Below, one piece after another: positions 1-64,000 of a stretch of DNA of 64,000 nucleotides. Location: sequence record OQ411014.1; one strand, given 5' to 3'. The position numbers were made by a program, and so were the translations under genes. The notes beneath the pieces are model-generated. The model did not search any database, was not told the DNA's origin, and was given only the letters and a program-made list of their open reading frames with translations. Position 1 is the first letter of the stretch; every line of letters starts with the position of its first letter.

Positions 1-2
1 TA

Positions 3-392
3 ACCATCAAGGATAAGACACAAATCTCCGAAATGTATGTTGGTGACTTGCGTTCTGTTATTGGTGAATACTTCAACGGTAAACAAGGTGTTACTGAGAA
101 ACAAGTAATGTCCTTTATCCAACAGCACATCCCGAACTTGGATAGTAAGATTTACCAAGAACTACTGGCAACGATTGAAGGTGGTCGTAAACAGTTCGCT
201 AACACACAGAAGTTGAAAATTGACCAGTGTGCATCGTATGATAAATTCCGTAAAAGTTTCTGGAATTCTAAAATCATCGATAACGGTACTTTCCCTGGTA
301 AGAACGTTGAACATTGGTGTACGGTAGTGTCTGACCAACAAACCCGAACAGCAATGCAAACTGGGATTCAAGAACCAATCAAATTTAGATAA
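3..392 (+). CDS. 5'-truncated phage protein, possibly LemA-like
   Basis: Frame stays open to the window edge; helical; followed by a terminator. LemA resemblance is an impression only. Confidence 0.45.
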   Translation, partial: TIKDKTQISEMYVGDLRSVIGEYFNGKQGVTEKQVMSFIQQHIPNLDSKIYQELLATIEGGRKQFANTQKLKIDQCASYDKFRKSFWNSKIIDNGTFPGKNVEHWCTVVSDQQTRTAMQTGIQEPIKFR

Positions 393-399
393 TAATACA

Positions 400-429
400 G
401 CGAAAGGTCATATGGCCTTTCGCTTTTTT
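400..429 (+). terminator. Rho-independent terminator
   Basis: gcgaaaggtca-ta-tggcctttcgc plus T6. Confidence 0.85.
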
Positions 430-442
430 GCGAGGAATACAT

Positions 443-1042
443 ATGCGTGAAGTACTGTTTACATTAGCTGATGGGTTAGCAACTTCCCATAAAGCAATCA
501 AAGAAACTAATCTATATAAAGAACTCAAACGATACAAATCTAACAATTTTAGTTATGTAGTAACGCCTGAAAATATTGAAATTTCTGCTCATGCTACATA
601 CACAGAACCGCCACCACCCAAGACTGGTCCAGCTTTGTCAACCAATAGTATTAGCGTTCCTAATGGTGCTATGACAGGCTACTACTTTTCAGGACCACAT
701 AATTATTTTATAAAGCTAAAACTCATTCTCAATGCATGGAATGAAGTTCTGAATATTCGCATAGTTCGCAATGTGAATAACCCCAACACTATCAACACTG
801 TAGGTTCGCACTCATTTACCATTACCAATGACGGTCAAAGTAACTACAGTCTAGAAGATGGTGGAGATCTTTTACATAACGTGCTATTTGTTGATAAAGA
901 CTATATCCTTTATGATGGGAAGGTGTATAATATCAATAGTTCTCCTACTGCATTCAATGAATCAATGTTCGGTGACACAATTACAGTACTGGATTTTGTG
1001 GAGATCAAAGAACGCTTTGAAGCTATCGTACGTGAAGGATAA
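443..1042 (+). CDS. hypothetical protein
   Basis: GAGG RBS before ATG 443. Confidence 0.7.
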   Translation: MREVLFTLADGLATSHKAIKETNLYKELKRYKSNNFSYVVTPENIEISAHATYTEPPPPKTGPALSTNSISVPNGAMTGYYFSGPHNYFIKLKLILNAWNEVLNIRIVRNVNNPNTINTVGSHSFTITNDGQSNYSLEDGGDLLHNVLFVDKDYILYDGKVYNINSSPTAFNESMFGDTITVLDFVEIKERFEAIVREG

Positions 1043-1046
1043 AAAA

Positions 1047-1520
1047 ATGTCAGAATTGTATGAAGAGTTTATTGAAGATGATGAAGCTGGTTACAACGAA
1101 ACACTAATTCATGGTGTTCGTGCATTGGTCAGTACTGGCATTCTAAAGAACATTAAGAGTGTTCAGGATGCAGTTCAATCTGGTTGTGCTTTCGAAATGG
1201 ATATCCTAGACAAAACTAATGTCTGGAATTCATTGAAGTGCAAAACCAATTACAACTCAATCTGTGTTGATTTTCTTTTACAGCCAGGAACACCCGAAAC
1301 CCGAAAAATGCATGTTGTATTCAGGGATGGTAAATGTATATTCTTTAGCGTTAGTATTCATGATATTGTCATGGACGTTGTTTTGTGTGATGATTCATTT
1401 ATGTTCAGCTATGGTGATAACATTACATATTCACATTTTGAAGAACATGAGTTCCAGTACTCTACATGTTCTGAAGCAGTCGCTTCTTTATTAGCACTAT
1501 CTAAAACTCGTAAGGAGTAA
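1047..1520 (+). CDS. hypothetical protein
   Basis: AAGGA RBS, ATG 1047 (the track's upstream extension overlaps the previous gene). Confidence 0.7.
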   Translation: MSELYEEFIEDDEAGYNETLIHGVRALVSTGILKNIKSVQDAVQSGCAFEMDILDKTNVWNSLKCKTNYNSICVDFLLQPGTPETRKMHVVFRDGKCIFFSVSIHDIVMDVVLCDDSFMFSYGDNITYSHFEEHEFQYSTCSEAVASLLALSKTRKE

Positions 1521-1523
1521 AAC

Positions 1524-1880
1524 ATGACTTGGATTTATCTTATTCTTTTATTCTCTGTAGTACTGTACCTTTTCTTTCTGAAAGGTGTTTCTGTAGTACT
1601 ACGCAAGATTGACAGTACTGAATGTGACGGTTCGATTGTGGATGTAATCATGGATTACCCACGTACAGTACTTGTGGGTTTATTTGTATTCTTGCTTATG
1701 TCCTTGTTTACTGTGCGTTATCAGATTGGTCAGATGTATGACTGTTCTGTTCGTAGTTCAGTACAGCAGGTACAAACGCAATATTCATGGTACTTTGATG
1801 TATGTCAGTTCAAGAACAAGTCCGGTGTTTGGATTGATTTCAAACAAGTTCGTGCTACACCGGATGGTGAGGAAGAGTAA
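1524..1880 (+). CDS. membrane protein (2 TM)
   Basis: AAGGAG RBS; two hydrophobic segments. Confidence 0.7.
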   Translation: MTWIYLILLFSVVLYLFFLKGVSVVLRKIDSTECDGSIVDVIMDYPRTVLVGLFVFLLMSLFTVRYQIGQMYDCSVRSSVQQVQTQYSWYFDVCQFKNKSGVWIDFKQVRATPDGEEE

Positions 1881-1886
1881 TATATA

Positions 1887-2363
1887 ATGTTCGAATTTGA
1901 AGAAGAGATTTATTTTGATCCTTCTGAAGATGGCTATACACACCTAAATGCGTATAGTAAAGGACGTACACGTTTGGGGAGGATGCTATCTAATTTTGCA
2001 TACTCCCCATTTGTGTTTGAGCCGTATGGTCACTTCAAATCGATGGAAGGATTCTGGTACTGGTACTGTACTGGTCAGAAGCATGATATTCTAAGAACCC
2101 TAAGTGGGGCGAAGGCCAAAGCTGAAGGCCAGAAGTTTCCTAGAGTGATTACATCAATGTCCGATGAAGATATCAGTACTATTCAAGATGCTATGGTAGC
2201 GAAGATAGTACAGAATAGTGAAATCAAAGATGCGTTGATGAAGTGTAATCTTGAGATAGTTCATTACTATGTATATGCAGGTAGGGTTGTACGATTAGAC
2301 CAGAAAGATGATTGGTTCGCAGAAACGCTGAACATGATTCGTGATGCATTACAGGGTAAATGA
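1887..2363 (+). CDS. NADAR-like protein (T4 gp30.3-like ADP-ribose hydrolase fold)
   Basis: LSNFAYSPF...F.SMEGFW and LSGAKAKAEG resemble T4 gp30.3 LSNFAQWPF...F..LEGFL and LSGLAAQQAG. Confidence 0.6.
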   Translation: MFEFEEEIYFDPSEDGYTHLNAYSKGRTRLGRMLSNFAYSPFVFEPYGHFKSMEGFWYWYCTGQKHDILRTLSGAKAKAEGQKFPRVITSMSDEDISTIQDAMVAKIVQNSEIKDALMKCNLEIVHYYVYAGRVVRLDQKDDWFAETLNMIRDALQGK

Positions 2364-2389
2364 GATGAAATGAAAAATTGTGATATAAT
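2360..2389 (+). promoter_or_regulatory. class II promoter ATGAGA-18-TATAAT with TGTGA
   Basis: Same architecture at 7 sites in the window. Confidence 0.75.
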
Positions 2390-2395
2390 CCTAAT

Positions 2396-2905
2396 ACAAT
2401 ACCAGTCCTTCGGGCGATACGTTCCCAGATTCGAAAAGTAGATGATGGATGAGCATGATGGTACATGCGAGTGCAGAGATACCCGTACGCGGCGTTTACG
2501 GCACGTTAAAGGAGCTTTTAGGCAGATAGGCTCCCTAGATAGGTAAACTGAAGGTCAACTTCACCATAATGCTAAGGGAGGCTCATATGAGCCACATGTA
2601 CGTTTGATCGAATAGACTGTACATGAAGTGGGCTAAGACCCCGACCGTTGCACATGACTGTGATAGAGAGAAACAGAGCAACCCGCTTTCGTTTCCTGAC
2701 CATTTTAGTACGGGTAAGTTGTATCTAAAATTCAGGAAAATTCACAATTCGATAATTCCGATGCTACCAGCGTCAGATTTAACATCCCCCCGTGGGGGAT
2801 GAAAATACCTCATCAAACCTCGTCAGGATATAAAGTACTAAAAGTGAATTGAGTTACGATAGTAACGAAAATTCTTTGACAATCGTAAGATTGGCGAATC
2901 AGAAC
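2396..2905 (+). ncRNA. large structured ncRNA, copy 1 (ROOL/GOLLD size class; family unassigned)
   Basis: No credible ORF; own promoter; many stems; blocks of 30/34, 21/22 and 32/36 nt identity to 45085-45640 in the same order. Confidence 0.8.
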
Positions 2906-2930
2906 CTTTACAACAATACAGGAATGAAGT

Positions 2931-3167
2931 ATGATAACAGCAATATGTGAAATGGCTGACCAAGCCAGTGGTATAAAAGATGTTAGATTGATAGAAAACA
3001 CATTACAAGCTATGCAAGATTATGAAGACTATTGTGATGATCAGATCATGTGTGGTTTGGGTTTTTGTGTATATTTCTTTGATACCGAGAAAGATATGAA
3101 AGGCTGGTCAGAAGATGATGTATATGAGTTTATGCGTATTAACGCTCACTTGGAGATTGAAGTATGA
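2931..3167 (+). CDS. acidic hypothetical protein
   Basis: AGGA RBS; overlaps next gene (ATGA). Confidence 0.65.
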   Translation: MITAICEMADQASGIKDVRLIENTLQAMQDYEDYCDDQIMCGLGFCVYFFDTEKDMKGWSEDDVYEFMRINAHLEIEV

Positions 3168-4105
3168 CTGAACTAAACAGAGCTAAAGGAAGTCTAATTG
3201 GATTAGCAGTAGGTGATGCAGTTGGAACGACTTTAGAGTTCAAAGTACGTGATGTCAAAAACATCACCGATATGGTAGGTGGTGGTCCGTTTAACCTCGA
3301 CGTAGGCCAGTGGACTGATGACACTAGTATGGCTCTTTGTTTGGGTTATGCACTTTTGCAAAATCATAATGTCAATGATATTGTTGATAGTATCAAGTGG
3401 TCACAAGTACAATTAGACAACTATGTAAAATGGTACATGAACGGTTACTGTAGTTCTAATGGATATTGCTTCGATATCGGAAGTACTACTCAAAGTGCAT
3501 TGCGTGCTTATATGAAAGATGGTGTCATTCGTAACAACGATCATTTCTTGGATTCAGGTAATGGTAGTCTTATGCGTCTTGCTCCAATTGCATTGTACTA
3601 TAACGCAAAGAATGTAGAAGAGTTCACAACTCTAGTGTATGCTGCTGACCTAAGTAGTACTACTACACATGCCAGTACTTTATGCCGTGAATCTTGTGTT
3701 GCATTTTCAGTACTACTCAATCGTGCTATCAATGGTATCGACGATAAGACTAAACTACTTGACTTCCCACCATCACTATGGAACGGTTTGGTGTCAGAGA
3801 AGTTAGTACTGGATGTGTTGAACGGTTCGTATAAGAATAAGACTCGTGAACAAATTAGTTCAAGTGGGTATGTTATTGATAGCCTAGAAGCCGCTCTATG
3901 GGCCTTCTGGAACACCGATAACTTCCGTGACGCTATCCTATTGGCTGCTAACTTAGGCAACGATGCAGACACTGTAGCGGCGATTACAGGGCAGATTGCA
4001 GGTGCTTTCTATGGTCTTGATGGTATCCCTGATGAATGGGTACAGAAGATTACAGCCACAGATGAAATCCAACAACTAGCTGAGGCTTTGTATAATGCAA
4101 ATTGA
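3164..4105 (+). CDS. ADP-ribosylglycohydrolase (ARH/DraG family)
   Basis: GLAVGDAVG, GQWTDDTSM, GNGSLMRLAP and LGNDADTVAAITGQIAGA motifs. Confidence 0.92.
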   Translation: MTELNRAKGSLIGLAVGDAVGTTLEFKVRDVKNITDMVGGGPFNLDVGQWTDDTSMALCLGYALLQNHNVNDIVDSIKWSQVQLDNYVKWYMNGYCSSNGYCFDIGSTTQSALRAYMKDGVIRNNDHFLDSGNGSLMRLAPIALYYNAKNVEEFTTLVYAADLSSTTTHASTLCRESCVAFSVLLNRAINGIDDKTKLLDFPPSLWNGLVSEKLVLDVLNGSYKNKTREQISSSGYVIDSLEAALWAFWNTDNFRDAILLAANLGNDADTVAAITGQIAGAFYGLDGIPDEWVQKITATDEIQQLAEALYNAN

Positions 4106-4541
4106 TAAGATTGTGAATGTCAAAATCGCACCAGGTCATAAAGTAACAATTGAACATACTTCGGTCGATACGCGTGAAACAATCGAAGCAGTTGTATCAT
4201 GTTCTACGCTAGATAATGGAAAAGGTGTTGCAGTCTTCAGTACTGAAGATGGTCAAGTCTTTACATGGAAACCTTCATTTTCTTCTTCACATGGGGAAGT
4301 AGTTCGAATTGATTCTGCACGTCCAGATGTTCTCGTCAATGCTTATGTAAGAGCATTCAGTACTGAAGTCCAACAGTACCGTCCGGTGCATGTAAATAGT
4401 GGTGAGTACACGTATACTGAAAAAGTATGTGAAACGCATAACTGGAGTGAAGCACTAGCACCACACGGTGATCATATATGTCTTGATTGTCGTATGGTAG
4501 TAAATGATAAATTTGAATTTGGAGTGTACTATGGGGATTAA
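4095..4541 (+). CDS. hypothetical protein with C-terminal Cys/His cluster
   Basis: CETH...HICLDC; overlapping gene arrangement. Confidence 0.65.
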   Translation: MQIDKIVNVKIAPGHKVTIEHTSVDTRETIEAVVSCSTLDNGKGVAVFSTEDGQVFTWKPSFSSSHGEVVRIDSARPDVLVNAYVRAFSTEVQQYRPVHVNSGEYTYTEKVCETHNWSEALAPHGDHICLDCRMVVNDKFEFGVYYGD

Positions 4542-4542
4542 C

Positions 4543-4764
4543 ATGTCGTACTGTATGTTTGAGAATACAGTGCGAGCATTAGAAGAAGTGTTAGAAAAGA
4601 TGTGGGAGCCGGATTTTGATCCTGATTCACTATCTTCACATGAGCGTCGTGCTTATAACCAACTCTATGAAATGGGTTCCTCTATTCACGCAGCAATCGA
4701 CGAGATCGAGGAACGCAAATATGATGAAGAACTAGCTAAACTGGATAAAGAAGATGACGAATAA
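4543..4764 (+). CDS. hypothetical protein
   Basis: GGGG RBS before ATG 4543. Confidence 0.65.
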   Translation: MSYCMFENTVRALEEVLEKMWEPDFDPDSLSSHERRAYNQLYEMGSSIHAAIDEIEERKYDEELAKLDKEDDE

Positions 4765-4960
4765 CATCCAGATGCCTTATATTATCACTGAACGTACAGT
4801 GATTGACATTGCTTACAATCCAGAGTATGGTGATAGTCGTATGTGTACTTGTGGTCATACATATGCACGTCATTTTGATTCATATGAAGATATGGACCCT
4901 GAAGGATGTAAGTACTGTGGTTGTATTGAATTTGTTGAAAAACTAAATAAGGACTTCTAA
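4754..4960 (+). CDS. small Zn-finger protein
   Basis: CTCGH...H...CKYCGC. Confidence 0.65.
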   Translation: MTNNIQMPYIITERTVIDIAYNPEYGDSRMCTCGHTYARHFDSYEDMDPEGCKYCGCIEFVEKLNKDF

Positions 4961-5460
4961 TGAAATATTATATGCTAAATGCAACTGATGCTAGTGGTCA
5001 TGGTAAAACTAATTTTTCTTACATTGACTTATCTGATAATAGTACTTTGGATGATGCGAAAGAAATCTTCTTAGAAGAGAACCCGTGGATTCAGTTCCAA
5101 GAAGTTGCTCGCATTACTGCACTGGAAATCGACCACAAAACCTATAAGGCAGGTTTGGCATTCAATGAATATGCACAGTACTGTCAAGATAAAGAATACG
5201 ATGAAGTGTACCAAGCAGCAACTGGTGAACACCCGTACCGAAACCCTAAATACACAAACAATCGTCTGTGGGAGCACCATAATATGTTTCCTACACGCAA
5301 ATGGGCTGAGATGCTCGCAGATCCAACCAAACCAGTACTGATCGGTTATCCGAAGATGTTTTCTGTGTTCAAGATGGACGATAAACGAAACCTACATTTC
5401 GTATATCATCATAGCAGTACTATTGACTTCCGTGATGATGCACGATTTGTCAAACAGTGA
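4960..5460 (+). CDS. hypothetical protein
   Basis: TAATG coupling to the previous gene. Confidence 0.7.
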   Translation: MKYYMLNATDASGHGKTNFSYIDLSDNSTLDDAKEIFLEENPWIQFQEVARITALEIDHKTYKAGLAFNEYAQYCQDKEYDEVYQAATGEHPYRNPKYTNNRLWEHHNMFPTRKWAEMLADPTKPVLIGYPKMFSVFKMDDKRNLHFVYHHSSTIDFRDDARFVKQ

Positions 5461-5468
5461 GATAGATA

Positions 5469-5738
5469 ATGGCAGTAAGACGTTACCCTGGTATATTTGA
5501 GTACTACAATAGTACTCAATTTGAAGAACATACTCAAGACAGCACAGTACTGATTAATACGTACTGGATTTGTACTGACATGGACTTCATGAAAAGTATA
5601 AAACAAGGTGTGTGGCAATACCATAGCAATAAAGGTGTAGCTGAATCAATCAGTTCACAACTACCAGGAACGACAGTACGTTTTATGGAATTTGCATATA
5701 TACCAAAAGAACCAAAGAGGATTGACAATGCAAAATGA
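5469..5738 (+). CDS. hypothetical protein
   Basis: ORF in tightly packed operon. Confidence 0.6.
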   Translation: MAVRRYPGIFEYYNSTQFEEHTQDSTVLINTYWICTDMDFMKSIKQGVWQYHSNKGVAESISSQLPGTTVRFMEFAYIPKEPKRIDNAK

Positions 5739-6060
5739 AGAGTATATTATTAGGTGTGAATGTGGTGACAAGACCGACCATGTGATTCATATCGCACAGT
5801 ACGATATCGGTGAAGATTGTGGTGATGATTCAATGGGTCAATGTGTCGTGTCATTACGTTTAGACCCACGTGCTTTCTGGTACAAGCGTGTGTGGTTGGC
5901 GTTCAAATACATCTTCGGTATTGGTAATCATTACCAGTATGTTGATACGTATATTGATGTTCAGTCATTGAAAGAAGTTGCTGAATCTTTGAAAGATACT
6001 CGTTCCGATGAACACAAAGAAGAAGCAAAAACTGATAAGACCATTCCAAAGGTATACTAA
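5728..6060 (+). CDS. hypothetical protein
   Basis: GAGG RBS before ATG 5728. Confidence 0.65.
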   Translation: MQNEEYIIRCECGDKTDHVIHIAQYDIGEDCGDDSMGQCVVSLRLDPRAFWYKRVWLAFKYIFGIGNHYQYVDTYIDVQSLKEVAESLKDTRSDEHKEEAKTDKTIPKVY

Positions 6061-6245
6061 TGGACAATTCGAAAGAATATAAGTACTGTACAGAATGTAC
6101 TTATGCTTTCACGTTTATGTCCGATAGAATATGCCCTAATTGTGGTGAAATGGACAGTACTGAAATATGTACTCGTCCATCACAATCGATAGACATTAGT
6201 CGATACCTAACATTGAAAGCTATGAAAGGACGTAAACAGTGCTAA
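6060..6245 (+). CDS. small Zn-ribbon protein
   Basis: CTEC...CPNC. Confidence 0.6.
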   Translation: MDNSKEYKYCTECTYAFTFMSDRICPNCGEMDSTEICTRPSQSIDISRYLTLKAMKGRKQC

Positions 6246-6637
6246 ACATTTACAATGAACTAATTGAACTTGATTTTTTCAAGAATCCAGCCCGTAAGAC
6301 AAGTACTGAATCATTCTTTGAAAAAGAATTCATGATGCATCTAATGTTTGAAGATGAATACAGTGATGATTCAGTGAATAGTATTCTAGTAGTGAAGGAT
6401 TTATCTGAAGGAAATCTCTCACACATCAATGTCAGTACTAATCGCTGTATGCTCCAGTACTCCAATGATACTGGAATGATTGCTATTGTCAGAGCTAATG
6501 TTTCTGAAGATTTATTCGTACCAATAGCGTGTGATGAAGGTCAGTTCTTTCAGCTTATGGTACTGGAGGATTTGGGGAAGATTACACATGAATATGTGAA
6601 ATTAGTTCAAGATGTTTATGCAATTTTGAGCAAATGA
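6239..6637 (+). CDS. family A protein (C-terminal EExFQ motif)
   Basis: DEGQFFQLMVLED. Confidence 0.7.
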   Translation: MLNIYNELIELDFFKNPARKTSTESFFEKEFMMHLMFEDEYSDDSVNSILVVKDLSEGNLSHINVSTNRCMLQYSNDTGMIAIVRANVSEDLFVPIACDEGQFFQLMVLEDLGKITHEYVKLVQDVYAILSK

Positions 6638-6655
6638 AATATATTGTGATATAAT
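6626..6655 (+). promoter_or_regulatory. class II promoter TTGAGC-18-TATAAT
   Basis: TGTGA before -10; shared architecture. Confidence 0.7.
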
Positions 6656-6665
6656 AAGGATATGT

Positions 6666-7646
6666 ATGTACGATACGTGTTTTGTGAGTAACGCACCAAT
6701 CACCCCAGGTGACCATGTGAAGTTATTCTATATCGCTGAGAAACGTGATATTTACGATACGAATCCACCAATGAAAAATAAAGGTGCAGGACAAACGTCC
6801 TGTACTGAAGATTATCTCATCATTGGATTTCCGGTTGAAGCAGTATATGATGAAGATGGGGATTACCAACACATTGATTATCCTGGATTTGAAGCTGAAT
6901 ACGTTCGTGATGTGATCACATCTCATTTAGCTTACGGATTCAGTGCAGTGATTGATTTTGGTGAAGCAACGTTATATACTCTTGATAAAATCATTCAAGA
7001 TGAGCAATTGGTTGTATCTCGCAATGGTATCCGCTCAAGGGTTCATAGAGTTGCAGTACTGGATTATATCTATGAAACAGTCCAAGATACGATTGACCCA
7101 TTTATACTGAGTTCGAATTCGTTCAAGCATTTAGCTAAAGCGTCAGTGAAACATAGTTATGCAATGTCATCTAAGACTGAATCAGTACAGCAATGGGCTA
7201 CTGAAAATGATAAGTACGTAAAGTTAGAGAAGATTCAAGACGCACAGGCTGACCAGTTCAAGTTCATTCATGCACTTGATGTTGTGAATACTAAGATACG
7301 ACCATCGTCACAAGTCAGTTCCACATATCATTTGGATAAAATTGCTTCATATCATTTACGCCTAGCACAGATTATGTTGCAGAAAGAATCCAGATTCTAT
7401 GCAAATACAAAATTCAATTTACAAGTGTGTAAGTGCATTACTCTGAAAGATTTAGAAGAGTTCTTCACTAATCACTATGACAGCGAAGTATATGAGAATG
7501 GTCTTTATGCGATAGAACGCTATAAGGAGCTATTCCAGTACGAATCACTTTATCTGGATTATGAATCGAGTAAAGCCTTACGCTTTGAGGTATTCTTTGA
7601 AGCCGTTGACGATCCCACTGTTCCTATCAAAGTGATAGTTACATAA
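6666..7646 (+). CDS. hypothetical protein
   Basis: 326 aa ORF with AAGGA RBS. Confidence 0.75.
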   Translation: MYDTCFVSNAPITPGDHVKLFYIAEKRDIYDTNPPMKNKGAGQTSCTEDYLIIGFPVEAVYDEDGDYQHIDYPGFEAEYVRDVITSHLAYGFSAVIDFGEATLYTLDKIIQDEQLVVSRNGIRSRVHRVAVLDYIYETVQDTIDPFILSSNSFKHLAKASVKHSYAMSSKTESVQQWATENDKYVKLEKIQDAQADQFKFIHALDVVNTKIRPSSQVSSTYHLDKIASYHLRLAQIMLQKESRFYANTKFNLQVCKCITLKDLEEFFTNHYDSEVYENGLYAIERYKELFQYESLYLDYESSKALRFEVFFEAVDDPTVPIKVIVT

Positions 7647-7718
7647 AAATTTACAATTATATGTAAATACGTACAGATGTAGAGGTTTTTTCTTTACATC
7701 TGTGCTATGGGAGAATAA

Positions 7719-8045
7719 ATGAAAGTAAAAGAGTTAATCATTAGACTTCAACAACTTGATCCTGAAGCCGTAGTACGTATACCAGTAACTTCAACGAGTT
7801 ATCCATATGGTAGTACTACTTCGGTGGATATTGACGGTGTTGGGGCTGGTATAGATTGGGACATAAGCATTGTACATGTGTATACAAAATCACCACTTGT
7901 ACATTTTATGCCTAATCAGTACGAGAACTTTATGAATGAATTGTTCGCAGCTAACAAGGCTCGTGATGTTGCATTCAAGAAAGGTATCAAAGATGCCAAA
8001 ATCGTCGAAATAAATATGAATCCTATATTTAAAACAGGAGTATAA
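7719..8045 (+). CDS. family B protein (MKVKELI..L...DPEA), paralog of 24293-24658
   Basis: GGAG RBS; shared N-terminus and G.DWD motif. Confidence 0.7.
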   Translation: MKVKELIIRLQQLDPEAVVRIPVTSTSYPYGSTTSVDIDGVGAGIDWDISIVHVYTKSPLVHFMPNQYENFMNELFAANKARDVAFKKGIKDAKIVEINMNPIFKTGV

Positions 8046-8047
8046 TA

Positions 8048-8605
8048 ATGCTACAAGAAATCCAAACACTAATTACACAAATTGAAAACTTCCTACAAGA
8101 AAAAGAAGGTTTCAGTGCAGAAGTCCACACTGCTGGTGCAGTACTGAAAGTTCATGAACCATCTGGTAATGAAGTACAGTACGATGGGTATGAACTACTC
8201 CTTTACACTCTAGCTTCACGTAAACTCGGTCATGAGATCAAACTAAGCGTAGTGAAAGATGAAAAAGGTAATGATACGTTCCGTATCAATTCAGGTGCTA
8301 ATTATGACCTTGATAAATATATTGCAGAAGTAAACAGTACAGTACTGTCTAAAGTGAAAGCTAAAGATGTACACGCAGTAGTAATGAGCCGTCAAACTGG
8401 TTCAGTAGAATTCCCGTACTGTATCAATACATTCTTTGAAGGTGGTTCTTGGTTGCGTTATGACGTAACTATGCCTGAAATGCTATATGCAGCTATTCAT
8501 GAACTACCAGTAGAAGAACAGTCTGACAAGTCATTCGCGTTTACTAAACTACGTAACATCACTGAAACTCTACGCGTAGAGATTGAAGAATTTCTCAAAA
8601 AATAA
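8048..8605 (+). CDS. hypothetical protein
   Basis: AGGAG RBS; 185 aa. Confidence 0.75.
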   Translation: MLQEIQTLITQIENFLQEKEGFSAEVHTAGAVLKVHEPSGNEVQYDGYELLLYTLASRKLGHEIKLSVVKDEKGNDTFRINSGANYDLDKYIAEVNSTVLSKVKAKDVHAVVMSRQTGSVEFPYCINTFFEGGSWLRYDVTMPEMLYAAIHELPVEEQSDKSFAFTKLRNITETLRVEIEEFLKK

Positions 8606-8613
8606 ATAAATTT

Positions 8614-8643
8614 TTGAACATTTCAGAAAAAATGTGATATAAT
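8614..8643 (+). promoter_or_regulatory. class II promoter TTGAAC-18-TATAAT for tRNA-Thr
   Basis: TGTGA before -10; followed by 5' hairpin tacaggaga/tctcctgta (8649-8673). Confidence 0.75.
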
Positions 8644-8681
8644 ATAAGTACAGGAGATGAGAGTTCTCCTGTAACAAATTA

Positions 8682-8754
8682 GCTTGAATAGCTCAGTAGG
8701 TAGAGCAGCGTACTTGTAATACGAAGGTCGTGGGTTCAATTCCTGCTTCAAGCA
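8682..8754 (+). tRNA. tRNA-Thr(TGT), CCA not encoded
   Basis: Acceptor gcttgaa/ttcaagc, loop ct-tgt-aa, T-loop ttcaat. Confidence 0.92.
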
Positions 8755-8792
8755 TTTATTCATACGATGATAATAAAAAATAAATATAGTCC

Positions 8793-8834
8793 TTGACAAT
8801 CTTACCCAGAATTTGTATTCTGGGTTTTCTTTTA
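8793..8834 (+). promoter_or_regulatory. overlapping sigma70 promoter (TTGACA-17-TATTCT) and terminator hairpin
   Basis: acccagaat/attctgggt plus T-tract. Confidence 0.6.
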
Positions 8835-8855
8835 ACTAATCAAAAGGTAAATCCT

Positions 8856-9362
8856 ATGCAAATGACTTACGAAGATACAATGACTCATCTCAGTACTATT
8901 GATATTGAAAAGTTCACTCTAGAAGTCACTACTGGCGACCGCAACAAGAAGATGTGGTACAGTGAATATGAAAATCAAGATGACCTGTATGTTGTGGTTT
9001 CTGATAACAGTTCTTGGGGATTGGTATCAATCACAGTATTCACACCAAATGCTGACAGGACAGTTTTGCATCGCTTCAACCGTTCTATCCATCCTAAGCA
9101 CGAACTGGACGTGATGAAGATTGAATCAATTATGTTCGACTTTGGTGGAAATCGAGATGATAAAGCGGACATTCCAGCAGTGTGCATTCAAAACCTAAGT
9201 ACACTGAAGTCCGAGTCTGATTTCTTCAGTTATATCCTAATGAACAACATCAATGATATCACACATCAGAATATCGTTGACTTCATTGAATTCACTGATA
9301 AACTGTACAGTAAATGGGTAGAACAGTTCGGTGAACCATCTCTAGGAGACGAAGATGAGTGA
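8856..9362 (+). CDS. family A protein
   Basis: AAGG RBS before ATG 8856; SESDFFSYILM. Confidence 0.65.
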   Translation: MQMTYEDTMTHLSTIDIEKFTLEVTTGDRNKKMWYSEYENQDDLYVVVSDNSSWGLVSITVFTPNADRTVLHRFNRSIHPKHELDVMKIESIMFDFGGNRDDKADIPAVCIQNLSTLKSESDFFSYILMNNINDITHQNIVDFIEFTDKLYSKWVEQFGEPSLGDEDE

Positions 9363-9753
9363 AATTCAATCCAGATGTTATATAGTACTGAACAAAGAAC
9401 TCCAGATGCCTGTCGGTAAAGCTGCTGTACAGGTTGGTCATGCGATGGATCAGGTTTGGGGAGCTTTCTGTAATATGACTTCACAACCTACCATGTCTTT
9501 GTTGGGTAACCTGAAGTACATGGAAGACTTTTCCAAATGGAAAGATGAAGGCCGTAAGAAAGTAACACTAGGTGCTAAGAACGACGCTGAAGTTCAGAAA
9601 TATAAAGACAAACTCCTTGATGCGGGTTATACTGTGTTTGATATCGTTGACTACGGAATCAATTTCTTTGATGGTGTAACCAGGACTGGTATTGTAGTCT
9701 TTCCAGTACTGAATGCTATCCCTGAACTAAAACGTTTACAGGTATTCAAATGA
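9355..9753 (+). CDS. pth2: peptidyl-tRNA hydrolase, Pth2 family
   Basis: IVLNKELQMPVGKAAVQVGHA, W...GRKKVTL, VD.G...F...T.TGIV. Confidence 0.88.
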   Translation: MSEIQSRCYIVLNKELQMPVGKAAVQVGHAMDQVWGAFCNMTSQPTMSLLGNLKYMEDFSKWKDEGRKKVTLGAKNDAEVQKYKDKLLDAGYTVFDIVDYGINFFDGVTRTGIVVFPVLNAIPELKRLQVFK

Positions 9754-10172
9754 AAGAATTCAACCGTGCAGAAGCTATAGCAGAGGCTTATGAGAAAATA
9801 AAAAACAATGAACTACGTCTAAAGGATGTATCTCAATCGAATAAGCATCGTGAAACTGACGAATACGTATTGTATTTCAACCCATATGCTGGTATGTTCA
9901 TCTTACGAATGAACTTGGAATGTATCCTAGATACAAACCAGAATCGGACGTTATTATTTTATTCGACCGATGAACCAGATGAAGCATTAGTACCAGTACA
10001 GAACGGTATTGGTAGTATAATTGTACACCCTTATAAATCTGAAGCTGAACAGTTCCAGCGTACTTTGGTCGAAGAAGATTATCCTGACGTTGAAACTATG
10101 AAACAGATTCAATATATTGTTGAGTATATCAAAAGTACACATTTCGGAGGCGTTGATGCAGTACAAGAATAG
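9750..10172 (+). CDS. family A protein
   Basis: SEAEQFQRTLVEED. Confidence 0.7.
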   Translation: MKEFNRAEAIAEAYEKIKNNELRLKDVSQSNKHRETDEYVLYFNPYAGMFILRMNLECILDTNQNRTLLFYSTDEPDEALVPVQNGIGSIIVHPYKSEAEQFQRTLVEEDYPDVETMKQIQYIVEYIKSTHFGGVDAVQE

Positions 10173-10521
10173 TTATGCAGTCCAACTCGGTACTATGCTG
10201 GCTTTTACTTTCCTGAACGGTTTGTTTGCGTTCTTTTCTCCTAGTACTCCAGAAGTACCAGCACAGGGTCAAGAGAAAGTACTCAAGATTGAAACCATCC
10301 GTCAGGACGTAACTTCATACACTCAAGTACTGAAAAAAGCCGATACGTGTGAAAAGGTAACTGATAAAGAAGAAAATGATTTCTATAGTTGTCCTGACAG
10401 TACTACTATTTCTATGGTACACTGGACTCGTAGCCCAGACCGTAAAGGTGTGGTAACAAAATACTATGACAAGGATAAGAACCTGTTGATGATCTATGGT
10501 CATCCAGATGATGTTTACTAA
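10156..10521 (+). CDS. membrane-anchored or exported protein
   Basis: GGAGG RBS; N-terminal hydrophobic segment; Cys pair. Confidence 0.65.
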   Translation: MQYKNSYAVQLGTMLAFTFLNGLFAFFSPSTPEVPAQGQEKVLKIETIRQDVTSYTQVLKKADTCEKVTDKEENDFYSCPDSTTISMVHWTRSPDRKGVVTKYYDKDKNLLMIYGHPDDVY

Positions 10522-10530
10522 GGATATATA

Positions 10531-10968
10531 ATGCAATCGTACTTCTCCATAATTACCGATGTACTCGCAGAATATACCAAACCAGAACAGTGGACACCAA
10601 TCAAATCAGACGTAGGAGAACGCTACCGTTCAGTACTGGATGGTAGTGTCCTGTCCGTATCTAAAGCATTGATTGGTTTCATTTACAATGGAGACAAAGC
10701 ACCAGTCCAGGAATTGACTGTGAACATTTTTGCTAACTCGAAGTATTTTGTATTTGTAGACCGAAATACCAACAAGGTAAGAATAAAGACCAGTGTAGGC
10801 AGTACTGGTATTATGACGAGTAAGGTACTTTCTACTTTAGTTCCAGAAGATGAGTATTTTCATTTGATGTTATCATCTGATGAGTATCAGATATCCTATG
10901 AAGAGCAGAAAATATTGCTCAAGTTCATAGAACTCGCAAAGTGGGTACACAGGAAAAATAATCGTTGA
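10531..10968 (+). CDS. family A protein
   Basis: PEDEYFHLMLSSD. Confidence 0.7.
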   Translation: MQSYFSIITDVLAEYTKPEQWTPIKSDVGERYRSVLDGSVLSVSKALIGFIYNGDKAPVQELTVNIFANSKYFVFVDRNTNKVRIKTSVGSTGIMTSKVLSTLVPEDEYFHLMLSSDEYQISYEEQKILLKFIELAKWVHRKNNR

Positions 10969-10993
10969 CAGTACTGCTAGGTGTGCGTATAAT
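10965..10993 (+). promoter_or_regulatory. sigma70 promoter TTGACA-17-TATAAT
   Basis: Perfect consensus; spacer starts with AGTACT overlap. Confidence 0.85.
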
Positions 10994-11033
10994 CACTTCA
11001 TAACGAAATGACTTAAACACTAAGGATAACAAA

Positions 11034-11291
11034 ATGGCTAACGTAATTCGCTCTCGAAAAATGATTTCTGGTAATGACCTTCGCTATCTGAACAACTATC
11101 GTCATCTTTTCCAACAGTTGGGTAAAGGTGTAAAAATGACAGTTATTACTGATACCATTCAGGAACCAGAAGACATTTTTGGTGTATACCATAGCGTTTT
11201 CAATCTATACATCAAACGTGGTCTGTTGGACGTAAAAACCATTACTGAAATTGATGACGATGAAGAGATGGAGAATTTCCTGTTCCTATGA
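11034..11291 (+). CDS. early hypothetical protein
   Basis: AAGGA RBS behind consensus promoter. Confidence 0.75.
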   Translation: MANVIRSRKMISGNDLRYLNNYRHLFQQLGKGVKMTVITDTIQEPEDIFGVYHSVFNLYIKRGLLDVKTITEIDDDEEMENFLFL

Positions 11292-11493
11292 ATAATGAAT
11301 ACTACAATGCTTGGTCGTACGCGATTGAGTTTTGTCGAAAGTACGACATATGCACGAGTACTAAAAAATGGAAACCGTGGGAGAAGAAATTCTTCTTCTA
11401 CATTTATAACCTAAAATTAGGACGTGAGGTGTAACATGCCAGAACCATTAGATCGTGATGATGATTTCATGGATGAACGCTATGGTGATAAGG

Positions 11494-11973
11494 ATGAGTA
11501 GATTCCTTACACTAGCTGATGTAATCAAGGAGGCTAATGATTATCTTGACAGTAAACCAGTGTTCAATGATAATGCAAAGGATACAAGAACATCTTTCGT
11601 CCCGAATTTGATTAACACTGCGTACGCTAATATTATTGACGTATTCGTGTGTCCACGCTATGCTATTTTCAAATTCCGTGATGTTGAGAATCTCGTGGAG
11701 TATCAACTATCAGTTCTTCCGTGGCGTAGTGGATTTTCGTTTATGTCATGGGATGATAGTTATATTGATGACGGTGAAGACATGCGGCATCTTTCAATGG
11801 GGTTTATTACATCAGAAGAACAGTTCTTCCAAGAATCGTTGAAACGTGATTTGTCATGGGTAGAATTGGTTGACGTTATCAATGCCAAGAAACTTCATGA
11901 CCGCATCTTTGAGTACTATGGTATTACACCATGTGATGATGAGCAGGACCAACTAGGTGACGTATACAAATGA
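11494..11973 (+). CDS. family A protein
   Basis: TSEEQFFQESLKRD; start placed at 11494, upstream in-frame ATGs possible. Confidence 0.7.
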   Translation: MSRFLTLADVIKEANDYLDSKPVFNDNAKDTRTSFVPNLINTAYANIIDVFVCPRYAIFKFRDVENLVEYQLSVLPWRSGFSFMSWDDSYIDDGEDMRHLSMGFITSEEQFFQESLKRDLSWVELVDVINAKKLHDRIFEYYGITPCDDEQDQLGDVYK

Positions 11974-12488
11974 AAGTAGAACCGTTCAGTACTGAATTTA
12001 TGCTGGTGGACGTATCACTCTCCAATTTCAAGCGTACTATGCGAAATTCTGGAGTGCACTATTATCGTTTTAAGAATAAACGATTAGTGCATGATACGAT
12101 TCATAACACTGTAAAACTTGTATGTGAATATCAGATTGATGAAGATACTCACACAAACCAAGTTCTGCACTTCAATTACAAAACTAACGAGTTGACTGCA
12201 CTCTTTACTGTAGTTCACAATAAAGTCAAGGAAAAATTCGTAGGTAAATATAAGTTCACGCTAGACGAATGTGAGTACTTCTTACTAAGTTTATCTGCGG
12301 AGAAATATTTTCCTAGTCTACAAGATTTAGTTCAAATCAATTCAGTAGTTCAAGAATTGAAAGAAGATGTGAAGTCTTGGGATGAAGAGATGACCGCTGC
12401 CGCATATAAGCGTCGTGTTGAGAGTTTTCATAAATGGGAAATGAAAACAGGTCGGAAGTTATTTCATTATAATAGTAAGGCAAAATAA
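11970..12488 (+). CDS. family A protein
   Basis: DECEYFLLSLS. Confidence 0.65.
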   Translation: MKVEPFSTEFMLVDVSLSNFKRTMRNSGVHYYRFKNKRLVHDTIHNTVKLVCEYQIDEDTHTNQVLHFNYKTNELTALFTVVHNKVKEKFVGKYKFTLDECEYFLLSLSAEKYFPSLQDLVQINSVVQELKEDVKSWDEEMTAAAYKRRVESFHKWEMKTGRKLFHYNSKAK

Positions 12489-12742
12489 TGAGTGAATATT
12501 CAAACGTATTGAAAGCAATCATTGCTGATTTGGGCGAAGATTGTGCTAATGTTTCCGAAGAAGAATACCAGTTGTGGAAGATGAACTATGAAAGTCTCCC
12601 AGAGCATGATAAAGTATTCAATCTTCTAGGTGCAATGTCACAGTACTTGACTTGTGCATCTAAAGCTAGTGCAAGTATCTTAGCTACTGCGGTAGTTTGC
12701 ACAGAACGTTGGTGTAACGAAAAAGATTTGGAGAATTTCTAA
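12488..12742 (+). CDS. hypothetical protein
   Basis: TAATG coupling. Confidence 0.65.
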   Translation: MSEYSNVLKAIIADLGEDCANVSEEEYQLWKMNYESLPEHDKVFNLLGAMSQYLTCASKASASILATAVVCTERWCNEKDLENF

Positions 12743-12760
12743 TATATAAAAGGATTTTAT

Positions 12761-13618
12761 ATGCAACCAATAACAGTACTTAGTCTGTTCAATGGAATGT
12801 CAGGCGGGATGCTTGCTTTAAACGAAGCACAAATACCCGTACATAAGTACTATTCATCTGAGATAGATAAGTTCGCAAACGCTGAGTCCCAAGCGAATTT
12901 CCCTGATATAGTCCAGTTGGGTGATGTTACCAAGTGGAAGGAATGGGATATTGAATGGGACAAAATAGATCTACTCATGGGTGGATTTCCATGCCAGGCA
13001 TGGTCTGTGGCTGGTAAACAGGGTGGAACGAACGATCCACGTGGAATGCTATTCCATACTATGGTTGATATCTATCATCATATTAAGGCGTTGAATCCGA
13101 ACTTGAAAGTACTGTTCGAGAACGTCAAGATGAAAGAAGACTTCAAGCAATACATTGATGGTATCTTAGGAATGACACCTAAGATGATCAACTCTCAAAA
13201 CTACACTGCTCACTATCGCCAGCGATATTACTGGTACTCATCTGATAAGTACTTTATCCCGCCTCCTATCATGTCTTCCCCTTCACTGCAATCAATTCTT
13301 GATAGTGATTACACTGATAGAGAGAAATCGTACTGTATAGATGCGAACTATTGGAAGGGTGGAGATCCTAACCAGTACTTCAACAAGTCCAGGCGGCAGA
13401 TGGTGTTCATGGACCCTGATATTGATAGAGAGTACCTTATTGAAAAGGGTATAAACAAGATTGACTATCGTAAGCTAAGTGTAGTAGAATGTTGTCGTTG
13501 TCAGGGAGTGCCGGATGATTACTTTAAAGTGTCCAGCAATACCCAAGCGTACAAGATGTTAGGTAACGGGTGGACTATCCCAGTCATCGCTCACTTATTA
13601 CGTGATATATTCTTTTGA
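12761..13618 (+). CDS. DNA cytosine-C5 methyltransferase (orphan)
   Basis: Motif I SLFNGMSG, catalytic GGFPCQ, motif VI FENV, RQRYYW, C-terminal YKMLGNGW. Confidence 0.93.
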   Translation: MQPITVLSLFNGMSGGMLALNEAQIPVHKYYSSEIDKFANAESQANFPDIVQLGDVTKWKEWDIEWDKIDLLMGGFPCQAWSVAGKQGGTNDPRGMLFHTMVDIYHHIKALNPNLKVLFENVKMKEDFKQYIDGILGMTPKMINSQNYTAHYRQRYYWYSSDKYFIPPPIMSSPSLQSILDSDYTDREKSYCIDANYWKGGDPNQYFNKSRRQMVFMDPDIDREYLIEKGINKIDYRKLSVVECCRCQGVPDDYFKVSSNTQAYKMLGNGWTIPVIAHLLRDIFF

Positions 13619-13648
13619 TATAATACTATGACTTACAAAGGAGAGCAT

Positions 13649-14218
13649 ATGAACTTTATCAAGTTCAATACATCTGAGTCAGAAGCATACTTTGATACAA
13701 ATAATAAATTCAATATTATTCTAAAAGACGGAACAGTTATTATCGGAGTATCATTACTATCATTTGATGGTGAAAACCGCAAAACTGTTTATAAATTCAC
13801 CAATCTTGATGGTGATTACTGGGATACATCAGATGTATCTAAAATTTGCACACATTATGTATTTGAATCAATTGAAGTTGGTGATGGATGGGCGTTGACT
13901 TGTAATGGTAATAAAGTATTTTCTGGTAACATATTTGGGGTAATCACCGAAAAGGAAATAGTAGACCATCATCTTCATGTCCTCAATGATACTGCTAACA
14001 CTTATACACCTGATAATATCAACCTTCGCGATATTGTAACATATACTGATTGTAATGGTTTCAGTCATAAAGCAATCGTAACTGAAGTCAAAAAACCAAG
14101 AAATTATTTCGACCACGGTGTAATTGAAGTATATATGGTAGATGTTGATAAACAATACTTTGAACATTTCACTTATACTGGTTGGGATAAATTCCTAACC
14201 GTTATTGAAGAATATTAG
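13649..14218 (+). CDS. hypothetical protein
   Basis: AGGAG RBS before ATG 13649. Confidence 0.7.
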   Translation: MNFIKFNTSESEAYFDTNNKFNIILKDGTVIIGVSLLSFDGENRKTVYKFTNLDGDYWDTSDVSKICTHYVFESIEVGDGWALTCNGNKVFSGNIFGVITEKEIVDHHLHVLNDTANTYTPDNINLRDIVTYTDCNGFSHKAIVTEVKKPRNYFDHGVIEVYMVDVDKQYFEHFTYTGWDKFLTVIEEY

Positions 14219-14272
14219 GATTACTCGTGTTCTTGATACATTTTTTACTAATTCAATGAGGTTTTTTATAGT

Positions 14273-14791
14273 ATGCCAAATACAAACAATTACAATATTC
14301 CGTCACTTGCTACTGCCAAATCAGACCGCATTAGTGAACAAAAAGAATATGTGAAACGCCGTACGGATGGTGGTTTTTGTCCAGAAAAGGGTGACCGCGT
14401 ATTCTTCCAAACAACCGACCGTGATGGTAATATTGGTCGCAGTGGTTATGGTAAAGTTAGTGGTAAACATCAGTACAGTTCAAAACACTACATGTACTTT
14501 ATAGACTGTGATGATGCTACAATAGAGAATGTTGTTGTTGGACATCCTAGTGGTTTCTATCCAAAGGACTTTATCCAGTTGGAATCAATGTATAATAAAG
14601 ATAAAGAACTCAAACCTGAAGTTGTACCAAAAGAATACTTTGGTCTATATGACTTCAGAACTCAACGAGTTGAACTTGGAAGTCTATTCACATACCGTTC
14701 TGATACGTTTGAGTATGCAACATCGAAGTACGGAAACCCATTACCACATAATTTAACGATTCGTGCATTCATCATACACGAAAAGTTATAA
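14273..14791 (+). CDS. hypothetical protein
   Basis: 172 aa ORF followed by terminator. Confidence 0.65.
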   Translation: MPNTNNYNIPSLATAKSDRISEQKEYVKRRTDGGFCPEKGDRVFFQTTDRDGNIGRSGYGKVSGKHQYSSKHYMYFIDCDDATIENVVVGHPSGFYPKDFIQLESMYNKDKELKPEVVPKEYFGLYDFRTQRVELGSLFTYRSDTFEYATSKYGNPLPHNLTIRAFIIHEKL

Positions 14792-14798
14792 ATCATAC

Positions 14799-14822
14799 GG
14801 AGTCTTTTTTTAGACTCCTTTT
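14799..14822 (+). terminator. terminator hairpin
   Basis: ggagtct/agactcc plus T4. Confidence 0.65.
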
Positions 14823-14850
14823 AAATTGAATATCCACACTAGGAGTTGTA

Positions 14851-15231
14851 ATGAATCAATTAGATTGGCTAGACAAAGCTCTTGAAAAGATGCGAGCCGA
14901 AGATCCTGAAGTCCTGCACAGAAAGTTATTCGGATTTAGTGCCGCCGAATTTGAACAGTACTGCAACGATTTGACATTCTTTGATGAAGCCAAAACTGTT
15001 CTTGACTTTATGAAGAGCAAAGACTACACGATCATTAACATCTATGATACTGATGATTTTGAGTTACCTTCTCGGATGTTCTTACATTATTTCGAATCTT
15101 ACTGTACTGAAGGATACGATGAATCCTTTTGGAGTGGGTATGGTGCACATACATTGACACATGATGAATTGCAGTTACAATATCTTTTCGTTAATGGTCA
15201 GGGGACTGAACATTTCTTTCGGATTATCTAA
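14851..15231 (+). CDS. hypothetical protein
   Basis: AGGAG RBS. Confidence 0.7.
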   Translation: MNQLDWLDKALEKMRAEDPEVLHRKLFGFSAAEFEQYCNDLTFFDEAKTVLDFMKSKDYTIINIYDTDDFELPSRMFLHYFESYCTEGYDESFWSGYGAHTLTHDELQLQYLFVNGQGTEHFFRII

Positions 15232-15233
15232 CT

Positions 15234-15602
15234 ATGTATGAAGATTACAAAGTAGTACTGGAACCTAAACATCTTGTAAAAATAAAACAAATTTATAAAA
15301 GAGCACATGAGTCCAATGAACCACATTCTTACATTGTAAATAACACAATGTTTTATCTGTGTAAGGGTTTTGCAACAATGACTCGTTCTGGTGGTAATTT
15401 TTATGTAATTTCACAAATGCATAATGACCACATAGAAATCTTCAAAATGAGTTCAATGGGAAAAATTACACATAGCCATACACTCAAATATTGTAATGAT
15501 GAAGACTATTTGTTTCAACTTTCCCTTGTGTGTGATTTTGATTTGACATTAGACGATATGAATCTTATGATTGGTATCCGAGACAATATAGTAAAGGAAT
15601 AA
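15234..15602 (+). CDS. family A protein
   Basis: NDEDYLFQLSLVCD. Confidence 0.7.
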   Translation: MYEDYKVVLEPKHLVKIKQIYKRAHESNEPHSYIVNNTMFYLCKGFATMTRSGGNFYVISQMHNDHIEIFKMSSMGKITHSHTLKYCNDEDYLFQLSLVCDFDLTLDDMNLMIGIRDNIVKE

Positions 15603-15603
15603 A

Positions 15604-15816
15604 ATGAAATACCTAATAAAAGAAGTGTTTGCATTTCTGTATGTGTTGCTGTTGAGTATAGGCTCAATTACGTTAGCTCTTACTCCTTCAATTGTGTACC
15701 AATTCATTTGTGTATCAAATGATTATAACTTCGATGAAACGATCCATTTCACATTACGTGTTTTTGGCTTCATTGTGTGGTTATGTGCATTTAGTTATTT
15801 TATGAACAGGAAATAA
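15604..15816 (+). CDS. small membrane protein
   Basis: AAGGA RBS; two hydrophobic segments. Confidence 0.65.
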   Translation: MKYLIKEVFAFLYVLLLSIGSITLALTPSIVYQFICVSNDYNFDETIHFTLRVFGFIVWLCAFSYFMNRK

Positions 15817-15817
15817 T

Positions 15818-16117
15818 ATGAACAAGCACGAAGTAATTATCTTTGACCGGAAAGTATTCGTACCAACCGAGAACAGTACTGAATCGTACTATCTCATCAA
15901 TGAGATCATGTCCGCAACTAGTACTAGCTGTGAGCAGAAACCAGGTGAGTACATCTTCAGTCAGACCATTGGGTATTATCGTTACAAAGAAAAAGAACAT
16001 TTTGACATTGATTCTGAAAAAATCATTGCAGTACTGAAAGAATGTGGCTATAATGAATGTATTGAAAACGACACTACCTTACCAGTTGTCGTGTTTACAC
16101 TAAACCCAACCATCTAG
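15818..16117 (+). CDS. hypothetical protein
   Basis: AGGA RBS. Confidence 0.65.
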   Translation: MNKHEVIIFDRKVFVPTENSTESYYLINEIMSATSTSCEQKPGEYIFSQTIGYYRYKEKEHFDIDSEKIIAVLKECGYNECIENDTTLPVVVFTLNPTI

Positions 16118-16126
16118 GATAACATT

Positions 16127-16405
16127 ATGCATTTCGAAAAATTCAACGCAAACCGTAACACACGTATTGAAATGTTGTTTGAAACTCAAGATACTATCAG
16201 TATTTGTACTAAGAGTGGTGATGTTTACCATGAATGTACTATTGAGTGGGAACAAGGCCGAACACGTTCTGTTGAGTTTGACAACTACCATTTCAAACAA
16301 GGCGACCGCAAGATCTGGCCTGAACTGGTAGAAAGCATTGCATATGAAGATGAAGATAAAGAATCTTTTATCAAAGAAAATCCAGAAAATGATGAAGATT
16401 TTTGA
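16127..16405 (+). CDS. hypothetical protein
   Basis: AGGA RBS. Confidence 0.65.
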   Translation: MHFEKFNANRNTRIEMLFETQDTISICTKSGDVYHECTIEWEQGRTRSVEFDNYHFKQGDRKIWPELVESIAYEDEDKESFIKENPENDEDF

Positions 16406-16431
16406 GCATTTTGAAGAAAATGTGATATAAT
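16402..16431 (+). promoter_or_regulatory. class II promoter TTGAGC-18-TATAAT for tRNA-Ser/Arg
   Basis: Shared architecture. Confidence 0.75.
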
Positions 16432-16485
16432 ATAATTAAGAAAGGGACAACATGATGTTCTTTTCTTGTTAATAAATAGAATACA

Positions 16486-16576
<91 letters not shown>

Positions 16577-16689
16577 GTTTTCAAAAGGTAGCCGAAAGGC
16601 AAGTTTATAGGATTTACGGATAGTTATAAATCTGAATTGACAGCAACTCCTAACAGAGTTACTATCCGCTCCTATCTTTTCTTAATCCA

Positions 16690-16764
16690 CGGGGTATAGC
16701 TTAATGGATAAAGCAGTAACCTTCTAAGTTATTGATCTAAGTTCGATTCTTAGTATCCCGACCA
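16690..16764 (+). tRNA. tRNA-Arg(TCT)
   Basis: cggggta/tatcccg, gtaac-ct-tct-aa-gttat, CCA encoded. Confidence 0.92.
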
Positions 16765-16779
16765 AATAAGAGACACAAC

Positions 16780-17286
16780 ATGAACTCCAGAATCTATAAA
16801 GAACTAACTAATATAATGTATGAATTTATGGATTTTGAAGTCCAGCTTGGTGTCATATGGGGTCACACCCAACCCCGTGCCACAGATTTGTTTGAAAACT
16901 GTGGCTATTTTGTTTCTGATTGGTCATGGTATGATGGTCACATTGTATCATTACTTTCTAAACAGTACCCAAATATTGAAATTGACTACGCTGCTTGTGC
17001 TGATTCTTATACATTTAGCAGTACTGAATTTCCTGGTTTGGCAATATGTATAGAAGAAGTTCCTAAGATAAGGACAGAGCCATCAGATCATATCTTTAAT
17101 AGAGTTCCAATTTATAAGGTACTTGAAAATAGGTCAGAAGAAGTACGTATTACTAATCCAACTCCAGAGTTCAGTGAGTTCGTACAAGAATTATGTCAGT
17201 GGGTGATGACATTTGACAAGTCAGAAGAACTTGATTATACTGTCAGTATATATGTACAAGAAAACATTGAGGTCACTGAACTATGA
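16780..17286 (+). CDS. hypothetical protein
   Basis: 168 aa ORF coupled to next gene. Confidence 0.7.
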   Translation: MNSRIYKELTNIMYEFMDFEVQLGVIWGHTQPRATDLFENCGYFVSDWSWYDGHIVSLLSKQYPNIEIDYAACADSYTFSSTEFPGLAICIEEVPKIRTEPSDHIFNRVPIYKVLENRSEEVRITNPTPEFSEFVQELCQWVMTFDKSEELDYTVSIYVQENIEVTEL

Positions 17287-17720
17287 TCAATTATGAAGCA
17301 GTACTGAAATCATTTATACACTGGTTGAACGACGATATCGTATACAAAACCATTGTGCGTACTAGAAATGATGAATACATTCCTATTCAGTATTTGGATA
17401 AGAATGAAGATATCTTCTTAGATAATGAAAACCTACATTACAGTTATCAACACTGGGAATTGAACACAACTACCCAAGCTGAAAGCCTGACTTCGTACTT
17501 TGGTATTGATATAAATCGTGATGGTTCTATTGTTATATTATATAATCCATCAGGAAGTGTACGTGATAAAACTCCACCTGCACGATTTAATATTAGTACT
17601 ACAGAAGAGGAATTATTCCAACTTAGTACTATCCAAGAGGATTATGACGTAACGATGGAAGTACTGAAAGAGTTTGCTAAACTGCACGAGAAATATTTTG
17701 GGAACCTAGACGATGTGTAA
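17283..17720 (+). CDS. family A protein
   Basis: TTEEELFQLSTIQED. Confidence 0.75.
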   Translation: MINYEAVLKSFIHWLNDDIVYKTIVRTRNDEYIPIQYLDKNEDIFLDNENLHYSYQHWELNTTTQAESLTSYFGIDINRDGSIVILYNPSGSVRDKTPPARFNISTTEEELFQLSTIQEDYDVTMEVLKEFAKLHEKYFGNLDDV

Positions 17721-18159
17721 TAGATATAACATAAAGATGATCCAACGTGGATTTGATGTGTTTAAAAATATCATTGCAGCTTATAGGTTCTTGATGGAAG
17801 TTGATAATCTTTCTGAACTTGACTTATGTAATGATTTCTGTATAATTGATGATGCTGGTAATCGCAATACTGCATCAGCCACTATAGACGATGATAGAAT
17901 AATTTTCTCATTTGACGCTGCTGGTGTTATAGTTGATAACAATGAACTGATTTACACGGAATGTCTATATGATGATTCTGGACATAAAATCAAGTTCATC
18001 GTGAAGAATCCGAAATTCATTGTAAATGAAGAAACATTCTTCCAAGCGAGTATGTTGTATGATTTGTCTGATGTGAAAAGTTACGAATGGTTTGTAACTA
18101 TTATGCAAACATATGATTTCGTTATGGATTTCATGAAAATGGATTTTGAACAATACTAG
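17713..18159 (+). CDS. family A protein, tandem paralog of 18168-18572
   Basis: VNEETFFQASMLYDLS. Confidence 0.75.
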   Translation: MCNRYNIKMIQRGFDVFKNIIAAYRFLMEVDNLSELDLCNDFCIIDDAGNRNTASATIDDDRIIFSFDAAGVIVDNNELIYTECLYDDSGHKIKFIVKNPKFIVNEETFFQASMLYDLSDVKSYEWFVTIMQTYDFVMDFMKMDFEQY

Positions 18160-18167
18160 GACTTAAA

Positions 18168-18572
18168 ATGATTGATCTTCAGAAACTGCTAATGGTTCAG
18201 TATGGTTTTGATGTGTTGTCGAGTAGTGATTTATCGAACGTGAATTTGAAAGATTTTGAATTCATTATCAGAGATGCAAACAATAACAGTACTGATGCTT
18301 ATGCGTCAATTCATAACGAAAGCGTTGATTTCACATTCAATGATTGTTCTGTGTATGTTGATGCTACAGAAATCGAAATCGTTTACCGTGTATATAGTGA
18401 AAACTACGCGGACGATATCGAATATATCCTTTGTATTGAAAATCCAACTTATATAGTGAATGAAGAAACTTTCTTCCAGGCTAGTACACTTCAAGATTTA
18501 TCAGAAGTTCCTGGGTATGAGTGGATTGTTTCTATTATGCAAATGTACAAAAATATTATTACTAAGGTATAA
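18168..18572 (+). CDS. family A protein
   Basis: VNEETFFQASTLQDLS. Confidence 0.75.
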   Translation: MIDLQKLLMVQYGFDVLSSSDLSNVNLKDFEFIIRDANNNSTDAYASIHNESVDFTFNDCSVYVDATEIEIVYRVYSENYADDIEYILCIENPTYIVNEETFFQASTLQDLSEVPGYEWIVSIMQMYKNIITKV

Positions 18573-18573
18573 T

Positions 18574-19092
18574 ATGAAAGAGCTTATTGAACGTGTAGAT
18601 TTCTTTGAACTGATTGCATTGGAATTTGATCCAGAATGTACTGATATTCTTTCAGATGTACCAATCTTCCCTATTGAAAACGATGATGGTACTTCATCGT
18701 ACTTAGAAGATTACGAAGATTATTTGCGTAGCTTCTGTCCAACATCAAACGATAAAGTGCATCTCTTTACTGAAATTATTCATGTACAATACAATACAAA
18801 TAATAAAGAAATTGTATTATGTGCAATGGATACATTCAACAGTACTGAAGCTGGTATTGCACGTGAGTATGCTAAACTATATCTCATTGATACAGGTGAG
18901 TATTGTAAACTTACCATCAAGGAAAATTCATTTATATTCAATAACAAAGAATATAAGCTAGGTACTACTGAAGAAGAGAACTTCCAGATTTCATGTACTG
19001 ACATGGGTTACTTCAATAATGTAGTAAATGAAGTAAAGAAATTTATTCTTCAAGATATTGACAAGAATGGATTACCTGAGTATAATAAATAA
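18574..19092 (+). CDS. family A protein
   Basis: TTEEENFQISCTD; start at 18574. Confidence 0.7.
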   Translation: MKELIERVDFFELIALEFDPECTDILSDVPIFPIENDDGTSSYLEDYEDYLRSFCPTSNDKVHLFTEIIHVQYNTNNKEIVLCAMDTFNSTEAGIAREYAKLYLIDTGEYCKLTIKENSFIFNNKEYKLGTTEEENFQISCTDMGYFNNVVNEVKKFILQDIDKNGLPEYNK

Positions 19093-19101
19093 CAGAATTA
19101 C

Positions 19102-19191
19102 AGAAGGTTGGCAGAGCGGCTAAATGCACTCGCCTACTAAGCGAGCACTCGCTCCGGCGAGTCGAGGGTTCGAATCCCCCACCTTCTGCCA
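19102..19191 (+). tRNA. tRNA-Ser(ACT), unusual A34 anticodon
   Basis: agaaggt/accttct, ctcgc-ct-act-aa-gcgag, long variable arm actcgc/gcgagt, G73-CCA. Confidence 0.88.
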
Positions 19192-19204
19192 TATTAGGAT
19201 TTCA

Positions 19205-19594
19205 ATGATGACAATGCATGTGTACGATGAGTATGAAGAACGTATAAAACATGAAATCCAAAGTTATTTGGATGGTGTCAATAAAAAATTGAAATACAGT
19301 TCGGGTAAACGTTTTCAATCATTCACCCTAGAATACATGGATTGTGATGATTATAAACAACGCAGAATAACTATAAAAATTGCAGTTGATCCGAAGTTTA
19401 GTTGTGTGCATTCATCTTTACAGATAGATTCCACTTTTGGTGAAGATGAAGATCAATACTGGAGTGGTTTTTCCTATATACCAGAAAGTGAAGAAAAGCA
19501 CTTTCAAGAAACGTTACTCAATAAACAGATTTTAAGCTGGGATTTATTGCAGTACTTGATTGTTTTCTTCACTAAAATGCAAAATAAAGATTGA
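19205..19594 (+). CDS. family A protein
   Basis: AGGA RBS at about 19196; SEEKHFQETLL. Confidence 0.7.
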   Translation: MMTMHVYDEYEERIKHEIQSYLDGVNKKLKYSSGKRFQSFTLEYMDCDDYKQRRITIKIAVDPKFSCVHSSLQIDSTFGEDEDQYWSGFSYIPESEEKHFQETLLNKQILSWDLLQYLIVFFTKMQNKD

Positions 19595-19619
19595 CTGTAC
19601 TGTAATGAACTAGTATTAT
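19591..19619 (+). promoter_or_regulatory. sigma70 promoter TTGACT-17-TATTAT
   Basis: Near consensus; overlaps upstream stop codon. Confidence 0.75.
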
Positions 19620-19641
19620 ATTACTTAGAGGATATAAAAAC

Positions 19642-20001
19642 ATGGCAGTTCAGGATTTTTCAAAATATGAAAAGTTTCTTAGAACATTTTTGAATTCCAA
19701 ATTAACATCTTACGATGCAGCACATAGTGAAGATAAACCAGCACGTCGCATTGTAAATGAAAATCAAGATTCATTTATTATTACTAATGATGAAATTATT
19801 TTTGAATCATTTGAAGATATAAAAAGACCTGCAAAACCAACTTTACAAGATATCGTAAATAGCTTAAATGCTAGATACATTACCTTTCAGTTGTGTAATG
19901 ATGAAGAAGATGAATTTCAGAAAAGTACAGTATATGAGAATATCTTTCCACATGAATTAAATTCTGTTATACTTGATATACTGAATAGTACTGAACAGTA
20001 G
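19642..20001 (+). CDS. family A protein
   Basis: DEEDEFQKSTVYE. Confidence 0.7.
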   Translation: MAVQDFSKYEKFLRTFLNSKLTSYDAAHSEDKPARRIVNENQDSFIITNDEIIFESFEDIKRPAKPTLQDIVNSLNARYITFQLCNDEEDEFQKSTVYENIFPHELNSVILDILNSTEQ

Positions 20002-20028
20002 ATATCAGTACTGATAAAAGGGTAACAC

Positions 20029-20238
20029 ATGAAAGCACGAGAACTTGCTAAAATTCTGATGGATAATCCCGAAGCTGAAGTTGTTTTGAATGATAATGAA
20101 TCAAATTATCAATTTTCACATATTGCCTGTACTGAAACTTTTTATAAAGATTCGTATGCTGAATCTTGGCAAAACGATGATAACAAAACTATTTCAGAAA
20201 ATGAAAAATTCAAAGTTGATGTAATAGTTTTGTACTGA
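20029..20238 (+). CDS. family B protein
   Basis: MKARELAKILMDNPEAEVVL. Confidence 0.65.
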   Translation: MKARELAKILMDNPEAEVVLNDNESNYQFSHIACTETFYKDSYAESWQNDDNKTISENEKFKVDVIVLY

Positions 20239-20244
20239 TATAAT
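20216..20244 (+). promoter_or_regulatory. sigma70 promoter TTGATG-17-TATAAT
   Basis: Near consensus, upstream of a non-coding stretch and tRNAs. Confidence 0.65.
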
Positions 20245-20250
20245 GAATTC

Positions 20251-20440
20251 CACAATCAGACGTATATGGTGTAAGTTACGTCGATGTAATCCAGAACAAG
20301 ATCTCTGGTACTCTAGGAAGTGGTGAATGTTAACCTAGACGGGTTTGATAATTGGACGATAGGCAATTATTACTTGACTAGCAGGTTTAAACTAGAGGTG
20401 ACAGTCCTTCACCAAACTGGAAAACCGGATGGACTTTTTA
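20251..20440 (+). ncRNA. candidate ~190 nt structured RNA upstream of tRNA-Ser(GCT)
   Basis: No ORF; several hairpins, possible pseudoknot, ends agtcc/ggact plus T-tract. Confidence 0.45.
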
Positions 20441-20445
20441 ATTTA

Positions 20446-20540
<95 letters not shown>

Positions 20541-20607
20541 TATTGTTCCGAAAAGAATCGAGTTCTAAGATTTGTGATAACTTGTCTTAGTATAAGATTT
20601 TGTGTAA

Positions 20608-20686
<79 letters not shown>

Positions 20687-20695
20687 TCCAAATTC

Positions 20696-20769
20696 GGCCC
20701 TTTAGCTCAGTTGGTTAGAGCAGAGAACTCATAATTCTTTGGTCACTGGTTCGAGTCCAGTAGGGGCCA
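20696..20769 (+). tRNA. tRNA-Ile2(CAT, presumably lysidine); Met not excluded; CCA not encoded
   Basis: Acceptor ggccctt/aggggcc and body closely resemble enterobacterial ileX; loop ct-cat-aa. Confidence 0.85.
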
Positions 20770-20785
20770 TTAACAAGGAAACAAA

Positions 20786-20971
20786 ATGCAACTTTTCATT
20801 CTTTCTGTATTGTATATTATGATAATGATTCCATTATCAATACGTCTAATTGCAGTAGAGGGATTTTTATCGAAACATGGACATAGATCTATGATCTTAG
20901 TTCCTATTGGTTTGATACTGTTTGGTATTGTTGCATTTATCATGGGAATTAAAGCTGCATTCTTTTCATAG
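20786..20971 (+). CDS. small membrane protein
   Basis: AAGGA RBS; 2 TM. Confidence 0.65.
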   Translation: MQLFILSVLYIMIMIPLSIRLIAVEGFLSKHGHRSMILVPIGLILFGIVAFIMGIKAAFFS

Positions 20972-20980
20972 GAAACAACA

Positions 20981-21238
20981 ATGACATATTTCTTGATTCA
21001 AAGCGATGCGGATGATGAAGTAATCGCAAAAACTAAAATCGATATTGATAACTACCGTACAGTACTGGAAGCTATTCACTACTATGATGTGCGTTTACCA
21101 AGCAATGTCAACGAAATCAAAAACTGGATTGAACTGGGTGAATACAAAATTGAATCTTTATCCATTTCAGGTGATGAGTTAGAAGAAGATGGTTTCCTTA
21201 CAGAAACTATGTACTTGACTATTGAAAACGAGTTCTAA
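20981..21238 (+). CDS. acidic hypothetical protein
   Basis: AGGA RBS. Confidence 0.65.
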   Translation: MTYFLIQSDADDEVIAKTKIDIDNYRTVLEAIHYYDVRLPSNVNEIKNWIELGEYKIESLSISGDELEEDGFLTETMYLTIENEF

Positions 21239-21255
21239 CTCACGGGGAATAACGA

Positions 21256-21507
21256 ATGTTATCAGTATATGTTGTAATATCAATGTCGATTGTCATTTCA
21301 CTTATTCTCATGGTTATCATTTACGATACACTGGTAACACTTAACATCGTTGATGGTACACGTATCAGTACTGGACTATTCGGTTGGCATGTGTTAGCAT
21401 TCATGCTTTCATTTCTACCATTTATCAATCTAGTATGGTTGATGGTTATTATCGTCCATATCCGAAACATGCGTAAAGACACTGGGAAATCAAATGAAAA
21501 AGAATGA
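21256..21507 (+). CDS. small membrane protein
   Basis: GGGG RBS; 2 TM. Confidence 0.65.
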   Translation: MLSVYVVISMSIVISLILMVIIYDTLVTLNIVDGTRISTGLFGWHVLAFMLSFLPFINLVWLMVIIVHIRNMRKDTGKSNEKE

Positions 21508-21895
21508 CTTGATCAAAATGCTCCAAGAGATTGACGGCAATCCAGAGATTGTTATTTGGAATGGCTATGTCGATGATTATATGAACATCGAAAAAGGCTT
21601 GACTAAAATCACTCTAGTCAAAGAAACTGAACAGTTCCTTCTGAACGCATTAGAACACGAATGGTGCGAACGTAACAAGACATTCGACATACCAGAAGAC
21701 CAACGAACTAAGATTGCTGAACGGGCAAAAGAACTTCATAAGAAACGTGAATACGATTTCCAGAACCCATATGTTACTGAAGAAGAATTCAATCACTGGT
21801 ACGGAAAGAAAAAGTTGACAAAGTATGTCCTTTCACCTAAACTACGTGGTAAGACTTCACTTGGTGTATTCAACGCTTCTGACTTGGACTACTAA
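21494..21895 (+). CDS. family B-like protein
   Basis: MKKNDLIKMLQEIDGNPEIVI. Confidence 0.7.
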   Translation: MKKNDLIKMLQEIDGNPEIVIWNGYVDDYMNIEKGLTKITLVKETEQFLLNALEHEWCERNKTFDIPEDQRTKIAERAKELHKKREYDFQNPYVTEEEFNHWYGKKKLTKYVLSPKLRGKTSLGVFNASDLDY

Positions 21896-21906
21896 GGAAA
21901 AATAAA

Positions 21907-22227
21907 ATGATGTGGTATTCTAACGTACCGTGTGAACCTAAATATATTCAGATTTCACATAATGCACTGAAAGCGTTCTGTGATAATTGCAGTACTAAAG
22001 ATTATCACTTCGAAGACTTCAGAACGTTGATTTATGACCATCACTGTCAGCCAGCAACCAAAGATGGTATGTTTGTAATTGAACAATTCTTTCATGGTAA
22101 AGTATTGCAAATTGTTGCTGATTATCTGAAAGCAATGGGATATATTATCAAAGATGATTATCTTGATTTGGAAGGTGAATGCATTGTTGATGGTTATGAT
22201 GGTGTACTGATGAATTGGACATGGTGA
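21907..22227 (+). CDS. hypothetical protein
   Basis: AAGGA RBS. Confidence 0.65.
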   Translation: MMWYSNVPCEPKYIQISHNALKAFCDNCSTKDYHFEDFRTLIYDHHCQPATKDGMFVIEQFFHGKVLQIVADYLKAMGYIIKDDYLDLEGECIVDGYDGVLMNWTW

Positions 22228-22231
22228 TGAA

Positions 22232-22534
22232 ATGATTGCAACAATGATGATTGTACTTATCCCAATAGTACTAGTAATTCTAGTTACTTCATATGGTGCA
22301 ACCACAACTATTGAAGATCTAAAAACACATTACGCTATCGTCTTTAGTGAAGCACATGAAGACTTTGGTACAGTACTGACCGATAAGACTTATATTGCAA
22401 CTAAATGTAAGTACTACCGATTCTGGGAACGTTCTGACAAATACCACTACAGAGATGAGAAAGGCGTGAATCAGTACTTAGACGTACTGGATGCATTCTT
22501 GAAACCTTACTATACAGTAACCGAGGTAAAATAA
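22232..22534 (+). CDS. N-terminally anchored membrane protein
   Basis: Hydrophobic N-terminus. Confidence 0.6.
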   Translation: MIATMMIVLIPIVLVILVTSYGATTTIEDLKTHYAIVFSEAHEDFGTVLTDKTYIATKCKYYRFWERSDKYHYRDEKGVNQYLDVLDAFLKPYYTVTEVK

Positions 22535-22535
22535 C

Positions 22536-22751
22536 GTGAAAGCTAAAGATTTGATTTCAATTTTACAGAAAAACCCAGAAGCAGATATTCTTATTCATGC
22601 TTCGCCTTATGATGACTATGCGATTGGTAGTTGCGAAACTGCTCATTCATATCAAGCAGGGGACACCGCTGTTGAAGAGTCTGGTGAAGATTTTTCGGAT
22701 TCATTTGATGAAGATGGAAAACTCTTAGTACCAGTCATCATCCTCTCATAA
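22536..22751 (+). CDS. family B protein (GTG start)
   Basis: GAGG RBS; MKAKDLISILQKNPEADILI. Confidence 0.65.
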   Translation: MKAKDLISILQKNPEADILIHASPYDDYAIGSCETAHSYQAGDTAVEESGEDFSDSFDEDGKLLVPVIILS

Positions 22752-22840
22752 AAGAACGAAATGTAGACGGTCGTATTCAGTACTGAGTCACCAGGGGAGG
22801 TTGTGATTCCCGATTCAGTAGCTTATAAAGCAGTTCCGTG

Positions 22841-22941
<101 letters not shown>

Positions 22942-22960
22942 AGAGGTACTTCGAGTATGC

Positions 22961-23087
<127 letters not shown>

Positions 23088-23088
23088 A

Positions 23089-23135
<47 letters not shown>

Positions 23136-23232
23136 GTTAGATAAAGGTAAGAGTAAAAAATAATACAGTAAGATAACCTCCCCTCAATGCGAAAGAGTAT
23201 GGAGACTTGTTGGTTATCTTACTTCCTAAATA

Positions 23233-23294
23233 GCCGTTTAGCTCAGTTGGTAGAGCAAACACCTAGGTCGTCTGTTCGAGTCAGATAAACTGCA
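23233..23294 (+). pseudogene. tRNA-like element lacking the anticodon arm
   Basis: Acceptor gccgttt/aaactgc, intact D-arm agctcagttggtagagca and T-arm gtctg-ttcgagt-cagat, only about 7 nt (aacacct) where the anticodon arm belongs. Confidence 0.7.
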
Positions 23295-23311
23295 CAAAAT
23301 AAAGGTACAAT

Positions 23312-23728
23312 ATGGAATACAACATTGTTAAAATGGTGAACTACGTATTAAAAAACAACACATGGTCACTCTATGATGTACAAATAGAAGATATTGGTGA
23401 AGTTAGAGTATTTTGTTATGATCCAGATTTGTATGAAACCACAGATTTGAGTAAATGTTTTAATATTTTTCTTGGTTATGAAATCAATAATCATTTTTAT
23501 TCATTTGATGTGTATTTTGAACGAGTTATAATCAGAATTACTAATGTAGATAATGATTATTTTGACACTGAAATTATATTGAATTTTAACGATATTGATA
23601 CAGAAGAAAAATTCTTCCAGTACTCTTTAGTTAACGACACAATGGGATTGTCATTTGAGGACATTGAAGCTATACTTAAAGTTCAAAGTTCAATTTCAGA
23701 AGAGGTTCTAAATCCGTTAAATGTCTAG
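23312..23728 (+). CDS. family A protein
   Basis: DTEEKFFQYSLVND. Confidence 0.75.
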   Translation: MEYNIVKMVNYVLKNNTWSLYDVQIEDIGEVRVFCYDPDLYETTDLSKCFNIFLGYEINNHFYSFDVYFERVIIRITNVDNDYFDTEIILNFNDIDTEEKFFQYSLVNDTMGLSFEDIEAILKVQSSISEEVLNPLNV

Positions 23729-23933
23729 AACAGTTTACAAGCACAATGGTGTAGTTTACATTACTGACAATGCTGGAACGTGGATTGTTAATAAAGGTAA
23801 TGCACCAAACCCGTACTCAATTGGTAGTGAGTTTTTATTGAAAAGGACATGGATTGCCACAGACAATATGTGCAAGTGCGGTGAGTACAGTACATATGAA
23901 GAAGCAATGAACCGTGTTCGTTCTATTATGTAA
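23721..23933 (+). CDS. hypothetical protein
   Basis: Overlapping ORF in operon. Confidence 0.55.
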   Translation: MSRTVYKHNGVVYITDNAGTWIVNKGNAPNPYSIGSEFLLKRTWIATDNMCKCGEYSTYEEAMNRVRSIM

Positions 23934-23944
23934 TAGGAGATTTT

Positions 23945-24136
23945 ATGATTTGGAATTTAGCATGTTTATTTGGTCGTACATTCGTACTGGCAATTATCCA
24001 CACTCCTGGTATTCGTAATTTCGTTTCGTATGAATTCAAAGAAGCATACCATAACAACACTGAGCCTCGTCTTATTCGTATGAGTAAAGACTTTAACGTT
24101 CCTGTACAAAAATTCAAAAAGTACAGCGACGAATAA
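23945..24136 (+). CDS. small hypothetical protein
   Basis: AGGAG RBS. Confidence 0.6.
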   Translation: MIWNLACLFGRTFVLAIIHTPGIRNFVSYEFKEAYHNNTEPRLIRMSKDFNVPVQKFKKYSDE

Positions 24137-24292
24137 TATAACAAATTTGAACAATTCAATCCGAACTAGTACTGATAGAACAAGCACTTACGGCTGTAAA
24201 CTGGGGTTCAGTACAAACCCCTTCAGGTACAGAGTGCAACAGATTGATGACAAAAGGTATCCTTCGTCACGTTCAACCCATAAGGACAACCC

Positions 24293-24658
24293 ATGAATGT
24301 AAAAGACCTCATGGCGATTTTAACTCGCCTTGACCCTGAAACTGAAGTAGTTATTGACGTTCAGGTTCCATATGACTCAATCGGTCCTACACCTAGTGTA
24401 GCTATCAAACACGCAGTAAAAGGATTTGATTGGGATAATGGTACAGTACGTTTATGTACTGAGCAGAAGTTAGTACTGTTCAATGAAGAGCAATATAAAC
24501 ATTTCTGTGTAATGAAGACTGAAGCTCGTAAAGAACGTTCAGATGCATGGAATAAACTAAACATCAGGAGTATGTCCTATGAAGAGTCCATTGAAGTTTC
24601 TAAGGACATTGATAAAAATGTACACCCTCTATTCAAAGGTTCTTACAATGAAAGATAA
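24293..24658 (+). CDS. family B protein, paralog of 7719-8045
   Basis: MNVKDLMAILTRLDPETEVVI, GFDWD. Confidence 0.7.
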   Translation: MNVKDLMAILTRLDPETEVVIDVQVPYDSIGPTPSVAIKHAVKGFDWDNGTVRLCTEQKLVLFNEEQYKHFCVMKTEARKERSDAWNKLNIRSMSYEESIEVSKDIDKNVHPLFKGSYNER

Positions 24659-24865
24659 GAAATTCAATACAAAACGGTTTATCAGTCCAGAAGTAAAAGC
24701 TCGTCTAATCGAGATGTTGAAAAAGAAATAATCAATAATACCTATCATCTAATATCAGTACTACCAGGCGAGGTTCTACGTTTGCAGTACTGACAGGATA
24801 CCTCGTTCGCCAGTGGTGGGTTCGGGGGATGTACGTAAAGTCGTACTGGGTATGCCAAATGTGAT

Positions 24866-25357
24866 ATGGAGAGAAACATGGAATTAAGTTTAAAGCACCA
24901 GAATGCTCTGAAACGAGTAATGGACCATATCAAAACGAACAAGTCACTTTCTATGAGTACGTATGATTCCTTCCACAAAACAACACAAGTGTGGGCGAGT
25001 GATTCATTCGATAACTCGAAAGATAAAAGTAATTCTTGTATAGAAGATACTGATGGTGTAATATATGTAAATCTAAAGTACTCAAATTTTGAAGAAATGT
25101 ATATGTATATCGACATCAGAGATATGGTGGTTAACATTTCATATGCATATGATGAAGACATTGCTGCATTGAAACATGAATCGGAGATAACAAATGATTA
25201 TTGGTATGCTGATTTCACTGTTCCGATATTTGAAAAAGAAGAAGAATATTTCCAGTACTTAACTACTGAAGAGAATCCTTTGTCTATAGAAGAAAACAAA
25301 ATGTTTATTGATTTTGTTGTTGAATTTTATAAAAGAAAAGAAAAACATATTCGTTGA
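24866..25357 (+). CDS. family A protein
   Basis: KEEEYFQYLTTEE; start may be 24878. Confidence 0.7.
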   Translation: MERNMELSLKHQNALKRVMDHIKTNKSLSMSTYDSFHKTTQVWASDSFDNSKDKSNSCIEDTDGVIYVNLKYSNFEEMYMYIDIRDMVVNISYAYDEDIAALKHESEITNDYWYADFTVPIFEKEEEYFQYLTTEENPLSIEENKMFIDFVVEFYKRKEKHIR

Positions 25358-25398
25358 CACATGACCTGTACTTGAGTATAATCAGTACAGGTTTTTTT
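25354..25398 (+). promoter_or_regulatory. sigma70 promoter TTGACA-17-TATAAT with -10 in the loop of a terminator hairpin
   Basis: acctgtact/agtacaggt plus T7. Confidence 0.8.
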
Positions 25399-25417
25399 AT
25401 TGTCAAAAGGTGAAGAC

Positions 25418-25885
25418 ATGACAGCCCAAACTATAGCAAAGCACTTTCAACAGGAATGTGAAACGTTCAGGACATTTAAAATTGACAACTGGTTAGGTCC
25501 AGATGGTAAGCCAACTGTAGATTTCAATGCTAGTGGTGAAGGAATTACTAATTACTACGCCCCGAACTATAAACCATCTGTAGGTTTAGCACAGACTATA
25601 TACATCGGCAATTATGCAACATCTATTGGTGTAGTTGGTGGTGATGGAACAGGTGATATTGAACTGGATTTGAGTTATTATTACGAAACCAGTACTCTGA
25701 AGATTCACTACAGTTATACTAACGCCAATGACTACGGTCAGATTGAAACGAAAATTAGCGGTACTGAAGAAGATTACTTTCAACAAAGTACAATTCATGA
25801 GAAGCTATTCTCGCTGGAGTTCGAAAAAGAAATGTACGAATTCTTTCAAGAAGTCAAGAAACATTTCGCATATAAATCTAGGTGA
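25418..25885 (+). CDS. family A protein
   Basis: GTEEDYFQQSTIHE. Confidence 0.75.
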   Translation: MTAQTIAKHFQQECETFRTFKIDNWLGPDGKPTVDFNASGEGITNYYAPNYKPSVGLAQTIYIGNYATSIGVVGGDGTGDIELDLSYYYETSTLKIHYSYTNANDYGQIETKISGTEEDYFQQSTIHEKLFSLEFEKEMYEFFQEVKKHFAYKSR

Positions 25886-25888
25886 CAT

Positions 25889-26302
25889 ATGAGTAAGTTA
25901 TTTGAAGAGTTATTAGACATGCTCGTTCAAGGGGCATATGATTTGGGTACGTTCTCTGCTGAAGAACATGCACGGAAATTCCGCTACGGCCTGACTAGTT
26001 CTTCTATGATCGTCGGGACGTACGCAGTGTTTGCACCTGATTCGTCCTTTAGTCTCAAAAGTGAAGCATATACTATTGACAAAGACGTATTGAAACTACC
26101 TAACGGTACTAAGATTCCACACAAAGAGTGCCAAACAGAAGAACAGTACTTCCAATTTAGTTTATTAGAGAATACTCTGGACCTGGAGTACCATGAATAC
26201 GCGTACGTTGTGAAGAAATATAAAACTCTACAATTCACTGCGAATCGCAAGATTTATCATTACAACAATTTATCACATAACAGTTTAGTTGCGAGGTACT
26301 AA
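25889..26302 (+). CDS. family A protein
   Basis: QTEEQYFQFSLLEN. Confidence 0.75.
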   Translation: MSKLFEELLDMLVQGAYDLGTFSAEEHARKFRYGLTSSSMIVGTYAVFAPDSSFSLKSEAYTIDKDVLKLPNGTKIPHKECQTEEQYFQFSLLENTLDLEYHEYAYVVKKYKTLQFTANRKIYHYNNLSHNSLVARY

Positions 26303-26700
26303 TGATGTGGACTATCAATGTAAAATATCAAACTGGGGATAGCTTTGGTTCTTCTGAATCTGAAGATACTATCCCTGTTGTGTGGGAAAACTTGGCATTA
26401 GCTAAAGAAGCACTACAGGCGATCCGTAATCACAACACAGCGGCGAATGAAATCGATAACGCAAGAAACCGTGAAGCAAAAATTGCATCCATGATGAAAT
26501 ACAATGCTGAGTACTGGTTCCTTCCATCAGAGAACCTGACAGGCCAGCACTGGGACTACAACTTAGCAGTACTGAACGATGATCGAATCCCTACTATTAT
26601 TCATGCTTTCTGGCGTGGATACTTTGAGCGTATTATTTGTGCTAAGATTGTGAAGTACACTGAAGATGATGAAGATGATGGTATGGAAATTTATTTCTAG
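26302..26700 (+). CDS. hypothetical phage protein
   Basis: TAATG coupling; Y.TGDSFG motif. Confidence 0.7.
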   Translation: MMWTINVKYQTGDSFGSSESEDTIPVVWENLALAKEALQAIRNHNTAANEIDNARNREAKIASMMKYNAEYWFLPSENLTGQHWDYNLAVLNDDRIPTIIHAFWRGYFERIICAKIVKYTEDDEDDGMEIYF

Positions 26701-26728
26701 TTGACAACGCATTCAGTACTGATATAAT
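26701..26728 (+). promoter_or_regulatory. sigma70 promoter TTGACA-16-TATAAT
   Basis: Consensus hexamers; CAGTACTG abuts -10. Confidence 0.75.
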
Positions 26729-26940
26729 GTCAGTACTTTAACCAACTAAGGGTAATGAAATGCAAAAGCAACGTATAGTGAACGTTCCAAAGGCGAATGA
26801 ACCTAATAACCGTGTGTTAGGGTTCGTGGTCGATTCTTCTAAAATTCCAGTAATGGGTTTATTCGAAGAAGAGTTCGAAGAAGAGTGCATTAACTATCTT
26901 CGTTCTAAGGGTTATGTTATTCAGTCCATAGGGGAATGAT

Positions 26941-27456
26941 ATGTTTTCAATTATGTACAAAGATGAGAATAATCAGCCACAGTACTTAGAGAGTTCCAGA
27001 TTTTACTCTTGGACTGATGATCTCGACGATGCTGCAAAGTTCGCACAAGAGAAGACAGCAGAAAAAGAAGTCAAGAAGATGTACAAAAATGGCTTCGATG
27101 AACAACTCTACGTAGTCTCTGTGAAGTGTGTTGCTATGTCTTTGAATACTGTAAAAATGCCCCCTATGAAGAATGGGTATACTTTCTGGTTGTCTGTTAC
27201 TGAAGAGTTCTATCGTGGTCCTAAGAAAAACTTCGGATTCAGTTCTTTCAGTACTGCGGTAAGTGCATGTACTATATTCAAAACAGAAGAAGAAGCTGAA
27301 AAAACAATGCAAGAATATATTCAGTTCTTGCAGGATTGTTATAATATGTATAAAACAACTTCACCTTCGTATAAAGTATATAAAGATACATATGATAAAG
27401 AATCAGTACAGCTTCGTGTTGTGAAAATTGTTGATGGGAAAATGCACAATGCGTAA
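26941..27456 (+). CDS. hypothetical protein
   Basis: GGGG RBS; two similar A..F..E..AEK segments. Confidence 0.7.
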   Translation: MFSIMYKDENNQPQYLESSRFYSWTDDLDDAAKFAQEKTAEKEVKKMYKNGFDEQLYVVSVKCVAMSLNTVKMPPMKNGYTFWLSVTEEFYRGPKKNFGFSSFSTAVSACTIFKTEEEAEKTMQEYIQFLQDCYNMYKTTSPSYKVYKDTYDKESVQLRVVKIVDGKMHNA

Positions 27457-27937
27457 AATTCATCACAAGATGAAACCCTTCTGGAAAGAAGTTGATGGGC
27501 TGGTGGAGTACTTAGTGTACTACCATGCATTTGGTTCCGTCTATGAACGACAAGGCTTGAAGGACCGTTCCATCTGTATCAATAAATCCAAATCGTACTT
27601 CATTTCATTTCAGTACGATAACTTATTGTACATGATTCTTTACAGCCTGAAGAACCCGAATGTGTTTTCTATTGAGATTGCAGATACATGGGACAAAACA
27701 TCATATTCTACACTATATGATTTCACTGTACCAGTACTGCTAACTGAAGAAGAACTGTTCAGTAAAGCATTGACGCAAGACATTGCGGAGTATAGTATTG
27801 AATTGCATAAGGAAGTATATAATTACTTCATGTACGTTCACACTATGCTTGGGGTTGGTCAGTTGAAAGATATGGACCCAATCACACCGCACATCCAGTC
27901 AGTACTGGATTCTGTAAAAGATTTGAAGAAGTGTTGA
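27449..27937 (+). CDS. family A protein
   Basis: LTEEELFSKALTQD. Confidence 0.7.
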   Translation: MRKIHHKMKPFWKEVDGLVEYLVYYHAFGSVYERQGLKDRSICINKSKSYFISFQYDNLLYMILYSLKNPNVFSIEIADTWDKTSYSTLYDFTVPVLLTEEELFSKALTQDIAEYSIELHKEVYNYFMYVHTMLGVGQLKDMDPITPHIQSVLDSVKDLKKC

Positions 27938-27962
27938 CATAGGGGGAATCTTCCCCTATAAT
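27934..27962 (+). promoter_or_regulatory. sigma70 promoter TTGACA-17-TATAAT with hairpin in the spacer
   Basis: tagggg/ccccta fills the spacer. Confidence 0.8.
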
Positions 27963-27989
27963 TAATTCATACAAAACGCAGAGGTTAAC

Positions 27990-28691
27990 ATGGACATTAC
28001 TGATTCTTTAATTGTGGTATTACGTAATCACATACAAAAGCACTTCAATAGGACTGAAATTAGAAATTTCAATTATGAACTATCTGAATGCACCAAGCTG
28101 CAATTTGTACACGAAGAACCATTTAAGGTTATTAGTGTAGCATTTGTTTCCGAAGGTGGGTGTACACAGCATCCGTTCTTTGAGTTCGAGGACAAATACT
28201 TAAAGAGTGCATTTAGCTATGAAGATACTATTTCAATTGAAACATCAAGGATTGCACCAATTCATATAGAAACGATTCCGTGGAGTCGATTACTTGATGC
28301 ACCTGCAATTCAATGCGAACCTGACTGGGTGGGACTTAGTATTGAAGTAATATCGTACATTCAATATCCTACGTCAGACGATTATGGATTTGCTCTTGAT
28401 GCGTACCTATTACAATGTACTGATTTGAAGATGAAAACAGTACTGAAGACTTCCAGAAAGCGAACTGACCTGATATACTATAAGGATGAGATTATAGCTA
28501 TCATGTCCGGTACTGGATCATATGGGATGCGTTATACAGTACTCAGTACTGATAGAGATAAGTTCACTGAAATGATACATACAATCATTACAGAATCCAA
28601 AGCTGAAGATTACAAAATTCCAATTGAACATACGAAAGTGATTGACTTCACCCAAGACCCTGATGTATACTTTCATGTACCAGGTTTATAA
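27990..28691 (+). CDS. hypothetical protein
   Basis: GAGG RBS; 233 aa. Confidence 0.75.
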   Translation: MDITDSLIVVLRNHIQKHFNRTEIRNFNYELSECTKLQFVHEEPFKVISVAFVSEGGCTQHPFFEFEDKYLKSAFSYEDTISIETSRIAPIHIETIPWSRLLDAPAIQCEPDWVGLSIEVISYIQYPTSDDYGFALDAYLLQCTDLKMKTVLKTSRKRTDLIYYKDEIIAIMSGTGSYGMRYTVLSTDRDKFTEMIHTIITESKAEDYKIPIEHTKVIDFTQDPDVYFHVPGL

Positions 28692-28710
28692 ACAAACATA
28701 GGAACAGAAA

Positions 28711-28905
28711 ATGAAATTTTTTGAACGTATCGTCGCATCAATCAAAGCATATCTTGGTAACAACAACACAGGCCCAGGTGAGCTAGAGTGCTGGCGTGAT
28801 TGGGATAAACGTATGGATAGTATTGTTCCAGCGGCACATCCTAAGACGTATGACCGTTACGACCCGAAGTACAATCTTCATGAAAAAATTGAAAAAGATT
28901 CATAA
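28711..28905 (+). CDS. small hypothetical protein
   Basis: AGGA RBS. Confidence 0.65.
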   Translation: MKFFERIVASIKAYLGNNNTGPGELECWRDWDKRMDSIVPAAHPKTYDRYDPKYNLHEKIEKDS

Positions 28906-28909
28906 AAAA

Positions 28910-28939
28910 ATGAGACAAACTGGAAAATTGTGATATAAT
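28910..28939 (+). promoter_or_regulatory. class II promoter ATGAGA-18-TATAAT
   Basis: Shared architecture; followed by a two-hairpin leader (acatc/gatgt, gcgttcaa/ttgaacgc). Confidence 0.75.
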
Positions 28940-29036
28940 ATAATTATCCAAACATCGTCGGATGTAAAACGAAAAACTCACAGCGTTCAATCATTTGAAC
29001 GCAATTCTATAGAAAAGTAATAAAAGGATTTATAAA

Positions 29037-29258
29037 ATGGCTAACGAACTAAACCAAACCGCAGTAATCGCTGACATTTCCGATGTAGAACGTACCATGA
29101 ACTACATTCAATTCCAACTAAGTCAAGCAGATGCTGAATTGGCTACCTTTGCTGGTACAGATGCTAAGAAAATCTGTTATGTTCACCTACTTGCTTGGAA
29201 GCAAGAGCTACAAACTGAACTACATGAACTACGCAAAGCTCTAAAGCGTAAAGCATAA
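29037..29258 (+). CDS. small helical protein in its own transcription unit
   Basis: AAGGA RBS; promoter upstream, terminator downstream. Confidence 0.75.
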   Translation: MANELNQTAVIADISDVERTMNYIQFQLSQADAELATFAGTDAKKICYVHLLAWKQELQTELHELRKALKRKA

Positions 29259-29268
29259 GTTCATAATG

Positions 29269-29295
29269 AATGCCATCCACATGGGTGGCATTTTT
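29269..29295 (+). terminator. terminator
   Basis: aatgcca/tggcatt plus T-tract. Confidence 0.75.
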
Positions 29296-29319
29296 AAACT
29301 TACCTATTTGGAGATTATA

Positions 29320-29568
29320 ATGAAACAAGGCGATTTGGAGCAACAAGTCAAACATCTACACAAACGTATTGAGCAGATGAAAGCCCAACGTACAGAAGCG
29401 TGGAGTAAATGGCAAGAACTACAAAACGTACAAGCAACTCGTGAAATTCAAAAAGAAATTTCTTCTCTTTCTGGATTGATTTGTTCTCTGAACTATAGTA
29501 TTATGGGTACTCAGAAGACGTACAAAGAAGCGTGTTCCGAATTGATTTCATTCATCACTAAAGGGTAA
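29320..29568 (+). CDS. coiled-coil hypothetical protein
   Basis: GGAG RBS before ATG 29320. Confidence 0.65.
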   Translation: MKQGDLEQQVKHLHKRIEQMKAQRTEAWSKWQELQNVQATREIQKEISSLSGLICSLNYSIMGTQKTYKEACSELISFITKG

Positions 29569-29573
29569 TAACA

Positions 29574-30101
29574 ATGTCAATTGAAATGATTTTTCTGTTC
29601 TCATGTTTAGCTTTCCTGGGTGCGTTCATTGTACTGCTAACTATCAGTACTGCGGTAATTGGTTCTAACAAAGCACTTCGTTTGCAATACATGATGAGTG
29701 CTCTGAAGAAAGATAAGAACGTTACTGATATCGTTGAGCATATCTTAGCTAAAGAAGAAGTAGGTCTTCTTGAAGTTTCACTATCTGGTAATCGCTTACG
29801 TTTTTATGAAGTAGGTGAAGTTCCAAATGATGGTCTTTCCTGGAGCAACCGTAACTCACATAGTGTTTCTATTTGGATTGGTAATCGTTATTCTAACTAT
29901 GGTTATATCGAGAAGTACTATTCCGAAGATGATTCACAGTTCGACGGTAAGTGTCCAGCATATAAGACTTGGTTGAAACTGATTGCACTTGAACAAAGGA
30001 TTGCAAACAAAGAAACTGGTATCAATACCGACAAGACCAAAGCTAAGAAAGAAACTACTTACAAAGCTGAAAAGAACAAAGTAACAGAAATCGAATTATA
30101 A
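29574..30101 (+). CDS. membrane-anchored protein
   Basis: N-terminal TM; AAGGG RBS. Confidence 0.7.
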   Translation: MSIEMIFLFSCLAFLGAFIVLLTISTAVIGSNKALRLQYMMSALKKDKNVTDIVEHILAKEEVGLLEVSLSGNRLRFYEVGEVPNDGLSWSNRNSHSVSIWIGNRYSNYGYIEKYYSEDDSQFDGKCPAYKTWLKLIALEQRIANKETGINTDKTKAKKETTYKAEKNKVTEIEL

Positions 30102-30103
30102 TC

Positions 30104-30127
30104 AAAAGGGGTCTTGTGCCCCTTTTT
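30104..30127 (+). terminator. terminator
   Basis: aaaagggg/cccctttt. Confidence 0.7.
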
Positions 30128-30138
30128 CGTGTAAGGAA

Positions 30139-30444
30139 ATGAATATGAGTATTCACCAAACTATTGTTGATAAACTCCAAGAAGTTCTCGATGAAGTTCA
30201 AGAACTTCCTGCTGGATATCAGTACAAGATTCGTGAGTTATGTTCTTGTATTGAAACTGTTGTTAGCATGTATGAAGATGTTCAGAAGGGTATCATCCCT
30301 GAAGTTTTCAAAAAGAATACGGCACAGCATGTAGATGCAGCAGAACATGAAGTTCAGGATGAACCACAGCCTGTTCAAGAAGTAAAAGAAGAAGTAAAGC
30401 CCATAAAGAATGATGTGTTGAATATCCCTAACATCGAGCTATAA
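30139..30444 (+). CDS. hypothetical protein
   Basis: AAGGA RBS. Confidence 0.65.
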   Translation: MNMSIHQTIVDKLQEVLDEVQELPAGYQYKIRELCSCIETVVSMYEDVQKGIIPEVFKKNTAQHVDAAEHEVQDEPQPVQEVKEEVKPIKNDVLNIPNIEL

Positions 30445-30446
30445 TT

Positions 30447-30947
30447 ATGATAAACCCAAAGGTACTCAAAACTATAAAAGACGAATTGACAGTACTGCAA
30501 AGTACTATCCCAATGACTCGTAATAGTGGTGTACACAATTCAACAAAGAAGACTACCGTATTCATACCCATTGATGGTGTTAGTGGTGAAGATATAAATC
30601 TCACAGTGAACACGTATCATAATGGAGAGACATTCTTTGATGGTAAGTGTAGTAACATTCATATACTCGTTGTGGGTAGAAATGATGATGTTGATGCAGC
30701 GGGGAATCGATATTCTTCATTTTTCGAGATTGACATATATCGAGATAGATTGTTCATGCCTGGAATGAATGGTGAAGGATCTATCGATTTCAGTATGTTC
30801 TCTGACGATTATGAAATTAGTGAAAAAGAATTGTTTGAATTTTTCCTAGTTACTGATACAATGGGTTTACCAGATGACCTCATGTTGACTATCATCGAAG
30901 TTACACGAGTATTACAAGATACTGATACGTTTTCACCCATATTCTAA
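30447..30947 (+). CDS. family A protein
   Basis: ISEKELFEFFLVTD. Confidence 0.65.
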   Translation: MINPKVLKTIKDELTVLQSTIPMTRNSGVHNSTKKTTVFIPIDGVSGEDINLTVNTYHNGETFFDGKCSNIHILVVGRNDDVDAAGNRYSSFFEIDIYRDRLFMPGMNGEGSIDFSMFSDDYEISEKELFEFFLVTDTMGLPDDLMLTIIEVTRVLQDTDTFSPIF

Positions 30948-30956
30948 GGAACAACA

Positions 30957-31229
30957 ATGCAAAATTTAGATGGCTTCAAACCTTTCTTCACTTTCTATGA
31001 CTTTGGTATTCGCAAAGAAGATGCTAAAGGTTTCTTACAATTTGGTGCTACTGTAGCAGGTTCCCCAAACAGTGGATATCATGTGTTCATTGCAGCACTA
31101 GGGAAACGTTCTAAAGTACTGGCAGACTTGGAACTCTTCCATAAGCTACATGTTGCGTTAGAAGATAATCAAGAGTTTTATGATTTGTGTGTTCAAATTG
31201 TAACAGAAAATCCAGAACGTAATAAATAA
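30957..31229 (+). CDS. hypothetical protein
   Basis: AAGGA RBS. Confidence 0.7.
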   Translation: MQNLDGFKPFFTFYDFGIRKEDAKGFLQFGATVAGSPNSGYHVFIAALGKRSKVLADLELFHKLHVALEDNQEFYDLCVQIVTENPERNK

Positions 31230-31438
31230 TAATACCAAAAGAAGAATAACATAATTATATCCCTCCCCTACCTATGGGATTTGGTGTACTAGTACTGCAA
31301 TAGTACTGTACATCCCGTTGGTAGACAACTTGTGTATCTCCTGCACATATAAACATCCGCAAACTGTCCAGCTTTATGCTGGACTTTTTGTTTTTATGCT
31401 GTTATAATTTAAGTATTAACAACCATAAAGAGATAATC

Positions 31439-31828
31439 ATGAAAGCTGAACTATATGATTTATTGTTACAATCATTGAAGACTGAATTTGTATTTGACTT
31501 CAAGAACCCAACTGGCTCAATTGTATTCACGAACAAGATCGTTTATGCCAAAGCTGAAGGCGGGGCATCTGTAATCTACGTACCGTATGAAGGTCAATCA
31601 TTTTATGTGTGTATCTATCCTGACACAACAGATTACGTTACAGTAATGTACATGTCAGGTGATGATTTTGAAGAAAAAGAGGGCAGTACTGAATCTTTTG
31701 GTACATTCAAAATGATCAGTACTGAAGAAGAGTTCTTCATGAAGAGTACTATCAACGATATGAATCATTCTTTTGAATTGATCAGTACTCTTCATGAACT
31801 CCAGAAAGAACTTGACCAGTATTTGTAA
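31439..31828 (+). CDS. family A protein
   Basis: STEEEFFMKSTIND; start at 31439. Confidence 0.75.
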   Translation: MKAELYDLLLQSLKTEFVFDFKNPTGSIVFTNKIVYAKAEGGASVIYVPYEGQSFYVCIYPDTTDYVTVMYMSGDDFEEKEGSTESFGTFKMISTEEEFFMKSTINDMNHSFELISTLHELQKELDQYL

Positions 31829-31834
31829 GGACAG

Positions 31835-32170
31835 ATGATGTTAGAACTACTAGAAACAATCCTGTACGCAGCTAGAGCAGAACGATATGATAAACTCGAT
31901 GCACTAGCACCTAAAGTGTTTTATGGTCGAGAAGGTGATGCGATATTGTCCTTTACTATCATGACAGAAGAAAACTTTTCTATCATGATTAGGGCAACAC
32001 ACGTCATTGACTGTCGTTGTAAAAACTGGTCTGACGCAACATTGAAGTACGGTTACAAGGAAGATGAATTCTTCTTAGAATCACTCAAGCGTGAAATACA
32101 TTTTTCCTATGAAGAATATCTACTTGCACAAAAAATTTCAGAAGTTCTAAAAAGACTCGCATATAAATGA
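31835..32170 (+). CDS. family A protein
   Basis: YKEDEFFLESLKRE. Confidence 0.7.
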   Translation: MMLELLETILYAARAERYDKLDALAPKVFYGREGDAILSFTIMTEENFSIMIRATHVIDCRCKNWSDATLKYGYKEDEFFLESLKREIHFSYEEYLLAQKISEVLKRLAYK

Positions 32171-32196
32171 GAAATTTAGGATAAATGTGATATAAT
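32167..32196 (+). promoter_or_regulatory. class II promoter ATGAGA-18-TATAAT
   Basis: Shared architecture. Confidence 0.75.
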
Positions 32197-32204
32197 ATAA
32201 TTAT

Positions 32205-32312
32205 TAGGGACATTCGTCCCAACCGCCCTCACTGAAGCATGGTCAGACTCAGTGAGCACACTACGGGTGCTCTGACTGGTAAATGGAGGCTACCATAGAT
32301 GTAGCCTCCAAT
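32205..32312 (+). ncRNA. candidate ~105 nt pseudoknotted small RNA
   Basis: Own promoter; GC-rich; stems gggac/gtccc, ctcactga/tcagtgag, loop ggtcaga pairing with tctgact, final ggaggctac/gtagcctcc. Confidence 0.6.
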
Positions 32313-32338
32313 TTATCCTTAAACAAAAGGAGAGCAAA

Positions 32339-32785
32339 ATGAAATTCAACAAAATTCAGTTAGTGTTTGAAAACTGTGAAACTTTAGTTATTAATGCATC
32401 TGATATTGTTACATTGAAGACTTCACCAGCCCAAACTTCTTATCACAAGAACTACGGTAACAGTATCATTGAAGAACATGAAATCAAACACATCTTCCTG
32501 GCAGTGAAGAATGGCACTAAGGCTGATCCTGATTCTGTGTCATGGGACGATGACAGTACTGTGCGATTCCGTAATGACGTTACGAACATTACCTTCATTA
32601 GTGATAATGAAAGTAAAAACTACGTAGTTCGTTGGGAAGAGAGTAATACTAATAATTACTCATCTGCGTATCAGCGTTGCACAACCACTCTAGATGGTCA
32701 TCAAGTCTGGATCAACTCATCTGATGTTATTATGGATTTGCAAATTTCTGACGTTGATGAGTTAGCATCGTTTATGAATATCTAA
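32339..32785 (+). CDS. hypothetical phage protein
   Basis: AGGAG RBS. Confidence 0.75.
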   Translation: MKFNKIQLVFENCETLVINASDIVTLKTSPAQTSYHKNYGNSIIEEHEIKHIFLAVKNGTKADPDSVSWDDDSTVRFRNDVTNITFISDNESKNYVVRWEESNTNNYSSAYQRCTTTLDGHQVWINSSDVIMDLQISDVDELASFMNI

Positions 32786-32794
32786 GGAAATCAA

Positions 32795-33157
32795 ATGACA
32801 AAGCACCGTACATTACATAATGCAATAAAACATGTTCATACTAATATCAGTACTATCATGTCTAACCAGCCATATATATGCGGTGCTTTGGAATTCACAT
32901 CTCTAGGACACCAAACTGTCCACGCATACGAACTCTTCTGGAACACCCACAGAGCCATTACTATTGATATGTATGAGAATCACATGGCCTTCAAATCATG
33001 GAACGTTGATACGTACCGATGGATGGATGTGTGCAAGATAAGTTATGACATCACCAGGGAAGAGTTCGATCAGTTGTTGTTCGTTCATGACTTACGTACT
33101 TTGGAGTTCAAATCATTCAAGTACCTAAAGCTCATCAAAGAACACATTTTCAGTTGA
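32795..33157 (+). CDS. divergent family A protein
   Basis: ITREEFDQLLFVHD. Confidence 0.6.
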   Translation: MTKHRTLHNAIKHVHTNISTIMSNQPYICGALEFTSLGHQTVHAYELFWNTHRAITIDMYENHMAFKSWNVDTYRWMDVCKISYDITREEFDQLLFVHDLRTLEFKSFKYLKLIKEHIFS

Positions 33158-33181
33158 CAATGATTTGTTATGATGTATAAT
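33154..33181 (+). promoter_or_regulatory. sigma70 promoter TTGACA-16-TATAAT
   Basis: Consensus hexamers with TG extension. Confidence 0.75.
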
Positions 33182-33210
33182 ACTAACAAATAACACAGAG
33201 GATTGAAAAC

Positions 33211-33639
33211 ATGTCATTAGAAGCTAAAGTACATTTCAAAGATACGTGGATTGACTTAACCACCAATACAGTACTGAACAATGAATTCAGTACACAAACT
33301 CTTTCTGCTGATACAGTAGAAGAACTAACCAAAGATGTTAAGCAACTCATCTCATCACGTGTTGGCTCTGACGTATACAACGCTCAACGCCATATTACTG
33401 AATTGTTAGGTGTAGATGGTATTGAATACCAGATGCAGTACAAAATGAGCAAAGAAGAGATGTTTGACTTCATTTTGACTAACAATGTAGAAATCACACG
33501 AGATGGTGCTGTTTGGACTAAAACTGACGGTCGTAAAGTTCGTGTGAAATATTCTGTCAAGATCAATGATTTGAACTTAGCTGGATATGATTTAGAAGAA
33601 GCTATTCAGTACTATCACGATACGAGAGGTTCACGATGA
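33211..33639 (+). CDS. hypothetical protein
   Basis: GAGG RBS. Confidence 0.7.
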   Translation: MSLEAKVHFKDTWIDLTTNTVLNNEFSTQTLSADTVEELTKDVKQLISSRVGSDVYNAQRHITELLGVDGIEYQMQYKMSKEEMFDFILTNNVEITRDGAVWTKTDGRKVRVKYSVKINDLNLAGYDLEEAIQYYHDTRGSR

Positions 33640-34028
33640 TTGTAGTTGCAGTATTACTTGGATTTGCTATAATGGCTATAACGTTACGTCTTAACGGTTA
33701 CTACAGAGACGAACGATTTCGCATTGAGCGAGAGAAAGAACGTGACTTGCACAAAGAAATATATAAAGCACATGAGCCAGTAAAATCACCATATGAAGTT
33801 CGATTGTCTTTGAGTAAGGACAAGAAGTTGGGTTATGCAGTGTATGACCACAGTGTGGGGCATTTTGCGAACTCAAATGGTGTTTTTATGTGGTTTCCTG
33901 ATTCGAAAAGTGCTATGATATTTCAAACAACACTGGAAGTGATTGGTTCATATCCACTAACGTACAAAGAATATCTAGATGTAATTCTTCCTGAAGTACT
34001 AAACCAAGAGAAAACTGAGGAAAAATAA
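33636..34028 (+). CDS. membrane-anchored protein, tandem paralog of 34029-34379
   Basis: N-terminal TM; LGYAVYD...FAN. Confidence 0.7.
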   Translation: MIVVAVLLGFAIMAITLRLNGYYRDERFRIEREKERDLHKEIYKAHEPVKSPYEVRLSLSKDKKLGYAVYDHSVGHFANSNGVFMWFPDSKSAMIFQTTLEVIGSYPLTYKEYLDVILPEVLNQEKTEEK

Positions 34029-34379
34029 ATGTTAGCTGCAATCATCTGTACTGTTATCTTTTCTGCAACGTATTATATTTGCCAGAAGAAACGTACTGAA
34101 GCGTTTGAAACAGCACAAGCTAATCAACTAGAACTTGAGCGTTCTATGTTGATACAGGAGTCCAATGAGGGTAAAGAAGATTCCCCATTCCTCATTAAAC
34201 GTGTAGAATGTAATGGTCGCTGGGGTTATGCAATTTGGGATAAACGTATTTCTGATTATGCTAACATCTCTGACCAAAAGATTGAATTCTTCAGGACATT
34301 GGCTGCGGTTTATTGTATTATGAACGAAATAGAAACTTTTGAGAACTTTAAAGTTACTAAACCTATGCATACATTATAA
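34029..34379 (+). CDS. membrane-anchored protein, tandem paralog of 33636-34028
   Basis: N-terminal TM; WGYAIWD...YAN. Confidence 0.7.
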   Translation: MLAAIICTVIFSATYYICQKKRTEAFETAQANQLELERSMLIQESNEGKEDSPFLIKRVECNGRWGYAIWDKRISDYANISDQKIEFFRTLAAVYCIMNEIETFENFKVTKPMHTL

Positions 34380-34540
34380 GGAGATATAAGATGATTACTG
34401 TACAACTAAATGGTGTAGAACTAGAACTATCTGTCAAGGATGCAGAGAAACTAGTAGAAGAACTGAACTTCAAAATCAACGAGTACTATTACAGTACTAC
34501 TAACGTTCCTGACTCGGAAATCCTATACCGCGAGTAAATC

Positions 34541-34942
34541 ATGCAAGAAGAAGATATTGTCGATATACTGAAGGGTGTAGTCAAAGAAATCAGAGATAAT
34601 GGTGAATGCAAACAATGTAGGTTCACCATCAATGATGGTAATGGTTCTGATGGCTCATTTCTTATGCAGTTTGAGAATATGACACTTACCATTTACCCGA
34701 CTTCAGTTATAACAAATCAGTTCGAAACAAATTCAGTGAATTACTTTCGGCGGCATCCAAACGATACAGAAGAACAGTACTTCGCTAGAATGCTAACAGG
34801 CACTGAGAGTATAATTTCTCCCAGTACTGAATTAGTACTACAAAGATTCTTTTTCGTTGTCATTACATTCATTCGTGATGGTCTATCCATGTTTCACGAT
34901 ACAGTCTGGACTGGCAATGCATACTACGATGACCAATTATAA
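34541..34942 (+). CDS. family A protein
   Basis: DTEEQYFARMLT. Confidence 0.7.
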   Translation: MQEEDIVDILKGVVKEIRDNGECKQCRFTINDGNGSDGSFLMQFENMTLTIYPTSVITNQFETNSVNYFRRHPNDTEEQYFARMLTGTESIISPSTELVLQRFFFVVITFIRDGLSMFHDTVWTGNAYYDDQL

Positions 34943-34956
34943 GTTAGGAGATATAT

Positions 34957-35754
34957 ATGATTTTTGATAAAGTTAGTTTTCCTGCACATGCCTTCACTCA
35001 TGCGATTGTAGAAGACACAACTCTGTACGTGTACCTTAGTACTGGTAAGTGTATTGATATTGAATACGATAGCAATGACGCAGCAGAATACGCACTACTA
35101 CGCATTGATGCAGCCGTTTCACAATCCAATCCAGCACAAGAAGTTGTGTACGATGTGAAAGGTAAGATCACTGACATTGTGGGTTCTCTGAAAGAAAAAG
35201 TACTAGACGTTGCTAAAGATAAGGTCAAGAAAACTGCTCAAGAGAAAATCCAAGACACCATTGAAGAACGTGCACAGAAAATGTACGATGACCTACAGAA
35301 TGCACTAACTAACACCAAAGGTGTAGTTCAGAAGGTAGATGATATTTTCAGTACTATCTTTAGTGTTGGTGCACCCACTGAAGAAGAAAAACCTAAAGCA
35401 AAACCAGAAGTGAAACCTTCCCAACCTAAGAAGAAAACATACAAGCATTTTGGTGAAGATTTTTACAGTACTGTAAAAGTAACTGACCAACCGCGTGATC
35501 TAGACGGTCATCAACTACTCAATACTAAAGTATCTGATTTGACCCTGGATGAACTACGTACTGCTGTTGGTTTTGGTATTGATGATGCAATTTCTAACAA
35601 TCCAAATGTTAGTGAAAGTATCAAGATGATTGTGAAAACATTTGGTGCACAAGAAACTGAAGAAGCAATGACTTATCTAAAAGACCTGATTGTGGATTAT
35701 GCACAATCACAACCGAACGCAACCGTTCGACAAGCAATCGCTAAATTCTTGTAA
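34957..35754 (+). CDS. hypothetical protein
   Basis: AGGAG RBS; 265 aa. Confidence 0.75.
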   Translation: MIFDKVSFPAHAFTHAIVEDTTLYVYLSTGKCIDIEYDSNDAAEYALLRIDAAVSQSNPAQEVVYDVKGKITDIVGSLKEKVLDVAKDKVKKTAQEKIQDTIEERAQKMYDDLQNALTNTKGVVQKVDDIFSTIFSVGAPTEEEKPKAKPEVKPSQPKKKTYKHFGEDFYSTVKVTDQPRDLDGHQLLNTKVSDLTLDELRTAVGFGIDDAISNNPNVSESIKMIVKTFGAQETEEAMTYLKDLIVDYAQSQPNATVRQAIAKFL

Positions 35755-35755
35755 T

Positions 35756-35788
35756 AAAAAAGGCTCCTATAAAGGAGCCTTTTGTTTT
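35756..35788. terminator. bidirectional terminator
   Basis: A-tract, aggctcct/aggagcct, T-tract between convergent genes. Confidence 0.85.
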
Positions 35789-36929
35789 AATCTTTTCCAG
35801 CAATTACGATAGAACCAGCAAACCCATCGAGGGCTGTTAGTACTATATCATCTGCGTCATTAACCTGAACCTGAACAGTACAAACTGATGTACCATCATA
35901 TACAGTATATGACATATTGGATTTACCATGTTGTGCTTTGGTAATAGAAGCACTTGAGGAACCATCACCATTTGGTGTCCATGATAGAGCAGAACGGAAT
36001 GGAACACTTTGAGATGTTTTACCAATAATAACAACAACAGCGGCAGACGCAGCACTTTGTGTAACAGTAATGTTACCACTTGCATCTACGTCTACAGTAC
36101 TGAATTGTACTGCGTCATCTTGAGGTTCATGTAACTGAACAACCAGGTCCGCACCACGTCCGTGAATGATAGCAGGAACAGTAGCTTTGTACTGACCATC
36201 TGATTGTATTGCAAAATCAGCAGGAGCAATGTTGATTGAAGTTACATAGTCAGAATCAGCACCATCTGCATATACAGGGAATTGTACTTGAATTTCATTG
36301 TAATTCGGTGAAGTAATTGTTATAGTAGCTGTACCAGTTTGGGAGATAACCACTGGAGAAATACTGAATGTTCCATCTGGATTAACAGTACCTTCATATT
36401 CAGAACCATCTGGTAGAACAATTTTAACAACCATATCAGTAACGTCTAGAGCACCCGAACTAGAGGTGATAGCACCACTAATTTCAGTATCATTAACGTG
36501 AACTGGATTGATTACGATGTTGTCAATATCTGGTAGAGGGATAGTACATGTAGGTGTGTACATATCATAAAGCGTTTTACCAGTACTGAGAATTATTTTG
36601 TTCAATAGGAAACGAATGACGAAACCTTCCTTGGTCTTTTGATCATTGTAACCCCTTACAAAGAAGGTATTGCGTGGAATCTTAGCCAAGATTTGATCGT
36701 TATTTTCTAGATAATCCAGAACTCTACCCTCGGTGTCATAACCAGTGAGTAGTACTTTTTGATAAATTGTGTTTGTCGCAGGATCAATAAGGTCGAACAT
36801 TACATCAGAACGTTGTTTGTATATACGTAACATCTTTTTCTTTGTAAAGTCTCGCAGATATGCCCCATCAACTACAAATCCACAAACCCCATAAGGATAA
36901 TCCCCAACCCCAGCTATCGGTTTAGCCAT
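35787..36929 (-). CDS. putative virion protein with Ig-like/beta-sandwich domains
   Basis: GGAG RBS before ATG 36929; PVHVNDTEISG...GTVNPDGTFSI resembles bacterial Ig-like repeats; two similar C-terminal H.K/G repeats. Confidence 0.6.
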   Translation of the reverse strand: MAKPIAGVGDYPYGVCGFVVDGAYLRDFTKKKMLRIYKQRSDVMFDLIDPATNTIYQKVLLTGYDTEGRVLDYLENNDQILAKIPRNTFFVRGYNDQKTKEGFVIRFLLNKIILSTGKTLYDMYTPTCTIPLPDIDNIVINPVHVNDTEISGAITSSSGALDVTDMVVKIVLPDGSEYEGTVNPDGTFSISPVVISQTGTATITITSPNYNEIQVQFPVYADGADSDYVTSINIAPADFAIQSDGQYKATVPAIIHGRGADLVVQLHEPQDDAVQFSTVDVDASGNITVTQSAASAAVVVIIGKTSQSVPFRSALSWTPNGDGSSSASITKAQHGKSNMSYTVYDGTSVCTVQVQVNDADDIVLTALDGFAGSIVIAGKD

Positions 36930-37049
36930 AGATAAACTCCTTTTTTTGTTTTTCATTATGAACGTATTTACCCCTTGACATGTGATTATGCTTGTATTAT
37001 GATACATGCATTGATTGACGCACATGTAATAAAGAACATTAAATGTGTG

Positions 37050-37078
37050 TTGACAGTACTGAATGACTGCTCTATAAT
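37050..37078 (+). promoter_or_regulatory. sigma70 promoter TTGACA-17-TATAAT
   Basis: Perfect consensus; AGTACT overlaps -35. Confidence 0.85.
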
Positions 37079-37123
37079 ACTTACATCAACTACGAACTTA
37101 AAGAAACCATAAGGAATACTAAA

Positions 37124-37702
37124 ATGACTACTCGCTTAAAAATCGTTGACAACAAAATGTCCATCAGCCTGTTCAAAGACGAAGCTGATTCTTACATGGC
37201 TAAAGCAATGGCTAAATCACAGCGTTATAACAACATGCTGAATGGTCGTAAAGCTCCTTACGGTCAGAACCACCCACACAGCCACTACGTTGGTATGGTT
37301 GCTGAACACGCTACTTTAGTACTGATGGAAGAAATCGAACAGCTTCTGAACATTGATATGAAAATCGATGCAGTGTTCCTGGACGACAAGCGTGACAAAG
37401 AATGTGATATCGTTGTGAATGGTCTGCGTATTGAAGTAAAATGCATCAAGTACGGTTCATGGGTAAAATTCGGCCCTTGCATTACTGCCGCTCAACGTAA
37501 GAACATTGAACGCAAAGCTGATGTAGTACTGTGGGCTGTATACAACGAACGTAAACAATCCTTTACGTTTGAAGGTTTCAACCGTGTAGAAGACATTGCT
37601 AACATCCCAACTGAAATGACTGGTGTCCAAGGTCGTGAGAAGATCGAAAACCATCCAGTAATGAGTATCATCAAACCTTTACAGGAGATGCAATTTTGCT
37701 AA
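37124..37702 (+). CDS. PD-(D/E)XK nuclease-like protein
   Basis: GMVAE helix, CDIVVNGLRIEVKC (D..EVK), ADVVLWA. Confidence 0.6.
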   Translation: MTTRLKIVDNKMSISLFKDEADSYMAKAMAKSQRYNNMLNGRKAPYGQNHPHSHYVGMVAEHATLVLMEEIEQLLNIDMKIDAVFLDDKRDKECDIVVNGLRIEVKCIKYGSWVKFGPCITAAQRKNIERKADVVLWAVYNERKQSFTFEGFNRVEDIANIPTEMTGVQGREKIENHPVMSIIKPLQEMQFC

Positions 37703-37905
37703 AATATTTCTTACACTTCGAAGATGATGATGAGTTTATTGTGGTACGTGAATTTACATTACCACATAAACCACAGAAAGGTGATTTCATTACAATTGGA
37801 ACTGAATACCATTCAGTACAATATGTAGTTCAAGAAGTCGATACGTTCCTTGATATTGAAAGTGCAGCGTATAGTGTGAATGTTCATTTGGAAAAACGAA
37901 AATAA
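37696..37905 (+). CDS. small hypothetical protein
   Basis: GGAG RBS, TTG start. Confidence 0.6.
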   Translation: MLKYFLHFEDDDEFIVVREFTLPHKPQKGDFITIGTEYHSVQYVVQEVDTFLDIESAAYSVNVHLEKRK

Positions 37906-38252
37906 TGAAAATTGTATCAGTACTGGCTGGGTTGATTTTATGTAGTACTCAAGTATTGGCTAGTACAGTCGATACTGATGTGAATTATAAGAAAGAGTAC
38001 AAGACTGGTATTGCATCTGACCCATCATATTGTATTGGTTATGCGGATGCAAAGATGTTCCAGACAGGGAATCAGCAGTACTACGAATGGATGAAACAAT
38101 GGTACGAGGATCAAACTAGTAATACTGATTTGGTCATGAAGCCATTCAATCATCGTTCGTACGTTAACGGTACTGAAATGAATAATAACGATTTGACCGT
38201 TGAATGTGTAATGGAATTTGATTTCATTATCACTGACGAGGTACAACAGTGA
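37905..38252 (+). CDS. putative exported protein
   Basis: Signal peptide MKIVSVLAGLILCSTQVLA; Cys pair. Confidence 0.65.
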   Translation: MKIVSVLAGLILCSTQVLASTVDTDVNYKKEYKTGIASDPSYCIGYADAKMFQTGNQQYYEWMKQWYEDQTSNTDLVMKPFNHRSYVNGTEMNNNDLTVECVMEFDFIITDEVQQ

Positions 38253-38258
38253 GGCTCT

Positions 38259-38723
38259 ATGAGTGTATTTGATTTGGTATCTAGTATTTCGTGGATTGAA
38301 GTAATAATCTTTATTGTACTTAGTGCAGTACTGTTCATGTTCATGTTCAACGATGATTACACGTACTGTAAAAAGATTCATAAAGCATGTGCAGAACCAG
38401 TATGGAAATCATTTTGGTATATGCAGTTCATCCCGAATAAGTTCATACGACCGTTTGAAAGCTGGTGTGATGTTTCAACCAGAACAGTCCCCACGATTGA
38501 AACGATTTTATCTCTCTATGAAGATAATCGAGATTCGTTGATTATCAAACTTATACCTACATTAGATGATGATACAATCGAATTCATATGCAAGAGATTA
38601 CCATCCGTATCAATTAGGGTTAGTAACAAAATGGTTGTGAACTACAGGACTGAGCATGTGATTCCACCACGAGTTCTTGTGGGTTTGTTGAATATGTACG
38701 AAATAGAACGAAAGAAAATCTAG
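38259..38723 (+). CDS. membrane-anchored protein
   Basis: GAGG RBS; N-terminal TM. Confidence 0.65.
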   Translation: MSVFDLVSSISWIEVIIFIVLSAVLFMFMFNDDYTYCKKIHKACAEPVWKSFWYMQFIPNKFIRPFESWCDVSTRTVPTIETILSLYEDNRDSLIIKLIPTLDDDTIEFICKRLPSVSIRVSNKMVVNYRTEHVIPPRVLVGLLNMYEIERKKI

Positions 38724-38780
38724 ACATATACTTTGAGTGTGTTATAATACAGTCATCAAATAACAAGAAGAGAGGTTTAT

Positions 38781-39230
38781 ATGAACGTACTAGGAACGAA
38801 GTTCAGTACTGCAATGGGTGCACGTAATGGTTGGTTTACTATCAATGAAGTACTGGACGATACTTTCAAACATTACACGTTCAATCAGTGCCTAAAACTC
38901 AAAGTAACTCCAGAAACTAAAGATGACATGAACTTCATCGAGTGGGTTATGTATTGGGAAGGTTCACCCGTTGCAGTGCATTTACACGTTCTAACTACAG
39001 TATTGAGTACTGGTTATGTGAAAGCAACTGTCATCTCTAAGCGTCATGTATTCACTGATGAAATTGGTGAATTCCCAGGTAAACAAGCAATCATTGATGG
39101 TTACATGATTGATGGGAAATTCATGGATAAGAAGGGTGCAGAGGCATATCATACTCGTAAGCTAATGAACGGGAACTTCCGTCCAGCAGCTAAGATCCCT
39201 GATGCAGTCATTCAACCTAAACGTAAGTAA
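38781..39230 (+). CDS. early hypothetical protein
   Basis: TAGACA-17-TATAAT promoter upstream; GAGG RBS. Confidence 0.7.
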   Translation: MNVLGTKFSTAMGARNGWFTINEVLDDTFKHYTFNQCLKLKVTPETKDDMNFIEWVMYWEGSPVAVHLHVLTTVLSTGYVKATVISKRHVFTDEIGEFPGKQAIIDGYMIDGKFMDKKGAEAYHTRKLMNGNFRPAAKIPDAVIQPKRK

Positions 39231-39279
39231 TGTAGTCCCTCCTTAACTGGGGGGATTTAAACACATAAGGACAAAATAA

Positions 39280-39705
39280 ATGTTCAAATATTGTTTCCGT
39301 ACGTATGTAGTACTGTTCTTAGTACCAGCACTGTACTTGATTACTGCACAACTTAGTAAAATCTTCGAAAGTCTTAGCTTTTTGAATTTTACTGCACCAG
39401 AACAGTACAAAATTCTATTGACAATAATGTACGTTTTTTCTTTCATATTGTCAGTACTGATCATTTTCAATTCAGGATGTGACTACCGAGAGTTTCATAT
39501 TTTCAGAAACTTCAAGAACGTAACGTACTCAAAGTTCTGGAGTTATATACTCGCAGTCCCTGTTGTATTGAATTTCCATATTGAGGGCTTCTCGTTCACA
39601 ACTTTTATGCTCTTCATTGAACCAATTGCAATCTATATGTACATCCATCAACATAACCGATTCGTATTGAGTCATAATCTAGTCCACGTAGAGGAACAAC
39701 CATGA
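39280..39705 (+). CDS. multi-pass membrane protein
   Basis: About 4 hydrophobic segments. Confidence 0.7.
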   Translation: MFKYCFRTYVVLFLVPALYLITAQLSKIFESLSFLNFTAPEQYKILLTIMYVFSFILSVLIIFNSGCDYREFHIFRNFKNVTYSKFWSYILAVPVVLNFHIEGFSFTTFMLFIEPIAIYMYIHQHNRFVLSHNLVHVEEQP

Positions 39706-40199
39706 ATACGTATATCAGTGGGTTTTACAAGTACTACCTATCGTTCATAACTATATTTGCTATTCTGTTATTGAATGAAACAGAACAATTTGGATCAAAA
39801 TTCCTATCAGAAGGACTAGGAATCTTCCTTCAGGTTATCTTTGCACTGATGGCTGCTATATCAATGCCAGTACTGATCTATGGTATTCATCTTGTTGCGA
39901 GCGATGACCAGGATAGTAAGGACTCGTGTATCCGTGAGTACTGCCAAGCAGCAAAATACAGTACTATAAGTTCTATGATACCGTTTAGTCTAATTATTGT
40001 GTCCATCGCTATGTTCCAATGGAATCTGTGGTTCTTGGGTACGTTTGGATTTATTATGGGTTGTAGTATGTACGTGTATACTAAAGTACTATACAGAGGT
40101 GAGAAACTATTCACTGAAATGGAAGCCCGTAAAGGAACCAAAGCACCAGTTCAACGAGAAGAGCGAGATTATTTCGCACCAGACGATGAGTTACCTTGA
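39702..40199 (+). CDS. multi-pass membrane protein
   Basis: About 4 hydrophobic segments. Confidence 0.7.
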   Translation: MNTYISGFYKYYLSFITIFAILLLNETEQFGSKFLSEGLGIFLQVIFALMAAISMPVLIYGIHLVASDDQDSKDSCIREYCQAAKYSTISSMIPFSLIIVSIAMFQWNLWFLGTFGFIMGCSMYVYTKVLYRGEKLFTEMEARKGTKAPVQREERDYFAPDDELP

Positions 40200-40224
40200 C
40201 ACGTACCTGAAGAGTAGCTATAAT
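40196..40224 (+). promoter_or_regulatory. sigma70 promoter TTGACA-17-TATAAT
   Basis: Perfect consensus. Confidence 0.85.
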
Positions 40225-40259
40225 ACTTTCATTGAAGCGAAACTAACAAAGGAAACATA

Positions 40260-40514
40260 ATGGATACCGTACAGATTGAATCTTTGACTTCACTTGTTCT
40301 TGATAATGTAAAAGCTGAAGAAGAAATTTCAGTACAAATCAAAGCAGAGTATCAGTGCATTACTGAAAAGCTCCAAGATGCGAAGTACACTGTAACGAAA
40401 GAAATTGAAGAGCATTATAAGAACATTGAACGTCTGTTCCGTGTCAAGCAAGAACACATTGTTCGTCAGAATAACGCTAAGACTGCAATCAATAAACTTC
40501 TGGGAATCGCATAA
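40260..40514 (+). CDS. coiled-coil hypothetical protein
   Basis: AAGGA RBS. Confidence 0.7.
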   Translation: MDTVQIESLTSLVLDNVKAEEEISVQIKAEYQCITEKLQDAKYTVTKEIEEHYKNIERLFRVKQEHIVRQNNAKTAINKLLGIA

Positions 40515-40993
40515 TGAAAAACGTACAACAATACATTCAGAACTTCACCGCATATCCAGTATCAGTAATGTTCGGACATATCGATACACCTACTCCTAAG
40601 CAGAAGAAAGCGGAGAAACGTGTAGCAGAAATCTGTGAAGAACTGTATCGTTTTGATTGTACAGTACTATCAGATGTGCGAGCAGCATTCCGCGAGTTAG
40701 ATGTTCTTATCTCCTTGAGTGATGATAAGTTCCGCATCAAGCAAGTGCGTCTAACTCGTATGACTGGTCGTTTGGCATATTTTGTTGACAAAGCGGTTGT
40801 AATGCTCGATAATATGCACAAGAAAGACCAGCAACTTCAGCAGTACTGGCAACCGCTGTCAATGAAAGCTAAAGTACTGAAGGATGAAATCAAATCATTC
40901 CTTATCCAGTACGATACTTCAGTTGATAAGATTGTATTACTGTCTGAATTTGACAATGCATACAAAGAAGCCCAAGAGGAAGATAAGAAATGA
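40514..40993 (+). CDS. helical hypothetical protein
   Basis: TAATG coupling. Confidence 0.7.
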   Translation: MKNVQQYIQNFTAYPVSVMFGHIDTPTPKQKKAEKRVAEICEELYRFDCTVLSDVRAAFRELDVLISLSDDKFRIKQVRLTRMTGRLAYFVDKAVVMLDNMHKKDQQLQQYWQPLSMKAKVLKDEIKSFLIQYDTSVDKIVLLSEFDNAYKEAQEEDKK

Positions 40994-41490
40994 CAACTGT
41001 TTTCGTGAGTAAAGAATTAGGAATTGCTATTACTGACTCACGAGCCACGTTTCAAGAGTCCAGGAAGTTTCTTGGGCTTTTTAACTTGACTCCATTACCA
41101 TCGTATAAAGTTGTGAATCAAAAGGCTTTGTATGTTCATGACCGTTTATTCTTAGCATGTGGAAGTGTAGATACTATTGATAAAGTATTGCAATATTTCA
41201 TCGACGGTACTAAGTTCAAGATAAACAAGAAAACTCCAAGCTGTGAGTGTCTTCTTCTTGGTAAAGAATACGGTGTACACTTGTACGTGTGGAATGGTAA
41301 GATTCATAAGAAGACTATCTTCTTGGCGTATAATTTTGTACACTTCATGGGGTCTGGTAGTTCTGCCCTACTCAGAAAGTACTACAAGACTTTAGAACGT
41401 AATACACCAGATGAAGTTATTGATATTTTCAAGACTGTACATTTGGATGATAGCTTCACTGACGATAACGTAAATTTATACAGAATCTAG
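40990..41490 (+). CDS. Ntn-hydrolase (HslV/proteasome beta-like) protein
   Basis: MTT start, DSRAT, CGS, FMGSGS and D..T near the end. Confidence 0.55.
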   Translation: MTTVFVSKELGIAITDSRATFQESRKFLGLFNLTPLPSYKVVNQKALYVHDRLFLACGSVDTIDKVLQYFIDGTKFKINKKTPSCECLLLGKEYGVHLYVWNGKIHKKTIFLAYNFVHFMGSGSSALLRKYYKTLERNTPDEVIDIFKTVHLDDSFTDDNVNLYRI

Positions 41491-41519
41491 TTGACAGTCT
41501 AAAAGAGATATCATATAAT
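41491..41519 (+). promoter_or_regulatory. sigma70 promoter TTGACA-17-TATAAT
   Basis: Perfect consensus. Confidence 0.85.
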
Positions 41520-41710
41520 CATTGCATACCACAACGAGAGAGAAACAAAATGAGTACATTCATCGTAGAATATGTTCTGACTGGTCAAAGCATCTGGCAG
41601 GTACAAATGGTAAAAGCATGTAATAAAGAGCAAGCCCAGAGCACGCTCAAGAAAATGATTTCTGGTGTAGTAACCACCAAAGCATACCCAGCATAATTTA
41701 GAGCTATAAT

Positions 41711-41739
41711 GAATCCGCTCTGTGCGGATTCTTTTTTTT
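41711..41739 (+). terminator. terminator upstream of the sigma gene
   Basis: gaatccgc/gcggattc plus T8; a TATAAT lies just 5' of it. Confidence 0.8.
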
Positions 41740-41758
41740 AATATCAAAGGAGAAAGTA

Positions 41759-42751
41759 ATGACTGTAAAACAACTCAATCTAGAATCTATTCAAGACGAT
41801 ATCATGGATGAATGTTTTGTAAATGAAAACAATACGTTCGAGCGTATTAGTGAACAGTCACATGACAGTACTGAAGAAGTAGAAGAAAGTACTGATGACG
41901 TAGGTTCTTTCAAGACTTACAACACATCTAGCGTTTTACCAGAAGGTGAGACGAATGAATCTATTATTCGTTTAATCCGTGACGGTATCAATGTGAAGCG
42001 TAACATTGACCTTATCGTACGTAACAACGTAGGCTTAGTATATAGCCAAGCACGTCAGTGTACTTGTAATATCCCATTCCAAGATAAAGCACAGTACGCT
42101 TTTGAAGGTCTAATGCGTGCAATCCATCGTTATGATGTGAATCAGAATATTCTTTTCAGTACTTACGCTACTGTGTCTATTCGCCAAACACTCTATAACT
42201 TTGGTAATGATGAAGTTCGTCTAATCAGTATTCCACGTCACTTGTCAGTGGATAACATCAAGATTCAGAACTACATTGAGAAGCATCGTTCTAAGTTCGG
42301 TCGTACCCCAAGTGAAGATGAAATCAGTACTGCTACTGGCATCAAGTTATCCGCAGTGAAACGTGTAGTGCAGTACATGAACAGTAAGCCAATGAGTTTC
42401 GATACTCCAATGGGTTCTGACAGTACTGAAAACGATATGAGCTTAGTGGATGTAATCCCAGGAACTTCCAATGATTACACACTAAGTGCAGATACAGTTC
42501 AGAAAGCACCACTAGATGTAATTGCATTGGTCATGTCTGAACTACCAGAAGAAGAGCAGTTGCTGATCAATAAGATTCACGGCTTGAATGGACATGAAGA
42601 AAGTACTTTTATTGCTCTAGAGACTGCTGGATTGGTAGATGCGAAGGGTAAGAAGCTAACTAACCGTTGCACTATTCATCGTCGTTACAATGCAATACTG
42701 GATAAGATTCGTAATATTCTAAAAGCACGTGACATTTCATTCGATGACTGA
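41759..42751 (+). CDS. RNA polymerase sigma factor, sigma70 family
   Basis: Region 2 NVGLV, GLMRAIHRYD, FSTYAT.SIRQ, RLISIPRH; region 3 GRTPSEDEIS; region 4 remnants. Confidence 0.9.
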   Translation: MTVKQLNLESIQDDIMDECFVNENNTFERISEQSHDSTEEVEESTDDVGSFKTYNTSSVLPEGETNESIIRLIRDGINVKRNIDLIVRNNVGLVYSQARQCTCNIPFQDKAQYAFEGLMRAIHRYDVNQNILFSTYATVSIRQTLYNFGNDEVRLISIPRHLSVDNIKIQNYIEKHRSKFGRTPSEDEISTATGIKLSAVKRVVQYMNSKPMSFDTPMGSDSTENDMSLVDVIPGTSNDYTLSADTVQKAPLDVIALVMSELPEEEQLLINKIHGLNGHEESTFIALETAGLVDAKGKKLTNRCTIHRRYNAILDKIRNILKARDISFDD

Positions 42752-42915
42752 TATGATTCGTTACAAGGCAAACAAAGTACAAGGAACTGCTGTTGTAGTT
42801 TTCTTGTACTGGACTGAGAATCCGGTCTATGTTCTGGCAGAGAACAGTACTGTATCGCTGTCGGAGTTCATTGATATAGCAATTGAAGAATTCAAATCAT
42901 TAGAGGAATAATACT

Positions 42916-43287
42916 ATGTTGCACAAAGTTGAAGGTTCAAAGCACAATTGGATTGACGAATACGATATCTATGTTGGGTATGATACTTCCCCGTGTTGTT
43001 GTGAATATGCGGATTACTTCTTGAGTTATGAGATTGAGAGGAATGGAGTACCAGACGAAGAACTAATTGATAAAAGTACTTTCAAATGGGAAGAATACGA
43101 CTTCTATCCATTCGCATCTGCACTGATCGAAAACGTCCCAGGACTTGATGAAGGTGCTATTGCGATGTTCCCAATGATCCACAAAACGACTTCCCGTATG
43201 GTGTACTTGCACTTGTTTAACGCTCACAATGGTTATTACAGCCACGGGTTCGAAAGCAATACATTCATTGGTAACGGTTCTTTATAA
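42916..43287 (+). CDS. hypothetical phage protein
   Basis: GAGG RBS; CCCE and HNGYY motifs. Confidence 0.7.
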   Translation: MLHKVEGSKHNWIDEYDIYVGYDTSPCCCEYADYFLSYEIERNGVPDEELIDKSTFKWEEYDFYPFASALIENVPGLDEGAIAMFPMIHKTTSRMVYLHLFNAHNGYYSHGFESNTFIGNGSL

Positions 43288-43475
43288 GGAATTTTTGTGA
43301 AAACTAAAAACTCAAAATCTTTAGGTACATATGTGAATGGTAATCGCTATGCGAAAATCAGTACATGTATTGATTGCAGTACTGGAAATACTTTATACTA
43401 TTACTGTATTCCTGGTGAGCGGGTGTATATCAGTTCAGAAGAATTCAAGAATGAATGGGTAAAAAACTAAAACAA

Positions 43476-43509
43476 AATGCTTGACTTCGGTCGAGCATTC
43501 TTTTAATAT
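43476..43509 (+). promoter_or_regulatory. terminator/promoter hybrid cassette
   Basis: aatgcTTGACttcggtcgagcatt plus T-tract; TAATAT at a 17 bp spacer. Confidence 0.7.
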
Positions 43510-43549
43510 AATTGCATCAACTACACTACTACACTTGAGGATAACAATC

Positions 43550-43990
43550 ATGGCTTGGATTCACAGCAATCATTCTGAACTGAACAATTTCGATATCTTT
43601 GCATTCGTGAACATGCAAGAGAAGATCTTCATCAAAGGACGTCTCTGCACGCTCTCTGACGGCTCACGGGCCATCTGTAACATGAACAACAAGGGTGAAG
43701 TACTGGATATCGTTGCTCTTCCTGCGTGGGCTACTGTGCAGCCTGAAGAGGCACTTATGCGTCTACTCTTTGAAGAGATTGGTAAACTTCCAGGTACTGA
43801 TGTGGAGAACAAACTCTTCAACATCAAACACTCCAAGTACAGTGCTGACCAATTATCTGGTTTAACTGATACAGTACTGAAAGAAGTTGTAAGTAATCAA
43901 TGTAACGTAATTCTTAAGTACGTTCCTGAACTGGAACTGACTGAAGAAATGCTAGTGGAATTTGACATCAACGCTAAGGGTTCTCTATGA
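43550..43990 (+). CDS. early hypothetical protein
   Basis: GAGGA RBS before ATG 43550. Confidence 0.75.
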   Translation: MAWIHSNHSELNNFDIFAFVNMQEKIFIKGRLCTLSDGSRAICNMNNKGEVLDIVALPAWATVQPEEALMRLLFEEIGKLPGTDVENKLFNIKHSKYSADQLSGLTDTVLKEVVSNQCNVILKYVPELELTEEMLVEFDINAKGSL

Positions 43991-44349
43991 GACTAATCCT
44001 GTTACTGATTTTGTTAGTAACTGCACAGACGATACCATCTGATTCATATATCGATATAAATCCAGCACGTGAGTTCATTATTTGTACAGACAGAGTAGAC
44101 AGTACTAAAAAGATTGAAGTCCTCTTCGATTCAAGTACTCCAGAATATGTAGTGACGAACAAAGTACAGTACAAATTCATTTCTCACGAAGTTATTGGGG
44201 ATGTAGATGTACTTCAATATAAGTTCGGTTCAAAGACTATGAATTTTGAATTTATTATGCAAGGTGATAAAGTATCTTCTATTCGATTGGAAGTACTTGG
44301 TGCTATCCCTGGTATGGAATTCATGGATGGGGAGTGTAAACTGCTATGA
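43987..44349 (+). CDS. putative exported protein
   Basis: Signal-like N-terminus; Cys pair; beta-rich. Confidence 0.65.
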   Translation: MRLILLLILLVTAQTIPSDSYIDINPAREFIICTDRVDSTKKIEVLFDSSTPEYVVTNKVQYKFISHEVIGDVDVLQYKFGSKTMNFEFIMQGDKVSSIRLEVLGAIPGMEFMDGECKLL

Positions 44350-44690
44350 TTTCAGTACTGAATAGTATTAGTATTGTTGTTATGATTTTAGCCTGTACCT
44401 ACGCTATCCTAGCTGGGGTGCTCATCTTCTACAAGAAGACTAAGTTCTTGGGGTGGTTACAGATAAGTAAAACTGGCTATTGTTTTGTGTACGGAATAAG
44501 TGCCTTTTGTATATACAGGGATTTATTTTTAGGAGTACTTCCTCCTGATTTCAATGGGTACAACTTTAGTGCAGTGTTCTTATTGTTTTATATTGTACTT
44601 ATTGTGCTTGGTCTTTGTATACCGTATGTACTTATAGTTGGTGTTTCAAAGGTACTTGAGTACCGTAAACGTATTCCTGATGAGGATTGA
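44346..44690 (+). CDS. 3-TM membrane protein (paralog of 44694 and 54750)
   Basis: Three TM segments, ends RKRIPDED. Confidence 0.7.
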   Translation: MISVLNSISIVVMILACTYAILAGVLIFYKKTKFLGWLQISKTGYCFVYGISAFCIYRDLFLGVLPPDFNGYNFSAVFLLFYIVLIVLGLCIPYVLIVGVSKVLEYRKRIPDED

Positions 44691-44693
44691 TAA

Positions 44694-45023
44694 ATGAAGA
44701 TGGAAGACTTAGTAGAACTATTACAGCCGTACGCTACAGTACTATTTTTGATTGCTTCAATGTATACTGTTGTAACTCTAGTACTTGGATTCTTCAAGTA
44801 TCGAACACTAGCTAAACGCTTAGACGAGAACTTATGGCTCTCTGTTCCTAGTATCTTTAGTGTAGCTATTAGTATTGCAAACTATTTTATTGAAGATCGT
44901 ATGTTCGCTGCTATTATGTTATTATTTGTTTTGGTTGGGGTAACATTTGTAGGTACTATCTATGCAATGTGTAAAGGATTTGTGTACGTTCGTTCCAAGA
45001 TACCAGATCCAGAACAAGAATAA
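44694..45023 (+). CDS. 3-TM membrane protein
   Basis: Three TM segments, ends RSKIPDPEQE. Confidence 0.7.
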   Translation: MKMEDLVELLQPYATVLFLIASMYTVVTLVLGFFKYRTLAKRLDENLWLSVPSIFSVAISIANYFIEDRMFAAIMLLFVLVGVTFVGTIYAMCKGFVYVRSKIPDPEQE

Positions 45024-45031
45024 TTCTAATT

Positions 45032-45074
45032 AATGCTCACTTCGGTGAGCATTTTTTTTATTTTGTGATATAAT
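45032..45074 (+). promoter_or_regulatory. UUCG terminator whose 3' arm supplies the -35 of a class II promoter (GTGAGC-18-TATAAT)
   Basis: aatgctcac-ttcg-gtgagcatt, T-tract, tgtga-tataat. Confidence 0.8.
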
Positions 45075-45084
45075 TAAGCTATAA

Positions 45085-45640
45085 TCTCGATTAACCATTA
45101 TGGTATAAAGAAACCTAATCCACTCGAAAATGTAGAGGGTAGATGAGTTGAGTAATCGCAACGAAGTGCAAATGAAACCCGTTAGGTGAAGGCATAGTTA
45201 GTACCTCCCACGGCGACGCGGCACTATAAATGAGCATGGTAAGATGATATTGCTCACTCGATAGACGTATAGGATGAACACCTACCAAATATCTAAGGGA
45301 GTTCATCAAAAAGGCTGGCTATAGATCCGTCCAGAATTTGATGAACACAGTACTGAATTGACTGTATAGTTCAGTACTGAAGTGTAGTAAGACTACGACC
45401 GTTGCAGAACAGAGATAGGGAGAAACAGGGCAACCCGCTTCCGTATCGTAAGATAATTCTCTATACAGTACTCCGATGCTATCAGCGTCAGATTGTCGTC
45501 CCTCCCTTGTGGGGGGATGAAATTTCCTCAACAAATCTCGTCAGGATTGATTCAGTACTATTGATATTAAATGAATATTCAGTTATGATACGAAGTATCT
45601 AACGAATACCAGACTTCTCATAAGAGAAGGATGTGATGAC
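45085..45640 (+). ncRNA. large structured ncRNA, copy 2
   Basis: No credible ORF; own promoter; colinear conserved blocks and covarying stems relative to 2396-2905. Confidence 0.8.
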
Positions 45641-45654
45641 CCAAAGGAGATATA

Positions 45655-45903
45655 ATGAAGATTTTCAAATTTATTGCTGCTTCAGTACTAGCACTTTCCC
45701 TAAGTGCGTGTGATCGCGTAACAGAAGAACGTTCGCATGAGTTCGCACTTCCTTCTGAGTTAGTTCAAGCAGGATGTAAGATTTATCGTATGCGAGCTGA
45801 AAGTGGTGTAACTCTATATGCTTTGTATTGTCCTAATTCCACAACCACAACAAGCTACACCAGTGGTAAACAAACTCATCATGTCACTACGTACAGTAAC
45901 TAA
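45655..45903 (+). CDS. small lipoprotein
   Basis: Lipobox LSAC; AGGAG RBS. Confidence 0.8.
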   Translation: MKIFKFIAASVLALSLSACDRVTEERSHEFALPSELVQAGCKIYRMRAESGVTLYALYCPNSTTTTSYTSGKQTHHVTTYSN

Positions 45904-45905
45904 CT

Positions 45906-46676
45906 ATGTTCAAAATATCATACTACTCACCTAAGTGTATAACTGAGCTTACACAGTCAGAGATTGATGGTATTGACTGGACTGAAATAGATCCACCAAC
46001 AATGGATTCTATCCCAGAGGATTATCTACATCACGTCAAGAATCTTCCGATTCTCTTTGAAAAGAGAACACCTGGTACGGTCAGTGATGCGTGTCTTCGT
46101 AAGTTACTTCTCAAAAGCATGAAAGGACGTAGTACGTACTATCGTGATAGTATTTGTGAAAGTCTCTGTGACTGGGCTGGGCCAGAATTTAGTGCTAGAA
46201 ATGTGACAATGTTTGCACGTTTCATGCGAACTGGACCAATGTGGAGAACTAAACTCTACCTTATGAAACATAACATCATTAGCCTAAATGTTTACAGAAG
46301 TACCAAATCATTGAGTTCTGCAAACATGGAAGAAGTGCTGAGTTCTGTACATGTCCCAGTGCAGGAAAAGTTTGAGTACTTACTGCATTCGAATTACATT
46401 TTCGACAAGTACAATATCATTGACGAATCGTGCTTATTCGTTCATAATAAGTATCTCATAGATTTGGGCCTACCACCAATAGTGGTTAACCCTAACTCCA
46501 TGAACGAATATGAAGTACAAGAATGGAGTAATCTCGGATGTCTACAATGGGATGTTCTCCTTGATGCGTACCTTCGTGGAGAAATCGCTCCAGAATATCT
46601 GTATGACATTCATATGATGTTCTTTGATGAAAATAGCATGAAAGATAGAACCTTCTATTTTCGTGATAATGAATAG
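45906..46676 (+). CDS. hypothetical protein
   Basis: 256 aa ORF followed by terminator agtacagaaa/tttctgtact. Confidence 0.7.
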   Translation: MFKISYYSPKCITELTQSEIDGIDWTEIDPPTMDSIPEDYLHHVKNLPILFEKRTPGTVSDACLRKLLLKSMKGRSTYYRDSICESLCDWAGPEFSARNVTMFARFMRTGPMWRTKLYLMKHNIISLNVYRSTKSLSSANMEEVLSSVHVPVQEKFEYLLHSNYIFDKYNIIDESCLFVHNKYLIDLGLPPIVVNPNSMNEYEVQEWSNLGCLQWDVLLDAYLRGEIAPEYLYDIHMMFFDENSMKDRTFYFRDNE

Positions 46677-46722
46677 AATAATACAGTACAGAAACTTTTC
46701 TGTACTTTTTAAGAAAAAAGAG

Positions 46723-46750
46723 TTGACACAGATTTCAGTACTGATATAAT
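46723..46750 (+). promoter_or_regulatory. sigma70 promoter TTGACA-16-TATAAT
   Basis: Consensus hexamers; CAGTACTG abuts -10. Confidence 0.75.
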
Positions 46751-46987
46751 TACTACATCAAGAACGAACTAACTAAAACACTCAAACATAGGATTAAAAA
46801 TATGCCATATCTTCTGATTATTATCATTTCTTTCGGTGCAGGTATCTACAGTGGTAAAGTGATGTTTGAAAAAGAAATCACTGCTGGTGCTTGTTTGGAC
46901 AACAGTACTAAGTCCATCGGAGAGAAGTATGATGATATTATGAAAATCATCAAAGAATAATTCTACACTATACAAAAGGAAACAACT

Positions 46988-47311
46988 ATGAAAGCTCTAC
47001 GTAACATTATCGCTTATGCAGTAATCTCTATGGGTATGACCTTTGCAGCACATGCAAACAGTTCTATCCTATGTGAATCGGAAAATGGCAAACAGCACGT
47101 TATGAAACATAACAGTACTGTTATGACTGTTCACGGTGAAAACTTCAACTTTGAACAAACTGGCACTCTCAAGAGCGGTGCGGATGTATTTGTTTACTGG
47201 AACCAAGAGCGTACTAAACTATTGGCGGTAACTTCTGCTGATAAGCAAACTATTGTTTATCAAATCATGGATAAGCGTCAACGTGTACTTGACATGGGTA
47301 CTTGTAACTAA
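46988..47311 (+). CDS. putative exported beta-rich protein
   Basis: Signal peptide ending AHA; Cys near both ends. Confidence 0.75.
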   Translation: MKALRNIIAYAVISMGMTFAAHANSSILCESENGKQHVMKHNSTVMTVHGENFNFEQTGTLKSGADVFVYWNQERTKLLAVTSADKQTIVYQIMDKRQRVLDMGTCN

Positions 47312-47371
47312 TATACTTTATGGGTGCATTAATATTGATGCACCTAAAACAACTAGCTCTGGAGTTTAGAT

Positions 47372-47677
47372 ATGATTGGTGTAAATTGGAATATCATTGT
47401 ATTATGTGTACCGTTGTTATTCATGACTATTGCAATGCTTGTCCGAATGTGGAAGCCCAGCATCACTGAAAAGGATATCGGATTCAATCCGCTGATTCAG
47501 CTACTCGACAATGTTTTATGTATGTGGGTAGTACTGGCATTCGTTTGGCTCTATGTATTCAATGAAGATTATCTAAACGCCAGAGCAGCACTGTATTCAA
47601 TGATTGCACTTGGGTGGTTGTGGTTGACGTGCTTCACTATTCAAACTACAGTAAAGTTCTTTCAAAATAAGGGTTGA
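47372..47677 (+). CDS. membrane protein
   Basis: GGAG RBS; 3 TM. Confidence 0.7.
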   Translation: MIGVNWNIIVLCVPLLFMTIAMLVRMWKPSITEKDIGFNPLIQLLDNVLCMWVVLAFVWLYVFNEDYLNARAALYSMIALGWLWLTCFTIQTTVKFFQNKG

Positions 47678-47696
47678 CTTCGGTCAACCTTTTTTG
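47669..47696 (+). terminator. UUCG terminator of the hybrid-cassette type (no good -10 found)
   Basis: gggttgac-ttcg-gtcaacct plus T6. Confidence 0.8.
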
Positions 47697-47742
47697 AGCC
47701 TAATTTTGGGAACTTGATCTAGATCAATGTACAGGAGTAGTA

Positions 47743-48069
47743 ATGAAAAAGATATTTTTCAGCACTTTAGTAGTACTGAGTTTGTTGTCTTTCAATGTTA
47801 GTGCTTTAGAGTGCATAGATGATGCCGATAATCATTACATCATTGAGCCAGGAGAAGAAGATTCAGTACTGATCAATAACACAGAGTTTTATAAACTCAA
47901 TACGGAGGAATTCAAAGATACAGAGACAACCATTCATGATACTTGGTTACAGGATGAATCTGGAACCATTGCATTACTATCAGTAATAACAACAAAGAAA
48001 TCAAAAGAAGTTCAAACTAAACTGCACTTCGTCCAGGGAGATGAAATGTATAAGGGGATTTGTAAGTGA
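47743..48069 (+). CDS. putative exported beta-rich protein
   Basis: Signal peptide ending VSA; Cys near both ends. Confidence 0.75.
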   Translation: MKKIFFSTLVVLSLLSFNVSALECIDDADNHYIIEPGEEDSVLINNTEFYKLNTEEFKDTETTIHDTWLQDESGTIALLSVITTKKSKEVQTKLHFVQGDEMYKGICK

Positions 48070-48371
48070 ATACAACACGCGTCATAAACTATGTCATGGC
48101 AGACATGAAACAAGCGTACGAAGATGCATACGTACGTTACTTAGGGAAAGAGGAAGTTATTGCGACGCGAGTATACCTTGCATATGAGATGAGTTGTTCT
48201 ACACACCCTTCACTGAATAGCAAAGAAAACGCTAAGTTATTTCGTAAAGTAATTATTGACCACTACCGTAAAAACGGGTATCATATCCCTAGTGTTATGA
48301 AACTCTTCATGAATGTGATTCCTTCTAAGTATTCAGTTCATGGGGACTACGAGCCATTAACCTTAGAGTGA
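48066..48371 (+). CDS. hypothetical protein (GTG start)
   Basis: Overlapping operon arrangement. Confidence 0.6.
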   Translation: MNTTRVINYVMADMKQAYEDAYVRYLGKEEVIATRVYLAYEMSCSTHPSLNSKENAKLFRKVIIDHYRKNGYHIPSVMKLFMNVIPSKYSVHGDYEPLTLE

Positions 48372-48377
48372 TAAACC

Positions 48378-48710
48378 ATGCAACTAAGAGAAGTACCATT
48401 AGTCCTGCCAGTACTGGCAAATTGTGTAGTACTGTTGATATTTGTATACGCATTCTTTGAATGTTTGTGTCACTTATATGTAACAGGAAGATACAGAAAC
48501 AAGTTCTTTGAGTACTCAAGAGTAGACGTAATTGCTTCAACATATTGTACGTTACTGTCGAGTACTTTGGTATGTGCTTTCTGTGTTTATATATTACCGG
48601 ACACATATTTCGCATTGACTATGTGGGCTATGATATCTAATGGTGCTGCTTTGATGTACCTGATATACATCGTGGACTACTGGAATCTAAAAAGAACTAA
48701 ACGTATATGA
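48378..48710 (+). CDS. membrane protein
   Basis: 3 TM. Confidence 0.65.
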   Translation: MQLREVPLVLPVLANCVVLLIFVYAFFECLCHLYVTGRYRNKFFEYSRVDVIASTYCTLLSSTLVCAFCVYILPDTYFALTMWAMISNGAALMYLIYIVDYWNLKRTKRI

Positions 48711-48832
48711 TTTTATTCTTTATTTTATGTAGTACTGTAGTGTATACTCTCTTCGCTCCAAAGAAATCTACTATACAGATCTTGAGCGAAGAGATTAATA
48801 AATCCAAATCTAAATCCAATAAGGAGAAGTAA

Positions 48833-49084
48833 ATGTCACTACTTGCTTTTGTAGTACAAATGCTCATTGCAGTTTTAGTCGTACTTCCAGTACTGATCGC
48901 GTTATTCCGTGCTAAACAGGGTGTGTTCTTCGCAACAATGGGCTTGACATTTGTTATCCCAGTTGGACACCAAATCATCTTTGGTTCTTACGCAAACATG
49001 AGCAATACTGTACTAATTGTATATGGTGTATGTTATGTTACAGCACTAGCCCTCGCAATCTTCACTGAAGCAGATAAAGGATAA
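48833..49084 (+). CDS. small membrane protein
   Basis: AAGGAG RBS; 3 TM. Confidence 0.7.
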   Translation: MSLLAFVVQMLIAVLVVLPVLIALFRAKQGVFFATMGLTFVIPVGHQIIFGSYANMSNTVLIVYGVCYVTALALAIFTEADKG

Positions 49085-49088
49085 GAAC

Positions 49089-49592
49089 ATGCAACTAGAA
49101 AATTGGTTAGGATGGACTATCGTAGTAATATGTGTAGTACTGATGTATGCCCCACTAGTGCTGGTATTCGTCAAAACTAAAACAATCTCAATGCTGCTTC
49201 TGTCAATGGCAATCATTGCTGGTGCAGTAGGTGCACTCTTCGGTCAAGCATCTCCTAAAATCAGTGCAGTATTGATGGTAATGATTTGGGTAGTGATGTT
49301 GTTCGTTTCTCTCAAACTCATTTGGGCTGAGAAGGCTCCAATGTTTGAAGCTGATGAAAAGGGTAAGCGATGGTTCCTGTACTGCTTGAGTCATGATTTA
49401 CGTGTACGCATTACTGACGGAAAGATTGAGTACTATCTAGGTGAAGTAGTAACGCTTGACGAAATTCTAAAAGTGTATAAACTATCAGAACAGAATCATA
49501 ATGCATTACTTGACCAGATTGAAGCTGAAGAGTTCGCAGAACATCGTGAACAAATCAAGAAGGACTTAGCTGATTTGCGTTGTGCAAACTAA
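49089..49592 (+). CDS. membrane protein with soluble C-terminal domain
   Basis: AGGA RBS; N-terminal TMs resemble 48833-49084. Confidence 0.7.
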   Translation: MQLENWLGWTIVVICVVLMYAPLVLVFVKTKTISMLLLSMAIIAGAVGALFGQASPKISAVLMVMIWVVMLFVSLKLIWAEKAPMFEADEKGKRWFLYCLSHDLRVRITDGKIEYYLGEVVTLDEILKVYKLSEQNHNALLDQIEAEEFAEHREQIKKDLADLRCAN

Positions 49593-49597
49593 ACACT

Positions 49598-49622
49598 AGG
49601 GAACCGATGGGTTCCCTTTATT
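49598..49622 (+). terminator. terminator
   Basis: agggaacc/ggttccct plus T/A tract. Confidence 0.65.
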
Positions 49623-49646
49623 AATCCAACACACATAGAGAACAAA

Positions 49647-49946
49647 ATGAATTACATCTTATCTGTCATCTTCTTCAGTACTCTAATTGCGTATTCAGTC
49701 AATTCTTATAAAGAGAACATTGCACCAGATATGTATGAGTGTACAATAAATGTACAGTACGATACAGTACTGAAGACTAAGAAAGATACGTTCACATCCA
49801 CACGTCTGAACGAGATTGTAGACCACGGTGGTGCAATGCTGGGTGTTCATGTAGAAGATATGAAAGAAGATTCAGATTCATATAAAGGTGTAGTACTGAA
49901 ATATGAAGACGTAGTTGGTGGTAGTGTAGTGTGTAACAGAATATAA
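49647..49946 (+). CDS. putative exported or anchored protein
   Basis: Hydrophobic N-terminus; Cys pair. Confidence 0.65.
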   Translation: MNYILSVIFFSTLIAYSVNSYKENIAPDMYECTINVQYDTVLKTKKDTFTSTRLNEIVDHGGAMLGVHVEDMKEDSDSYKGVVLKYEDVVGGSVVCNRI

Positions 49947-50149
49947 AAAGAGGTACGAGTGATGAAAAAATGTACACTTTATGTATTGGCTTTTAGTATC
50001 TTTGCTGTACTGACATATTTTTCATTTTCTATCAAAGAAAGTTCTTCCCTTTGGGTATTCGTTGTGTTAGAATTCTTTTCGTTGGCAGTGACAATGTTGT
50101 TCATCGAACTATATTGTCGTTACATTAAAACTTAAATGAGATACTAACC

Positions 50150-50785
50150 ATGACTAAACAAGATATTTTCAAAACTGTAATCAATGCTCTTCGGTCTGAA
50201 GAAGTTCGTTGTATGATGGAATACAACATCAATAAAGCCACTGACGCTATCGTTCCTGTTATTGAAGCTGCTGGCCTGGTGTTCGTTGGTATTGGTATGT
50301 ATTCTGTCGTTGTGGAGCATCCTAAGTACCCTGGACGTGTGTTTAAGGTTAGTACTTCACGTTGGGATGGTTTCCGTGAGTACGCTAAGTACTGCAAAGA
50401 TAACAGCAACAAACCATTTGTACCTGCTATCTATAGTGCTGAAGTTAAAGGTAACTTCGCATGGTATGAGATGGACAAATACTTCTCAATCATGAAGGCT
50501 GATGAATCTGATTTCGTAAGCAACAAAGCAGATGAAATGTATTCCTTTGCTAATGCTGGTCAGTACGGTTCATCTCTTCGTGAAGAGATGGATGTACAAC
50601 AGGATCGTATGGATATCTACAACTTCGCTAAGGAGTTAGAAAGTGCATACGGTTCGCGTTTCACGCTGGACATTCACACTGGCAATATCATGATGGATGT
50701 ATTCGGTAACTTCTTTATCACTGACCCACTTGCTGGTGATTTACGCCGCGAGATTCCAGTACTGGAAGAAGATCCAGTATTCTAA
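50150..50785 (+). CDS. Ser/Thr protein kinase, T7 gp0.7-like catalytic domain
   Basis: G.G.YS..V.HP.YPGRVFKV, Y..YC...P..P.IY, DIHTGNIM, ITDP align by eye with T7 gp0.7 (G.GHFS...HP..P.RVIKV, DMHSGNIM, ITDP). Confidence 0.85.
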   Translation: MTKQDIFKTVINALRSEEVRCMMEYNINKATDAIVPVIEAAGLVFVGIGMYSVVVEHPKYPGRVFKVSTSRWDGFREYAKYCKDNSNKPFVPAIYSAEVKGNFAWYEMDKYFSIMKADESDFVSNKADEMYSFANAGQYGSSLREEMDVQQDRMDIYNFAKELESAYGSRFTLDIHTGNIMMDVFGNFFITDPLAGDLRREIPVLEEDPVF

Positions 50786-50794
50786 GGAGATATA

Positions 50795-51088
50795 ATGAAA
50801 GGTGCATTATTAGTAATTTTTGGAATGATTTTGATTTATTTTAGTGTTGACAAGTACACACAAAAGTCTGTACAATCAGTACCAGAAGCCCAAGAGACTT
50901 CACCAGTTCAGGAGCCACCAGCACCGGAACCTAAGTCCCAAGAGCAAGTACAAAACGAATACTACGCACATCACGTGTATCGTTTTAAAGATGACAAGTA
51001 CAAAGTTATTTGCTGGCGTATCATGAATATGAACCATGCAGGTTTATCTTGTCTCCCTGAACATTTGGTAAACGAAAGGACCGAATAA
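50795..51088 (+). CDS. membrane-anchored protein
   Basis: AAGGAG RBS; N-terminal TM, Pro/Gln linker, Cys pair. Confidence 0.7.
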   Translation: MKGALLVIFGMILIYFSVDKYTQKSVQSVPEAQETSPVQEPPAPEPKSQEQVQNEYYAHHVYRFKDDKYKVICWRIMNMNHAGLSCLPEHLVNERTE

Positions 51089-51420
51089 TGAATATCATTT
51101 ATCCTAACACAAGCACCAATTTTGATGACGTTGTAAGTGTTCTGAACAATAACAGTACTGTAACAATTCAGTTTCAGTTATCACCAAGTACTGGTCTTCT
51201 TGTGAAGAAAGAAGTATCCAAATACGTTGGCTATGAAAACCAAACTGTAATTGAAGTTTCGTTCTATGAAGATGATGCATCTGTGTTCGGTCGCATGTCA
51301 TCTGGTACTGAAATTCATGCAGCAGATGAAGCACTATTAGTAGTGCGTGCACTAAAGGAACGCTTGGCTTCAACGTCACCAAGCGATGTCAGTTCTATCT
51401 CTCTAGCTCGCGTGTGGTAA
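51088..51420 (+). CDS. hypothetical protein
   Basis: TAATG coupling. Confidence 0.65.
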   Translation: MNIIYPNTSTNFDDVVSVLNNNSTVTIQFQLSPSTGLLVKKEVSKYVGYENQTVIEVSFYEDDASVFGRMSSGTEIHAADEALLVVRALKERLASTSPSDVSSISLARVW

Positions 51421-51425
51421 ACGAA

Positions 51426-51728
51426 ATGAAACAGGTTATTATTGCAACGTTTGTATTTTTACTATTCACTCCAGTAACTTATGCTGGTATCAATCTGGAT
51501 TGTGTACTCACTAATTCATCTGGTGCAAAGATGCAGATCAATACCAGACAGACCTTTGGTGAATCTTATATTGAGTCAGATGCTTATATCAACTTCAAAG
51601 CAGTGGACTTTGTTGAAGGCTCGTTCATCAACTCCAACATGGTACTGGATAAGATTACTCTCAAGGGAGTGTTCAGTACTCAAAAGGATAACGGTAAAAC
51701 CCATCACGCAATGGTAGATTGTAACTAA
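51426..51728 (+). CDS. putative exported beta-rich protein
   Basis: Signal peptide ending TYA; Cys near both ends. Confidence 0.65.
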   Translation: MKQVIIATFVFLLFTPVTYAGINLDCVLTNSSGAKMQINTRQTFGESYIESDAYINFKAVDFVEGSFINSNMVLDKITLKGVFSTQKDNGKTHHAMVDCN

Positions 51729-52041
51729 GAGGAAAGCTAAGTTATGACGTACTTATCTATTGCAGTTGTTGTATTTTTAGTTTTAGTCGTTTGTGCATTT
51801 GGGTATCTCATGACTAAAGGTGATTGAATGTGAAATACATATTAGTCCTACTAGTATTATTCACTACATGCACAAATGCTAGTGCATTGAAGGAGCAGAA
51901 ATTCTTTGTATCCTTCTTTGCACCAGTACAAACGAAGCACATTAAATGGACGTATAATTCAAATCTACTAGAGTTGAATGAGCACAGGATTGGATTCGTT
52001 ATCAATTACGTGTGGTGAATAACAATTCAGTACTGAAGAAT

Positions 52042-52075
52042 GGGTTGACTTAGGTCAGCCCTTTTGTTATAAATA
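52042..52075 (+). promoter_or_regulatory. terminator/promoter hybrid whose -10 is also a T4-type late box TATAAATA
   Basis: gggTTGACttaggtcagccc tttt gt TATAAATA. Confidence 0.7.
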
Positions 52076-52120
52076 ACGGTATAGAAAAACACTATATGAA
52101 ATCTATGGAGAGAAATCAAA

Positions 52121-53641
52121 ATGCCAAATGATATGAAACACAAGAATGGTGCATTAGTACAACACTCTGACAAATGGAGTGAAGCTAATCGTCGTAAGAA
52201 TTCACACAACGCAGGCCAAGGATCTCGTGGCTCTCGCAATCAGGGGACTGGTGAAGCTGGTAAAGCTAATACAGTTGCTTCTGGTGGTATGGACACTTCC
52301 AATATGTCTCAACATGAGAAACTAAAGTACTTCAACAGTTTAGGACTCCTAAACCCTACACAGAAGAAGCAATTACAAGACATGGACGCTGCTGCATCTG
52401 CACCAAAAGAACAGCCACAGCAAGCTCCTAAAGCTGCTCCTGCTGGTAATCCTGTCAAAGAGCTATCTGATAACTTAGGTCGTATCTTTGCACAGAAGCC
52501 TAATCTAATTCAAGGTATTGTAAAAGAACTACAAGCAGTACCGAAGGAAGAGCTAAAGAGTAAAGCACAAGCTGTACTTGATGCTATGAAAGGCAATCGC
52601 AGTACTGAACCAACCGAAGTATTCAGTACTATCATGCGTGCACTTCAAGCTAAACCACAAGCTGCTCCAGCACAGAAAGCACCTAAGATGGACAGTGCAC
52701 AGGACATGTCAGATTTGTTTGGTAAAGTTGGTGCTGAAGGTAAGAACAACGCACAACAAGTCAAGAACGTCCAAGCTAAGATTATTGATCGTTTAGGTGA
52801 TAATCAAGACAAGACTAAGCGGGCATTTGACGCATTGAACAAAGCACTTGAATCTTATGTTCCTGGTGAGAAAGACAAGTTCCAGACCATCATGAACGCA
52901 GTCTTTGGTGAAATGAAGAAGTACGAAGCAGAGCACGGTGAGAAGGTATCATCTGATGGCTATATGATTCGTAAAGACGAAGAAGGTGCAGTAGACCAGA
53001 AAGATGCTCCTAAAGAGCAAGAAGACCTACCTGATACAGTTGATATGGATGGTTACATTTCTCGTCCAGATGAATATGACTTCGGTTCAGACAAAGAAGG
53101 TTATGAGTATGCTATGGACATTTATCGTTTCCTAGCTAAGAACTATGATTATGCTAACAAGTACGTAGATCAGTTTGTCAGTGCTTGGGATAATTACAAA
53201 GATAAAGGTTATGACTTCCCTGCGGAAGCTGCATTCTTTGAGTTAGGTAAACTACTCCAGAAAGATGGTGTAGAGATTGGCTCGAAAGAAGATACTTCTA
53301 GTCTAGATGCAGAATTGGCAAAAGACCGTCAAATGACACCAGGTTCTAAAGCTGAATTGAATAAGCTCCTATCATGGATTGTTGACATTGGTAAAAATGC
53401 TGGTAAAGATAACAAGAGTATCAACCGCAGTATTTCTTGGATCAATAATAAAATTGATAACAACGGGCGTAAGCTACAGAAAGCATGGAGTGATTTAGTC
53501 AATGGTGCAGATGAGATCGATATTGATTCTCCTGAAGCATATGAGTATGCGATGACGACTCTAGACAATTCCTTCCAGGACTATGAAAATGGTAATCTAA
53601 CTGCTAGTGAACAAGACATCATGCGTTCACACGGAAAATAA
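52121..53641 (+). CDS. 506 aa protein with low-complexity, A/P/Q/K-rich N-terminal half; possibly virion-packaged
   Basis: GGAG RBS; TATAAATA upstream; function inferred only. Confidence 0.7.
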   Translation: MPNDMKHKNGALVQHSDKWSEANRRKNSHNAGQGSRGSRNQGTGEAGKANTVASGGMDTSNMSQHEKLKYFNSLGLLNPTQKKQLQDMDAAASAPKEQPQQAPKAAPAGNPVKELSDNLGRIFAQKPNLIQGIVKELQAVPKEELKSKAQAVLDAMKGNRSTEPTEVFSTIMRALQAKPQAAPAQKAPKMDSAQDMSDLFGKVGAEGKNNAQQVKNVQAKIIDRLGDNQDKTKRAFDALNKALESYVPGEKDKFQTIMNAVFGEMKKYEAEHGEKVSSDGYMIRKDEEGAVDQKDAPKEQEDLPDTVDMDGYISRPDEYDFGSDKEGYEYAMDIYRFLAKNYDYANKYVDQFVSAWDNYKDKGYDFPAEAAFFELGKLLQKDGVEIGSKEDTSSLDAELAKDRQMTPGSKAELNKLLSWIVDIGKNAGKDNKSINRSISWINNKIDNNGRKLQKAWSDLVNGADEIDIDSPEAYEYAMTTLDNSFQDYENGNLTASEQDIMRSHGK

Positions 53642-53650
53642 GTAAAAATA

Positions 53651-53683
53651 AGGGTTGACATATGTCATCCCTTTTTGTATCCT
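53651..53683 (+). promoter_or_regulatory. terminator/promoter hybrid
   Basis: agggTTGACAtatgtcatccct tttt g TATCCT; 17 bp spacer. Confidence 0.75.
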
Positions 53684-53720
53684 ATCAGTACTGAATTAAT
53701 CCCAACTAAGGTGACAAAAC

Positions 53721-54041
53721 ATGGAACTCAAACAATACGACGCAGCAATCGAATTTATGGGTTATACTGAAGAGTACCCAAATGACTTCATCTATAAGCA
53801 CGATGTAGGGCGTGATCATTCAATTTATTTCATTCAGCATAAACAAACTGGTGTACGCATTGGTGTGAATGATACATATTCTGTAGCGAAGAACTTTTCT
53901 TCCTTCAATCATGTAAATTCAACTGTAGCAAAGAATGTTGTTGACACAGTACGCAAATTCATAGAGAATGAACGTCATCAGGAATCAGTTTCCTCCGACA
54001 ACGCAAGCCTTATGAAAGTGTTTGCTCACTATAAACTCTAA
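53721..54041 (+). CDS. hypothetical protein
   Basis: AAGGT RBS. Confidence 0.7.
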   Translation: MELKQYDAAIEFMGYTEEYPNDFIYKHDVGRDHSIYFIQHKQTGVRIGVNDTYSVAKNFSSFNHVNSTVAKNVVDTVRKFIENERHQESVSSDNASLMKVFAHYKL

Positions 54042-54355
54042 TGCTGAGACTAATCATGACTAATCCACAATCTGATTTTGATATTGAAGTGTATGTAGGT
54101 TCTAATGTGTACCCTGAAATCTTGTCAGATGTACAGGAACTGAAAGGTACAAGTTCAGTACTGCACTTTGAAGAACTTTGCGTGAAGTACGGTTCTATGG
54201 GTGATAAAGAGTTTATTGCATTCTACATGGAAGCGAGAAACTTGAAGTTTTTAGATGGTTCATATTTCAAAGTACAAGAAACAGTCGCAGCAGACTATTC
54301 AAAGAAATATGAAAGTTCAATCATTGACTTGTATAAAAAGTACGGAATCTTATAA
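54041..54355 (+). CDS. hypothetical protein
   Basis: TAATG coupling. Confidence 0.65.
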   Translation: MLRLIMTNPQSDFDIEVYVGSNVYPEILSDVQELKGTSSVLHFEELCVKYGSMGDKEFIAFYMEARNLKFLDGSYFKVQETVAADYSKKYESSIIDLYKKYGIL

Positions 54356-54364
54356 GGAACTCCA

Positions 54365-54742
54365 ATGCGTGTATCATATAAAGTAACTGAATTCAACAAA
54401 GATTTGTTAGTACGTTCTATGTTTGAAGATGCGAAATCATTCAAGTACTTCAAAATTGGATTAGATGCGTGTATTGAGATTCAGAAGTTGATAGATGCTG
54501 GATATATCATCATGGATAATGGTGAACCTATTCCACGGCATTATGAGTTCAAGATTGCATTTGACTCATTCGATTCAGTGCTTAGTATGCCGCGACTGGG
54601 ACCAGATGGGGTTATGTGGTTAGGTTCAACTATGGGTAACATTGAAGATACTGTGTTTGTGTATAAGAAAGAACTCAACGAAGCATTTGGTAAACTTTCT
54701 TACATCAAGCCAGAAGACCAATGTAAACTGAAATTTATTTGA
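54365..54742 (+). CDS. hypothetical protein
   Basis: AAGGA RBS. Confidence 0.7.
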   Translation: MRVSYKVTEFNKDLLVRSMFEDAKSFKYFKIGLDACIEIQKLIDAGYIIMDNGEPIPRHYEFKIAFDSFDSVLSMPRLGPDGVMWLGSTMGNIEDTVFVYKKELNEAFGKLSYIKPEDQCKLKFI

Positions 54743-54749
54743 GGTATGT

Positions 54750-55082
54750 ATGTTAGTATATAATTACTTCAGTTTTATAATCTTCATGATGTTTTCGCTT
54801 TATATCATCATGGGTAACGTTGCGTGTTTCTTGAAGCATTATAAACTCGCAAACAGATGGTTTATGATGACAAATCCTTGCTTCCCGAATTTCTGTGCAT
54901 TTATATCTGGGATTTTAGTACTGGTAGATTTGTTCTTGGGTATCTCATCGGAACAACCATGCTTCTCTGCGGTAGCGATGACATTTTTGCTCGTTGCAAC
55001 AGTCCTGGGTATTGTGTTTATCATCTGTACAGTACTGATAGAGTTGATTAGTGATTGGCGACGAAAGTGGCCTGAACAATAA
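54750..55082 (+). CDS. 3-TM membrane protein (paralog of 44346/44694)
   Basis: K.YKLANRW, three TM, ends RRKWPEQ. Confidence 0.65.
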   Translation: MLVYNYFSFIIFMMFSLYIIMGNVACFLKHYKLANRWFMMTNPCFPNFCAFISGILVLVDLFLGISSEQPCFSAVAMTFLLVATVLGIVFIICTVLIELISDWRRKWPEQ

Positions 55083-55090
55083 CATCATAA

Positions 55091-55124
55091 AAGGGTTGAC
55101 TTCGGTCAGCCCTTTCTGTATTAT
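55091..55124 (+). promoter_or_regulatory. terminator/promoter hybrid
   Basis: aagggTTGACTtcggtcagccctttctgTATTAT; 17 bp spacer. Confidence 0.8.
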
Positions 55125-55151
55125 ACATACATCAACTGAGAGGATAATTAA

Positions 55152-55580
55152 ATGCGTGTATTTCGTTTTGAATTAAAATATTCTATTCTTGAAGGTAAGT
55201 ACAACTCTATCATTACTGGTATGGGACCATTCACATGGTACTACAAAGATTACAGTACTGAAGCTGGCTACCGTGCACTTGAAATGAAAACGCTTGAAGA
55301 GTGTCAACCAGAGCCAGAGGATGATGGTATTCATGCTATTAAGAACGGATGGGCTTTTGGGTGTGACTCACTGGAATCGCTGTATGAGTTCTTTAATGCT
55401 GATATCCAGGCTTTGAGTGCTGCTGGGTTTGCAGTGTCTGAATATGAAGTTCCTTATCAGCACGTAGACATTGGTCTACATCAAGTACAGTACTACAAAA
55501 AGAGTGCACAATTGCTAGCTATCCATGATGTGAATGAAATATTCAAATCAGTACTTGACAATTGTACTGTTCAGTACTAA
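55152..55580 (+). CDS. hypothetical phage protein
   Basis: GAGGA RBS; GPF...PEP..D...FGC.S..L..FF motif. Confidence 0.7.
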   Translation: MRVFRFELKYSILEGKYNSIITGMGPFTWYYKDYSTEAGYRALEMKTLEECQPEPEDDGIHAIKNGWAFGCDSLESLYEFFNADIQALSAAGFAVSEYEVPYQHVDIGLHQVQYYKKSAQLLAIHDVNEIFKSVLDNCTVQY

Positions 55581-55612
55581 ACTATATCTAACTTAACAGA
55601 GGAATCAAACAA

Positions 55613-56224
55613 ATGACTAAATGTGCTTACGGTCTGGACTATTCCATCAATGGTAAATTCACATCTCTCGGCACTTCTAACGATTGGCGTGCCATTTTTG
55701 AGACATTCATTAATGATGTTATTAGCACATCAGTTGAAAGTGTTGAATATGCAATCCTCACGTTCAACGATGAACCGATTGTAAATTCAGTACTGGACGT
55801 TATTCTTTTTGGGATGGTAGAACACAAATATCGTGTAGTTCTTTTGAATAAAGAACGTGACACTATTATTTCATGTGCTTCTTACAACGAAACATATAAC
55901 ATGCGTGAATGTAATTTATGCTCTGGTATTATTGAAGTAAAAGCAGTAAATCAAAACAACTTATGTTTTTCATTGGGTAAGGACTTTTCATTTAGTAGTG
56001 CTGATTTTGAAGTGTTCATGAATGATTGGAATACTATGCATCTCAAGACTAAAACTAAAATTTCTAGCTTACAACGCCCTACTGAAGTTGCAAAAAACGA
56101 GAATACTATTCAGTACCATGTCAGTACTGAATTAGAGAAAGCAATCAAAGTAATTGATTCTAATCCAGAAGAAGCAAAGCGTATTCTTAACGTAATGCAA
56201 TATATGTTCACTAACAAAGGATAA
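55613..56224 (+). CDS. hypothetical protein, weak family C C-terminus
   Basis: GAGGA RBS; ends ...EEAKRIL. Confidence 0.7.
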   Translation: MTKCAYGLDYSINGKFTSLGTSNDWRAIFETFINDVISTSVESVEYAILTFNDEPIVNSVLDVILFGMVEHKYRVVLLNKERDTIISCASYNETYNMRECNLCSGIIEVKAVNQNNLCFSLGKDFSFSSADFEVFMNDWNTMHLKTKTKISSLQRPTEVAKNENTIQYHVSTELEKAIKVIDSNPEEAKRILNVMQYMFTNKG

Positions 56225-56229
56225 TTGAA

Positions 56230-56826
56230 ATGCTATTCAATAAAAGTAATTATTTTTCAGTACCGAAGGTTTCTGGCAAACCGCTCCAAATGACTTTTGA
56301 TATGAATATCAGTACTATATTCTATAATTTGCTTCGCATTCAAAATAATGATAAAGAGTTCGTCTTGGGTAAAGCAGCAATTTACAATTCAGATGATATT
56401 CCTTTGATTTGTGATTTTGATAAAATTCTTGAAGCAGCACGTTCAGCCACCAGTAGAGTATATAAATTCACTGTTTGTGATTTGTCACAGAAGGTACTTG
56501 ATTATAGTTTCTATATGGATGAAGAAAGTTTGAAGGTAAGTATCACAAATATCATCAATGCAGACATTACCCTTGATAAGAAACCGCACCTTTCGATCAC
56601 AGATAATGAGACTGGGGAAACTCGAAGTGGTACTGTGAATGAAATTTATGATCATTACTTCCATGCACAGATTGCACCTAAAAATGATTCTACTATGTCT
56701 GTAGTACTGGACATGGAAGAAGTACTGAATGAAATGCGTCCTATTATTCAGAATGGTACTGACGTAGAAAAGTCCAACGCAAAAGCAATCCTGGCGTATG
56801 TTGCAGCTAAATTGGCTAAACAATAA
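56230..56826 (+). CDS. family C protein (C-terminus shared with 61302-61964)
   Basis: LDMEEVLNEMRPIIQNGTDVEKSNAKAILAYVAAKLAKQ. Confidence 0.75.
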   Translation: MLFNKSNYFSVPKVSGKPLQMTFDMNISTIFYNLLRIQNNDKEFVLGKAAIYNSDDIPLICDFDKILEAARSATSRVYKFTVCDLSQKVLDYSFYMDEESLKVSITNIINADITLDKKPHLSITDNETGETRSGTVNEIYDHYFHAQIAPKNDSTMSVVLDMEEVLNEMRPIIQNGTDVEKSNAKAILAYVAAKLAKQ

Positions 56827-56863
56827 AAGAAAAAAGGAGACTTTGTAGTCTCCTTTCTTTTTA
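56826..56863. terminator. bidirectional terminator
   Basis: aaaggagact/agtctccttt flanked by A- and T-tracts between convergent genes. Confidence 0.85.
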
Positions 56864-58039
56864 TGGTAAATCAAATTCCGTATATGAATATTTGTATACA
56901 CCATCTGGTCCACGACCTGAGTATCGTAATTTACCAGAAGTAGTTATATATGCTGAAGTAATATTACTAGTACTGAATATGTTAAACACTGACTTCATAT
57001 CATTCACTGTACCGTTACCGAATGGTATCAGGTTAAGTTCATTGCCGTTGACACCAGTACTCAATCTTCCTGAAGAATTTGCTCCACAACCATATGCATT
57101 TGATGGGCTAAGAGCAACGTAACCAGTATTACTAGTATAATAACTTAGTAAACCAATAAAATTCTCTGTAGTGGCTATTTCAGTAAAGACTCTAATATTG
57201 ACAGAACTATTCACTCCATTACCTAAGTTTCCAGCATTCTGGCTTCCCGCAGCATATAGATGTGTTTTACCAGTACCGTCACTGTACAATATTGTGAATG
57301 CTGATTCAGTTAGACCAATATCAAAAACACTAAGACCTGGGTCTGGTAGTGGTACTTGTGTTAGCACATTTATTCTTGTATCTGGATGACCAATACCGAG
57401 TTGACCAAATGAGTTTGAACCTGAAACCCAAACACTTAAATCATTTTTTAATATCAGTACTGATGAATTAACAAATTCAACTTTTTGAACATCTGATGTA
57501 AGTTTTGAGAAAGTAGTTAGTGCAAGATAATTACCAGTTGCTAGTTGGCCTTGGTTATTAAAACCGCTTCTATAAAGATCACCATTGTTCATTAATATAT
57601 ATAATGCATATACACCAGCATGAACAGATGTTATTTGATTAAGATTCCCTGTACCTATACCAGCTTCAATAAATGGGGTACAATCAGTATATGATGTCAC
57701 AACTTCAGTAGATGATGTATTGCCAGTTTGAAAGCTACGGCGACCAGTATATAATAATTTTCCATCCATAGTTTTAATGATAACAAAACTTGTGTTTGTA
57801 CACCAAACATCTTGAACATCATCTCTGATTAAAGTCCACTCTAGCTTTTGTTCTGTTGGCTTTCCATCCCCATAGATATAATTATCAACTGTTCCTCCAC
57901 CGATACCATACAATCTGTTATCATCATATAATACCATAAATGCCGGACGAGACGATGCATAAGGTACTAATATTTTTGTAATTTCAGGTAATGAAGGTGC
58001 TTTATTACCATAATTAAGCATTCGTACAAAAGGTAACAT
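56861..58039 (-). CDS. RCC1/BLIP-II-like beta-propeller repeat protein, probably virion-associated
   Basis: Repeated G.N..GQL(G/A).G units; MLPFVRMLNYGN N-terminus of the kind recalled from this phage group; GGAG RBS. Confidence 0.8.
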   Translation of the reverse strand: MLPFVRMLNYGNKAPSLPEITKILVPYASSRPAFMVLYDDNRLYGIGGGTVDNYIYGDGKPTEQKLEWTLIRDDVQDVWCTNTSFVIIKTMDGKLLYTGRRSFQTGNTSSTEVVTSYTDCTPFIEAGIGTGNLNQITSVHAGVYALYILMNNGDLYRSGFNNQGQLATGNYLALTTFSKLTSDVQKVEFVNSSVLILKNDLSVWVSGSNSFGQLGIGHPDTRINVLTQVPLPDPGLSVFDIGLTESAFTILYSDGTGKTHLYAAGSQNAGNLGNGVNSSVNIRVFTEIATTENFIGLLSYYTSNTGYVALSPSNAYGCGANSSGRLSTGVNGNELNLIPFGNGTVNDMKSVFNIFSTSNITSAYITTSGKLRYSGRGPDGVYKYSYTEFDLP

Positions 58040-58085
58040 AATTAAATCTCCGTCTAATAATTATAATGTATTTACCAAAAAGGAC

Positions 58086-58114
58086 TTGACAGTACTGAAC
58101 AGTACTAGTAGAAT
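58086..58114 (+). promoter_or_regulatory. sigma70 promoter TTGACA-17-TAGAAT with two AGTACT in the spacer
   Basis: Read directly. Confidence 0.8.
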
Positions 58115-58148
58115 TGTATCCAAGATAACTCACTAAGGAATATCCAAA

Positions 58149-58439
58149 ATGACAACTGTTACTTATTATCAAACACGCCGCCTTTTTGACATGACTGAAG
58201 GGCGTGGCCCAATGATCAATGATTTGGCATTCACTGAGTACCGCCATGCTGAAGCATACATCAACTCCCAACCTGGTGTTATGGGTCGTCGCTGTAACTG
58301 GACACAAGAGCGTCATGCGTCTGACTGGGACATTCAAACAGTACACGCCAGGACTGAAGCCTATGATCCACAAGAAGAAGCACGTCAGCGTGCATTAGCT
58401 AAACTAACCAAAGAAGAACGTAAACTACTAGGACTCTAA
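58149..58439 (+). CDS. early hypothetical protein
   Basis: AAGGA RBS. Confidence 0.75.
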   Translation: MTTVTYYQTRRLFDMTEGRGPMINDLAFTEYRHAEAYINSQPGVMGRRCNWTQERHASDWDIQTVHARTEAYDPQEEARQRALAKLTKEERKLLGL

Positions 58440-58440
58440 T

Positions 58441-58653
58441 ATGACAGTACAACTAAAAACTTATAAAGAAGATGATAAAACATATGTAGCTACTGGTTTT
58501 ATCAAAGACAATGGCTTCCATCGTGCACACGATCAACGTCAATACACAGCAGAACGTGCTGGCGGTGAAGTACTCAACACTGACAGCTATGATGATGCAT
58601 TAGCTTTCATTGCTGCCGGACTAGGTAAACCAGAGCGGTTATATACGTTATGA
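58441..58653 (+). CDS. hypothetical protein
   Basis: AGGA RBS. Confidence 0.65.
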   Translation: MTVQLKTYKEDDKTYVATGFIKDNGFHRAHDQRQYTAERAGGEVLNTDSYDDALAFIAAGLGKPERLYTL

Positions 58654-58916
58654 AATACATTCTAGTACTTCTAAGTATCTTCTTTCTTACGGCATGTGAA
58701 CCGGAAGAAGAACGTGAAGAACGTATTGATGCGAAGTATCTGGTGGCGAATGATTGTAAGTACACTGGCGAATCCTTTATAAACGAAGAAACCATTATGG
58801 TGGGTCCAGCCCGTTTCTCTAGGCCAGAGGTCGTTGAGAAGCGTTATTACGTGTATAAATGCAGTCAAGAGCGGAAGGTTCTCGCTACAGTTCGATTTGA
58901 AATTGAAAAAGAATAG
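58650..58916 (+). CDS. small lipoprotein
   Basis: Lipobox LTAC. Confidence 0.75.
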   Translation: MKYILVLLSIFFLTACEPEEEREERIDAKYLVANDCKYTGESFINEETIMVGPARFSRPEVVEKRYYVYKCSQERKVLATVRFEIEKE

Positions 58917-58953
58917 TTGACACACAATGGGAGTACTGTATAATACTCCCATC
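58917..58953 (+). promoter_or_regulatory. sigma70 promoter TTGACA-16-TATAAT with -10 inside a hairpin
   Basis: atgggagta/tactcccat. Confidence 0.75.
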
Positions 58954-59143
58954 TTAACGACAAAAGAGGAATTGAAATGGAACGTGTATACTTGAACGTA
59001 ATCACTGGTGCTAAACGTAAGTTCATCGGCAAAGAAGGATATTTCTGGATGAACAATAAGCAGTGGGTTCCTAATGGTACATCAGAAGAACTCATCAAAG
59101 CATTACCATATTACAAAGTACTCTAACTATAGGAATCAATCCC

Positions 59144-59791
59144 ATGCTCAAAGATATATCAATTGATGTAGATGCACTGAATGAAGAGTACAAAGATAAA
59201 GGGATTGATTTTTTTGAAACCGTAAGGGAAAACCCAATTAATGGTTCAAAACTACAAGTTACAATGGGAGTTGTTAATCCATTACATCCAGCAATACAGG
59301 CAAAGAAACTACCTATTAGTACTAAACCAATACGCCTTATGCTCGCGGCACATTGTAGTACTGGTATCTATATGGGATTCCCATTACATGAAACTATTCG
59401 CAAGTACAGCAAAAGCGAAGTTGTTTCTCGTATGGTTGAGTTTGATTTGAGTACTGGAATGTGGTATGATTCTCATGAAGTGGCACAGTCCTTCAATGAG
59501 AAGGAATTACCTTCTGGAAAGGCTCCTGCCGATATTACTCGCTTGAGTAGTTCTTATGGTTTAGCTGATAACATCAAGCAAATCATCAAGCACTACAGAA
59601 AAGTAATTAACAGGAGTGACTTCAATGTAGTGCTGCATATTACGTACAACAATGAAAAGCAACTGGCTGGATTGCGTTGGCATAAATGCGGGAAGTACTT
59701 GGGTAAGCATAAACAGAAGCACGAATACTTAGAAGAAGATAATATAAAGAGTATTCTACAATTCCACCTTTATGTACTGAAGGAGGACTAA
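59144..59791 (+). CDS. hypothetical phage protein
   Basis: AGGA RBS; YG.AD..Q, RWHK.G.Y.G and FH.Y motifs. Confidence 0.7.
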   Translation: MLKDISIDVDALNEEYKDKGIDFFETVRENPINGSKLQVTMGVVNPLHPAIQAKKLPISTKPIRLMLAAHCSTGIYMGFPLHETIRKYSKSEVVSRMVEFDLSTGMWYDSHEVAQSFNEKELPSGKAPADITRLSSSYGLADNIKQIIKHYRKVINRSDFNVVLHITYNNEKQLAGLRWHKCGKYLGKHKQKHEYLEEDNIKSILQFHLYVLKED

Positions 59792-59955
59792 ATGAATCAT
59801 GATAAGATTCAAGAAATTGAAGAGAAGCGTAATCACTTAAACGCACTCACGTATGAAATGACACAGACTGCTGATGTGGTGATGGGAGTATTATCAACAT
59901 CCGCAGTTCTTTCAGTACTGATAGCGATTTATATATTTTTCTTGTCATGAAGTGT

Positions 59956-59984
59956 TTGACAATCTTAGTATCATCTAGTATGAT
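59956..59984 (+). promoter_or_regulatory. sigma70 promoter TTGACA-17-TATGAT
   Basis: Near consensus. Confidence 0.7.
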
Positions 59985-60016
59985 GTTTGTACTATAATGA
60001 TATAAGGAAATACAAA

Positions 60017-60262
60017 ATGAAATTTATTAGTGCAATTATTCTTTCGATGACTTTATTGGTTGGATGTTCAACTGATTTCATGAAAGAAGCATACGTTGGT
60101 GAAGTGAATGGACGTACAATCGTCTTCTTCAAAGATATCCAACGTAACGGTATGCAGTACTACACTCCGCAGTTTGCATCTGTATGCCGTGATATGTTCG
60201 GGGTAAGTTCACCATGTAGGATAAAAGAAACTGCAATCAAAAACATTCGTCCATACAAATAA
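60017..60262 (+). CDS. small lipoprotein
   Basis: Lipobox LVGC; AAGGA RBS before ATG 60017. Confidence 0.75.
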   Translation: MKFISAIILSMTLLVGCSTDFMKEAYVGEVNGRTIVFFKDIQRNGMQYYTPQFASVCRDMFGVSSPCRIKETAIKNIRPYK

Positions 60263-60273
60263 GGAAACACAAT

Positions 60274-60597
60274 ATGTTTATTCTTTCTTTCCCACTGTTC
60301 GTTCTGCTTATCTGTTATATTGCAGTAGTAGCAGTAGGTTCTAAGTACAAAGATCTCCCTGAATATCTGAACATTGGTGACGGTCAAACAAATTCGCTAC
60401 GCTTTGTTCTGGGTGCAACGTTTGTATCATTAGGGTTCCAAATTCTTGGTCTGTTCTTTGCGTTTGCAATTAGTCTAGGACTGTTGTTTTCAACTATTGC
60501 TTCAGTCCTTGCGTGGTGGTGGTTGTTTGAAACATTCCAGTCTGGTAAGATCAAGATCTGGTACAAAGATGCTAAAGCATATTTCGATCAGGACTAA
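60274..60597 (+). CDS. membrane protein
   Basis: AAGGA RBS; 3 TM. Confidence 0.7.
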   Translation: MFILSFPLFVLLICYIAVVAVGSKYKDLPEYLNIGDGQTNSLRFVLGATFVSLGFQILGLFFAFAISLGLLFSTIASVLAWWWLFETFQSGKIKIWYKDAKAYFDQD

Positions 60598-60652
60598 TTG
60601 ATTCATTGTTTCATCGGGGTTAACATGTGTTAGCCCTTTTTTGTAGGTAATA

Positions 60653-61036
60653 ATGCGAGCGATGATTAGTATAGATAAGAAAGGTGCAACTCGGATTGTA
60701 TTCTTGACGAAGAGATACGCAATCAAGATACCATCTTTCTATTCGTGGAAAATGTTCTTACATGGATTGATTGCTAATCTAAATGAAAGAGCATTCAAAG
60801 AGTACTCATGTTCTCCTGGTTCTGGATTATGCCCTACTGTATATGCGTCAGGAACGGGTCTAATAAGCATTCAGAAGAGATGTTTACCAGTACAGCACAG
60901 AGGTATGTTCTGGGTGGAATTGGCTCACCTAGCGTGCAGTACTGTACTACATGAGGACTTCTTTTATTCGGATGCGAAGCCTGAGAACTTCGGGTATATA
61001 GATGGGAAGTTAGTAAAATTGGATTACGGAGATTGA
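60653..61036 (+). CDS. minimal protein-kinase-like protein
   Basis: GATRIVF, YAIKIP, N..E, DAKPENFG, KLDYG in only 127 aa. Confidence 0.7.
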   Translation: MRAMISIDKKGATRIVFLTKRYAIKIPSFYSWKMFLHGLIANLNERAFKEYSCSPGSGLCPTVYASGTGLISIQKRCLPVQHRGMFWVELAHLACSTVLHEDFFYSDAKPENFGYIDGKLVKLDYGD

Positions 61037-61037
61037 T

Positions 61038-61226
61038 ATGCTAATTTACAATAACAATGGTATTAGAGTACTTCAGCATGAATACTTACAAGTGTTTCAT
61101 GTACAGAAGTTCATGGAGGGTGATAATCCTCGGAGCTATGGTCGTACGATGGATTACTTCACTGTAAAGGAATGCTATAGTATTCAAGAAGTTCGTGAAG
61201 TTGTATCTGAATTACTTGAAGAATAA
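61038..61226 (+). CDS. small hypothetical protein
   Basis: GGAG RBS. Confidence 0.6.
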   Translation: MLIYNNNGIRVLQHEYLQVFHVQKFMEGDNPRSYGRTMDYFTVKECYSIQEVREVVSELLEE

Positions 61227-61233
61227 TATTAGA

Positions 61234-61269
61234 AAGGGGTTGACTTCGGTCGGCCCTTTTTGTTATAAT
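61234..61269 (+). promoter_or_regulatory. terminator/promoter hybrid
   Basis: ggggTTGACTtcggtcggccc ttttt gt TATAAT; 18 bp spacer. Confidence 0.8.
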
Positions 61270-61301
61270 CATTACATCGACAACCAATAGGAAATCTAAA
61301 A

Positions 61302-61964
61302 ATGCCAATTCCATTGTTTCATGAAAGTAATACATTCACTATCTACAAAAATAATGGCGAACTGAAGACTATTCACTTCACTGGTCACAAAGTAGGTTTG
61401 TATTACAAGTTGTATTCAATCCTACGTAAGAGTCACAACTTCAATATGCCTTCAGTAACTGTACGTGATATTACAGGGCGGGTATTATCCAATGGAAACT
61501 TCTTGGATATCTATTTTGAGTTGATTGATGTATTGAAAGCAGAACACAAGTACTCAATCATGACGACCAATAGTGTTGGTGAAGATCTATATCACTTCCG
61601 TGATGAACCTGAAGGTGTACTGCAACAACTGAAGCATCTGAGAGATACATATACTAAAAATGGTGATCCGCGTCGTTTTGAATATCACACAGTAGTACGA
61701 AGAGATGACTCATCGTTTATTCGTAACAAGTTGGATTATTTGATTATAGAATACCAGAAAATTGCTGATGCAGAGAACTCAGAGAAAGCTGGCGAAACCG
61801 ACTGCATTGGTGAAACTGGCGAAATGGGGTTAGGTGTGTACCTGGAGTTCGATGAAGTAGTGAACGATATGCGTGAGCAAATCAAATCAGGTACTGACAA
61901 AGAGAAGATTGAAGCTAAAGCAGTACTGTCATATATCGCTACTAAAATAGCACTGAAACAGTAA
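61302..61964 (+). CDS. family C protein
   Basis: LEFDEVVNDMREQIKSGTDKEKIEAKAVLSYIATKIALKQ. Confidence 0.75.
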   Translation: MPIPLFHESNTFTIYKNNGELKTIHFTGHKVGLYYKLYSILRKSHNFNMPSVTVRDITGRVLSNGNFLDIYFELIDVLKAEHKYSIMTTNSVGEDLYHFRDEPEGVLQQLKHLRDTYTKNGDPRRFEYHTVVRRDDSSFIRNKLDYLIIEYQKIADAENSEKAGETDCIGETGEMGLGVYLEFDEVVNDMREQIKSGTDKEKIEAKAVLSYIATKIALKQ

Positions 61965-61969
61965 AATAA

Positions 61970-62004
61970 AAGGGTTGACTTCGGTCGGCCCTTTTTGCTA
62001 TAAT
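61970..62004 (+). promoter_or_regulatory. terminator/promoter hybrid
   Basis: agggTTGACTtcggtcggccc ttttt gc TATAAT; 18 bp spacer. Confidence 0.8.
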
Positions 62005-62034
62005 CATTTCAACTTCTGATGAAAGGAAAATTAT

Positions 62035-62283
62035 ATGTTCGCACTACGCCACAAAGAAACAAAGAACTTCATGTGTATTGATACACAGTGGGATTGCTTT
62101 GGTAGTACTGAAGTATTGGAAGAACACGCTGAGAACGTCTTTGTTGTTAGTGAACGTTCATTGTTGGAAGCACTAATTGAGGACTTCAATGCTGGTACTA
62201 ATGCATTCTCTCTGAACTTTCCGGTTGTTGCAGATCCAGAAGCATTTGTTATGTACGAAATTGTAGAACTTACTGTGAAATAG
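62035..62283 (+). CDS. hypothetical protein
   Basis: AAGGA RBS. Confidence 0.7.
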   Translation: MFALRHKETKNFMCIDTQWDCFGSTEVLEEHAENVFVVSERSLLEALIEDFNAGTNAFSLNFPVVADPEAFVMYEIVELTVK

Positions 62284-62300
62284 TATCATTGGAGATAACC

Positions 62301-62597
62301 ATGAAAGCACTGACCGCCGTAGAAATCAAAGAGCAATACAAAGATTTATTCGAGTTTAAACACAACGGTGAAGAATTCAAACGTAGTAGTACTGTACGTG
62401 ACTTCTTGAACAAACTCTTCTGTACTAAGTTCAAAGCTGCGTACATTACTATGCCTGAGCGTACTTCAAGTGCAGAAGATATCAAGAAGTTCGGTTTAGG
62501 TTGGGATGCACAATCAATCATCCTGGTGAATGCAGATGAAGAGCTAGTGTACTTGACTAACTCCGAGTGGGCTTCTTTCATGTATCTTCGTAAATAA
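62301..62597 (+). CDS. hypothetical protein
   Basis: GGAG RBS before ATG 62301. Confidence 0.7.
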   Translation: MKALTAVEIKEQYKDLFEFKHNGEEFKRSSTVRDFLNKLFCTKFKAAYITMPERTSSAEDIKKFGLGWDAQSIILVNADEELVYLTNSEWASFMYLRK

Positions 62598-62606
62598 GGA
62601 ACTATA

Positions 62607-62789
62607 ATGAAACTGAAACGTTATGACCGCAATCGTATTATGGATGCTTTGTATCGTGAAGAAATTTCACTCAATAAGGTGAAAGTGTACTTTATGTTAG
62701 AAGGACGGCTTCCAGCACGTAAAGCTAAACAGTTAGCTATTGAACTGTTGAACGAAGGTATTGAGTACTGGCATTATGACGGATATTGA
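62607..62789 (+). CDS. small hypothetical protein
   Basis: AAGGA RBS. Confidence 0.65.
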   Translation: MKLKRYDRNRIMDALYREEISLNKVKVYFMLEGRLPARKAKQLAIELLNEGIEYWHYDGY

Positions 62790-62800
62790 TTTGTGAAATA

Positions 62801-62834
62801 AAAGGTTGACTTCGGTCAGCCTTTTTCGTATTAT
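62801..62834 (+). promoter_or_regulatory. terminator/promoter hybrid
   Basis: aaaggTTGACTtcggtcagcc ttttt cg TATTAT; 17 bp spacer. Confidence 0.8.
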
Positions 62835-62865
62835 GTACTCATCGAAACGAAGGAGATATAAAAAA

Positions 62866-63102
62866 ATGAAACTATCTTTTATACGATTGGGTCAATTCTT
62901 CGGTACTAATGTTATAACTTTACAACAAATTGCAGATAATACATCTCTAACGATTCAAGAAGTACTTGACTTGGATGACATAAATTACGATACTACATGT
63001 ATCGAGTACAAAGAAGGTCTTATCGAAAAGGATAAGATTCAGGCTAAAATTAATGGTGCTGGAAAAGTTCAGTACTGGAAGGGAGTGTTAAGTAATGTGT
63101 AA
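62866..63102 (+). CDS. hypothetical protein
   Basis: AAGGAG RBS before ATG 62866. Confidence 0.7.
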   Translation: MKLSFIRLGQFFGTNVITLQQIADNTSLTIQEVLDLDDINYDTTCIEYKEGLIEKDKIQAKINGAGKVQYWKGVLSNV

Positions 63103-64000
63103 CTTTGATGTTTTAGATTGTTTTTCTGTAGATGAAATTATTTATGAACCCAAATCACATAATTCAGTATCCCCAGGGCAATATGAAAAGAAAATAACAG
63201 AGTTATTTTCATTAAATGATCATAATGTTGTTTTTATCGGATTCAATATGAAAACCGCCAATGAATGGCAAGCGGGTGATACTAAAGTACATTTTAAACT
63301 CGTCAACAAATATTACGAGGATATTTTTTCTGATGTGACAATAGAAAAGATTATCAAAAAATTTAAGAAAAAAACCTACAAACCTAAACATAAAAAATTA
63401 ACAATGGAAATTATTGAATATCAGGCCAAGGCTGTATCTTACTTAAAAGGCCATCGGATTATATCATTTGGTCCATTTGATGGTGCACTCACTAAAATTG
63501 AGATGGAATGTCTAATGGATTCACATACGTGGTCTACCAGTTACAATTCATATGTGACAAATGACAAAGGTTGTGTTAAATGTGGAATTGTAGTGACCTC
63601 TGAGTTTCACCGGACAAATCACGATGATGTGAACTTGTTCTTAAAAGAAAATGGAGATATTAACAATTATGATTTATATGAAGAATTCATATATTCTAAT
63701 AATTTAACAATAATAAAAAGAATTTGCAAAATATGTAATCATGGTAAATGTGGAGAATGGAAAACGTCTTATGAATGCATTAAGAATCGTGATCATCAGT
63801 GTCCAGTATGTAAGACAACTGAAGCTCGGTGCATCAAACGTGATCTAGATCCGATTTTTAGTGGGTTCGGTGTGGTAGAATGTGAAAAAAAATATGATGA
63901 TTGTAGGATGATTAATCATTTACGCTACGACCGCTTCATCCCGAAACTCAACATGTTATTTGAATATGATGGAGAGCAACATTTCAATAAGAGGAACATT
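63095..64000 (+). CDS. 3'-truncated homing endonuclease-like protein (Zn ribbons plus Vsr/DUF559/EDxHD-type nuclease); absent from the ORF track
   Basis: Translated by hand: open for 302 codons; C...H...GCVKC, CKICNH...CPVC, then EKKYDDCR...LRYDRFIPKLNMLFEYDGEQHF. Confidence 0.8.
   Translation, partial: MCNFDVLDCFSVDEIIYEPKSHNSVSPGQYEKKITELFSLNDHNVVFIGFNMKTANEWQAGDTKVHFKLVNKYYEDIFSDVTIEKIIKKFKKKTYKPKHKKLTMEIIEYQAKAVSYLKGHRIISFGPFDGALTKIEMECLMDSHTWSTSYNSYVTNDKGCVKCGIVVTSEFHRTNHDDVNLFLKENGDINNYDLYEEFIYSNNLTIIKRICKICNHGKCGEWKTSYECIKNRDHQCPVCKTTEARCIKRDLDPIFSGFGVVECEKKYDDCRMINHLRYDRFIPKLNMLFEYDGEQHFNKRNI

Follow-up and report, generated by a model that had tools for sequence, protein, structure and literature searches.

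AGTACT sites in the EJP2 genome

The window analysed here, a stretch of 64,000 nucleotides (record OQ411014.1), is part of the genome of Escherichia phage EJP2, a giant E. coli phage of the Rak2-like group (349 kb). The palindrome AGTACT is dispersed over nearly its full length, together with the following features:

451..63076, no strand: 241 AGTACT sites forming an array, including 86 copies of the full octamer CAGTACTG (counts and shuffles)
4234..4249, no strand: extended palindrome TCTTCAGTACTGAAGA, inside a gene (sequence check)
10965..10993, + strand: sigma70-like promoter, -35 element and AGTACT fused, TTGAC-AGTACT-N12-TATAAT (sequence)
12761..13618, + strand: C5-cytosine DNA methyltransferase, 285 aa (PF00145, E = 2e-38)
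19102..19191, + strand: tRNA-Ser, anticodon ACT, decoding AGT (tRNA call)
22895..22910, no strand: extended palindrome TATTCAGTACTGAATA, intergenic (sequence check)
26701..26728, + strand: sigma70-like promoter, AGTACTG immediately 5' of the -10 element, TTGACA-N8-AGTACTGATATAAT (sequence)
37050..37078, + strand: sigma70-like promoter, TTGAC-AGTACT-N12-TATAAT (sequence)
41759..42751, + strand: RpoD-like phage sigma factor (Pfam; regions 2 and 3 detected, region 4 not)
46723..46750, + strand: sigma70-like promoter, TTGACA-N8-AGTACTGATATAAT (sequence)
58917..58944, + strand: sigma70-like promoter, TTGACA-N9-AGTACTGTATAAT (sequence)

The 241 sites, with start positions from 451 to 63071, compare with 22 expected, so that the over-representation claimed in an earlier note on this DNA is real and stronger than stated there. 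Dinucleotide-preserving shuffles of the window gave 21.9 ± 5.1 sites and at most 38. The whole genome holds 1,312 sites against 127 expected, about ten times chance, and AGTACT is the most frequent hexamer in window and genome alike. Its order-1 Markov z-score is 47; the runner-up palindrome, CGTACG, is enriched merely 2.8-fold. Other palindromes are purged to zero in the EJP2 genome, a depletion against which AGTACT stands out as a conspicuous exception. Within the first 10 kb, 22 sites are preceded by C, exactly as counted before, but the total is 37 rather than 36, and the GC content, put at about 35%, is 37.1%. The density was rightly said to be even to the end of the window (10-19 sites per 4 kb). 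Spacing, a check proposed at the time, averages 261 bp, with intervals near-Poisson at short range. All 241 sites lie in unique 30-nt contexts; repeats are thus not inflating the count.

Codon usage does not account for the excess, as had been asserted: window genes contain 217 AGTACT sites against 62 ± 6 after synonymous-codon shuffling and 27 ± 5 after codon permutation. The earlier note had named loss of the excess under shuffling, or equal enrichment of many hexamers, as grounds for abandoning its claim; the excess survived both codon nulls, and no other hexamer approaches that of AGTACT. Sites fall in each of the three reading frames (85 S-T, 85 V-L and 46-47 x-Y), and the intergenic occurrence described before is borne out by densities of 3.5 per kb in intergenic and 3.8 per kb in coding DNA. 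AGTACT shares with HIP-type palindromes an enrichment of at least 10-fold genome-wide, in coding DNA (all frames) as well as in non-coding DNA.

The motif leaves its mark on the proteins. Synonymous opportunities to form AGTACT are filled in 48-64% of cases, against 11-15% expected, and the dipeptides ST, VL and QY are over-represented 1.7- to 2.0-fold, the reversed TS, LV and YQ showing no excess. AGT makes up 30% of serine codons, a share inflated by AGTACT; a tRNA-Ser with anticodon ACT is also carried by phage 121Q. None of the six tRNA genes in the window contains AGTACT, which limits the earlier assertion that sites occur in RNA stems to a few intergenic hairpins at most.

A symmetric motif with fixed promoter positions

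Enrichment is graded with length, from GTAC (2.4-fold) through AGTAC (4.6-fold) to AGTACT (10-fold). The optimum is CAGTACTG plus weak TT/AA flanks: about 55% of sites have C at -1 and G at +1, and TTC/GAA flanks are enriched 5-fold. Pooling the flanks gives the consensus TTCAGTACTGAA, and the genome has 35 copies of this complete 12-mer. These flank preferences are present in all three frames, peak in intergenic DNA (71-75%) and are reverse-complement symmetric even where transcription is one-directional; the motif acts at the level of DNA. The two half-sites cooperate (OR 2.85), with no complementarity (hairpin-type) covariation between them at positions ±2 to ±6. The two longer palindromes quoted in the earlier note, TCTTCAGTACTGAAGA and TATTCAGTACTGAATA, do exist at their places in the list above.

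About 110 of the 1,312 genomic sites (~8%) stand in promoter-like arrangements, at fixed positions -5, +5/+6 and +15 that are conserved in 121Q, CBB, GAP32 and Hallingskeid; the -35 element is fused with AGTACT in promoters of EJP2, 121Q and Hallingskeid alike. At the ends of the genome, some 20 cassettes with early promoters have two AGTACT sites, 11 bp apart, on either side of the -35 element. The RpoD-like sigma factor encoded in the window provides a context for these promoter-embedded sites. Many genome-wide copies, including copies that overlap promoters, are also what characterizes stoperators. A graded, symmetric consensus of 8-12 bp, free of hairpin covariation and placed at fixed distances from -35 and -10 elements in early promoters, would be compatible with protein binding, and the binding-site reading proposed earlier fits.

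Conservation and turnover

AGTACT sites are conserved at ~0.40, against ~0.18 for composition-matched controls, in 15 of 15 pairs drawn from six genomes (OR 1.9-3.4), and AGTACT ranks third among 163 hexamers in this respect. Conservation above composition-matched control words is likewise a mark of HIP-type palindromes (Xu et al. 2018). Occupancy correlates between genomes at 0.61-0.81, compared with 0.13-0.42. The sites also turn over quickly: 46 gains and 29 losses were counted on terminal branches, and new sites arise from unrelated sequences, including TCN to AGT switches of serine codons. This comparison of relatives had been suggested before, and a conservation about twice that of controls in every pair, with new sites still being created, upholds the notion of a DNA-level signal kept by selection. 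Occupied sites do not surpass unoccupied ones in the conservation of their amino-acid context, indicating that selection per site is weak. A reader-dependent conversion bias could mimic selection for AGTACT.

Distribution of the signature and absence of GCGC

Every sampled Rak2-like genus is enriched for AGTACT (5- to 13-fold); enrichment is absent from the relatives PA5oct and Atu_ph07, from phage T4 and from E. coli. The phage carries 3.8 sites per kb and the host sample ~0.06, a phage/host contrast of 40- to 60-fold. The earlier note knew of no description of such a pattern in a jumbo phage, and no published account of AGTACT hyper-abundance was found in the literature. XbC2, recorded as a Xanthomonas phage, also bears the signature, and its recorded host counts against the explanation favoured below.

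The signature, taken in the earlier note as a property of a jumbo phage, is not peculiar to such phages. Lambda-like prophages of Leclercia, Enterobacter and Escherichia, unrelated to the Rak2-like phages and about 31 kb long, show the same AGTACT excess with EJP2-like flanks, and have no GCGC. EJP2 likewise contains no GCGC (266 expected). Across loci the two signatures occur together in 21 cases, neither occurs in 93 and 5 are mixed; one of the loci (L081) is GCGC-free with AGTACT not enriched. The signature is confined to the mobile element, ending in prophage L165 at the junction with the chromosome. A related Atlantibacter prophage lacks it. In the roughly two-thirds of the prophage genomes sampled, the only proteins shared with the Rak2-like phages were a sporadic HNH homing endonuclease and a lysin. 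Signature-bearing genomes also over-represent Chi, a known protective motif read by the host.

A proposed recognition signal in unmodified DNA

AGTACT behaves like an unmethylated protein-recognition signal under selection. The reading that we prefer, at a probability of about 0.4, is that of a positively selected motif in unmodified double-stranded DNA, with CAGTACTG as its optimum, which a two-fold-symmetric (dimeric) protein or enzyme would recognize as a symmetric site. Sites would be scattered almost randomly, about one per 270 bp, wherever coding constraints permit, and a reader occupying the ~8% of sites in promoters would lie across the -35 element or the spacer. The signature and the GCGC purge recur in prophages that have no plausible reader gene in common with EJP2; hence the reader, or selective agent, is most likely an activity common to Enterobacterales hosts, or else the product of a small transferable gene. 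As the signature occurs in these unrelated prophages, a nucleoid or packaging protein of jumbo phages, proposed in the earlier note, has ceased to be the obvious candidate for the reader. The protein-binding part of that proposal still fits.

The tag itself would be a palindromic, orientation-free counterpart of Chi, densely marking DNA for favourable treatment. Like AGTACT, Chi (GCTGGTGG) is a short word over-represented on DNA that profits when a host machine handles it favourably. It is ~7-10-fold over-represented in EJP2, where AGTACT is ~35 times denser. Unlike AGTACT, Chi is asymmetric, orientation-dependent and read single-stranded by RecBCD; AGTACT, palindromic with symmetric flanks, is not an asymmetric, orientation-dependent word of the kind that RecBCD or AddAB read. 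A tentative and somewhat doubtful extension of the preferred reading holds that unrelated Enterobacterales phage lineages may have converged on the dense, unmethylated tag CAGTACTG, read by a conserved DNA-handling or defence activity of the host, as a second Chi-like "friend" signal coupled to complete avoidance of GCGC, which these hosts would attack. The signature is missing from most coliphages (T4, for example) and from the related Atlantibacter prophage, and any benefit from the host is therefore not general.

The uptake sequences of Pasteurellaceae and Neisseriaceae (USS/DUS) resemble AGTACT as genome-wide self-tags, about one per kb inside genes, with a peptide bias and fast turnover at stable density. 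They differ in being non-palindromic 9-12-mers that serve the cell's own competence machinery as recognition sites, whereas the carriers of AGTACT are viruses, without uptake. To our knowledge, SlmA is the one enterobacterial protein with an AGTACT-centred site. SlmA is encoded by Enterobacterales hosts, and its E. coli site (GTGAGTACTCAC) is a palindrome of 12 bp around the identical core. Next to AGY, however, SlmA needs G at half-site position 1, T at position 2 and a purine at position 3 (PMC3020112), whereas T, T/A and C are favoured at these positions in the phage. With 2 of the 1,312 sites fitting GTNAGTACTNAC, and the GTG flank present in 13 of 2,624 half-sites, the phage sites are not SlmA-binding sites, which tells against the preferred reading.

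Other explanations

A reader encoded by the phages themselves is possible, if rather unlikely. An abundant dimeric DNA-binding protein of mobile elements, perhaps spread horizontally, would coat or mark phage DNA at AGTACT, tell it from host DNA, organize or protect the genome and silence early promoters, in the manner of phi29 p6 or of mycobacteriophage stoperator repressors. The trait does end where the phage clade ends, site density differs 40- to 60-fold between phage and host, and in L165 it is the element, not the chromosome, that bears the signature. The paired sites 11 bp apart around the -35 element of some 20 early cassettes, at positions conserved in relatives, would also suit such a protein, as would DNA that is otherwise unmodified and so, unlike that of T4, bears no chemical mark of self. 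But flank preferences are identical in two phage groups that share only the sporadic HNH endonuclease and lysin, and no DNA-binding domain could be recognized in any of the 11 window proteins conserved across the clade, a result that weighs on the preferred reading as well. In cluster A mycobacteriophages and phi29, as would be the case here, one protein has many sites genome-wide, and copies overlapping promoters silence transcription. Stoperators, however, are asymmetric 13-mers, ~30 to a genome, which follow the direction of transcription and lie mostly between genes, while the 1,312 AGTACT sites are palindromic and mostly genic; p6 recognizes DNA bendability, not sequence. A stoperator in the strict sense, asymmetric, oriented and with a cognate repressor, was rejected, the sites being palindromic and the conserved window proteins having yielded no DNA-binding protein.

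It is improbable that AGTACT serves as an entry or cleavage site for an enzyme (a primase, a topoisomerase of type II, or a nuclease that nicks DNA or initiates recombination), its density speeding replication, decatenation or recombination-dependent replication. The symmetric site with its 4-bp core has the geometry of a 4-nt stagger (A^GTAC^T), near-random spacing is expected of a requirement for density, and EJP2 encodes T4-type topoisomerase II subunits, a primase-helicase, gp46/47 and an Endo VII-like nuclease. None of these enzymes, however, was found in the sampled DNA of the signature-bearing lambda-like prophages. Gene conversion should erode a cleavage hotspot, yet gains (46) exceed losses (29), and a nanopore study that found nicks in another phage reported none in members of the clade (PMC11780129).

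The methyltransferase of the window was once a candidate writer of a mark at AGTACT. As in cyanobacteria, where HIP palindromes accompany cognate methyltransferases (PMC4390886), the C5 enzyme would mark the palindrome, and methyl-directed or very-short-patch-type biased repair would create and maintain it. The enzyme has all catalytic motifs and is retained intact in the entire clade (orthologues 59-85% identical), and G:C to A:T changes, in either direction, at the motif's sole G:C pairs are prominent among the alternative states (AGTATT, 20; AATATT, the top double variant, 12). Native versus amplified nanopore sequencing of two clade members, Hallingskeid and Kaldavass, found no modified motif other than GATC, CCWGG and, in one of the two, TGCAT (PMC11780129). 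Each has well over 1,000 AGTACT sites, at which no modification was reported; the 5mC of these relatives of EJP2 lies at CCWGG (PMC11780129). CCWGG is not avoided (1.2-1.4-fold), which fits a Dcm-like enzyme, and the methyltransferase is more probably of that kind. No AGTACT enrichment was found among ~70 phages with homologues of it, no Vsr-like gene was seen, and the sampled parts of the prophages have no homologue. Nor is any one-mismatch neighbour of AGTACT depleted (AGTATT stands at 1.0-1.3-fold), as expected of a biased-repair sink. Both the methyltransferase link and the biased repair suggested in the earlier note are thereby weakened, and a HIP1-style origin is very unlikely. A ScaI-type restriction-modification target was rejected, AGTACT being enriched rather than avoided and unmodified, as far as reported, in relatives.

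HIP1 (GCGATCGC) and the alternate cyanobacterial palindromes too are hyper-abundant, about one per gene, in all frames and in non-coding DNA. The conservation of HIP1 sites likewise exceeds that of composition-matched controls, an argument for selection (PMC5861425), and its function went without explanation for decades. A quasi-periodic distribution at the 10-90 kb scale also belongs to the HIP type; the near-Poisson spacing of AGTACT is a short-range result. HIP1 is GC-rich, chromosomal, restricted to cyanobacteria and methylated by cognate methyltransferases (PMC4390886), whereas AGTACT is AT-rich, carried by phages and prophages, bounded by the prophage border and apparently unmethylated.

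That AGTACT is a by-product of the GCGC purge is scarcely credible. CpG transitions on both strands (AGCGCT to AGTACT) would make the palindrome a sink, or it would be the sole palindrome left unselected; the signatures are indeed tightly coupled (21 both, 93 neither, 5 mixed), GCGC is reduced from 266 expected to none, and the intermediates AGTGCT/AGCACT are mildly enriched (1.5-fold). The explanation is already quantitatively inadequate: the GTAC excess is ~1,990 against merely 266 missing GCGC, and one-step sinks are much less enriched than the two-step product. It also leaves the A/T, C/G and TT/AA flank preferences unexplained, and does not agree with sites arising from unrelated sequences (as in Ser TCN to AGT) or with GCGC-free L081, in which AGTACT is not enriched. 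Finally, a role in RNA or DNA structure (AGUACU as a transcript nuclease site or small hairpin, or palindromes extruded as cruciforms) deserves almost no credence and is already disfavoured: nearly all window genes lie on one strand, so that every AGTACT is transcribed, and some intergenic sites lie inside longer inverted repeats, but flanks are reverse-complement symmetric despite one-directional transcription, flanking positions lack complementarity covariation, density is equal in spacers and genes, and tRNA genes are devoid of the motif.

Significance

If a protein reads AGTACT, some 1,300 sites per genome shape the codons, amino acids and tRNA set of jumbo phages that are candidates for therapy. 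The problem is made tractable by convergence: unrelated temperate phages have arrived at the same signature, which stops precisely at the edge of the prophage. AGTACT phages would also offer a far simpler experimental model for HIP1-type palindromes, 30 years unexplained. The paired AGTACT-rich, GCGC-free signature is a cheap alignment-free marker with which to find phages and delimit prophages in assemblies. AGTACT may point to a new host-phage interface, in which it would either protect DNA or recruit factors as a signal, or neutralize a defence.

The AGTACT excess and its effect on codons and peptides

The window is identical to positions 248001-312000 of Escherichia phage EJP2 (OQ411014.1), a Rak2-like jumbo myovirus of 349 kb that is recorded as an Asteriusvirus. 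It carries 145 genes, mostly small, plus-strand and of unknown function, and six tRNA genes, and it also encodes a C5 DNA methyltransferase and an RpoD-like sigma factor. AGTACT is its commonest hexamer, found 241 times as against 21.9 ± 5.1 in dinucleotide-preserving shuffles (z = 47 under an order-1 Markov model), in agreement with the over-representation claimed in an earlier note on this DNA. The other palindromes reach at most 2.8x, with about 25 of the six-base ones wholly missing. Codon usage had been held insufficient to account for the excess, and this too was borne out: the 217 sites within genes compare with 62 ± 6 after synonymous-codon shuffling within genes and with 27 ± 5 after codon permutation. 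Together with the Markov model, these nulls rule out a codon, dinucleotide or peptide artefact. Inflation by repeats was rejected because the 30-nt context is unique at every site. Density is alike in coding (3.8/kb) and intergenic DNA (3.5/kb). In the whole EJP2 genome, joined from the public record, AGTACT occurs 1,312 times (127 expected) and its octamer, CAGTACTG, 425 times; AGTACT density is 6-7/kb at both ends and 2-3/kb in the conserved core and structural genes.

AGT-ACT encodes 64% of Ser-Thr dipeptides (15% expected), and the motif occupies 54% of x-Val-Leu and 48% of (Gln/Lys/Glu)-Tyr-x opportunities (11-12% expected). The dipeptides ST, VL and QY are themselves 1.7- to 2.0-fold in excess, among the most over-represented of all, with no over-representation of the reversed TS, LV and YQ; thus, protein sequences have been altered by the DNA signal. 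The motif raises AGT to 30% of Ser codons. Two of the window's tRNA genes are for serine:

window 19102-19191, tRNA-Ser, anticodon ACT, decodes AGT
window 20451-20540, second tRNA-Ser (GCT)

Phage 121Q also has a tRNA-Ser (ACT), and the tRNA set of EJP2 may be adapted to the motif.

Anatomy and placement of the sites

The base at -1 is C in 57% of the sites and that at +1 is G in 55%, with weak further information in a T at -3 and an A at +3. Pooling half-site flanks yields the 12-mer TTCAGTACTGAA (one-base mutant, TTCAGTATTGAA), the TTC flank being 5.3x enriched. Enrichment is graded, from 2.4x for GTAC through 4.6x for AGTAC to about 10x for AGTACT, and the A and T that flank GTAC co-occur (odds ratio, 2.85). 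Each of the three reading frames shows the C-1/G+1 preference, which peaks in intergenic DNA (75% and 71%); it thus belongs to the DNA itself, with symmetric reading. Complementarity of the flanks at ±2 to ±6 does not exceed that expected from marginal frequencies, which argues for two half-sites that would be read independently, over selection for a hairpin or cruciform; the latter was rejected for want of flank covariation. AGTACT is probably recognised in double-stranded DNA as a symmetric site of 8-12 bp.

The periodicity that the earlier note had proposed looking for did not appear at short range. Spacing is nearly Poisson, with a single over-represented distance, 11 bp, arising from promoter cassettes. 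LexA-box-like pairing was likewise discarded, the requisite 18-bp spacing not being over-represented. Sites are evenly spread along genes, yet only 1 lies in the 25 bp preceding start codons, where 13 are expected. The promoter cassettes and the sigma factor are as follows:

EJP2 338-349 kb and 1-9 kb (sampled loci L093, 26000-37185, and L088, 1-9000), early sigma70 cassette, about 20 copies, roughly 93 nt
window 41759-42751, RpoD-like phage sigma factor, Pfam regions 2 and 3 detected, region 4 not

Each early cassette is arranged as a UP-like A-tract, AGTAC-TTGCAC-AGTACTG, TATAAT, a GC-rich hairpin (GAGAGCGGGAAnnnTTCCCGC) and a small gene, with the core AAAGTAC-TTGCAC-AGTACTG-N9-TATAAT, so that the -35 element is bracketed by two sites 11 bp apart. 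In promoter-like matches the offsets of AGTACT from the first base of the -35 hexamer are fixed at -5, +5/+6 and +15; the same offsets are found in 121Q, CBB, GAP32 and Hallingskeid and in at least seven promoters of the window. Promoter-type sites make up about 8% of all AGTACT sites. That Pfam detects no region 4 in the sigma factor bears on the reading of -35-less or extended -10 promoters.

Conservation and turnover among relatives

AGTACT is enriched 5-13x in all sampled Rak2-like genera (121Q, PBECO4, RaK2, CBB, GAP32, XbC2, Hallingskeid, Munch and Eneladusvirus pEa_SNUABM_50). Rak2-like genomes number roughly 75, and one member of the clade, Sharanji, infects K-12 (host MG1655). Enrichment is lacking in the jumbo phages PA5oct (3 vs 14 expected) and Atu_ph07 (3 vs 7), which are further removed, in T4 (4 vs 8) and in a 50-kb sample of E. 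coli K-12 (3 vs 5; 0.06/kb). XbC2, recorded as a Xanthomonas phage, bears the full signature of the enterobacterial phages (AGTACT-rich, GCGC-free); it is reported to be 84.6% similar to Erwinia phage Kaldavass.

Codon alignments were made for 16-17 core genes of six genomes (third-position identity, 0.52-0.65). Amino-acid-compatible positions are occupied at 35-55% in each genome. Of the 64 site positions that align fully, a single genome has the motif at 35 and all six have it at 6. Given a common amino-acid context, sites in one genome are predictive of sites in another (0.61-0.81 vs 0.13-0.42), and in 15 of 15 pairs AGTACT shows about twofold the conservation of the 179 hexamers of the same composition. 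The sites are thus kept by selection, as the earlier note had proposed, naming conservation across relatives as a check. On terminal branches 46 gains and 29 losses were inferred, some gains having taken several substitutions (e.g., Ser TCN to AGT), and occupied sites show no better conservation of their amino-acid context than unoccupied sites do. Taken together, the alignments describe a large number of interchangeable sites, each under weak selection, whose overall density is kept constant.

The large terminase of EJP2 (195164-197800; 45164-47800 in locus L091) is annotated as 878 aa, compared with ~545 aa in relatives. In its N-terminal third it resembles proteins that other phages carry under DarB-like, helicase or HNH annotations, and the extra length could stem from an insertion, an intein or fused genes.

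Absence of GCGC and avoidance of restriction sites

GCGC is absent from the window (42 expected) and from the whole genome (266 expected). It is missing from every sampled Rak2-like locus (GCGC-free loci: L003, L083-L087, L094, L098 and L099) and normal in PA5oct, Atu_ph07, T4 and E. coli. Its absence goes closely with AGTACT enrichment: of 119 informative loci, 21 have both features and 93 have neither, which leaves 5 mixed loci, one of them because host flank was included. Simple conversion of GCGC to GTAC cannot explain this coupling, since the GTAC excess (about 1,990 sites) is far above the number of GCGC missing. Dozens of restriction sites are at zero or nearly zero throughout the clade (CAGCTG, CTGCAG, GTCGAC, GCATGC, GGTACC, GAGCTC, CTCGAG, GGATCC, CTCCTC and GAGACC are examples), so general restriction avoidance suffices for the loss of GCGC and no special phage nuclease need be invoked. 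AAGCTT is purged only in EJP2; unlike AGTACT enrichment, the set of avoided sites differs by host among Rak2-like phages. The clade-wide purge is an extreme site-avoidance strategy on DNA that is apparently unmodified. CCWGG, unlike in EJP2, is wholly absent from Salmonella phage Munch (0 vs 16) and Atu_ph07 (0 vs 34), avoidance of EcoRII-type sites being specific to the host or lineage.

Other iterated palindromes were seen in unrelated IMG/VR phage contigs (L052, L058, L030 and L026), namely AGATCT (28 vs 5.7), GGATCC (16 vs 2.4), TCCGGA (13 vs 2.4) and ACCGGT (11 vs 2.1 and 9 vs 1.3). Iterated palindromes may be commoner in phages than recognised.

Methylation and repair

The earlier note had suggested a methyltransferase link in the manner of HIP1 (PMC4390886). 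The window methyltransferase is an intact C5 enzyme with orthologues across the clade; a second methyltransferase is of Dam type. No AGTACT excess is seen in about 70 unrelated phages whose homologues of the C5 enzyme share 34-50% identity with it. Native versus amplified nanopore reads of Hallingskeid, the closest relative of EJP2, reveal modification only at GATC and CCWGG, and those of Kaldavass only at GATC, CCWGG and TGCAT (PMC11780129). On the evidence of these phages and relatives, the C5 enzyme is an improbable writer of AGTACT marks, and the HIP1-type model is unlikely for EJP2. A Dcm-like specificity fits this enzyme, because CCWGG is not avoided in EJP2 (1.3x). DNA of fEgEco12 is cut as predicted by ten enzymes.

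A biased repair process, also put forward as an origin, fails as a sink for mutations since no one-mismatch neighbour of AGTACT is depleted. No Vsr-like gene was seen; the candidate, a small "endonuclease", proved to be Endo VII-like.

The signature in unrelated prophages

A scan of IMG/VR for tight AGTACT clusters recovered Rak2-like contigs and, in addition, a family of contigs, ~31-33 kb long, in which AGTACT is enriched 17x (4-5 sites/kb) and GCGC is lacking. These contigs show no tblastx similarity to EJP2; among their products are a portal of the lambda family and a terminase of gpA type, and they represent prophages from Leclercia and Enterobacter. At the edge of a prophage in Enterobacter bugandensis, where it joins the chromosome, the signature stops: the prophage part has 41 AGTACT and 1 GCGC, the host flank 1 and 81, respectively. 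An Escherichia sp. prophage (41% terminase identity) bears the signature (AGTACT, 58 vs 5.6; GCGC, 0 vs 42) and an Atlantibacter prophage (45% identity) does not. Flank preferences are identical across all lineages. The signature is a property of mobile DNA, not of the host mutational background. Three further IMG/VR contigs of 14-26 kb (L133, L134 and L129) are moderately enriched in AGTACT (22 vs 3.7, 19 vs 2.9 and 15 vs 3.3) and have no GCGC, and may be further independent lineages.

The sole protein that the sampled prophage DNA shares with EJP2 is EJP02_181; as an HNH homing endonuclease of sporadic occurrence that turns up in 1,505 phage records, it was dismissed as the reader of AGTACT. 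As far as that DNA goes, the signature arose in lineages without common machinery.

Candidate readers and significance

The small conserved proteins of the window were set aside as binders, all being acidic with no DNA-binding domains found. SlmA is, to our knowledge, the only known enterobacterial protein with an AGTACT-centred site; its titration was discounted, the flanks of the phage sites being unsuitable. A phage-encoded protein that marks the genome is a serious alternative, favoured by the promoter placements of sites. The most economical reading is that AGTACT is recognised by a host factor or a small transferable gene; the putative reader would be a factor common to Enterobacterales hosts, or the product of a small gene lying outside the sampled DNA.

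No description of AGTACT or CAGTACTG as a motif was found in searches of the phage literature or in full texts on phages of the clade. The motif is alike in kind to HIP1, Chi and uptake sequences, but differs from them in its carrier, its symmetry, its apparent non-methylation and its convergent distribution. The E. coli Chi octamer, GCTGGTGG, has 37 copies in the EJP2 genome, three of them in the window (0.46 expected):

window 12002-12009, Chi octamer
window 27499-27506, Chi octamer
window 50915-50922, Chi octamer

CTGGTG ranks with the leading hexamers in the core genes of both EJP2 and pEa_SNUABM_50. By analogy with Chi, itself over-represented in EJP2, recognition of AGTACT by a host factor or small transferable gene would have an effect that depends on the density of the sites.

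Follow-up and report, generated by a model that had tools for sequence, protein, structure and literature searches.

What kinds of promoter does this locus use, which genes does each serve, and which sigma factor reads them? The window analysed here, a stretch of 64,000 nt, comes from Escherichia phage EJP2, a Rak2/121Q-like jumbo coliphage with a genome of 349 kb. A first-pass annotation had described in it seven sites at which an extended TATAAT element is preceded, at a fixed distance, by a box that is never TTGACA, and had proposed that they form a second promoter class (hereafter class B) beside the ordinary TTGACA promoters (class A).

A second promoter motif in EJP2

The 11-mer TGTGATATAAT, in which TGTGA runs directly into TATAAT, occurs seven times in the window, always on the + strand (positions 2379, 6645, 8633, 16421, 28929, 32186 and 45064), whereas shuffled sequences gave 0.16 copies on average and never more than 2. 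At 7/7 sites a DTGARM box was located precisely 13 nt 5' of TGTGATATAAT; the composite pattern DTGARM-N13-TGTGATATAAT is expected 0.00 times in the window. The recount thus returned the seven sites and the fixed spacing first described, and on re-check the seven box hexamers were as listed earlier, with TTGACA at none. The description of the ordinary promoters was also borne out, about 20 intergenic TTGACA/T-N16-18-TATAAT sequences being found in the same window. The flanks of the seven sites are unrelated, their pairwise identity being that expected from composition, so that the motif is no copied cassette.

A genome-wide motif scan, which had been suggested as a check, found 25 exact copies of TGTGATATAAT and about 5 variants in EJP2. 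The exact copies are all on the + strand (25 versus 0 on the - strand). The consensus over the genome is wTGAGA-N13/14-TGTGATATAAT, with an A/T-rich spacer of 13-14 nt between the box and the extended -10 element, and TTGACA occurs in none. The strict box [ATG]TGAG[AC] precedes 20/25 of the TGTGA-TATAAT sites but only 3/285 of the other TATAAT sites (Fisher p = 6e-24), while exact TTGACA is found at 0/25 class-B sites and at 34/285 of the others. Exact TATAAT and invariant TGTGA are present at 25/25 sites, which places TG at -15/-14, as in extended -10 promoters. The sites are intergenic or overlap the final codons of the preceding CDS, and they are co-oriented with the downstream gene or RNA. 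Class A is dense in the early-gene arrays at the two genome ends (0-36 kb and 294-349 kb), and class B has no site there. Late and structural genes are preceded by ATAAATA-type promoters. On the sequence evidence, the assignment of the seven window sites to a distinct second class of predicted EJP2 promoters is well supported.

Genes and RNAs behind the class-B promoters

The first-pass annotation held that the class mainly drives RNA genes. This proved to be an effect of the window: over the genome, most of the 25 exact sites precede protein genes. These encode a gp32-like protein (behind two class-B sites), primase, gyrB, a PD-(D/E)XK nuclease, a ClpA-like ATPase and a gp55-like late sigma factor (phrog_12791, E = 6e-148); a DHFR/RNase H/helicase operon also lies behind such a site. 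Nine exact sites precede RNA units, namely two tRNA units, five copies of a large ncRNA and two less certain small RNAs or leaders.

In the window, two sites are upstream of protein genes. Promoter 2 (6626..6655, +; TTGAGC before TGTGATATAAT) is followed by an annotated ATG at 6666, just ~3-5 nt past the predicted start, and promoter 5 (28910..28939, +; ATGAGA) precedes CDS 29037-29258 (phrog_15704, without known function). The other five had all been placed before RNA genes. For four of them this held, the targets being tRNA-Thr, tRNA-Ser/Arg and the two large ncRNAs; the fifth target, at 32205, may be an sRNA or a leader. Promoter 3 (8614..8643, +; TTGAAC) is followed by a hairpin at 8649-8673 and then by tRNA-Thr (TGT; 8682..8754, +). 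Promoter 4 (16402..16431, +; TTGAGC), whose TGA at 16403-16405 also ends the preceding CDS as its stop codon, lies before a unit of tRNA-Ser (TGA) and tRNA-Arg (TCT) at 16487..16764 (+), the members of which begin at 16487 and 16690. One tRNA-Ser (19102) is located behind an ordinary TTGACA promoter.

Promoter 6 (32167..32196, +; ATGAGA), in which TGA at 32168-32170 is again the stop codon of the upstream CDS, precedes a structured 5' segment at 32203..32320 (+). This segment contains a hairpin at 32207-32220 and a stem-loop at 32284-32310 with a weak T tract behind it, and its predicted fold is strong (z = -4.9). It could be either an sRNA or a leader/attenuator of CDS 32339-32785; no homologue was found beyond EJP2. 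Several class-B transcripts had been proposed to begin with a hairpin. The one at 32207-32220 is present in the fold, while those at 8649-8673 and 2405-2415 are seen only by reading the sequence.

Promoter 1 (2360..2389, +) consists of an ATGAGA box at 2360-2365, the TGA of which (2361-2363) doubles as the stop codon of the preceding CDS, and TGTGA plus TATAAT at 2379-2389; transcription is predicted to start at about 2395-2397. Behind it lies the first large structured ncRNA (2396..2837, +), and behind promoter 7 (45045..45074, +; GTGAGC) the second (45081..45555, +). Both ncRNA calls were upheld: the CDS-free stretches 2364-2930 and 45024-45654 are homologous structured RNAs. Compensatory changes were observed in 41/70 base pairs, and no match to the ~450-nt family was found in Rfam. 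The two are copies 1 and 2 of five EJP2 paralogues, which lie around the genome at 36.8, 90.7, 170.5, 250.4 and 293.1 kb and share a G-run/C-run element near the 3' end with an A/T-rich stretch beyond. The promoters had been taken as support for the ncRNA calls, and they do provide it. Among 21 homologous loci in IMG/VR jumbo phages, 17 carry their own lineage's version of the promoter at a matching distance, with a TGAAAC, TGGGAC or TGAGA box by lineage.

There is a slim chance that the five paralogues are origin or primer RNAs, which would act as ColE1 RNA II does, or as the oriF/oriG transcripts made from T4 middle promoters. If this is true, the class-B sigma/box pair would govern both middle gene expression and the initiation of replication. 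On a more modest reading, the five RNAs may represent a novel kind of large phage RNA that has a catalytic or scaffolding role.

The reader of the box

Promoters of this kind stand at comparable distances before orthologous genes in Salmonella phage Munch (8/8) and in the 121Q-like phage TH47 (7/8), and 4/7 orthologous positions have one in RaK2-like phages. The positions are kept across lineages and the box changes, being TGAGA, TGGGAC, GRGAC, TGAAC or TGAAAC; Munch and TH47 have TGGGAC or GRGAC in place of the TGAGA of EJP2.

The candidate reader is the RpoD-like sigma EJP02_431 (41759..42751, +), in which sigma regions 2, 3 and 4 can be traced and the region 4.2-like helix is diverged. Pfam calls regions 2 and 3 but not region 4. 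The alignment to Taq SigA extends through region 4, where the region 4.2 recognition residues are replaced. The modelled fold matches sigma-S and SigA across ~270 columns, although the model is modest (pLDDT 63, 13 sequences). A class-A promoter, TTGACA-N17-TATAAT, lies at 41491..41519 (+), 248 nt 5' of the gene. EJP02_431 is thus a sigma70-family factor that could be made early. A domain scan, which covered the seven neighbours of the sigma gene and ten further EJP2 proteins, found no DNA-binding domain in the seven. In phage CBB, an HTH regulator is located two genes 5' of the sigma gene.

The C-terminal helix of this sigma tends to vary with the box. It reads SKATLSRRY in every phage with a TGAAAC box, SRTSLHRCY in TGGGAC phages, SRSSIHRKY with GRGAC and NRCTIHRRY in EJP2 (TGAGA), in a comparison that spans about four lineages, which are not independent. 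RaK2, with an R..H helix (VRGTLHYKF) and a TGAAC box, does not fit a simple helix/box rule. The sigma70 of the hosts is assumed not to differ between the hosts of these phages. Since the box largely tracks the phage's own sigma helix while the host factor is taken as constant, a phage-encoded reader is favoured.

With moderate confidence, we interpret class B as a T4-like middle (delayed-early) regulon, the box of which is most likely read by the phage RpoD-like sigma. Host sigma70 would first read the TTGACA-N16/17-TATAAT promoters of the small early-gene arrays, including that of the phage sigma gene. EJP02_431 would bind the host core polymerase and bring it to class-B promoters, with its region 2 reading TATAAT, a conserved region 3.0 histidine reading TG and the diverged region 4 helix reading TGAGA. 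The class would drive the operons for DNA replication, recombination and nucleotide metabolism, the gene of the gp55-like late sigma, the two tRNA units and the five large structured RNAs. ATAAATA-type promoters lie ahead of the structural genes. The first-pass annotation had proposed a distinct regulon, possibly middle-stage, read by a phage sigma or by sigma70 with a phage activator. The distinct class stands; we infer its stage and reader, which fit the regulon content, the boxes and the sigma comparison. The one candidate RNA run was of low depth, probably DNA and uninformative. In T4, replication genes can be reached from early promoters too, so that regulon content alone cannot fix the timing.

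It is also possible, but on the unlikely side, that class B consists of very strong extended -10 promoters which host sigma70 reads on its own from the onset of infection. The class would then mark strength rather than timing or another reader, and would resemble T4 early promoters or stable-RNA promoters. A consensus -10 element with TG is a strong sigma70 promoter on its own. TGnTATAAT is present at all sites, and at 23/25 of them the box has an 18-bp spacer and shares 4-5 of its 6 positions with TTGACA; host sigma70 could therefore read class B unaided. The upstream region is rich in A+T (72% versus 62% for the genome), like an UP-like A/T tract, and tRNAs, ncRNAs and other stable RNAs are typical clients of very strong promoters. 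The contact with the -35 element is dispensable in promoters with TGn plus a -10 element, and T4 early promoters unite all elements (PMC2988021). However, C is found at position 5 of the box in 0/25 sites, though TTGACA is common elsewhere in the genome, and the 121Q-like phages conserve GAC (positions 5-7) of the box rather than TT. The box also shifts in concert at orthologous promoters between E. coli and Salmonella phages. Positions -17, -16 and -13, at which sigma70 has little preference, are invariant, and class B is absent from the terminal early-gene arrays.

It is rather improbable that sigma70 reads class B together with a MotA/AsiA-like phage activator or appropriator acting on the TGAGA box, the RpoD-like sigma serving other promoters. 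The regulon content and the stringent -10 element do resemble those of T4 middle promoters, half of which have TGn; TGn/-10 promoters also stay active when a phage anti-sigma factor blocks -35 recognition (PMC2988021). The HTH regulator near the CBB sigma gene would suit such an activator, but no DNA-binding domain was seen in the seven neighbours of the EJP2 sigma gene. The TGCTT of the MotA box, (a/t)(a/t)(a/t)TGCTTtA, was found in 0/25 sites in the region 12±1 bp 5' of the -10 element, and a genome-wide count of the composite MotA pattern gave one on each strand, which is background. At 18 bp from the -10 element, the class-B box occupies the -35 position and not the 12±1 bp of MotA. In addition, no further abundant motif of the sigma70 type turned up as a possible target of the phage sigma.

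That the motif is no promoter, but a repeat arisen by chance, a copied cassette or a site bound by something unrelated to transcription initiation, is scarcely credible, given seven copies against 0.16 expected, the unrelated flanks, the co-oriented, intergenic placement (25/25), the canonical promoter geometry and the orthologous positions kept in other genera.

Relation to known promoters and significance

The closest known case is the "divergent RpoD-like promoter" (Promoter 1), a MEME prediction in Pectobacterium phage CBB that was also made for Cronobacter phage GAP32; this computer-predicted class precedes DNA-synthesis genes and a gp55-like gene (PMC5259590). EJP2 belongs to the same phage group and shares the targets (DNA synthesis, gp55-like sigma) and the geometry, in which a box of the form TG(A/G)(A/G)A(C), not TTGACA, begins 18 nt ahead of T(A/G)TGnTATAAT; both classes are predictions. 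The CBB box is TGAAACG (TGAAAC in Table S6, in the same register) as against TGAGA, and the EJP2 class, in which one 11-mer recurs unchanged at 25 sites, is by far the more uniform. Judged by its motif, class B of EJP2 matches the class predicted in CBB and GAP32, and its kind is already known. The link to tRNAs, the five-copy structured RNA family and the change of the box by lineage are new relative to PMC5259590.

Class B resembles T4 middle promoters in its replication/recombination/nucleotide regulon, its very good -10 element, the frequent TGn and a phage-specific substitute for the -35 element. It differs in having no MotA box (0/25) and in the place of its element, which lies at -35, separated from the -10 element by 18 bp rather than 12±1 bp; moreover, EJP2 encodes a full sigma70-family sigma and T4 none. 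The TGnTATAAT is like that of E. coli TGn/-10 promoters and of Gram-positive TRTGn "-16 region" promoters, in the longer form TGTGn, but EJP2 adds a conserved, lineage-specific, non-consensus box at a fixed distance, and its positions -17, -16 and -13 are invariant. As proposed here for EJP2, SPO1 gp28 and phiEco32 gp36 are early phage sigma factors that redirect the host core to a second promoter class, that of the middle genes. Their promoters, however, are unlike those of the host in both elements, whereas EJP2 keeps the host consensus at the -10 element and departs from it in the -35-like box alone. The -35 elements of ECF sigma factors (TGAAAC/GGAAC) contain an "AAC motif", and that of Bacillus sigma-W is TGAAAC, which is identical to the box of the BF/CBB lineage. 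The phage -10 element is nevertheless of the sigma70 type with TG, and the phage sigma has region 3, which ECF sigmas do not.

Rak2/121Q-like jumbo phages are frequent in the guts of animals and are candidate agents of phage therapy; to our knowledge, their transcription programme has never been mapped. Class B yields a testable three-tier model of sigma70 promoters, class B and gp55-type late promoters, and it offers a candidate job for the RpoD-like sigma that all Rak2/121Q-like phages carry. The class-B promoters also point to large structured RNAs that form a conserved family, present in several copies and outside Rfam. The lineage-specific boxes and sigma helices would make natural orthogonal sigma/promoter pairs, and such pairs would be a clean system in which to study how -35 recognition evolves.

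A two-part promoter signal in the EJP2 genome

The window sequence is identical to that of Escherichia phage EJP2 (OQ411014.1, 349,185 bp, filed under Asteriusvirus), with window position 1 at record position 248,001. Besides a long array of small plus-strand genes without known function, it contains six tRNA genes and, at 41759-42751 on the plus strand, a gene whose annotation is RNA polymerase sigma factor. The first-pass annotation had described seven sites with a DTGARM hexamer, never TTGACA, at a fixed distance from TGTGATATAAT, which joins TGTGA to TATAAT. This description was correct as written. TGTGATATAAT occurs seven times in the window, on the plus strand only, against a mean of 0.16 in shuffled sequences, and the hexamer lies exactly 13 nt 5' of every copy (expectation for the composite pattern, 0.00). 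The ordinary TTGACA/T promoters with 16-18 bp spacers were also recovered: about 20 intergenic TTGACA/T-N16-18-TATAAT promoters were found in the window, 30-40 nt 5' of ribosome-binding sites.

For genome-wide counts, the remainder of the EJP2 record was joined to the window. The motif scan gave 25 exact copies of TGTGATATAAT on the plus strand and 0 on the minus strand, and the upstream box was present in the same register at all 25 (hereafter class-B sites). A looser scan added about five variant sites with TATGA, TCTGA, TGTGC or AGTGA 5' of the -10 element. Positions 2-6 of the box at the 25 exact sites were T (24), G (25), A (23), G (23) and A (19) or C (6). The consensus is w-TGAGA, an A-rich spacer of 13-14 nt, TGTGATATAAT and A.

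The plus strand of EJP2 carries 310 TATAAT hexamers, 25 with TGTGA and 285 others. The strict box was found at 20 of the 25 but at only 3 of the 285 (Fisher p = 6e-24), and each of these three is a variant that itself contains TG. With a distance of 16-18 bp, exact TTGACA was found at 0/25 class-B sites, whereas 34/285 of the other hexamers have it. Class B is a discrete two-part signal under selection, not the tail of the TTGACA class. The coupling of box and TGTGA and the lack of TTGACA thus bear out the earlier proposal of a distinct promoter class, and, as judged from the sequence, the class-B sites are very probably functional promoters. Similarity of flanks, spacers and downstream sequence among the 25 sites is at the level expected from composition; since the flanks are unrelated, a copied cassette is ruled out as the origin of the sites.

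Several other features of the genome were observed. In three of the window's seven sites (2361-2363, 16403-16405 and 32168-32170), the upstream gene uses the TGA of the box as its stop codon. At four window loci (about 55090-55125, 61235-61270, 61970-62005 and 62800-62835), the -35 element (TTGACT) of an ordinary promoter falls within a terminator hairpin whose loop is TTCG (GGGTTGACTTCGGTC...), so that terminator and next promoter overlap. AGTACT occurs 1312 times in the genome against 116 expected, and the palindrome CAGTACTG 425 times against 4 expected, 86 of them in the window. It frequently stands directly after a TTGACA box or directly after a -10 element and may serve for protein binding, for modification or as a signal in RNA. 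Several palindromic hexamers have zero copies in EJP2, among them AAGCTT (0 against 116 expected), CAGCTG, AGCGCT and CGATCG, which would fit restriction-site avoidance.

Genes and structured RNAs behind the class-B sites

In the window, the plus-strand sites at 2360 and 45045 precede large CDS-free stretches, those at 8614 and 16402 precede tRNA-Thr and tRNA-Ser/Arg, that at 32167 precedes a 110-nt structured segment, and those at 6626 and 28910 precede protein genes. Outside the window, two sites precede a gp32-like single-strand-binding gene (Pfam gp32) followed by a recombination protein gene. Other sites there stand directly before a primase gene (phrog_47) followed by a gene annotated DNA primase/helicase; a PD-(D/E)XK nuclease gene; gyrB and gyrA; a DHFR/RNase HI/RecD-like helicase operon; a small gene two genes 5' of the clamp-loader (RFC) gene; a ClpA-like ATPase gene; a small gene 2 kb 5' of thymidylate synthase on the same strand; and EJP02_240, the gene of a gp55-type late sigma (phrog_12791, E = 6e-148), followed by the gp47/gp46 nuclease genes. 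This late sigma gene (record 165,669-166,532) is annotated merely as a hypothetical protein. Variant sites precede a pol I-like exonuclease gene, a small gene 5' of DNA polymerase, and glutaredoxin.

Since the targets outside the window are largely replication and other protein genes, the earlier statement that the class mainly drives RNA genes reflects a sampling effect of the window. There is no strict correspondence between RNA genes and class B, because the tRNA-Ser at 19102-19191 (ARAGORN, anticodon ACT) has an ordinary TTGACA-N17-TATAAT promoter upstream (-10 at 19081) and not a class-B site; its Rfam tRNA score is the lowest of the six (47.9 bits). No class-B site was found in the terminal small-gene arrays (0-36 kb and 294-349 kb), which are rich in TTGACA promoters. 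Structural genes of either strand have 5' of them an ATAAATA motif similar to the T4 late promoter, as seen upstream of record positions 179,455, 109,286 and 154,887. The class-B set resembles a middle or delayed-early regulon of the T4 type.

Five CDS-free stretches lie behind class-B sites, at record positions 36,757, 90,691, 170,490, 250,379 and 293,064, the last two in the window. The RNA copies in them (record 36,774-37,319, 90,708-91,233 and 170,507-171,013 for loci L007, L006 and L004; window 2396-2837 and 45081-45555) are mutually paralogous, with 68-93% identity in blocks. A core-pattern search of IMG/VR jumbo-phage contigs gave 21 further copies, including those of 121Q, BF and a Yersinia phage, and the family is conserved across several jumbo-phage genera. 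RNAalifold on a 22-copy alignment predicted 70 pairs, 41 of them with compensatory double changes. In Rfam 15, the large RNAs had no match, with just chance-level matches at E up to 10; at the gathering threshold, tRNAs alone matched. These copies form a real structured RNA family of about 450 nt, multi-copy in each genome and, within the reach of the tools used, undescribed. In some copies, a hairpin resembling a terminator is inserted internally.

At 17 of the 21 foreign RNA loci, the core is preceded at 265-396 nt by a class-B-type promoter, placed as in EJP2. The promoters had been taken as independent support for the ncRNA calls; with this matching placement, promoter and RNA calls support each other. 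At four loci of BF/Yersinia-like phages (L017, L018, L025 and L028), the predicted class-B transcripts open with a G+C-rich hairpin and then TTTTTT, an arrangement that resembles a terminator or attenuator. A profile search detected no similarity between the EJP2 family and the RNA-seq-defined ncRNAs 001, 002 and 004 of phage PA5oct, and therefore no experimental support is transferable from these to the EJP2 RNAs. In the only public candidate RNA run with the phage, of uncertain type and flagged as probably DNA, word depth was 124 in bin 2500-2699 and 2-10 in the flanks; contigs from this run were short, with branching at window 2633-2693, and yielded no readable transcription starts. The peak could come from an abundant RNA, from a repeat or core with several copies, or from related phages being mixed in the sample.

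Orthologous promoters and the candidate reader

We compared the replication modules of Salmonella phage Munch, the 121Q-like phage TH47 and a RaK2-like Klebsiella phage, on the basis of eight EJP2 class-B sites whose downstream gene has an orthologue in these relatives. A box with TGnTATAAT was found at a similar distance before the orthologues in Munch (8/8), TH47 (7/8) and the RaK2-like phage (4/7). Annotated start codons lie 10-14 nt after the -10 element at window 6650-6668 and at record 215,916-215,936 with its Munch and TH47 orthologues, an AGGA-type ribosome-binding sequence standing at or 5' of the predicted transcription start; a distance of 14 nt is kept in all three phages. Such genes would have near-leaderless mRNAs, or their start codons would be misplaced.

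The box differs among lineages, as does the C-terminal helix of the RpoD-like sigma that all compared phages carry. The pairs are TGAGA with NRCTIHRRY in EJP2, TGGGAC with SRTSLHRCY in Munch-like phages, nnG(A/G)GAC, its first two bases unconserved, with SRSSIHRKY in 121Q-like phages (TH47), TGAAC with VRGTLHYKF in RaK2-like phages, and TGAAAC with SKATLSRRY in BF, Yersinia and Erwinia phages, CBB and GAP32. Phages with a G-rich box have helices containing R/H, those with the A-rich box the K/S helix, RaK2 being the exception; across few and related lineages, this pairing is suggestive only.

When the same element is altered in concert at many orthologous promoters, this suggests that the protein reading it has changed. 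Region 4.2 of sigma70 is assumed to be essentially identical among these enterobacterial hosts. The box is therefore probably read by a phage-encoded protein.

The EJP2 sigma, EJP02_431, is a candidate for this reader. Its alignment with Taq SigA spans regions 2 to 4, and Pfam detected sigma regions 2 and 3. Its predicted structure consists of three helical domains and, with modest confidence, can be matched to sigma-S and SigA over about 270 columns; the model, from IMG/VR sequences (pLDDT 63), was used for domain layout only. The TG-contacting histidine of region 3.0 is retained, the WW of region 2.3 is VS, and the recognition residues of region 4.2 are replaced. No DNA-binding domain was found in the proteins adjoining the sigma gene. 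The sigma gene in 12 other phages showed no clear promoter within 300 nt upstream, which is uninformative.

In this view, class B would make up a middle regulon, and its reader would be the RpoD-like sigma of the phage bound to host core polymerase. Middle timing or phage-sigma reading is plausible from the sequence; for the statement as a whole, our confidence is slightly better than even. The main rival, which we regard as unlikely, is that host sigma70 needs no help to read the class-B sites, which would be very strong promoters active as soon as infection begins. The box is still TTGACA-like at 4-5 of 6 positions, and TG with a perfect -10 element is enough for sigma70; the concerted change of the box points instead to a phage-encoded reader. 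Still less probable is an activator or appropriator acting together with sigma70, and the MotA box that a T4-type activator would use is absent from class-B sites.

Relation to known promoters

Buttimer et al. predicted 18 sites of such a class in Pectobacterium phage CBB, mostly before DNA-synthesis genes and one before a gp55-like gene, and noted the same motif in Cronobacter phage GAP32 (PMC5259590). The CBB promoter (Table S6, PMC5259590) has the same geometry as EJP2 class B. By its sequence pattern, class B is thus known in kind as a computational prediction in related phages, and EJP2 adds another case. T4 middle promoters share with it a stringent -10 element, frequent TGn and the type of regulon; they have a MotA box, which class B does not, and their element is 12±1 bp from the -10, whereas that of class B is at -35 (PMC2988021). 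Compared with plain extended -10 promoters, class B adds a conserved non-consensus box and differs by invariant positions -17, -16 and -13.

In the literature, the 11-mer TGTGATATAAT was not found in a phage context, the EJP2 and phAPEC6 papers are without promoter analysis, and the search for transcriptomes of enterobacterial Rak2-like phages found none. What the present analysis adds is the lineage-specific box, the conservation at orthologous promoters, and the link to a conserved multi-copy structured RNA family.

Follow-up and report, generated by a model that had tools for sequence, protein, structure and literature searches.

Positions 2396 to 2900 (+) of the DNA analysed here (the window: 64,000 nt, corresponding to genome positions 248001-312000, + strand, of Escherichia phage EJP2, OQ411014.1; Asteriusvirus, 349,185 bp) are occupied by a structured RNA gene, designated copy C. 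Judging from sequence comparison, we consider it probable, at roughly 0.6, that this element is one of five paralogous genes for noncoding RNAs of ~500-700 nt, whose products would act in trans as folded particles, alone or with a host factor. An earlier note on this DNA had described a large, highly structured noncoding RNA with its own promoter, either a remote ROOL relative or a new class, and the covariation among 47 diverged homologues strongly supports such an RNA, of a new class. The note also called the element one of two paralogs, which holds for the window only; the EJP2 genome has five. The family is distinctive in retaining five paralogues per genome across genera and in its spread to chromosomal islands. 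It is also tractable, with culturable phages of E. coli, Salmonella, Klebsiella, Cronobacter, Serratia, Yersinia, and Erwinia and a covariation-supported model that includes four pseudoknots.

Copy C and the other EJP2 paralogues

Copy C lies in a region (2364-2930) between two + strand ORFs and was recognised by nhmmer, by covariance model (CM) matches, and by covariation; its MFE z-score is -3.06. As the earlier note had read it, a promoter stands directly ahead of the RNA, with TTGTGATATAAT at 2378-2389 in copy C and at 45063-45074 in copy D. The copy C promoter matches at 10 of 12 positions, and the TG is present. From this promoter the RNA is expected to start near A2396, and from the last conserved hairpin its 3' end is expected near 2898-2900, where the earlier note had 2905. 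The features in and around copy C are as follows.

2360-2389, +: promoter of copy C, with a -35-like ATGAGA (2360-2365), an 18-nt spacer, and an extended -10 element TGTGATATAAT (2379-2389)
2396-2900, +: RNA of paralogue class C, with the H1 leader hairpin (2405-2415), the core (2418-2828), and the 3' domain (2846-2898)
2421-2592, +: 5' half of the core (pair statistics from the homologue alignment)
2421-2448, +: H2, degenerate in copy C
2448-2453, +: GAUGAG
2453-2455/2466-2468, +: H3
2471-2474/2501-2505, +: H4, enclosing H4b (2483-2486/2490-2492)
2495-2498/2544-2546, +: PK1, 3/3 pairs with compensatory change
2511-2515/2530-2534, +: H5
2522-2524/2570-2572, +: PK2, 3/3 pairs covary
2549-2551/2560-2562, +: H6
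2572-2580, +: invariant CUAAGGGAG
2579-2592, +: H7 hairpin
2594-2828, +: 3' half of the core, with the conserved tail GGAUGAAAAUACCUCAUCAAACCUCGUCAGG to 2828
2594-2605/2614-2625, +: H8, with its loop at 2607-2613
2607-2613 (AUCGAAU)/2747-2753 (AUUCGAU), +: PK3, pairing of the H8 loop
2630-2632/2640-2642, +: H9
2643-2645/2772-2774, +: GAC:GUC
2647-2651 (GUUGC)/2678-2682 (GCAAC), +: H10, pairing into the H12 loop
2659-2663/2742-2746, +: H11, 5/5 pairs covary
2666-2670/2686-2690, +: H12
2693-2695/2736-2738, +: H13, with an inserted hairpin
2785-2789/2794-2798, +: H15
2846-2898, +: 3' domain, with GAAUU (2846-2850) and AAUUC (2870-2874) around a hairpin (2854-2865)
2875-2898, +: terminal hairpin UUUGAC-AAUC-GUAA-GAUU-GGCGAA
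2920-3167, +: RBS AGGAA (2920-2924) and a 78-aa ORF (2931-3167), 3' of copy C

Copy C is the most diverged of the EJP2 copies; it has a poorly formed H2, and one bulge shifts its H8. Its pseudoknots are all intact, and PK1 is fully recoded to a variant of its own (UUA/UAA instead of AUG/CAU), and this shows that selection continues. In copy D, all consensus helices are formed, H8 (12/12) and PK3 (ACUGUAU 45361-45367 with AUACAGU 45463-45469, 7/7) among them. The CM R1, which was built on the sub-domain of the core 3' half, scores 111.5 bits at copy C and 111.2 bits at copy D.

A recount of the colinear blocks reported between the two copies gave the same identities as in the earlier note, i.e., 30 of 34 positions (2662-2695 and 45414-45447), 21 of 22 (2758-2779 and 45473-45494), and 32 of 36 (2794-2829 and 45512-45547), and the short words TCGAAAA, CGGCAC, CTAAGGGAG, and GACCGTTGCA are common to both copies in the same order. 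Within the window, the 21- and 22-nt core words are confined to copies C and D, with 0 expected from shuffles. The hairpins between the blocks are equivalent in both copies, as covariation shows. The proposed pairing of the RNA ends (GTTCCCAGATTCG at 2421-2433 with CGAATCAGAAC at 2895-2905) stood in part: it is present in copy C and in its MFE fold, but it is not conserved in orthologues. On the 5' side it takes up the 5' strand of H2, a helix of 5 bp that C-class orthologues form cleanly, and on the 3' side it shares nucleotides with the covarying terminal hairpin. Nor can the pairing form in the orthologues L017, L031, and L124. This end helix is specific to EJP2 copy C and competes with two conserved helices. 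A terminal closing helix in general, whether this one or some other P1-like pairing between leader and tail, was rejected, as the 44-sequence extended alignment contains no conserved stack of this kind.

The EJP2 genome contains exactly five copies, on which blastn, the nhmmer profile, and the covariance model agree. All are on the + strand, and each occupies a gap of 550-740 nt without annotated genes.

Genome 36.7-37.5 kb, +: copy A
Genome 90.7-91.4 kb, +: copy B
Genome 170.5-171.2 kb, +: copy E
Window 2396-2900, +: copy C, at ~250 kb of the genome
Window 45075-45630, +: copy D, at ~293 kb of the genome
Window 45032-45074, +: upstream region of copy D, an intrinsic terminator (45032-45053) and T-run followed by the promoter GTGAGC...TTGTGATATAAT (45063-45074)
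Window 45081-45630, +: RNA of paralogue class D, with the core at 45110-45550 and a 3' domain reaching to the hairpin CUUCUC-AUAA-GAGAAG (45614-45629)

The promoter (T/A)TGAG(A/C)-N18-TGTGATATAAT is common to all five copies, and most homologues, many of the bacterial ones among them, have a TGnTATAAT-type promoter upstream. Within the window, the promoter class (T/A)TGAG(A/C)-N18-(A/T)TGTGATATAAT is found at 2378, 6644, 8632, 16420, 28928, 32185, and 45063, where it drives both large RNAs, a tRNA-Thr (8682), a tRNA-Ser (16487), and three protein-coding units. No conserved protein neighbour was found among the five EJP2 loci. Each paralogue has its own PK3 heptamer, which is perfectly self-complementary; such private heptamers could, to judge from their sequences, prevent mispairing of co-expressed copies or specify assembly.

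The constant position of the element directly after a promoter would also suit a cis-acting leader on its own transcript, which might confer terminator resistance on RNA polymerase (cf. HK022 put), control downstream translation, or stabilise the mRNA. Of the five EJP2 copies, four are followed by a gene of the same orientation, and several copies have an internal hairpin and U-run before H15. A terminator-like hairpin within 330 nt downstream was observed in 13 of 95 copies, mainly of one paralogue class, and was absent in the other 82. Copy C runs straight into the RBS of the 78-aa ORF, and the same junction of RNA and RBS/ORF is found in the C-class orthologues L031 and L124; the number of terminator-like sites in 2200-3100 is 0, so read-through from copy C into this ORF is likely. 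The abutting RBS and the 82 copies without a terminator-like hairpin count against a trans-acting particle, and a cis role, or processing from a longer transcript, is therefore possible. On the other hand, the downstream genes vary among paralogue classes and between phages and islands, and the fold is retained in stand-alone and read-through copies alike. Class E is set between minus-strand genes, on which it converges, and the hairpin at its end also serves the converging gene. Moreover, a length of 500-700 nt, four pseudoknots, and ~70 invariant positions greatly exceed the need of any known cis antiterminator or thermometer. We regard a leader function as unlikely, although it carries some weight.

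The terminator-like hairpin and U-run inside the RNA just before H15 are seen in many copies, C and D not among them, with sites at L002 41151-41167 (EJP2 copy B) and L004 20927-20944 (copy E). The U-rich tract is retained even where the hairpin is lacking, and the site may serve as an attenuator, or the U-tract may be structural.

A further reading takes the five copies as marks of replication origins, at which the RNA would prime or open the DNA in the manner of ColE1 RNA II and the T4 origin transcripts. The copies lie scattered at 37, 91, 171, 250, and 293 kb; a strong promoter precedes each of them, and all have the + orientation. However, the GC skew tracks gene orientation, with no switch and no origin signal at the five loci, and the small chromosomal islands have a single copy beside an integrase. 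The covariation with G-U pairs also points to a folded free RNA and not to an R-loop, which makes origin transcripts very improbable.

Covariation and coding potential

The 81 full-length copies were reduced to 47 representatives of <95% identity (50-94% pairwise). In a first set of 26 sequences, RNAalifold predicted 72 pairs, 43 of which have compensatory double changes, and the long-range pairings and pseudoknots were found by mutual information without a prior and by an exhaustive stack search. The curated model consists of 88 pairs in ~20 helices, with four crossing (pseudoknot-type) interactions. In alignment A4 (47 sequences), these 88 pairs are 95.5% paired, as compared with 38-43% in controls in which the 3' partners were slid by 1-3 columns. 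The pairs were also tested for covariation among homologues, as the earlier note had suggested: 67 of the 88 show compensatory double changes, with a covariation score of 0.566 versus 0.08-0.10 in controls, and none of 500 shuffles reaches any of the measures.

In PK3, every nucleotide of the H8 loop is paired to a segment that lies 140 nt further 3'; all seven pairs covary, and 99.4% of the cells are paired. H10 is 100% paired and is invariant save for one covarying pair (CG 37, UA 8, AU 2). The G-U cells (285) outnumber the A-C cells (46), and the + strand is therefore the folded strand. The core is two-lobed, with ~70 invariant positions in junctions and loops, and the peripheral hairpins vary between paralogues. 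The 3' domain that follows the core, which consists of the GAAUU...AAUUC helix, an inner hairpin often with ACGNAGUGA, and the terminal hairpin, is kept in most homologues. The terminal hairpin covaries, with double changes in 7 of its 9 pairs and 49 double-change cells in the extended alignment.

Two candidate pairings were not accepted. The pairing of the conserved 5' leader motif ACAAYCCUG with the CAGGAU after CUCGUCA does not covary, since its 3' side varies (CAGG, CAGU, CAAG) and its 5' side is constant; the H14 hairpin GAUGC/GCGUC has two competing registers and aligns poorly, and it was left out of the model. A module GUAC-NN-UAUAG-NUN-CGUC flanked by UUUU/AAAA is an optional insert at two positions of the fold, in H7 (A4 columns ~320-345) and in H13 (A6 columns ~100-125; 2703-2722 in copy C), and its occurrence at two different places suggests a reusable tertiary-contact module.

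It is scarcely credible that the locus is no RNA gene at all but a DNA element in several copies, such as a MITE-like repeat or an array of protein-binding sites, or an overlooked small protein gene. The element is indeed a dispersed repeat, and several GenBank records of relatives (e.g., PQ464590.1, MK773491.1, and OR699181.1) place three to five "hypothetical proteins" over these RNA loci. However, owing to compensatory changes the homologues are 95.5% paired even at 50-60% sequence identity, the wobble pairs are strand-asymmetric, and neither terminal inverted repeats nor target duplications were seen. In agreement with the earlier note, which found no credible ORF, the longest + strand ORF inside the region has 59 aa. 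No reading frame on either strand is conserved among the 47 homologues, whose stop-free stretches differ in frame and place, and one conserved block (GCGGGUUGCYCUGUUUCUC) falls in any of the three frames, giving KRVALFLS, AGCPVS, or SGLPCF in different homologues. A small ORF from the AUG after H15 is in a frame common to four EJP2 copies, but this AUG is lost in many homologues, with AUC, AUA, AUU, or UAG in its place in several, and the candidate was rejected. So was a minus-strand ORF, for which 83% of the sequences have a stop-free stretch, but in three different frames. The pairing, frame, and wobble data effectively refute a DNA element or a protein gene. The "hypothetical proteins" are almost certainly spurious gene calls, and the annotation of many GenBank records is corrected accordingly.

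Comparison with known RNA families

At gathering thresholds, Rfam 15 identified six tRNAs in the whole window and nothing else. One of them, a tRNA-Ser with the unusual anticodon ACU according to ARAGORN (19102-19191), has the lowest Rfam score of the six, 47.9 bits. The Rfam search that the earlier note had proposed was also run with permissive filters at E<=10 on 2300-3000, 45000-45700, and 16 homologue loci, and no family was found over the element. Among the families without a match at this threshold are ROOL, GOLLD, OLE, raiA, RNase P, tmRNA, 6S, HEARO/omega RNA, and group I/II introns; the suggestion of a remote ROOL relative is thus not borne out for the two copies and the 16 loci. A full-text literature search returned no RNA described in the phage group of EJP2, and the EJP2 genome paper makes no mention of such an RNA.

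The family has the characteristics of ornate RNAs: its members exceed 400 nt, have numerous covarying helices and pseudoknots and no ORF, and are located in phages and prophages. As a class of large ornate RNA it is genuinely new, and it is nearest in kind, though not in ancestry, to ROOL (RF03087) and GOLLD (RF01998). It resembles these two in size (~500-800 nt), in its many helices and pseudoknots, in its occurrence in phages and integrated elements, in having its own promoters, and in the absence of an associated protein. The solved structures of ROOL and GOLLD are RNA-only homo-oligomeric cages (bioRxiv 10.1101/2024.12.08.627333); the EJP2 family gave no sequence or structure match to either covariance model at E<=10, and the sole hint of such an assembly in it is the self-complementary 7-nt PK3 code of each paralogue. 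ROOL and GOLLD belong to Firmicutes and to rumen or lake bacteria, whereas the hosts of the EJP2 family are Enterobacterales, and the EJP2 family comprises five diverged paralogues per genome that are kept across genera. We know of no such five-paralogue pattern for ROOL or GOLLD. The raiA motif and OLE, whose functions are at most partly known, are likewise large, conserved, and pseudoknotted noncoding RNAs. Unlike the EJP2 family, which is multicopy in phages and gave no match to their models, they are single-copy chromosomal genes of Gram-positive bacteria, and OLE has dedicated protein partners encoded nearby, of which none was found for the EJP2 family. ROOL, GOLLD, OLE, and raiA are among the least understood bacterial and phage products, and each new class has exposed a new RNA architecture.

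The dense invariant unpaired nucleotides and the pseudoknots recall large ribozymes, and the core might be a catalytic centre that processes its own transcript or acts on other RNAs (e.g., tRNA precursors), with paralogues that differ in substrate. EJP2 has tRNA genes, a CCA-adding enzyme, an RNA ligase, and a polynucleotide kinase. In addition, two colinear segments, ACGACCGUUGCA...GAGAAACAGAGCAACCCGC and GGAUGAAA...CAACAAAUCUCGUCA, resemble by eye, and in the same order, what we take to be the segments CCCACGACCAGUGCAACAGAGAGCAAACCGCC and AGAUGAAUGACUGUCCACGACAGAACCCGGCUUA of E. coli RNase P RNA (M1). However, the models of RNase P (RF00010/RF00011), group I/II introns, and small ribozymes gave no match at E<=10 at the 18 loci. 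Unlike in RNase P RNA (type A, RF00010), the look-alike segments pair locally (GUUGC/GCAAC), and the family lacks CR-I GGAAAGUCC and equivalents of P3/P2. The P4-like helix GAUGAG:CUCGUC is not maintained, being broken by one-sided changes in 7-14 of the 47 sequences (AC 9, AA 4, UU 7). The relationship was rejected, the resemblance to RNase P RNA is treated as coincidental, and a ribozyme is a doubtful reading of the family.

The HK022 put RNAs are likewise promoter-proximal and structured, and a phage genome has more than one of them. The EJP2 family differs from them (~70 nt, two stem-loops, acting in cis only) in being 7-10 times larger and in that one class is a stand-alone convergent unit. 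Noncoding RNAs have been defined by RNA-seq in a distantly related jumbo phage, PA5oct, a relative of the RaK2/121Q group: ncRNA001-004 are 236-619 nt in length, and two of them are highly expressed throughout infection (PMC7318152). ncRNA001, 002, and 004 were compared as possible homologues, and neither nhmmer --max nor CM detected similarity.

Distribution and possible function

By BLAST, the element is present in 62-72 phage records, at 2-5 places in each. Pattern scans and nhmmer gave five copies each in GAP32, CBB, BF, fHe-Yen9-04, and three uncultivated contigs of 355-371 kb; a pattern match in a 284-kb contig (L136) is inside a coding region and was dismissed as chance. In a tree of 55 copies, grouping is by paralogue class and not by genome. 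Classes A and B contain one copy from every genome with complete retrieval, EJP2 copies C, D, and E group with Asteriusvirus copies, and the non-Asteriusvirus genomes have three further classes with one copy each, one class with two extra copies. Since the classes cut across genomes, the multiplicity is old and has been maintained.

A two-block pattern matched nine bacterial contigs, all nine of which contain full-length homologues. The carriers are Buttiauxella, Silvania, Citrobacter amalonaticus, two Serratia (one a complete chromosome), Enterobacter chinensis, two Enterobacteriaceae, and one "Clostridium" MAG, which is probably mis-binned. At the bacterial loci, a gene for a large serine recombinase or tyrosine integrase lies shortly upstream of the RNA, and a CI/LexA-like repressor and a Ner-like gene are nearby. 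The RNA occurs in 2 of 5426 complete E. coli genomes, where it occupies an unannotated 1.4-kb gap of a ~10.7-kb island beside ffs. In E. coli LR-29-1 (L130; NZ_AP027515.1 3472.9-3483.6 kb), this ~10.7-kb island lies between ffs and ybaA and contains, besides the RNA, a tyrosine integrase disrupted by IS3 and a candidate defence system, PDC-M45 (DuOB, DUF488, mSLOG-DUF4326). The bacterial copies form three groups nested among the phage classes, which indicates exchange between phages and bacteria.

Proteins encoded at the nine bacterial loci (8 kb of flank per locus) were compared with EJP2 by tblastn. The one real match, an ADP-ribosylglycohydrolase at a single locus, is incidental, and for these nine loci a protein partner shared by islands and phage was rejected. 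The phage protein (PF03747, E=6e-66) is encoded at 3164-4105 of the window, two genes downstream of copy C; the bacterial homologue, with 27% identity over 331 aa, is 4.4 kb from the RNA in locus L054. The presence of this gene beside the RNA in both may be a coincidence.

In the preferred reading, i.e., a trans-acting folded particle, the RNA would be transcribed by the host sigma-70 RNA polymerase from the extended -10 promoter. Action in trans is suggested because class E is a stand-alone convergent unit and because the fold is the same whatever lies downstream. The RNA may work on its own, by RNA-only assembly or catalysis, or may engage an Enterobacterales host factor, because the family occurs both in ~350-kb lytic jumbo phages and on ~10-kb integrative islands, and the nine bacterial loci compared share no protein gene with EJP2 except for the one match. 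A role with a host factor would most plausibly be in phage-host conflict, to which the presence on mobile islands ties the RNA. The five paralogues would be non-redundant, each with a specificity of its own or all in joint action, because at least two classes are represented once per genome among the genomes with complete retrieval. The earlier suggestion that several diverged copies reflect specialisation or hetero-oligomers is strengthened in this respect, since the retention of five paralogues across genera argues for division of labour or RNA co-assembly.

A more speculative extension, to which we assign a low likelihood, is that each of the five classes supplies a different subunit to a single hetero-oligomeric RNA machine (a large ribozyme or an RNA-only assembly), which jumbo phages would use to take over or shield a host process; the single-copy form of the islands would then be homomeric or interfering. 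Five chains of ~0.5-0.7 kb would share a common core and would be distinguished by class-specific peripheral hairpins and by private pseudoknot "addresses". To our knowledge, there is no natural RNA assembly of five components.

Guide-like antisense targets were also considered in the EJP2 genome and rejected: the sole matches are AGTACT-rich stems, and this motif is over-represented genome-wide. AGTACT occurs at 3.76/kb, as compared with ~0.33 expected from base composition (~11-fold), and is not specific to the RNA loci; GTAC is ~2.8-fold enriched, also genome-wide. AGTACT might be a modification or regulatory motif. Elsewhere in the genome, at 318.6-335.6 kb (L006 6571-23572), ~14 paralogous minus-strand genes of ~370-460 aa, annotated as RCC1/BNR-like ("GTPase regulator"), form a run in which the GC skew is strongly negative.
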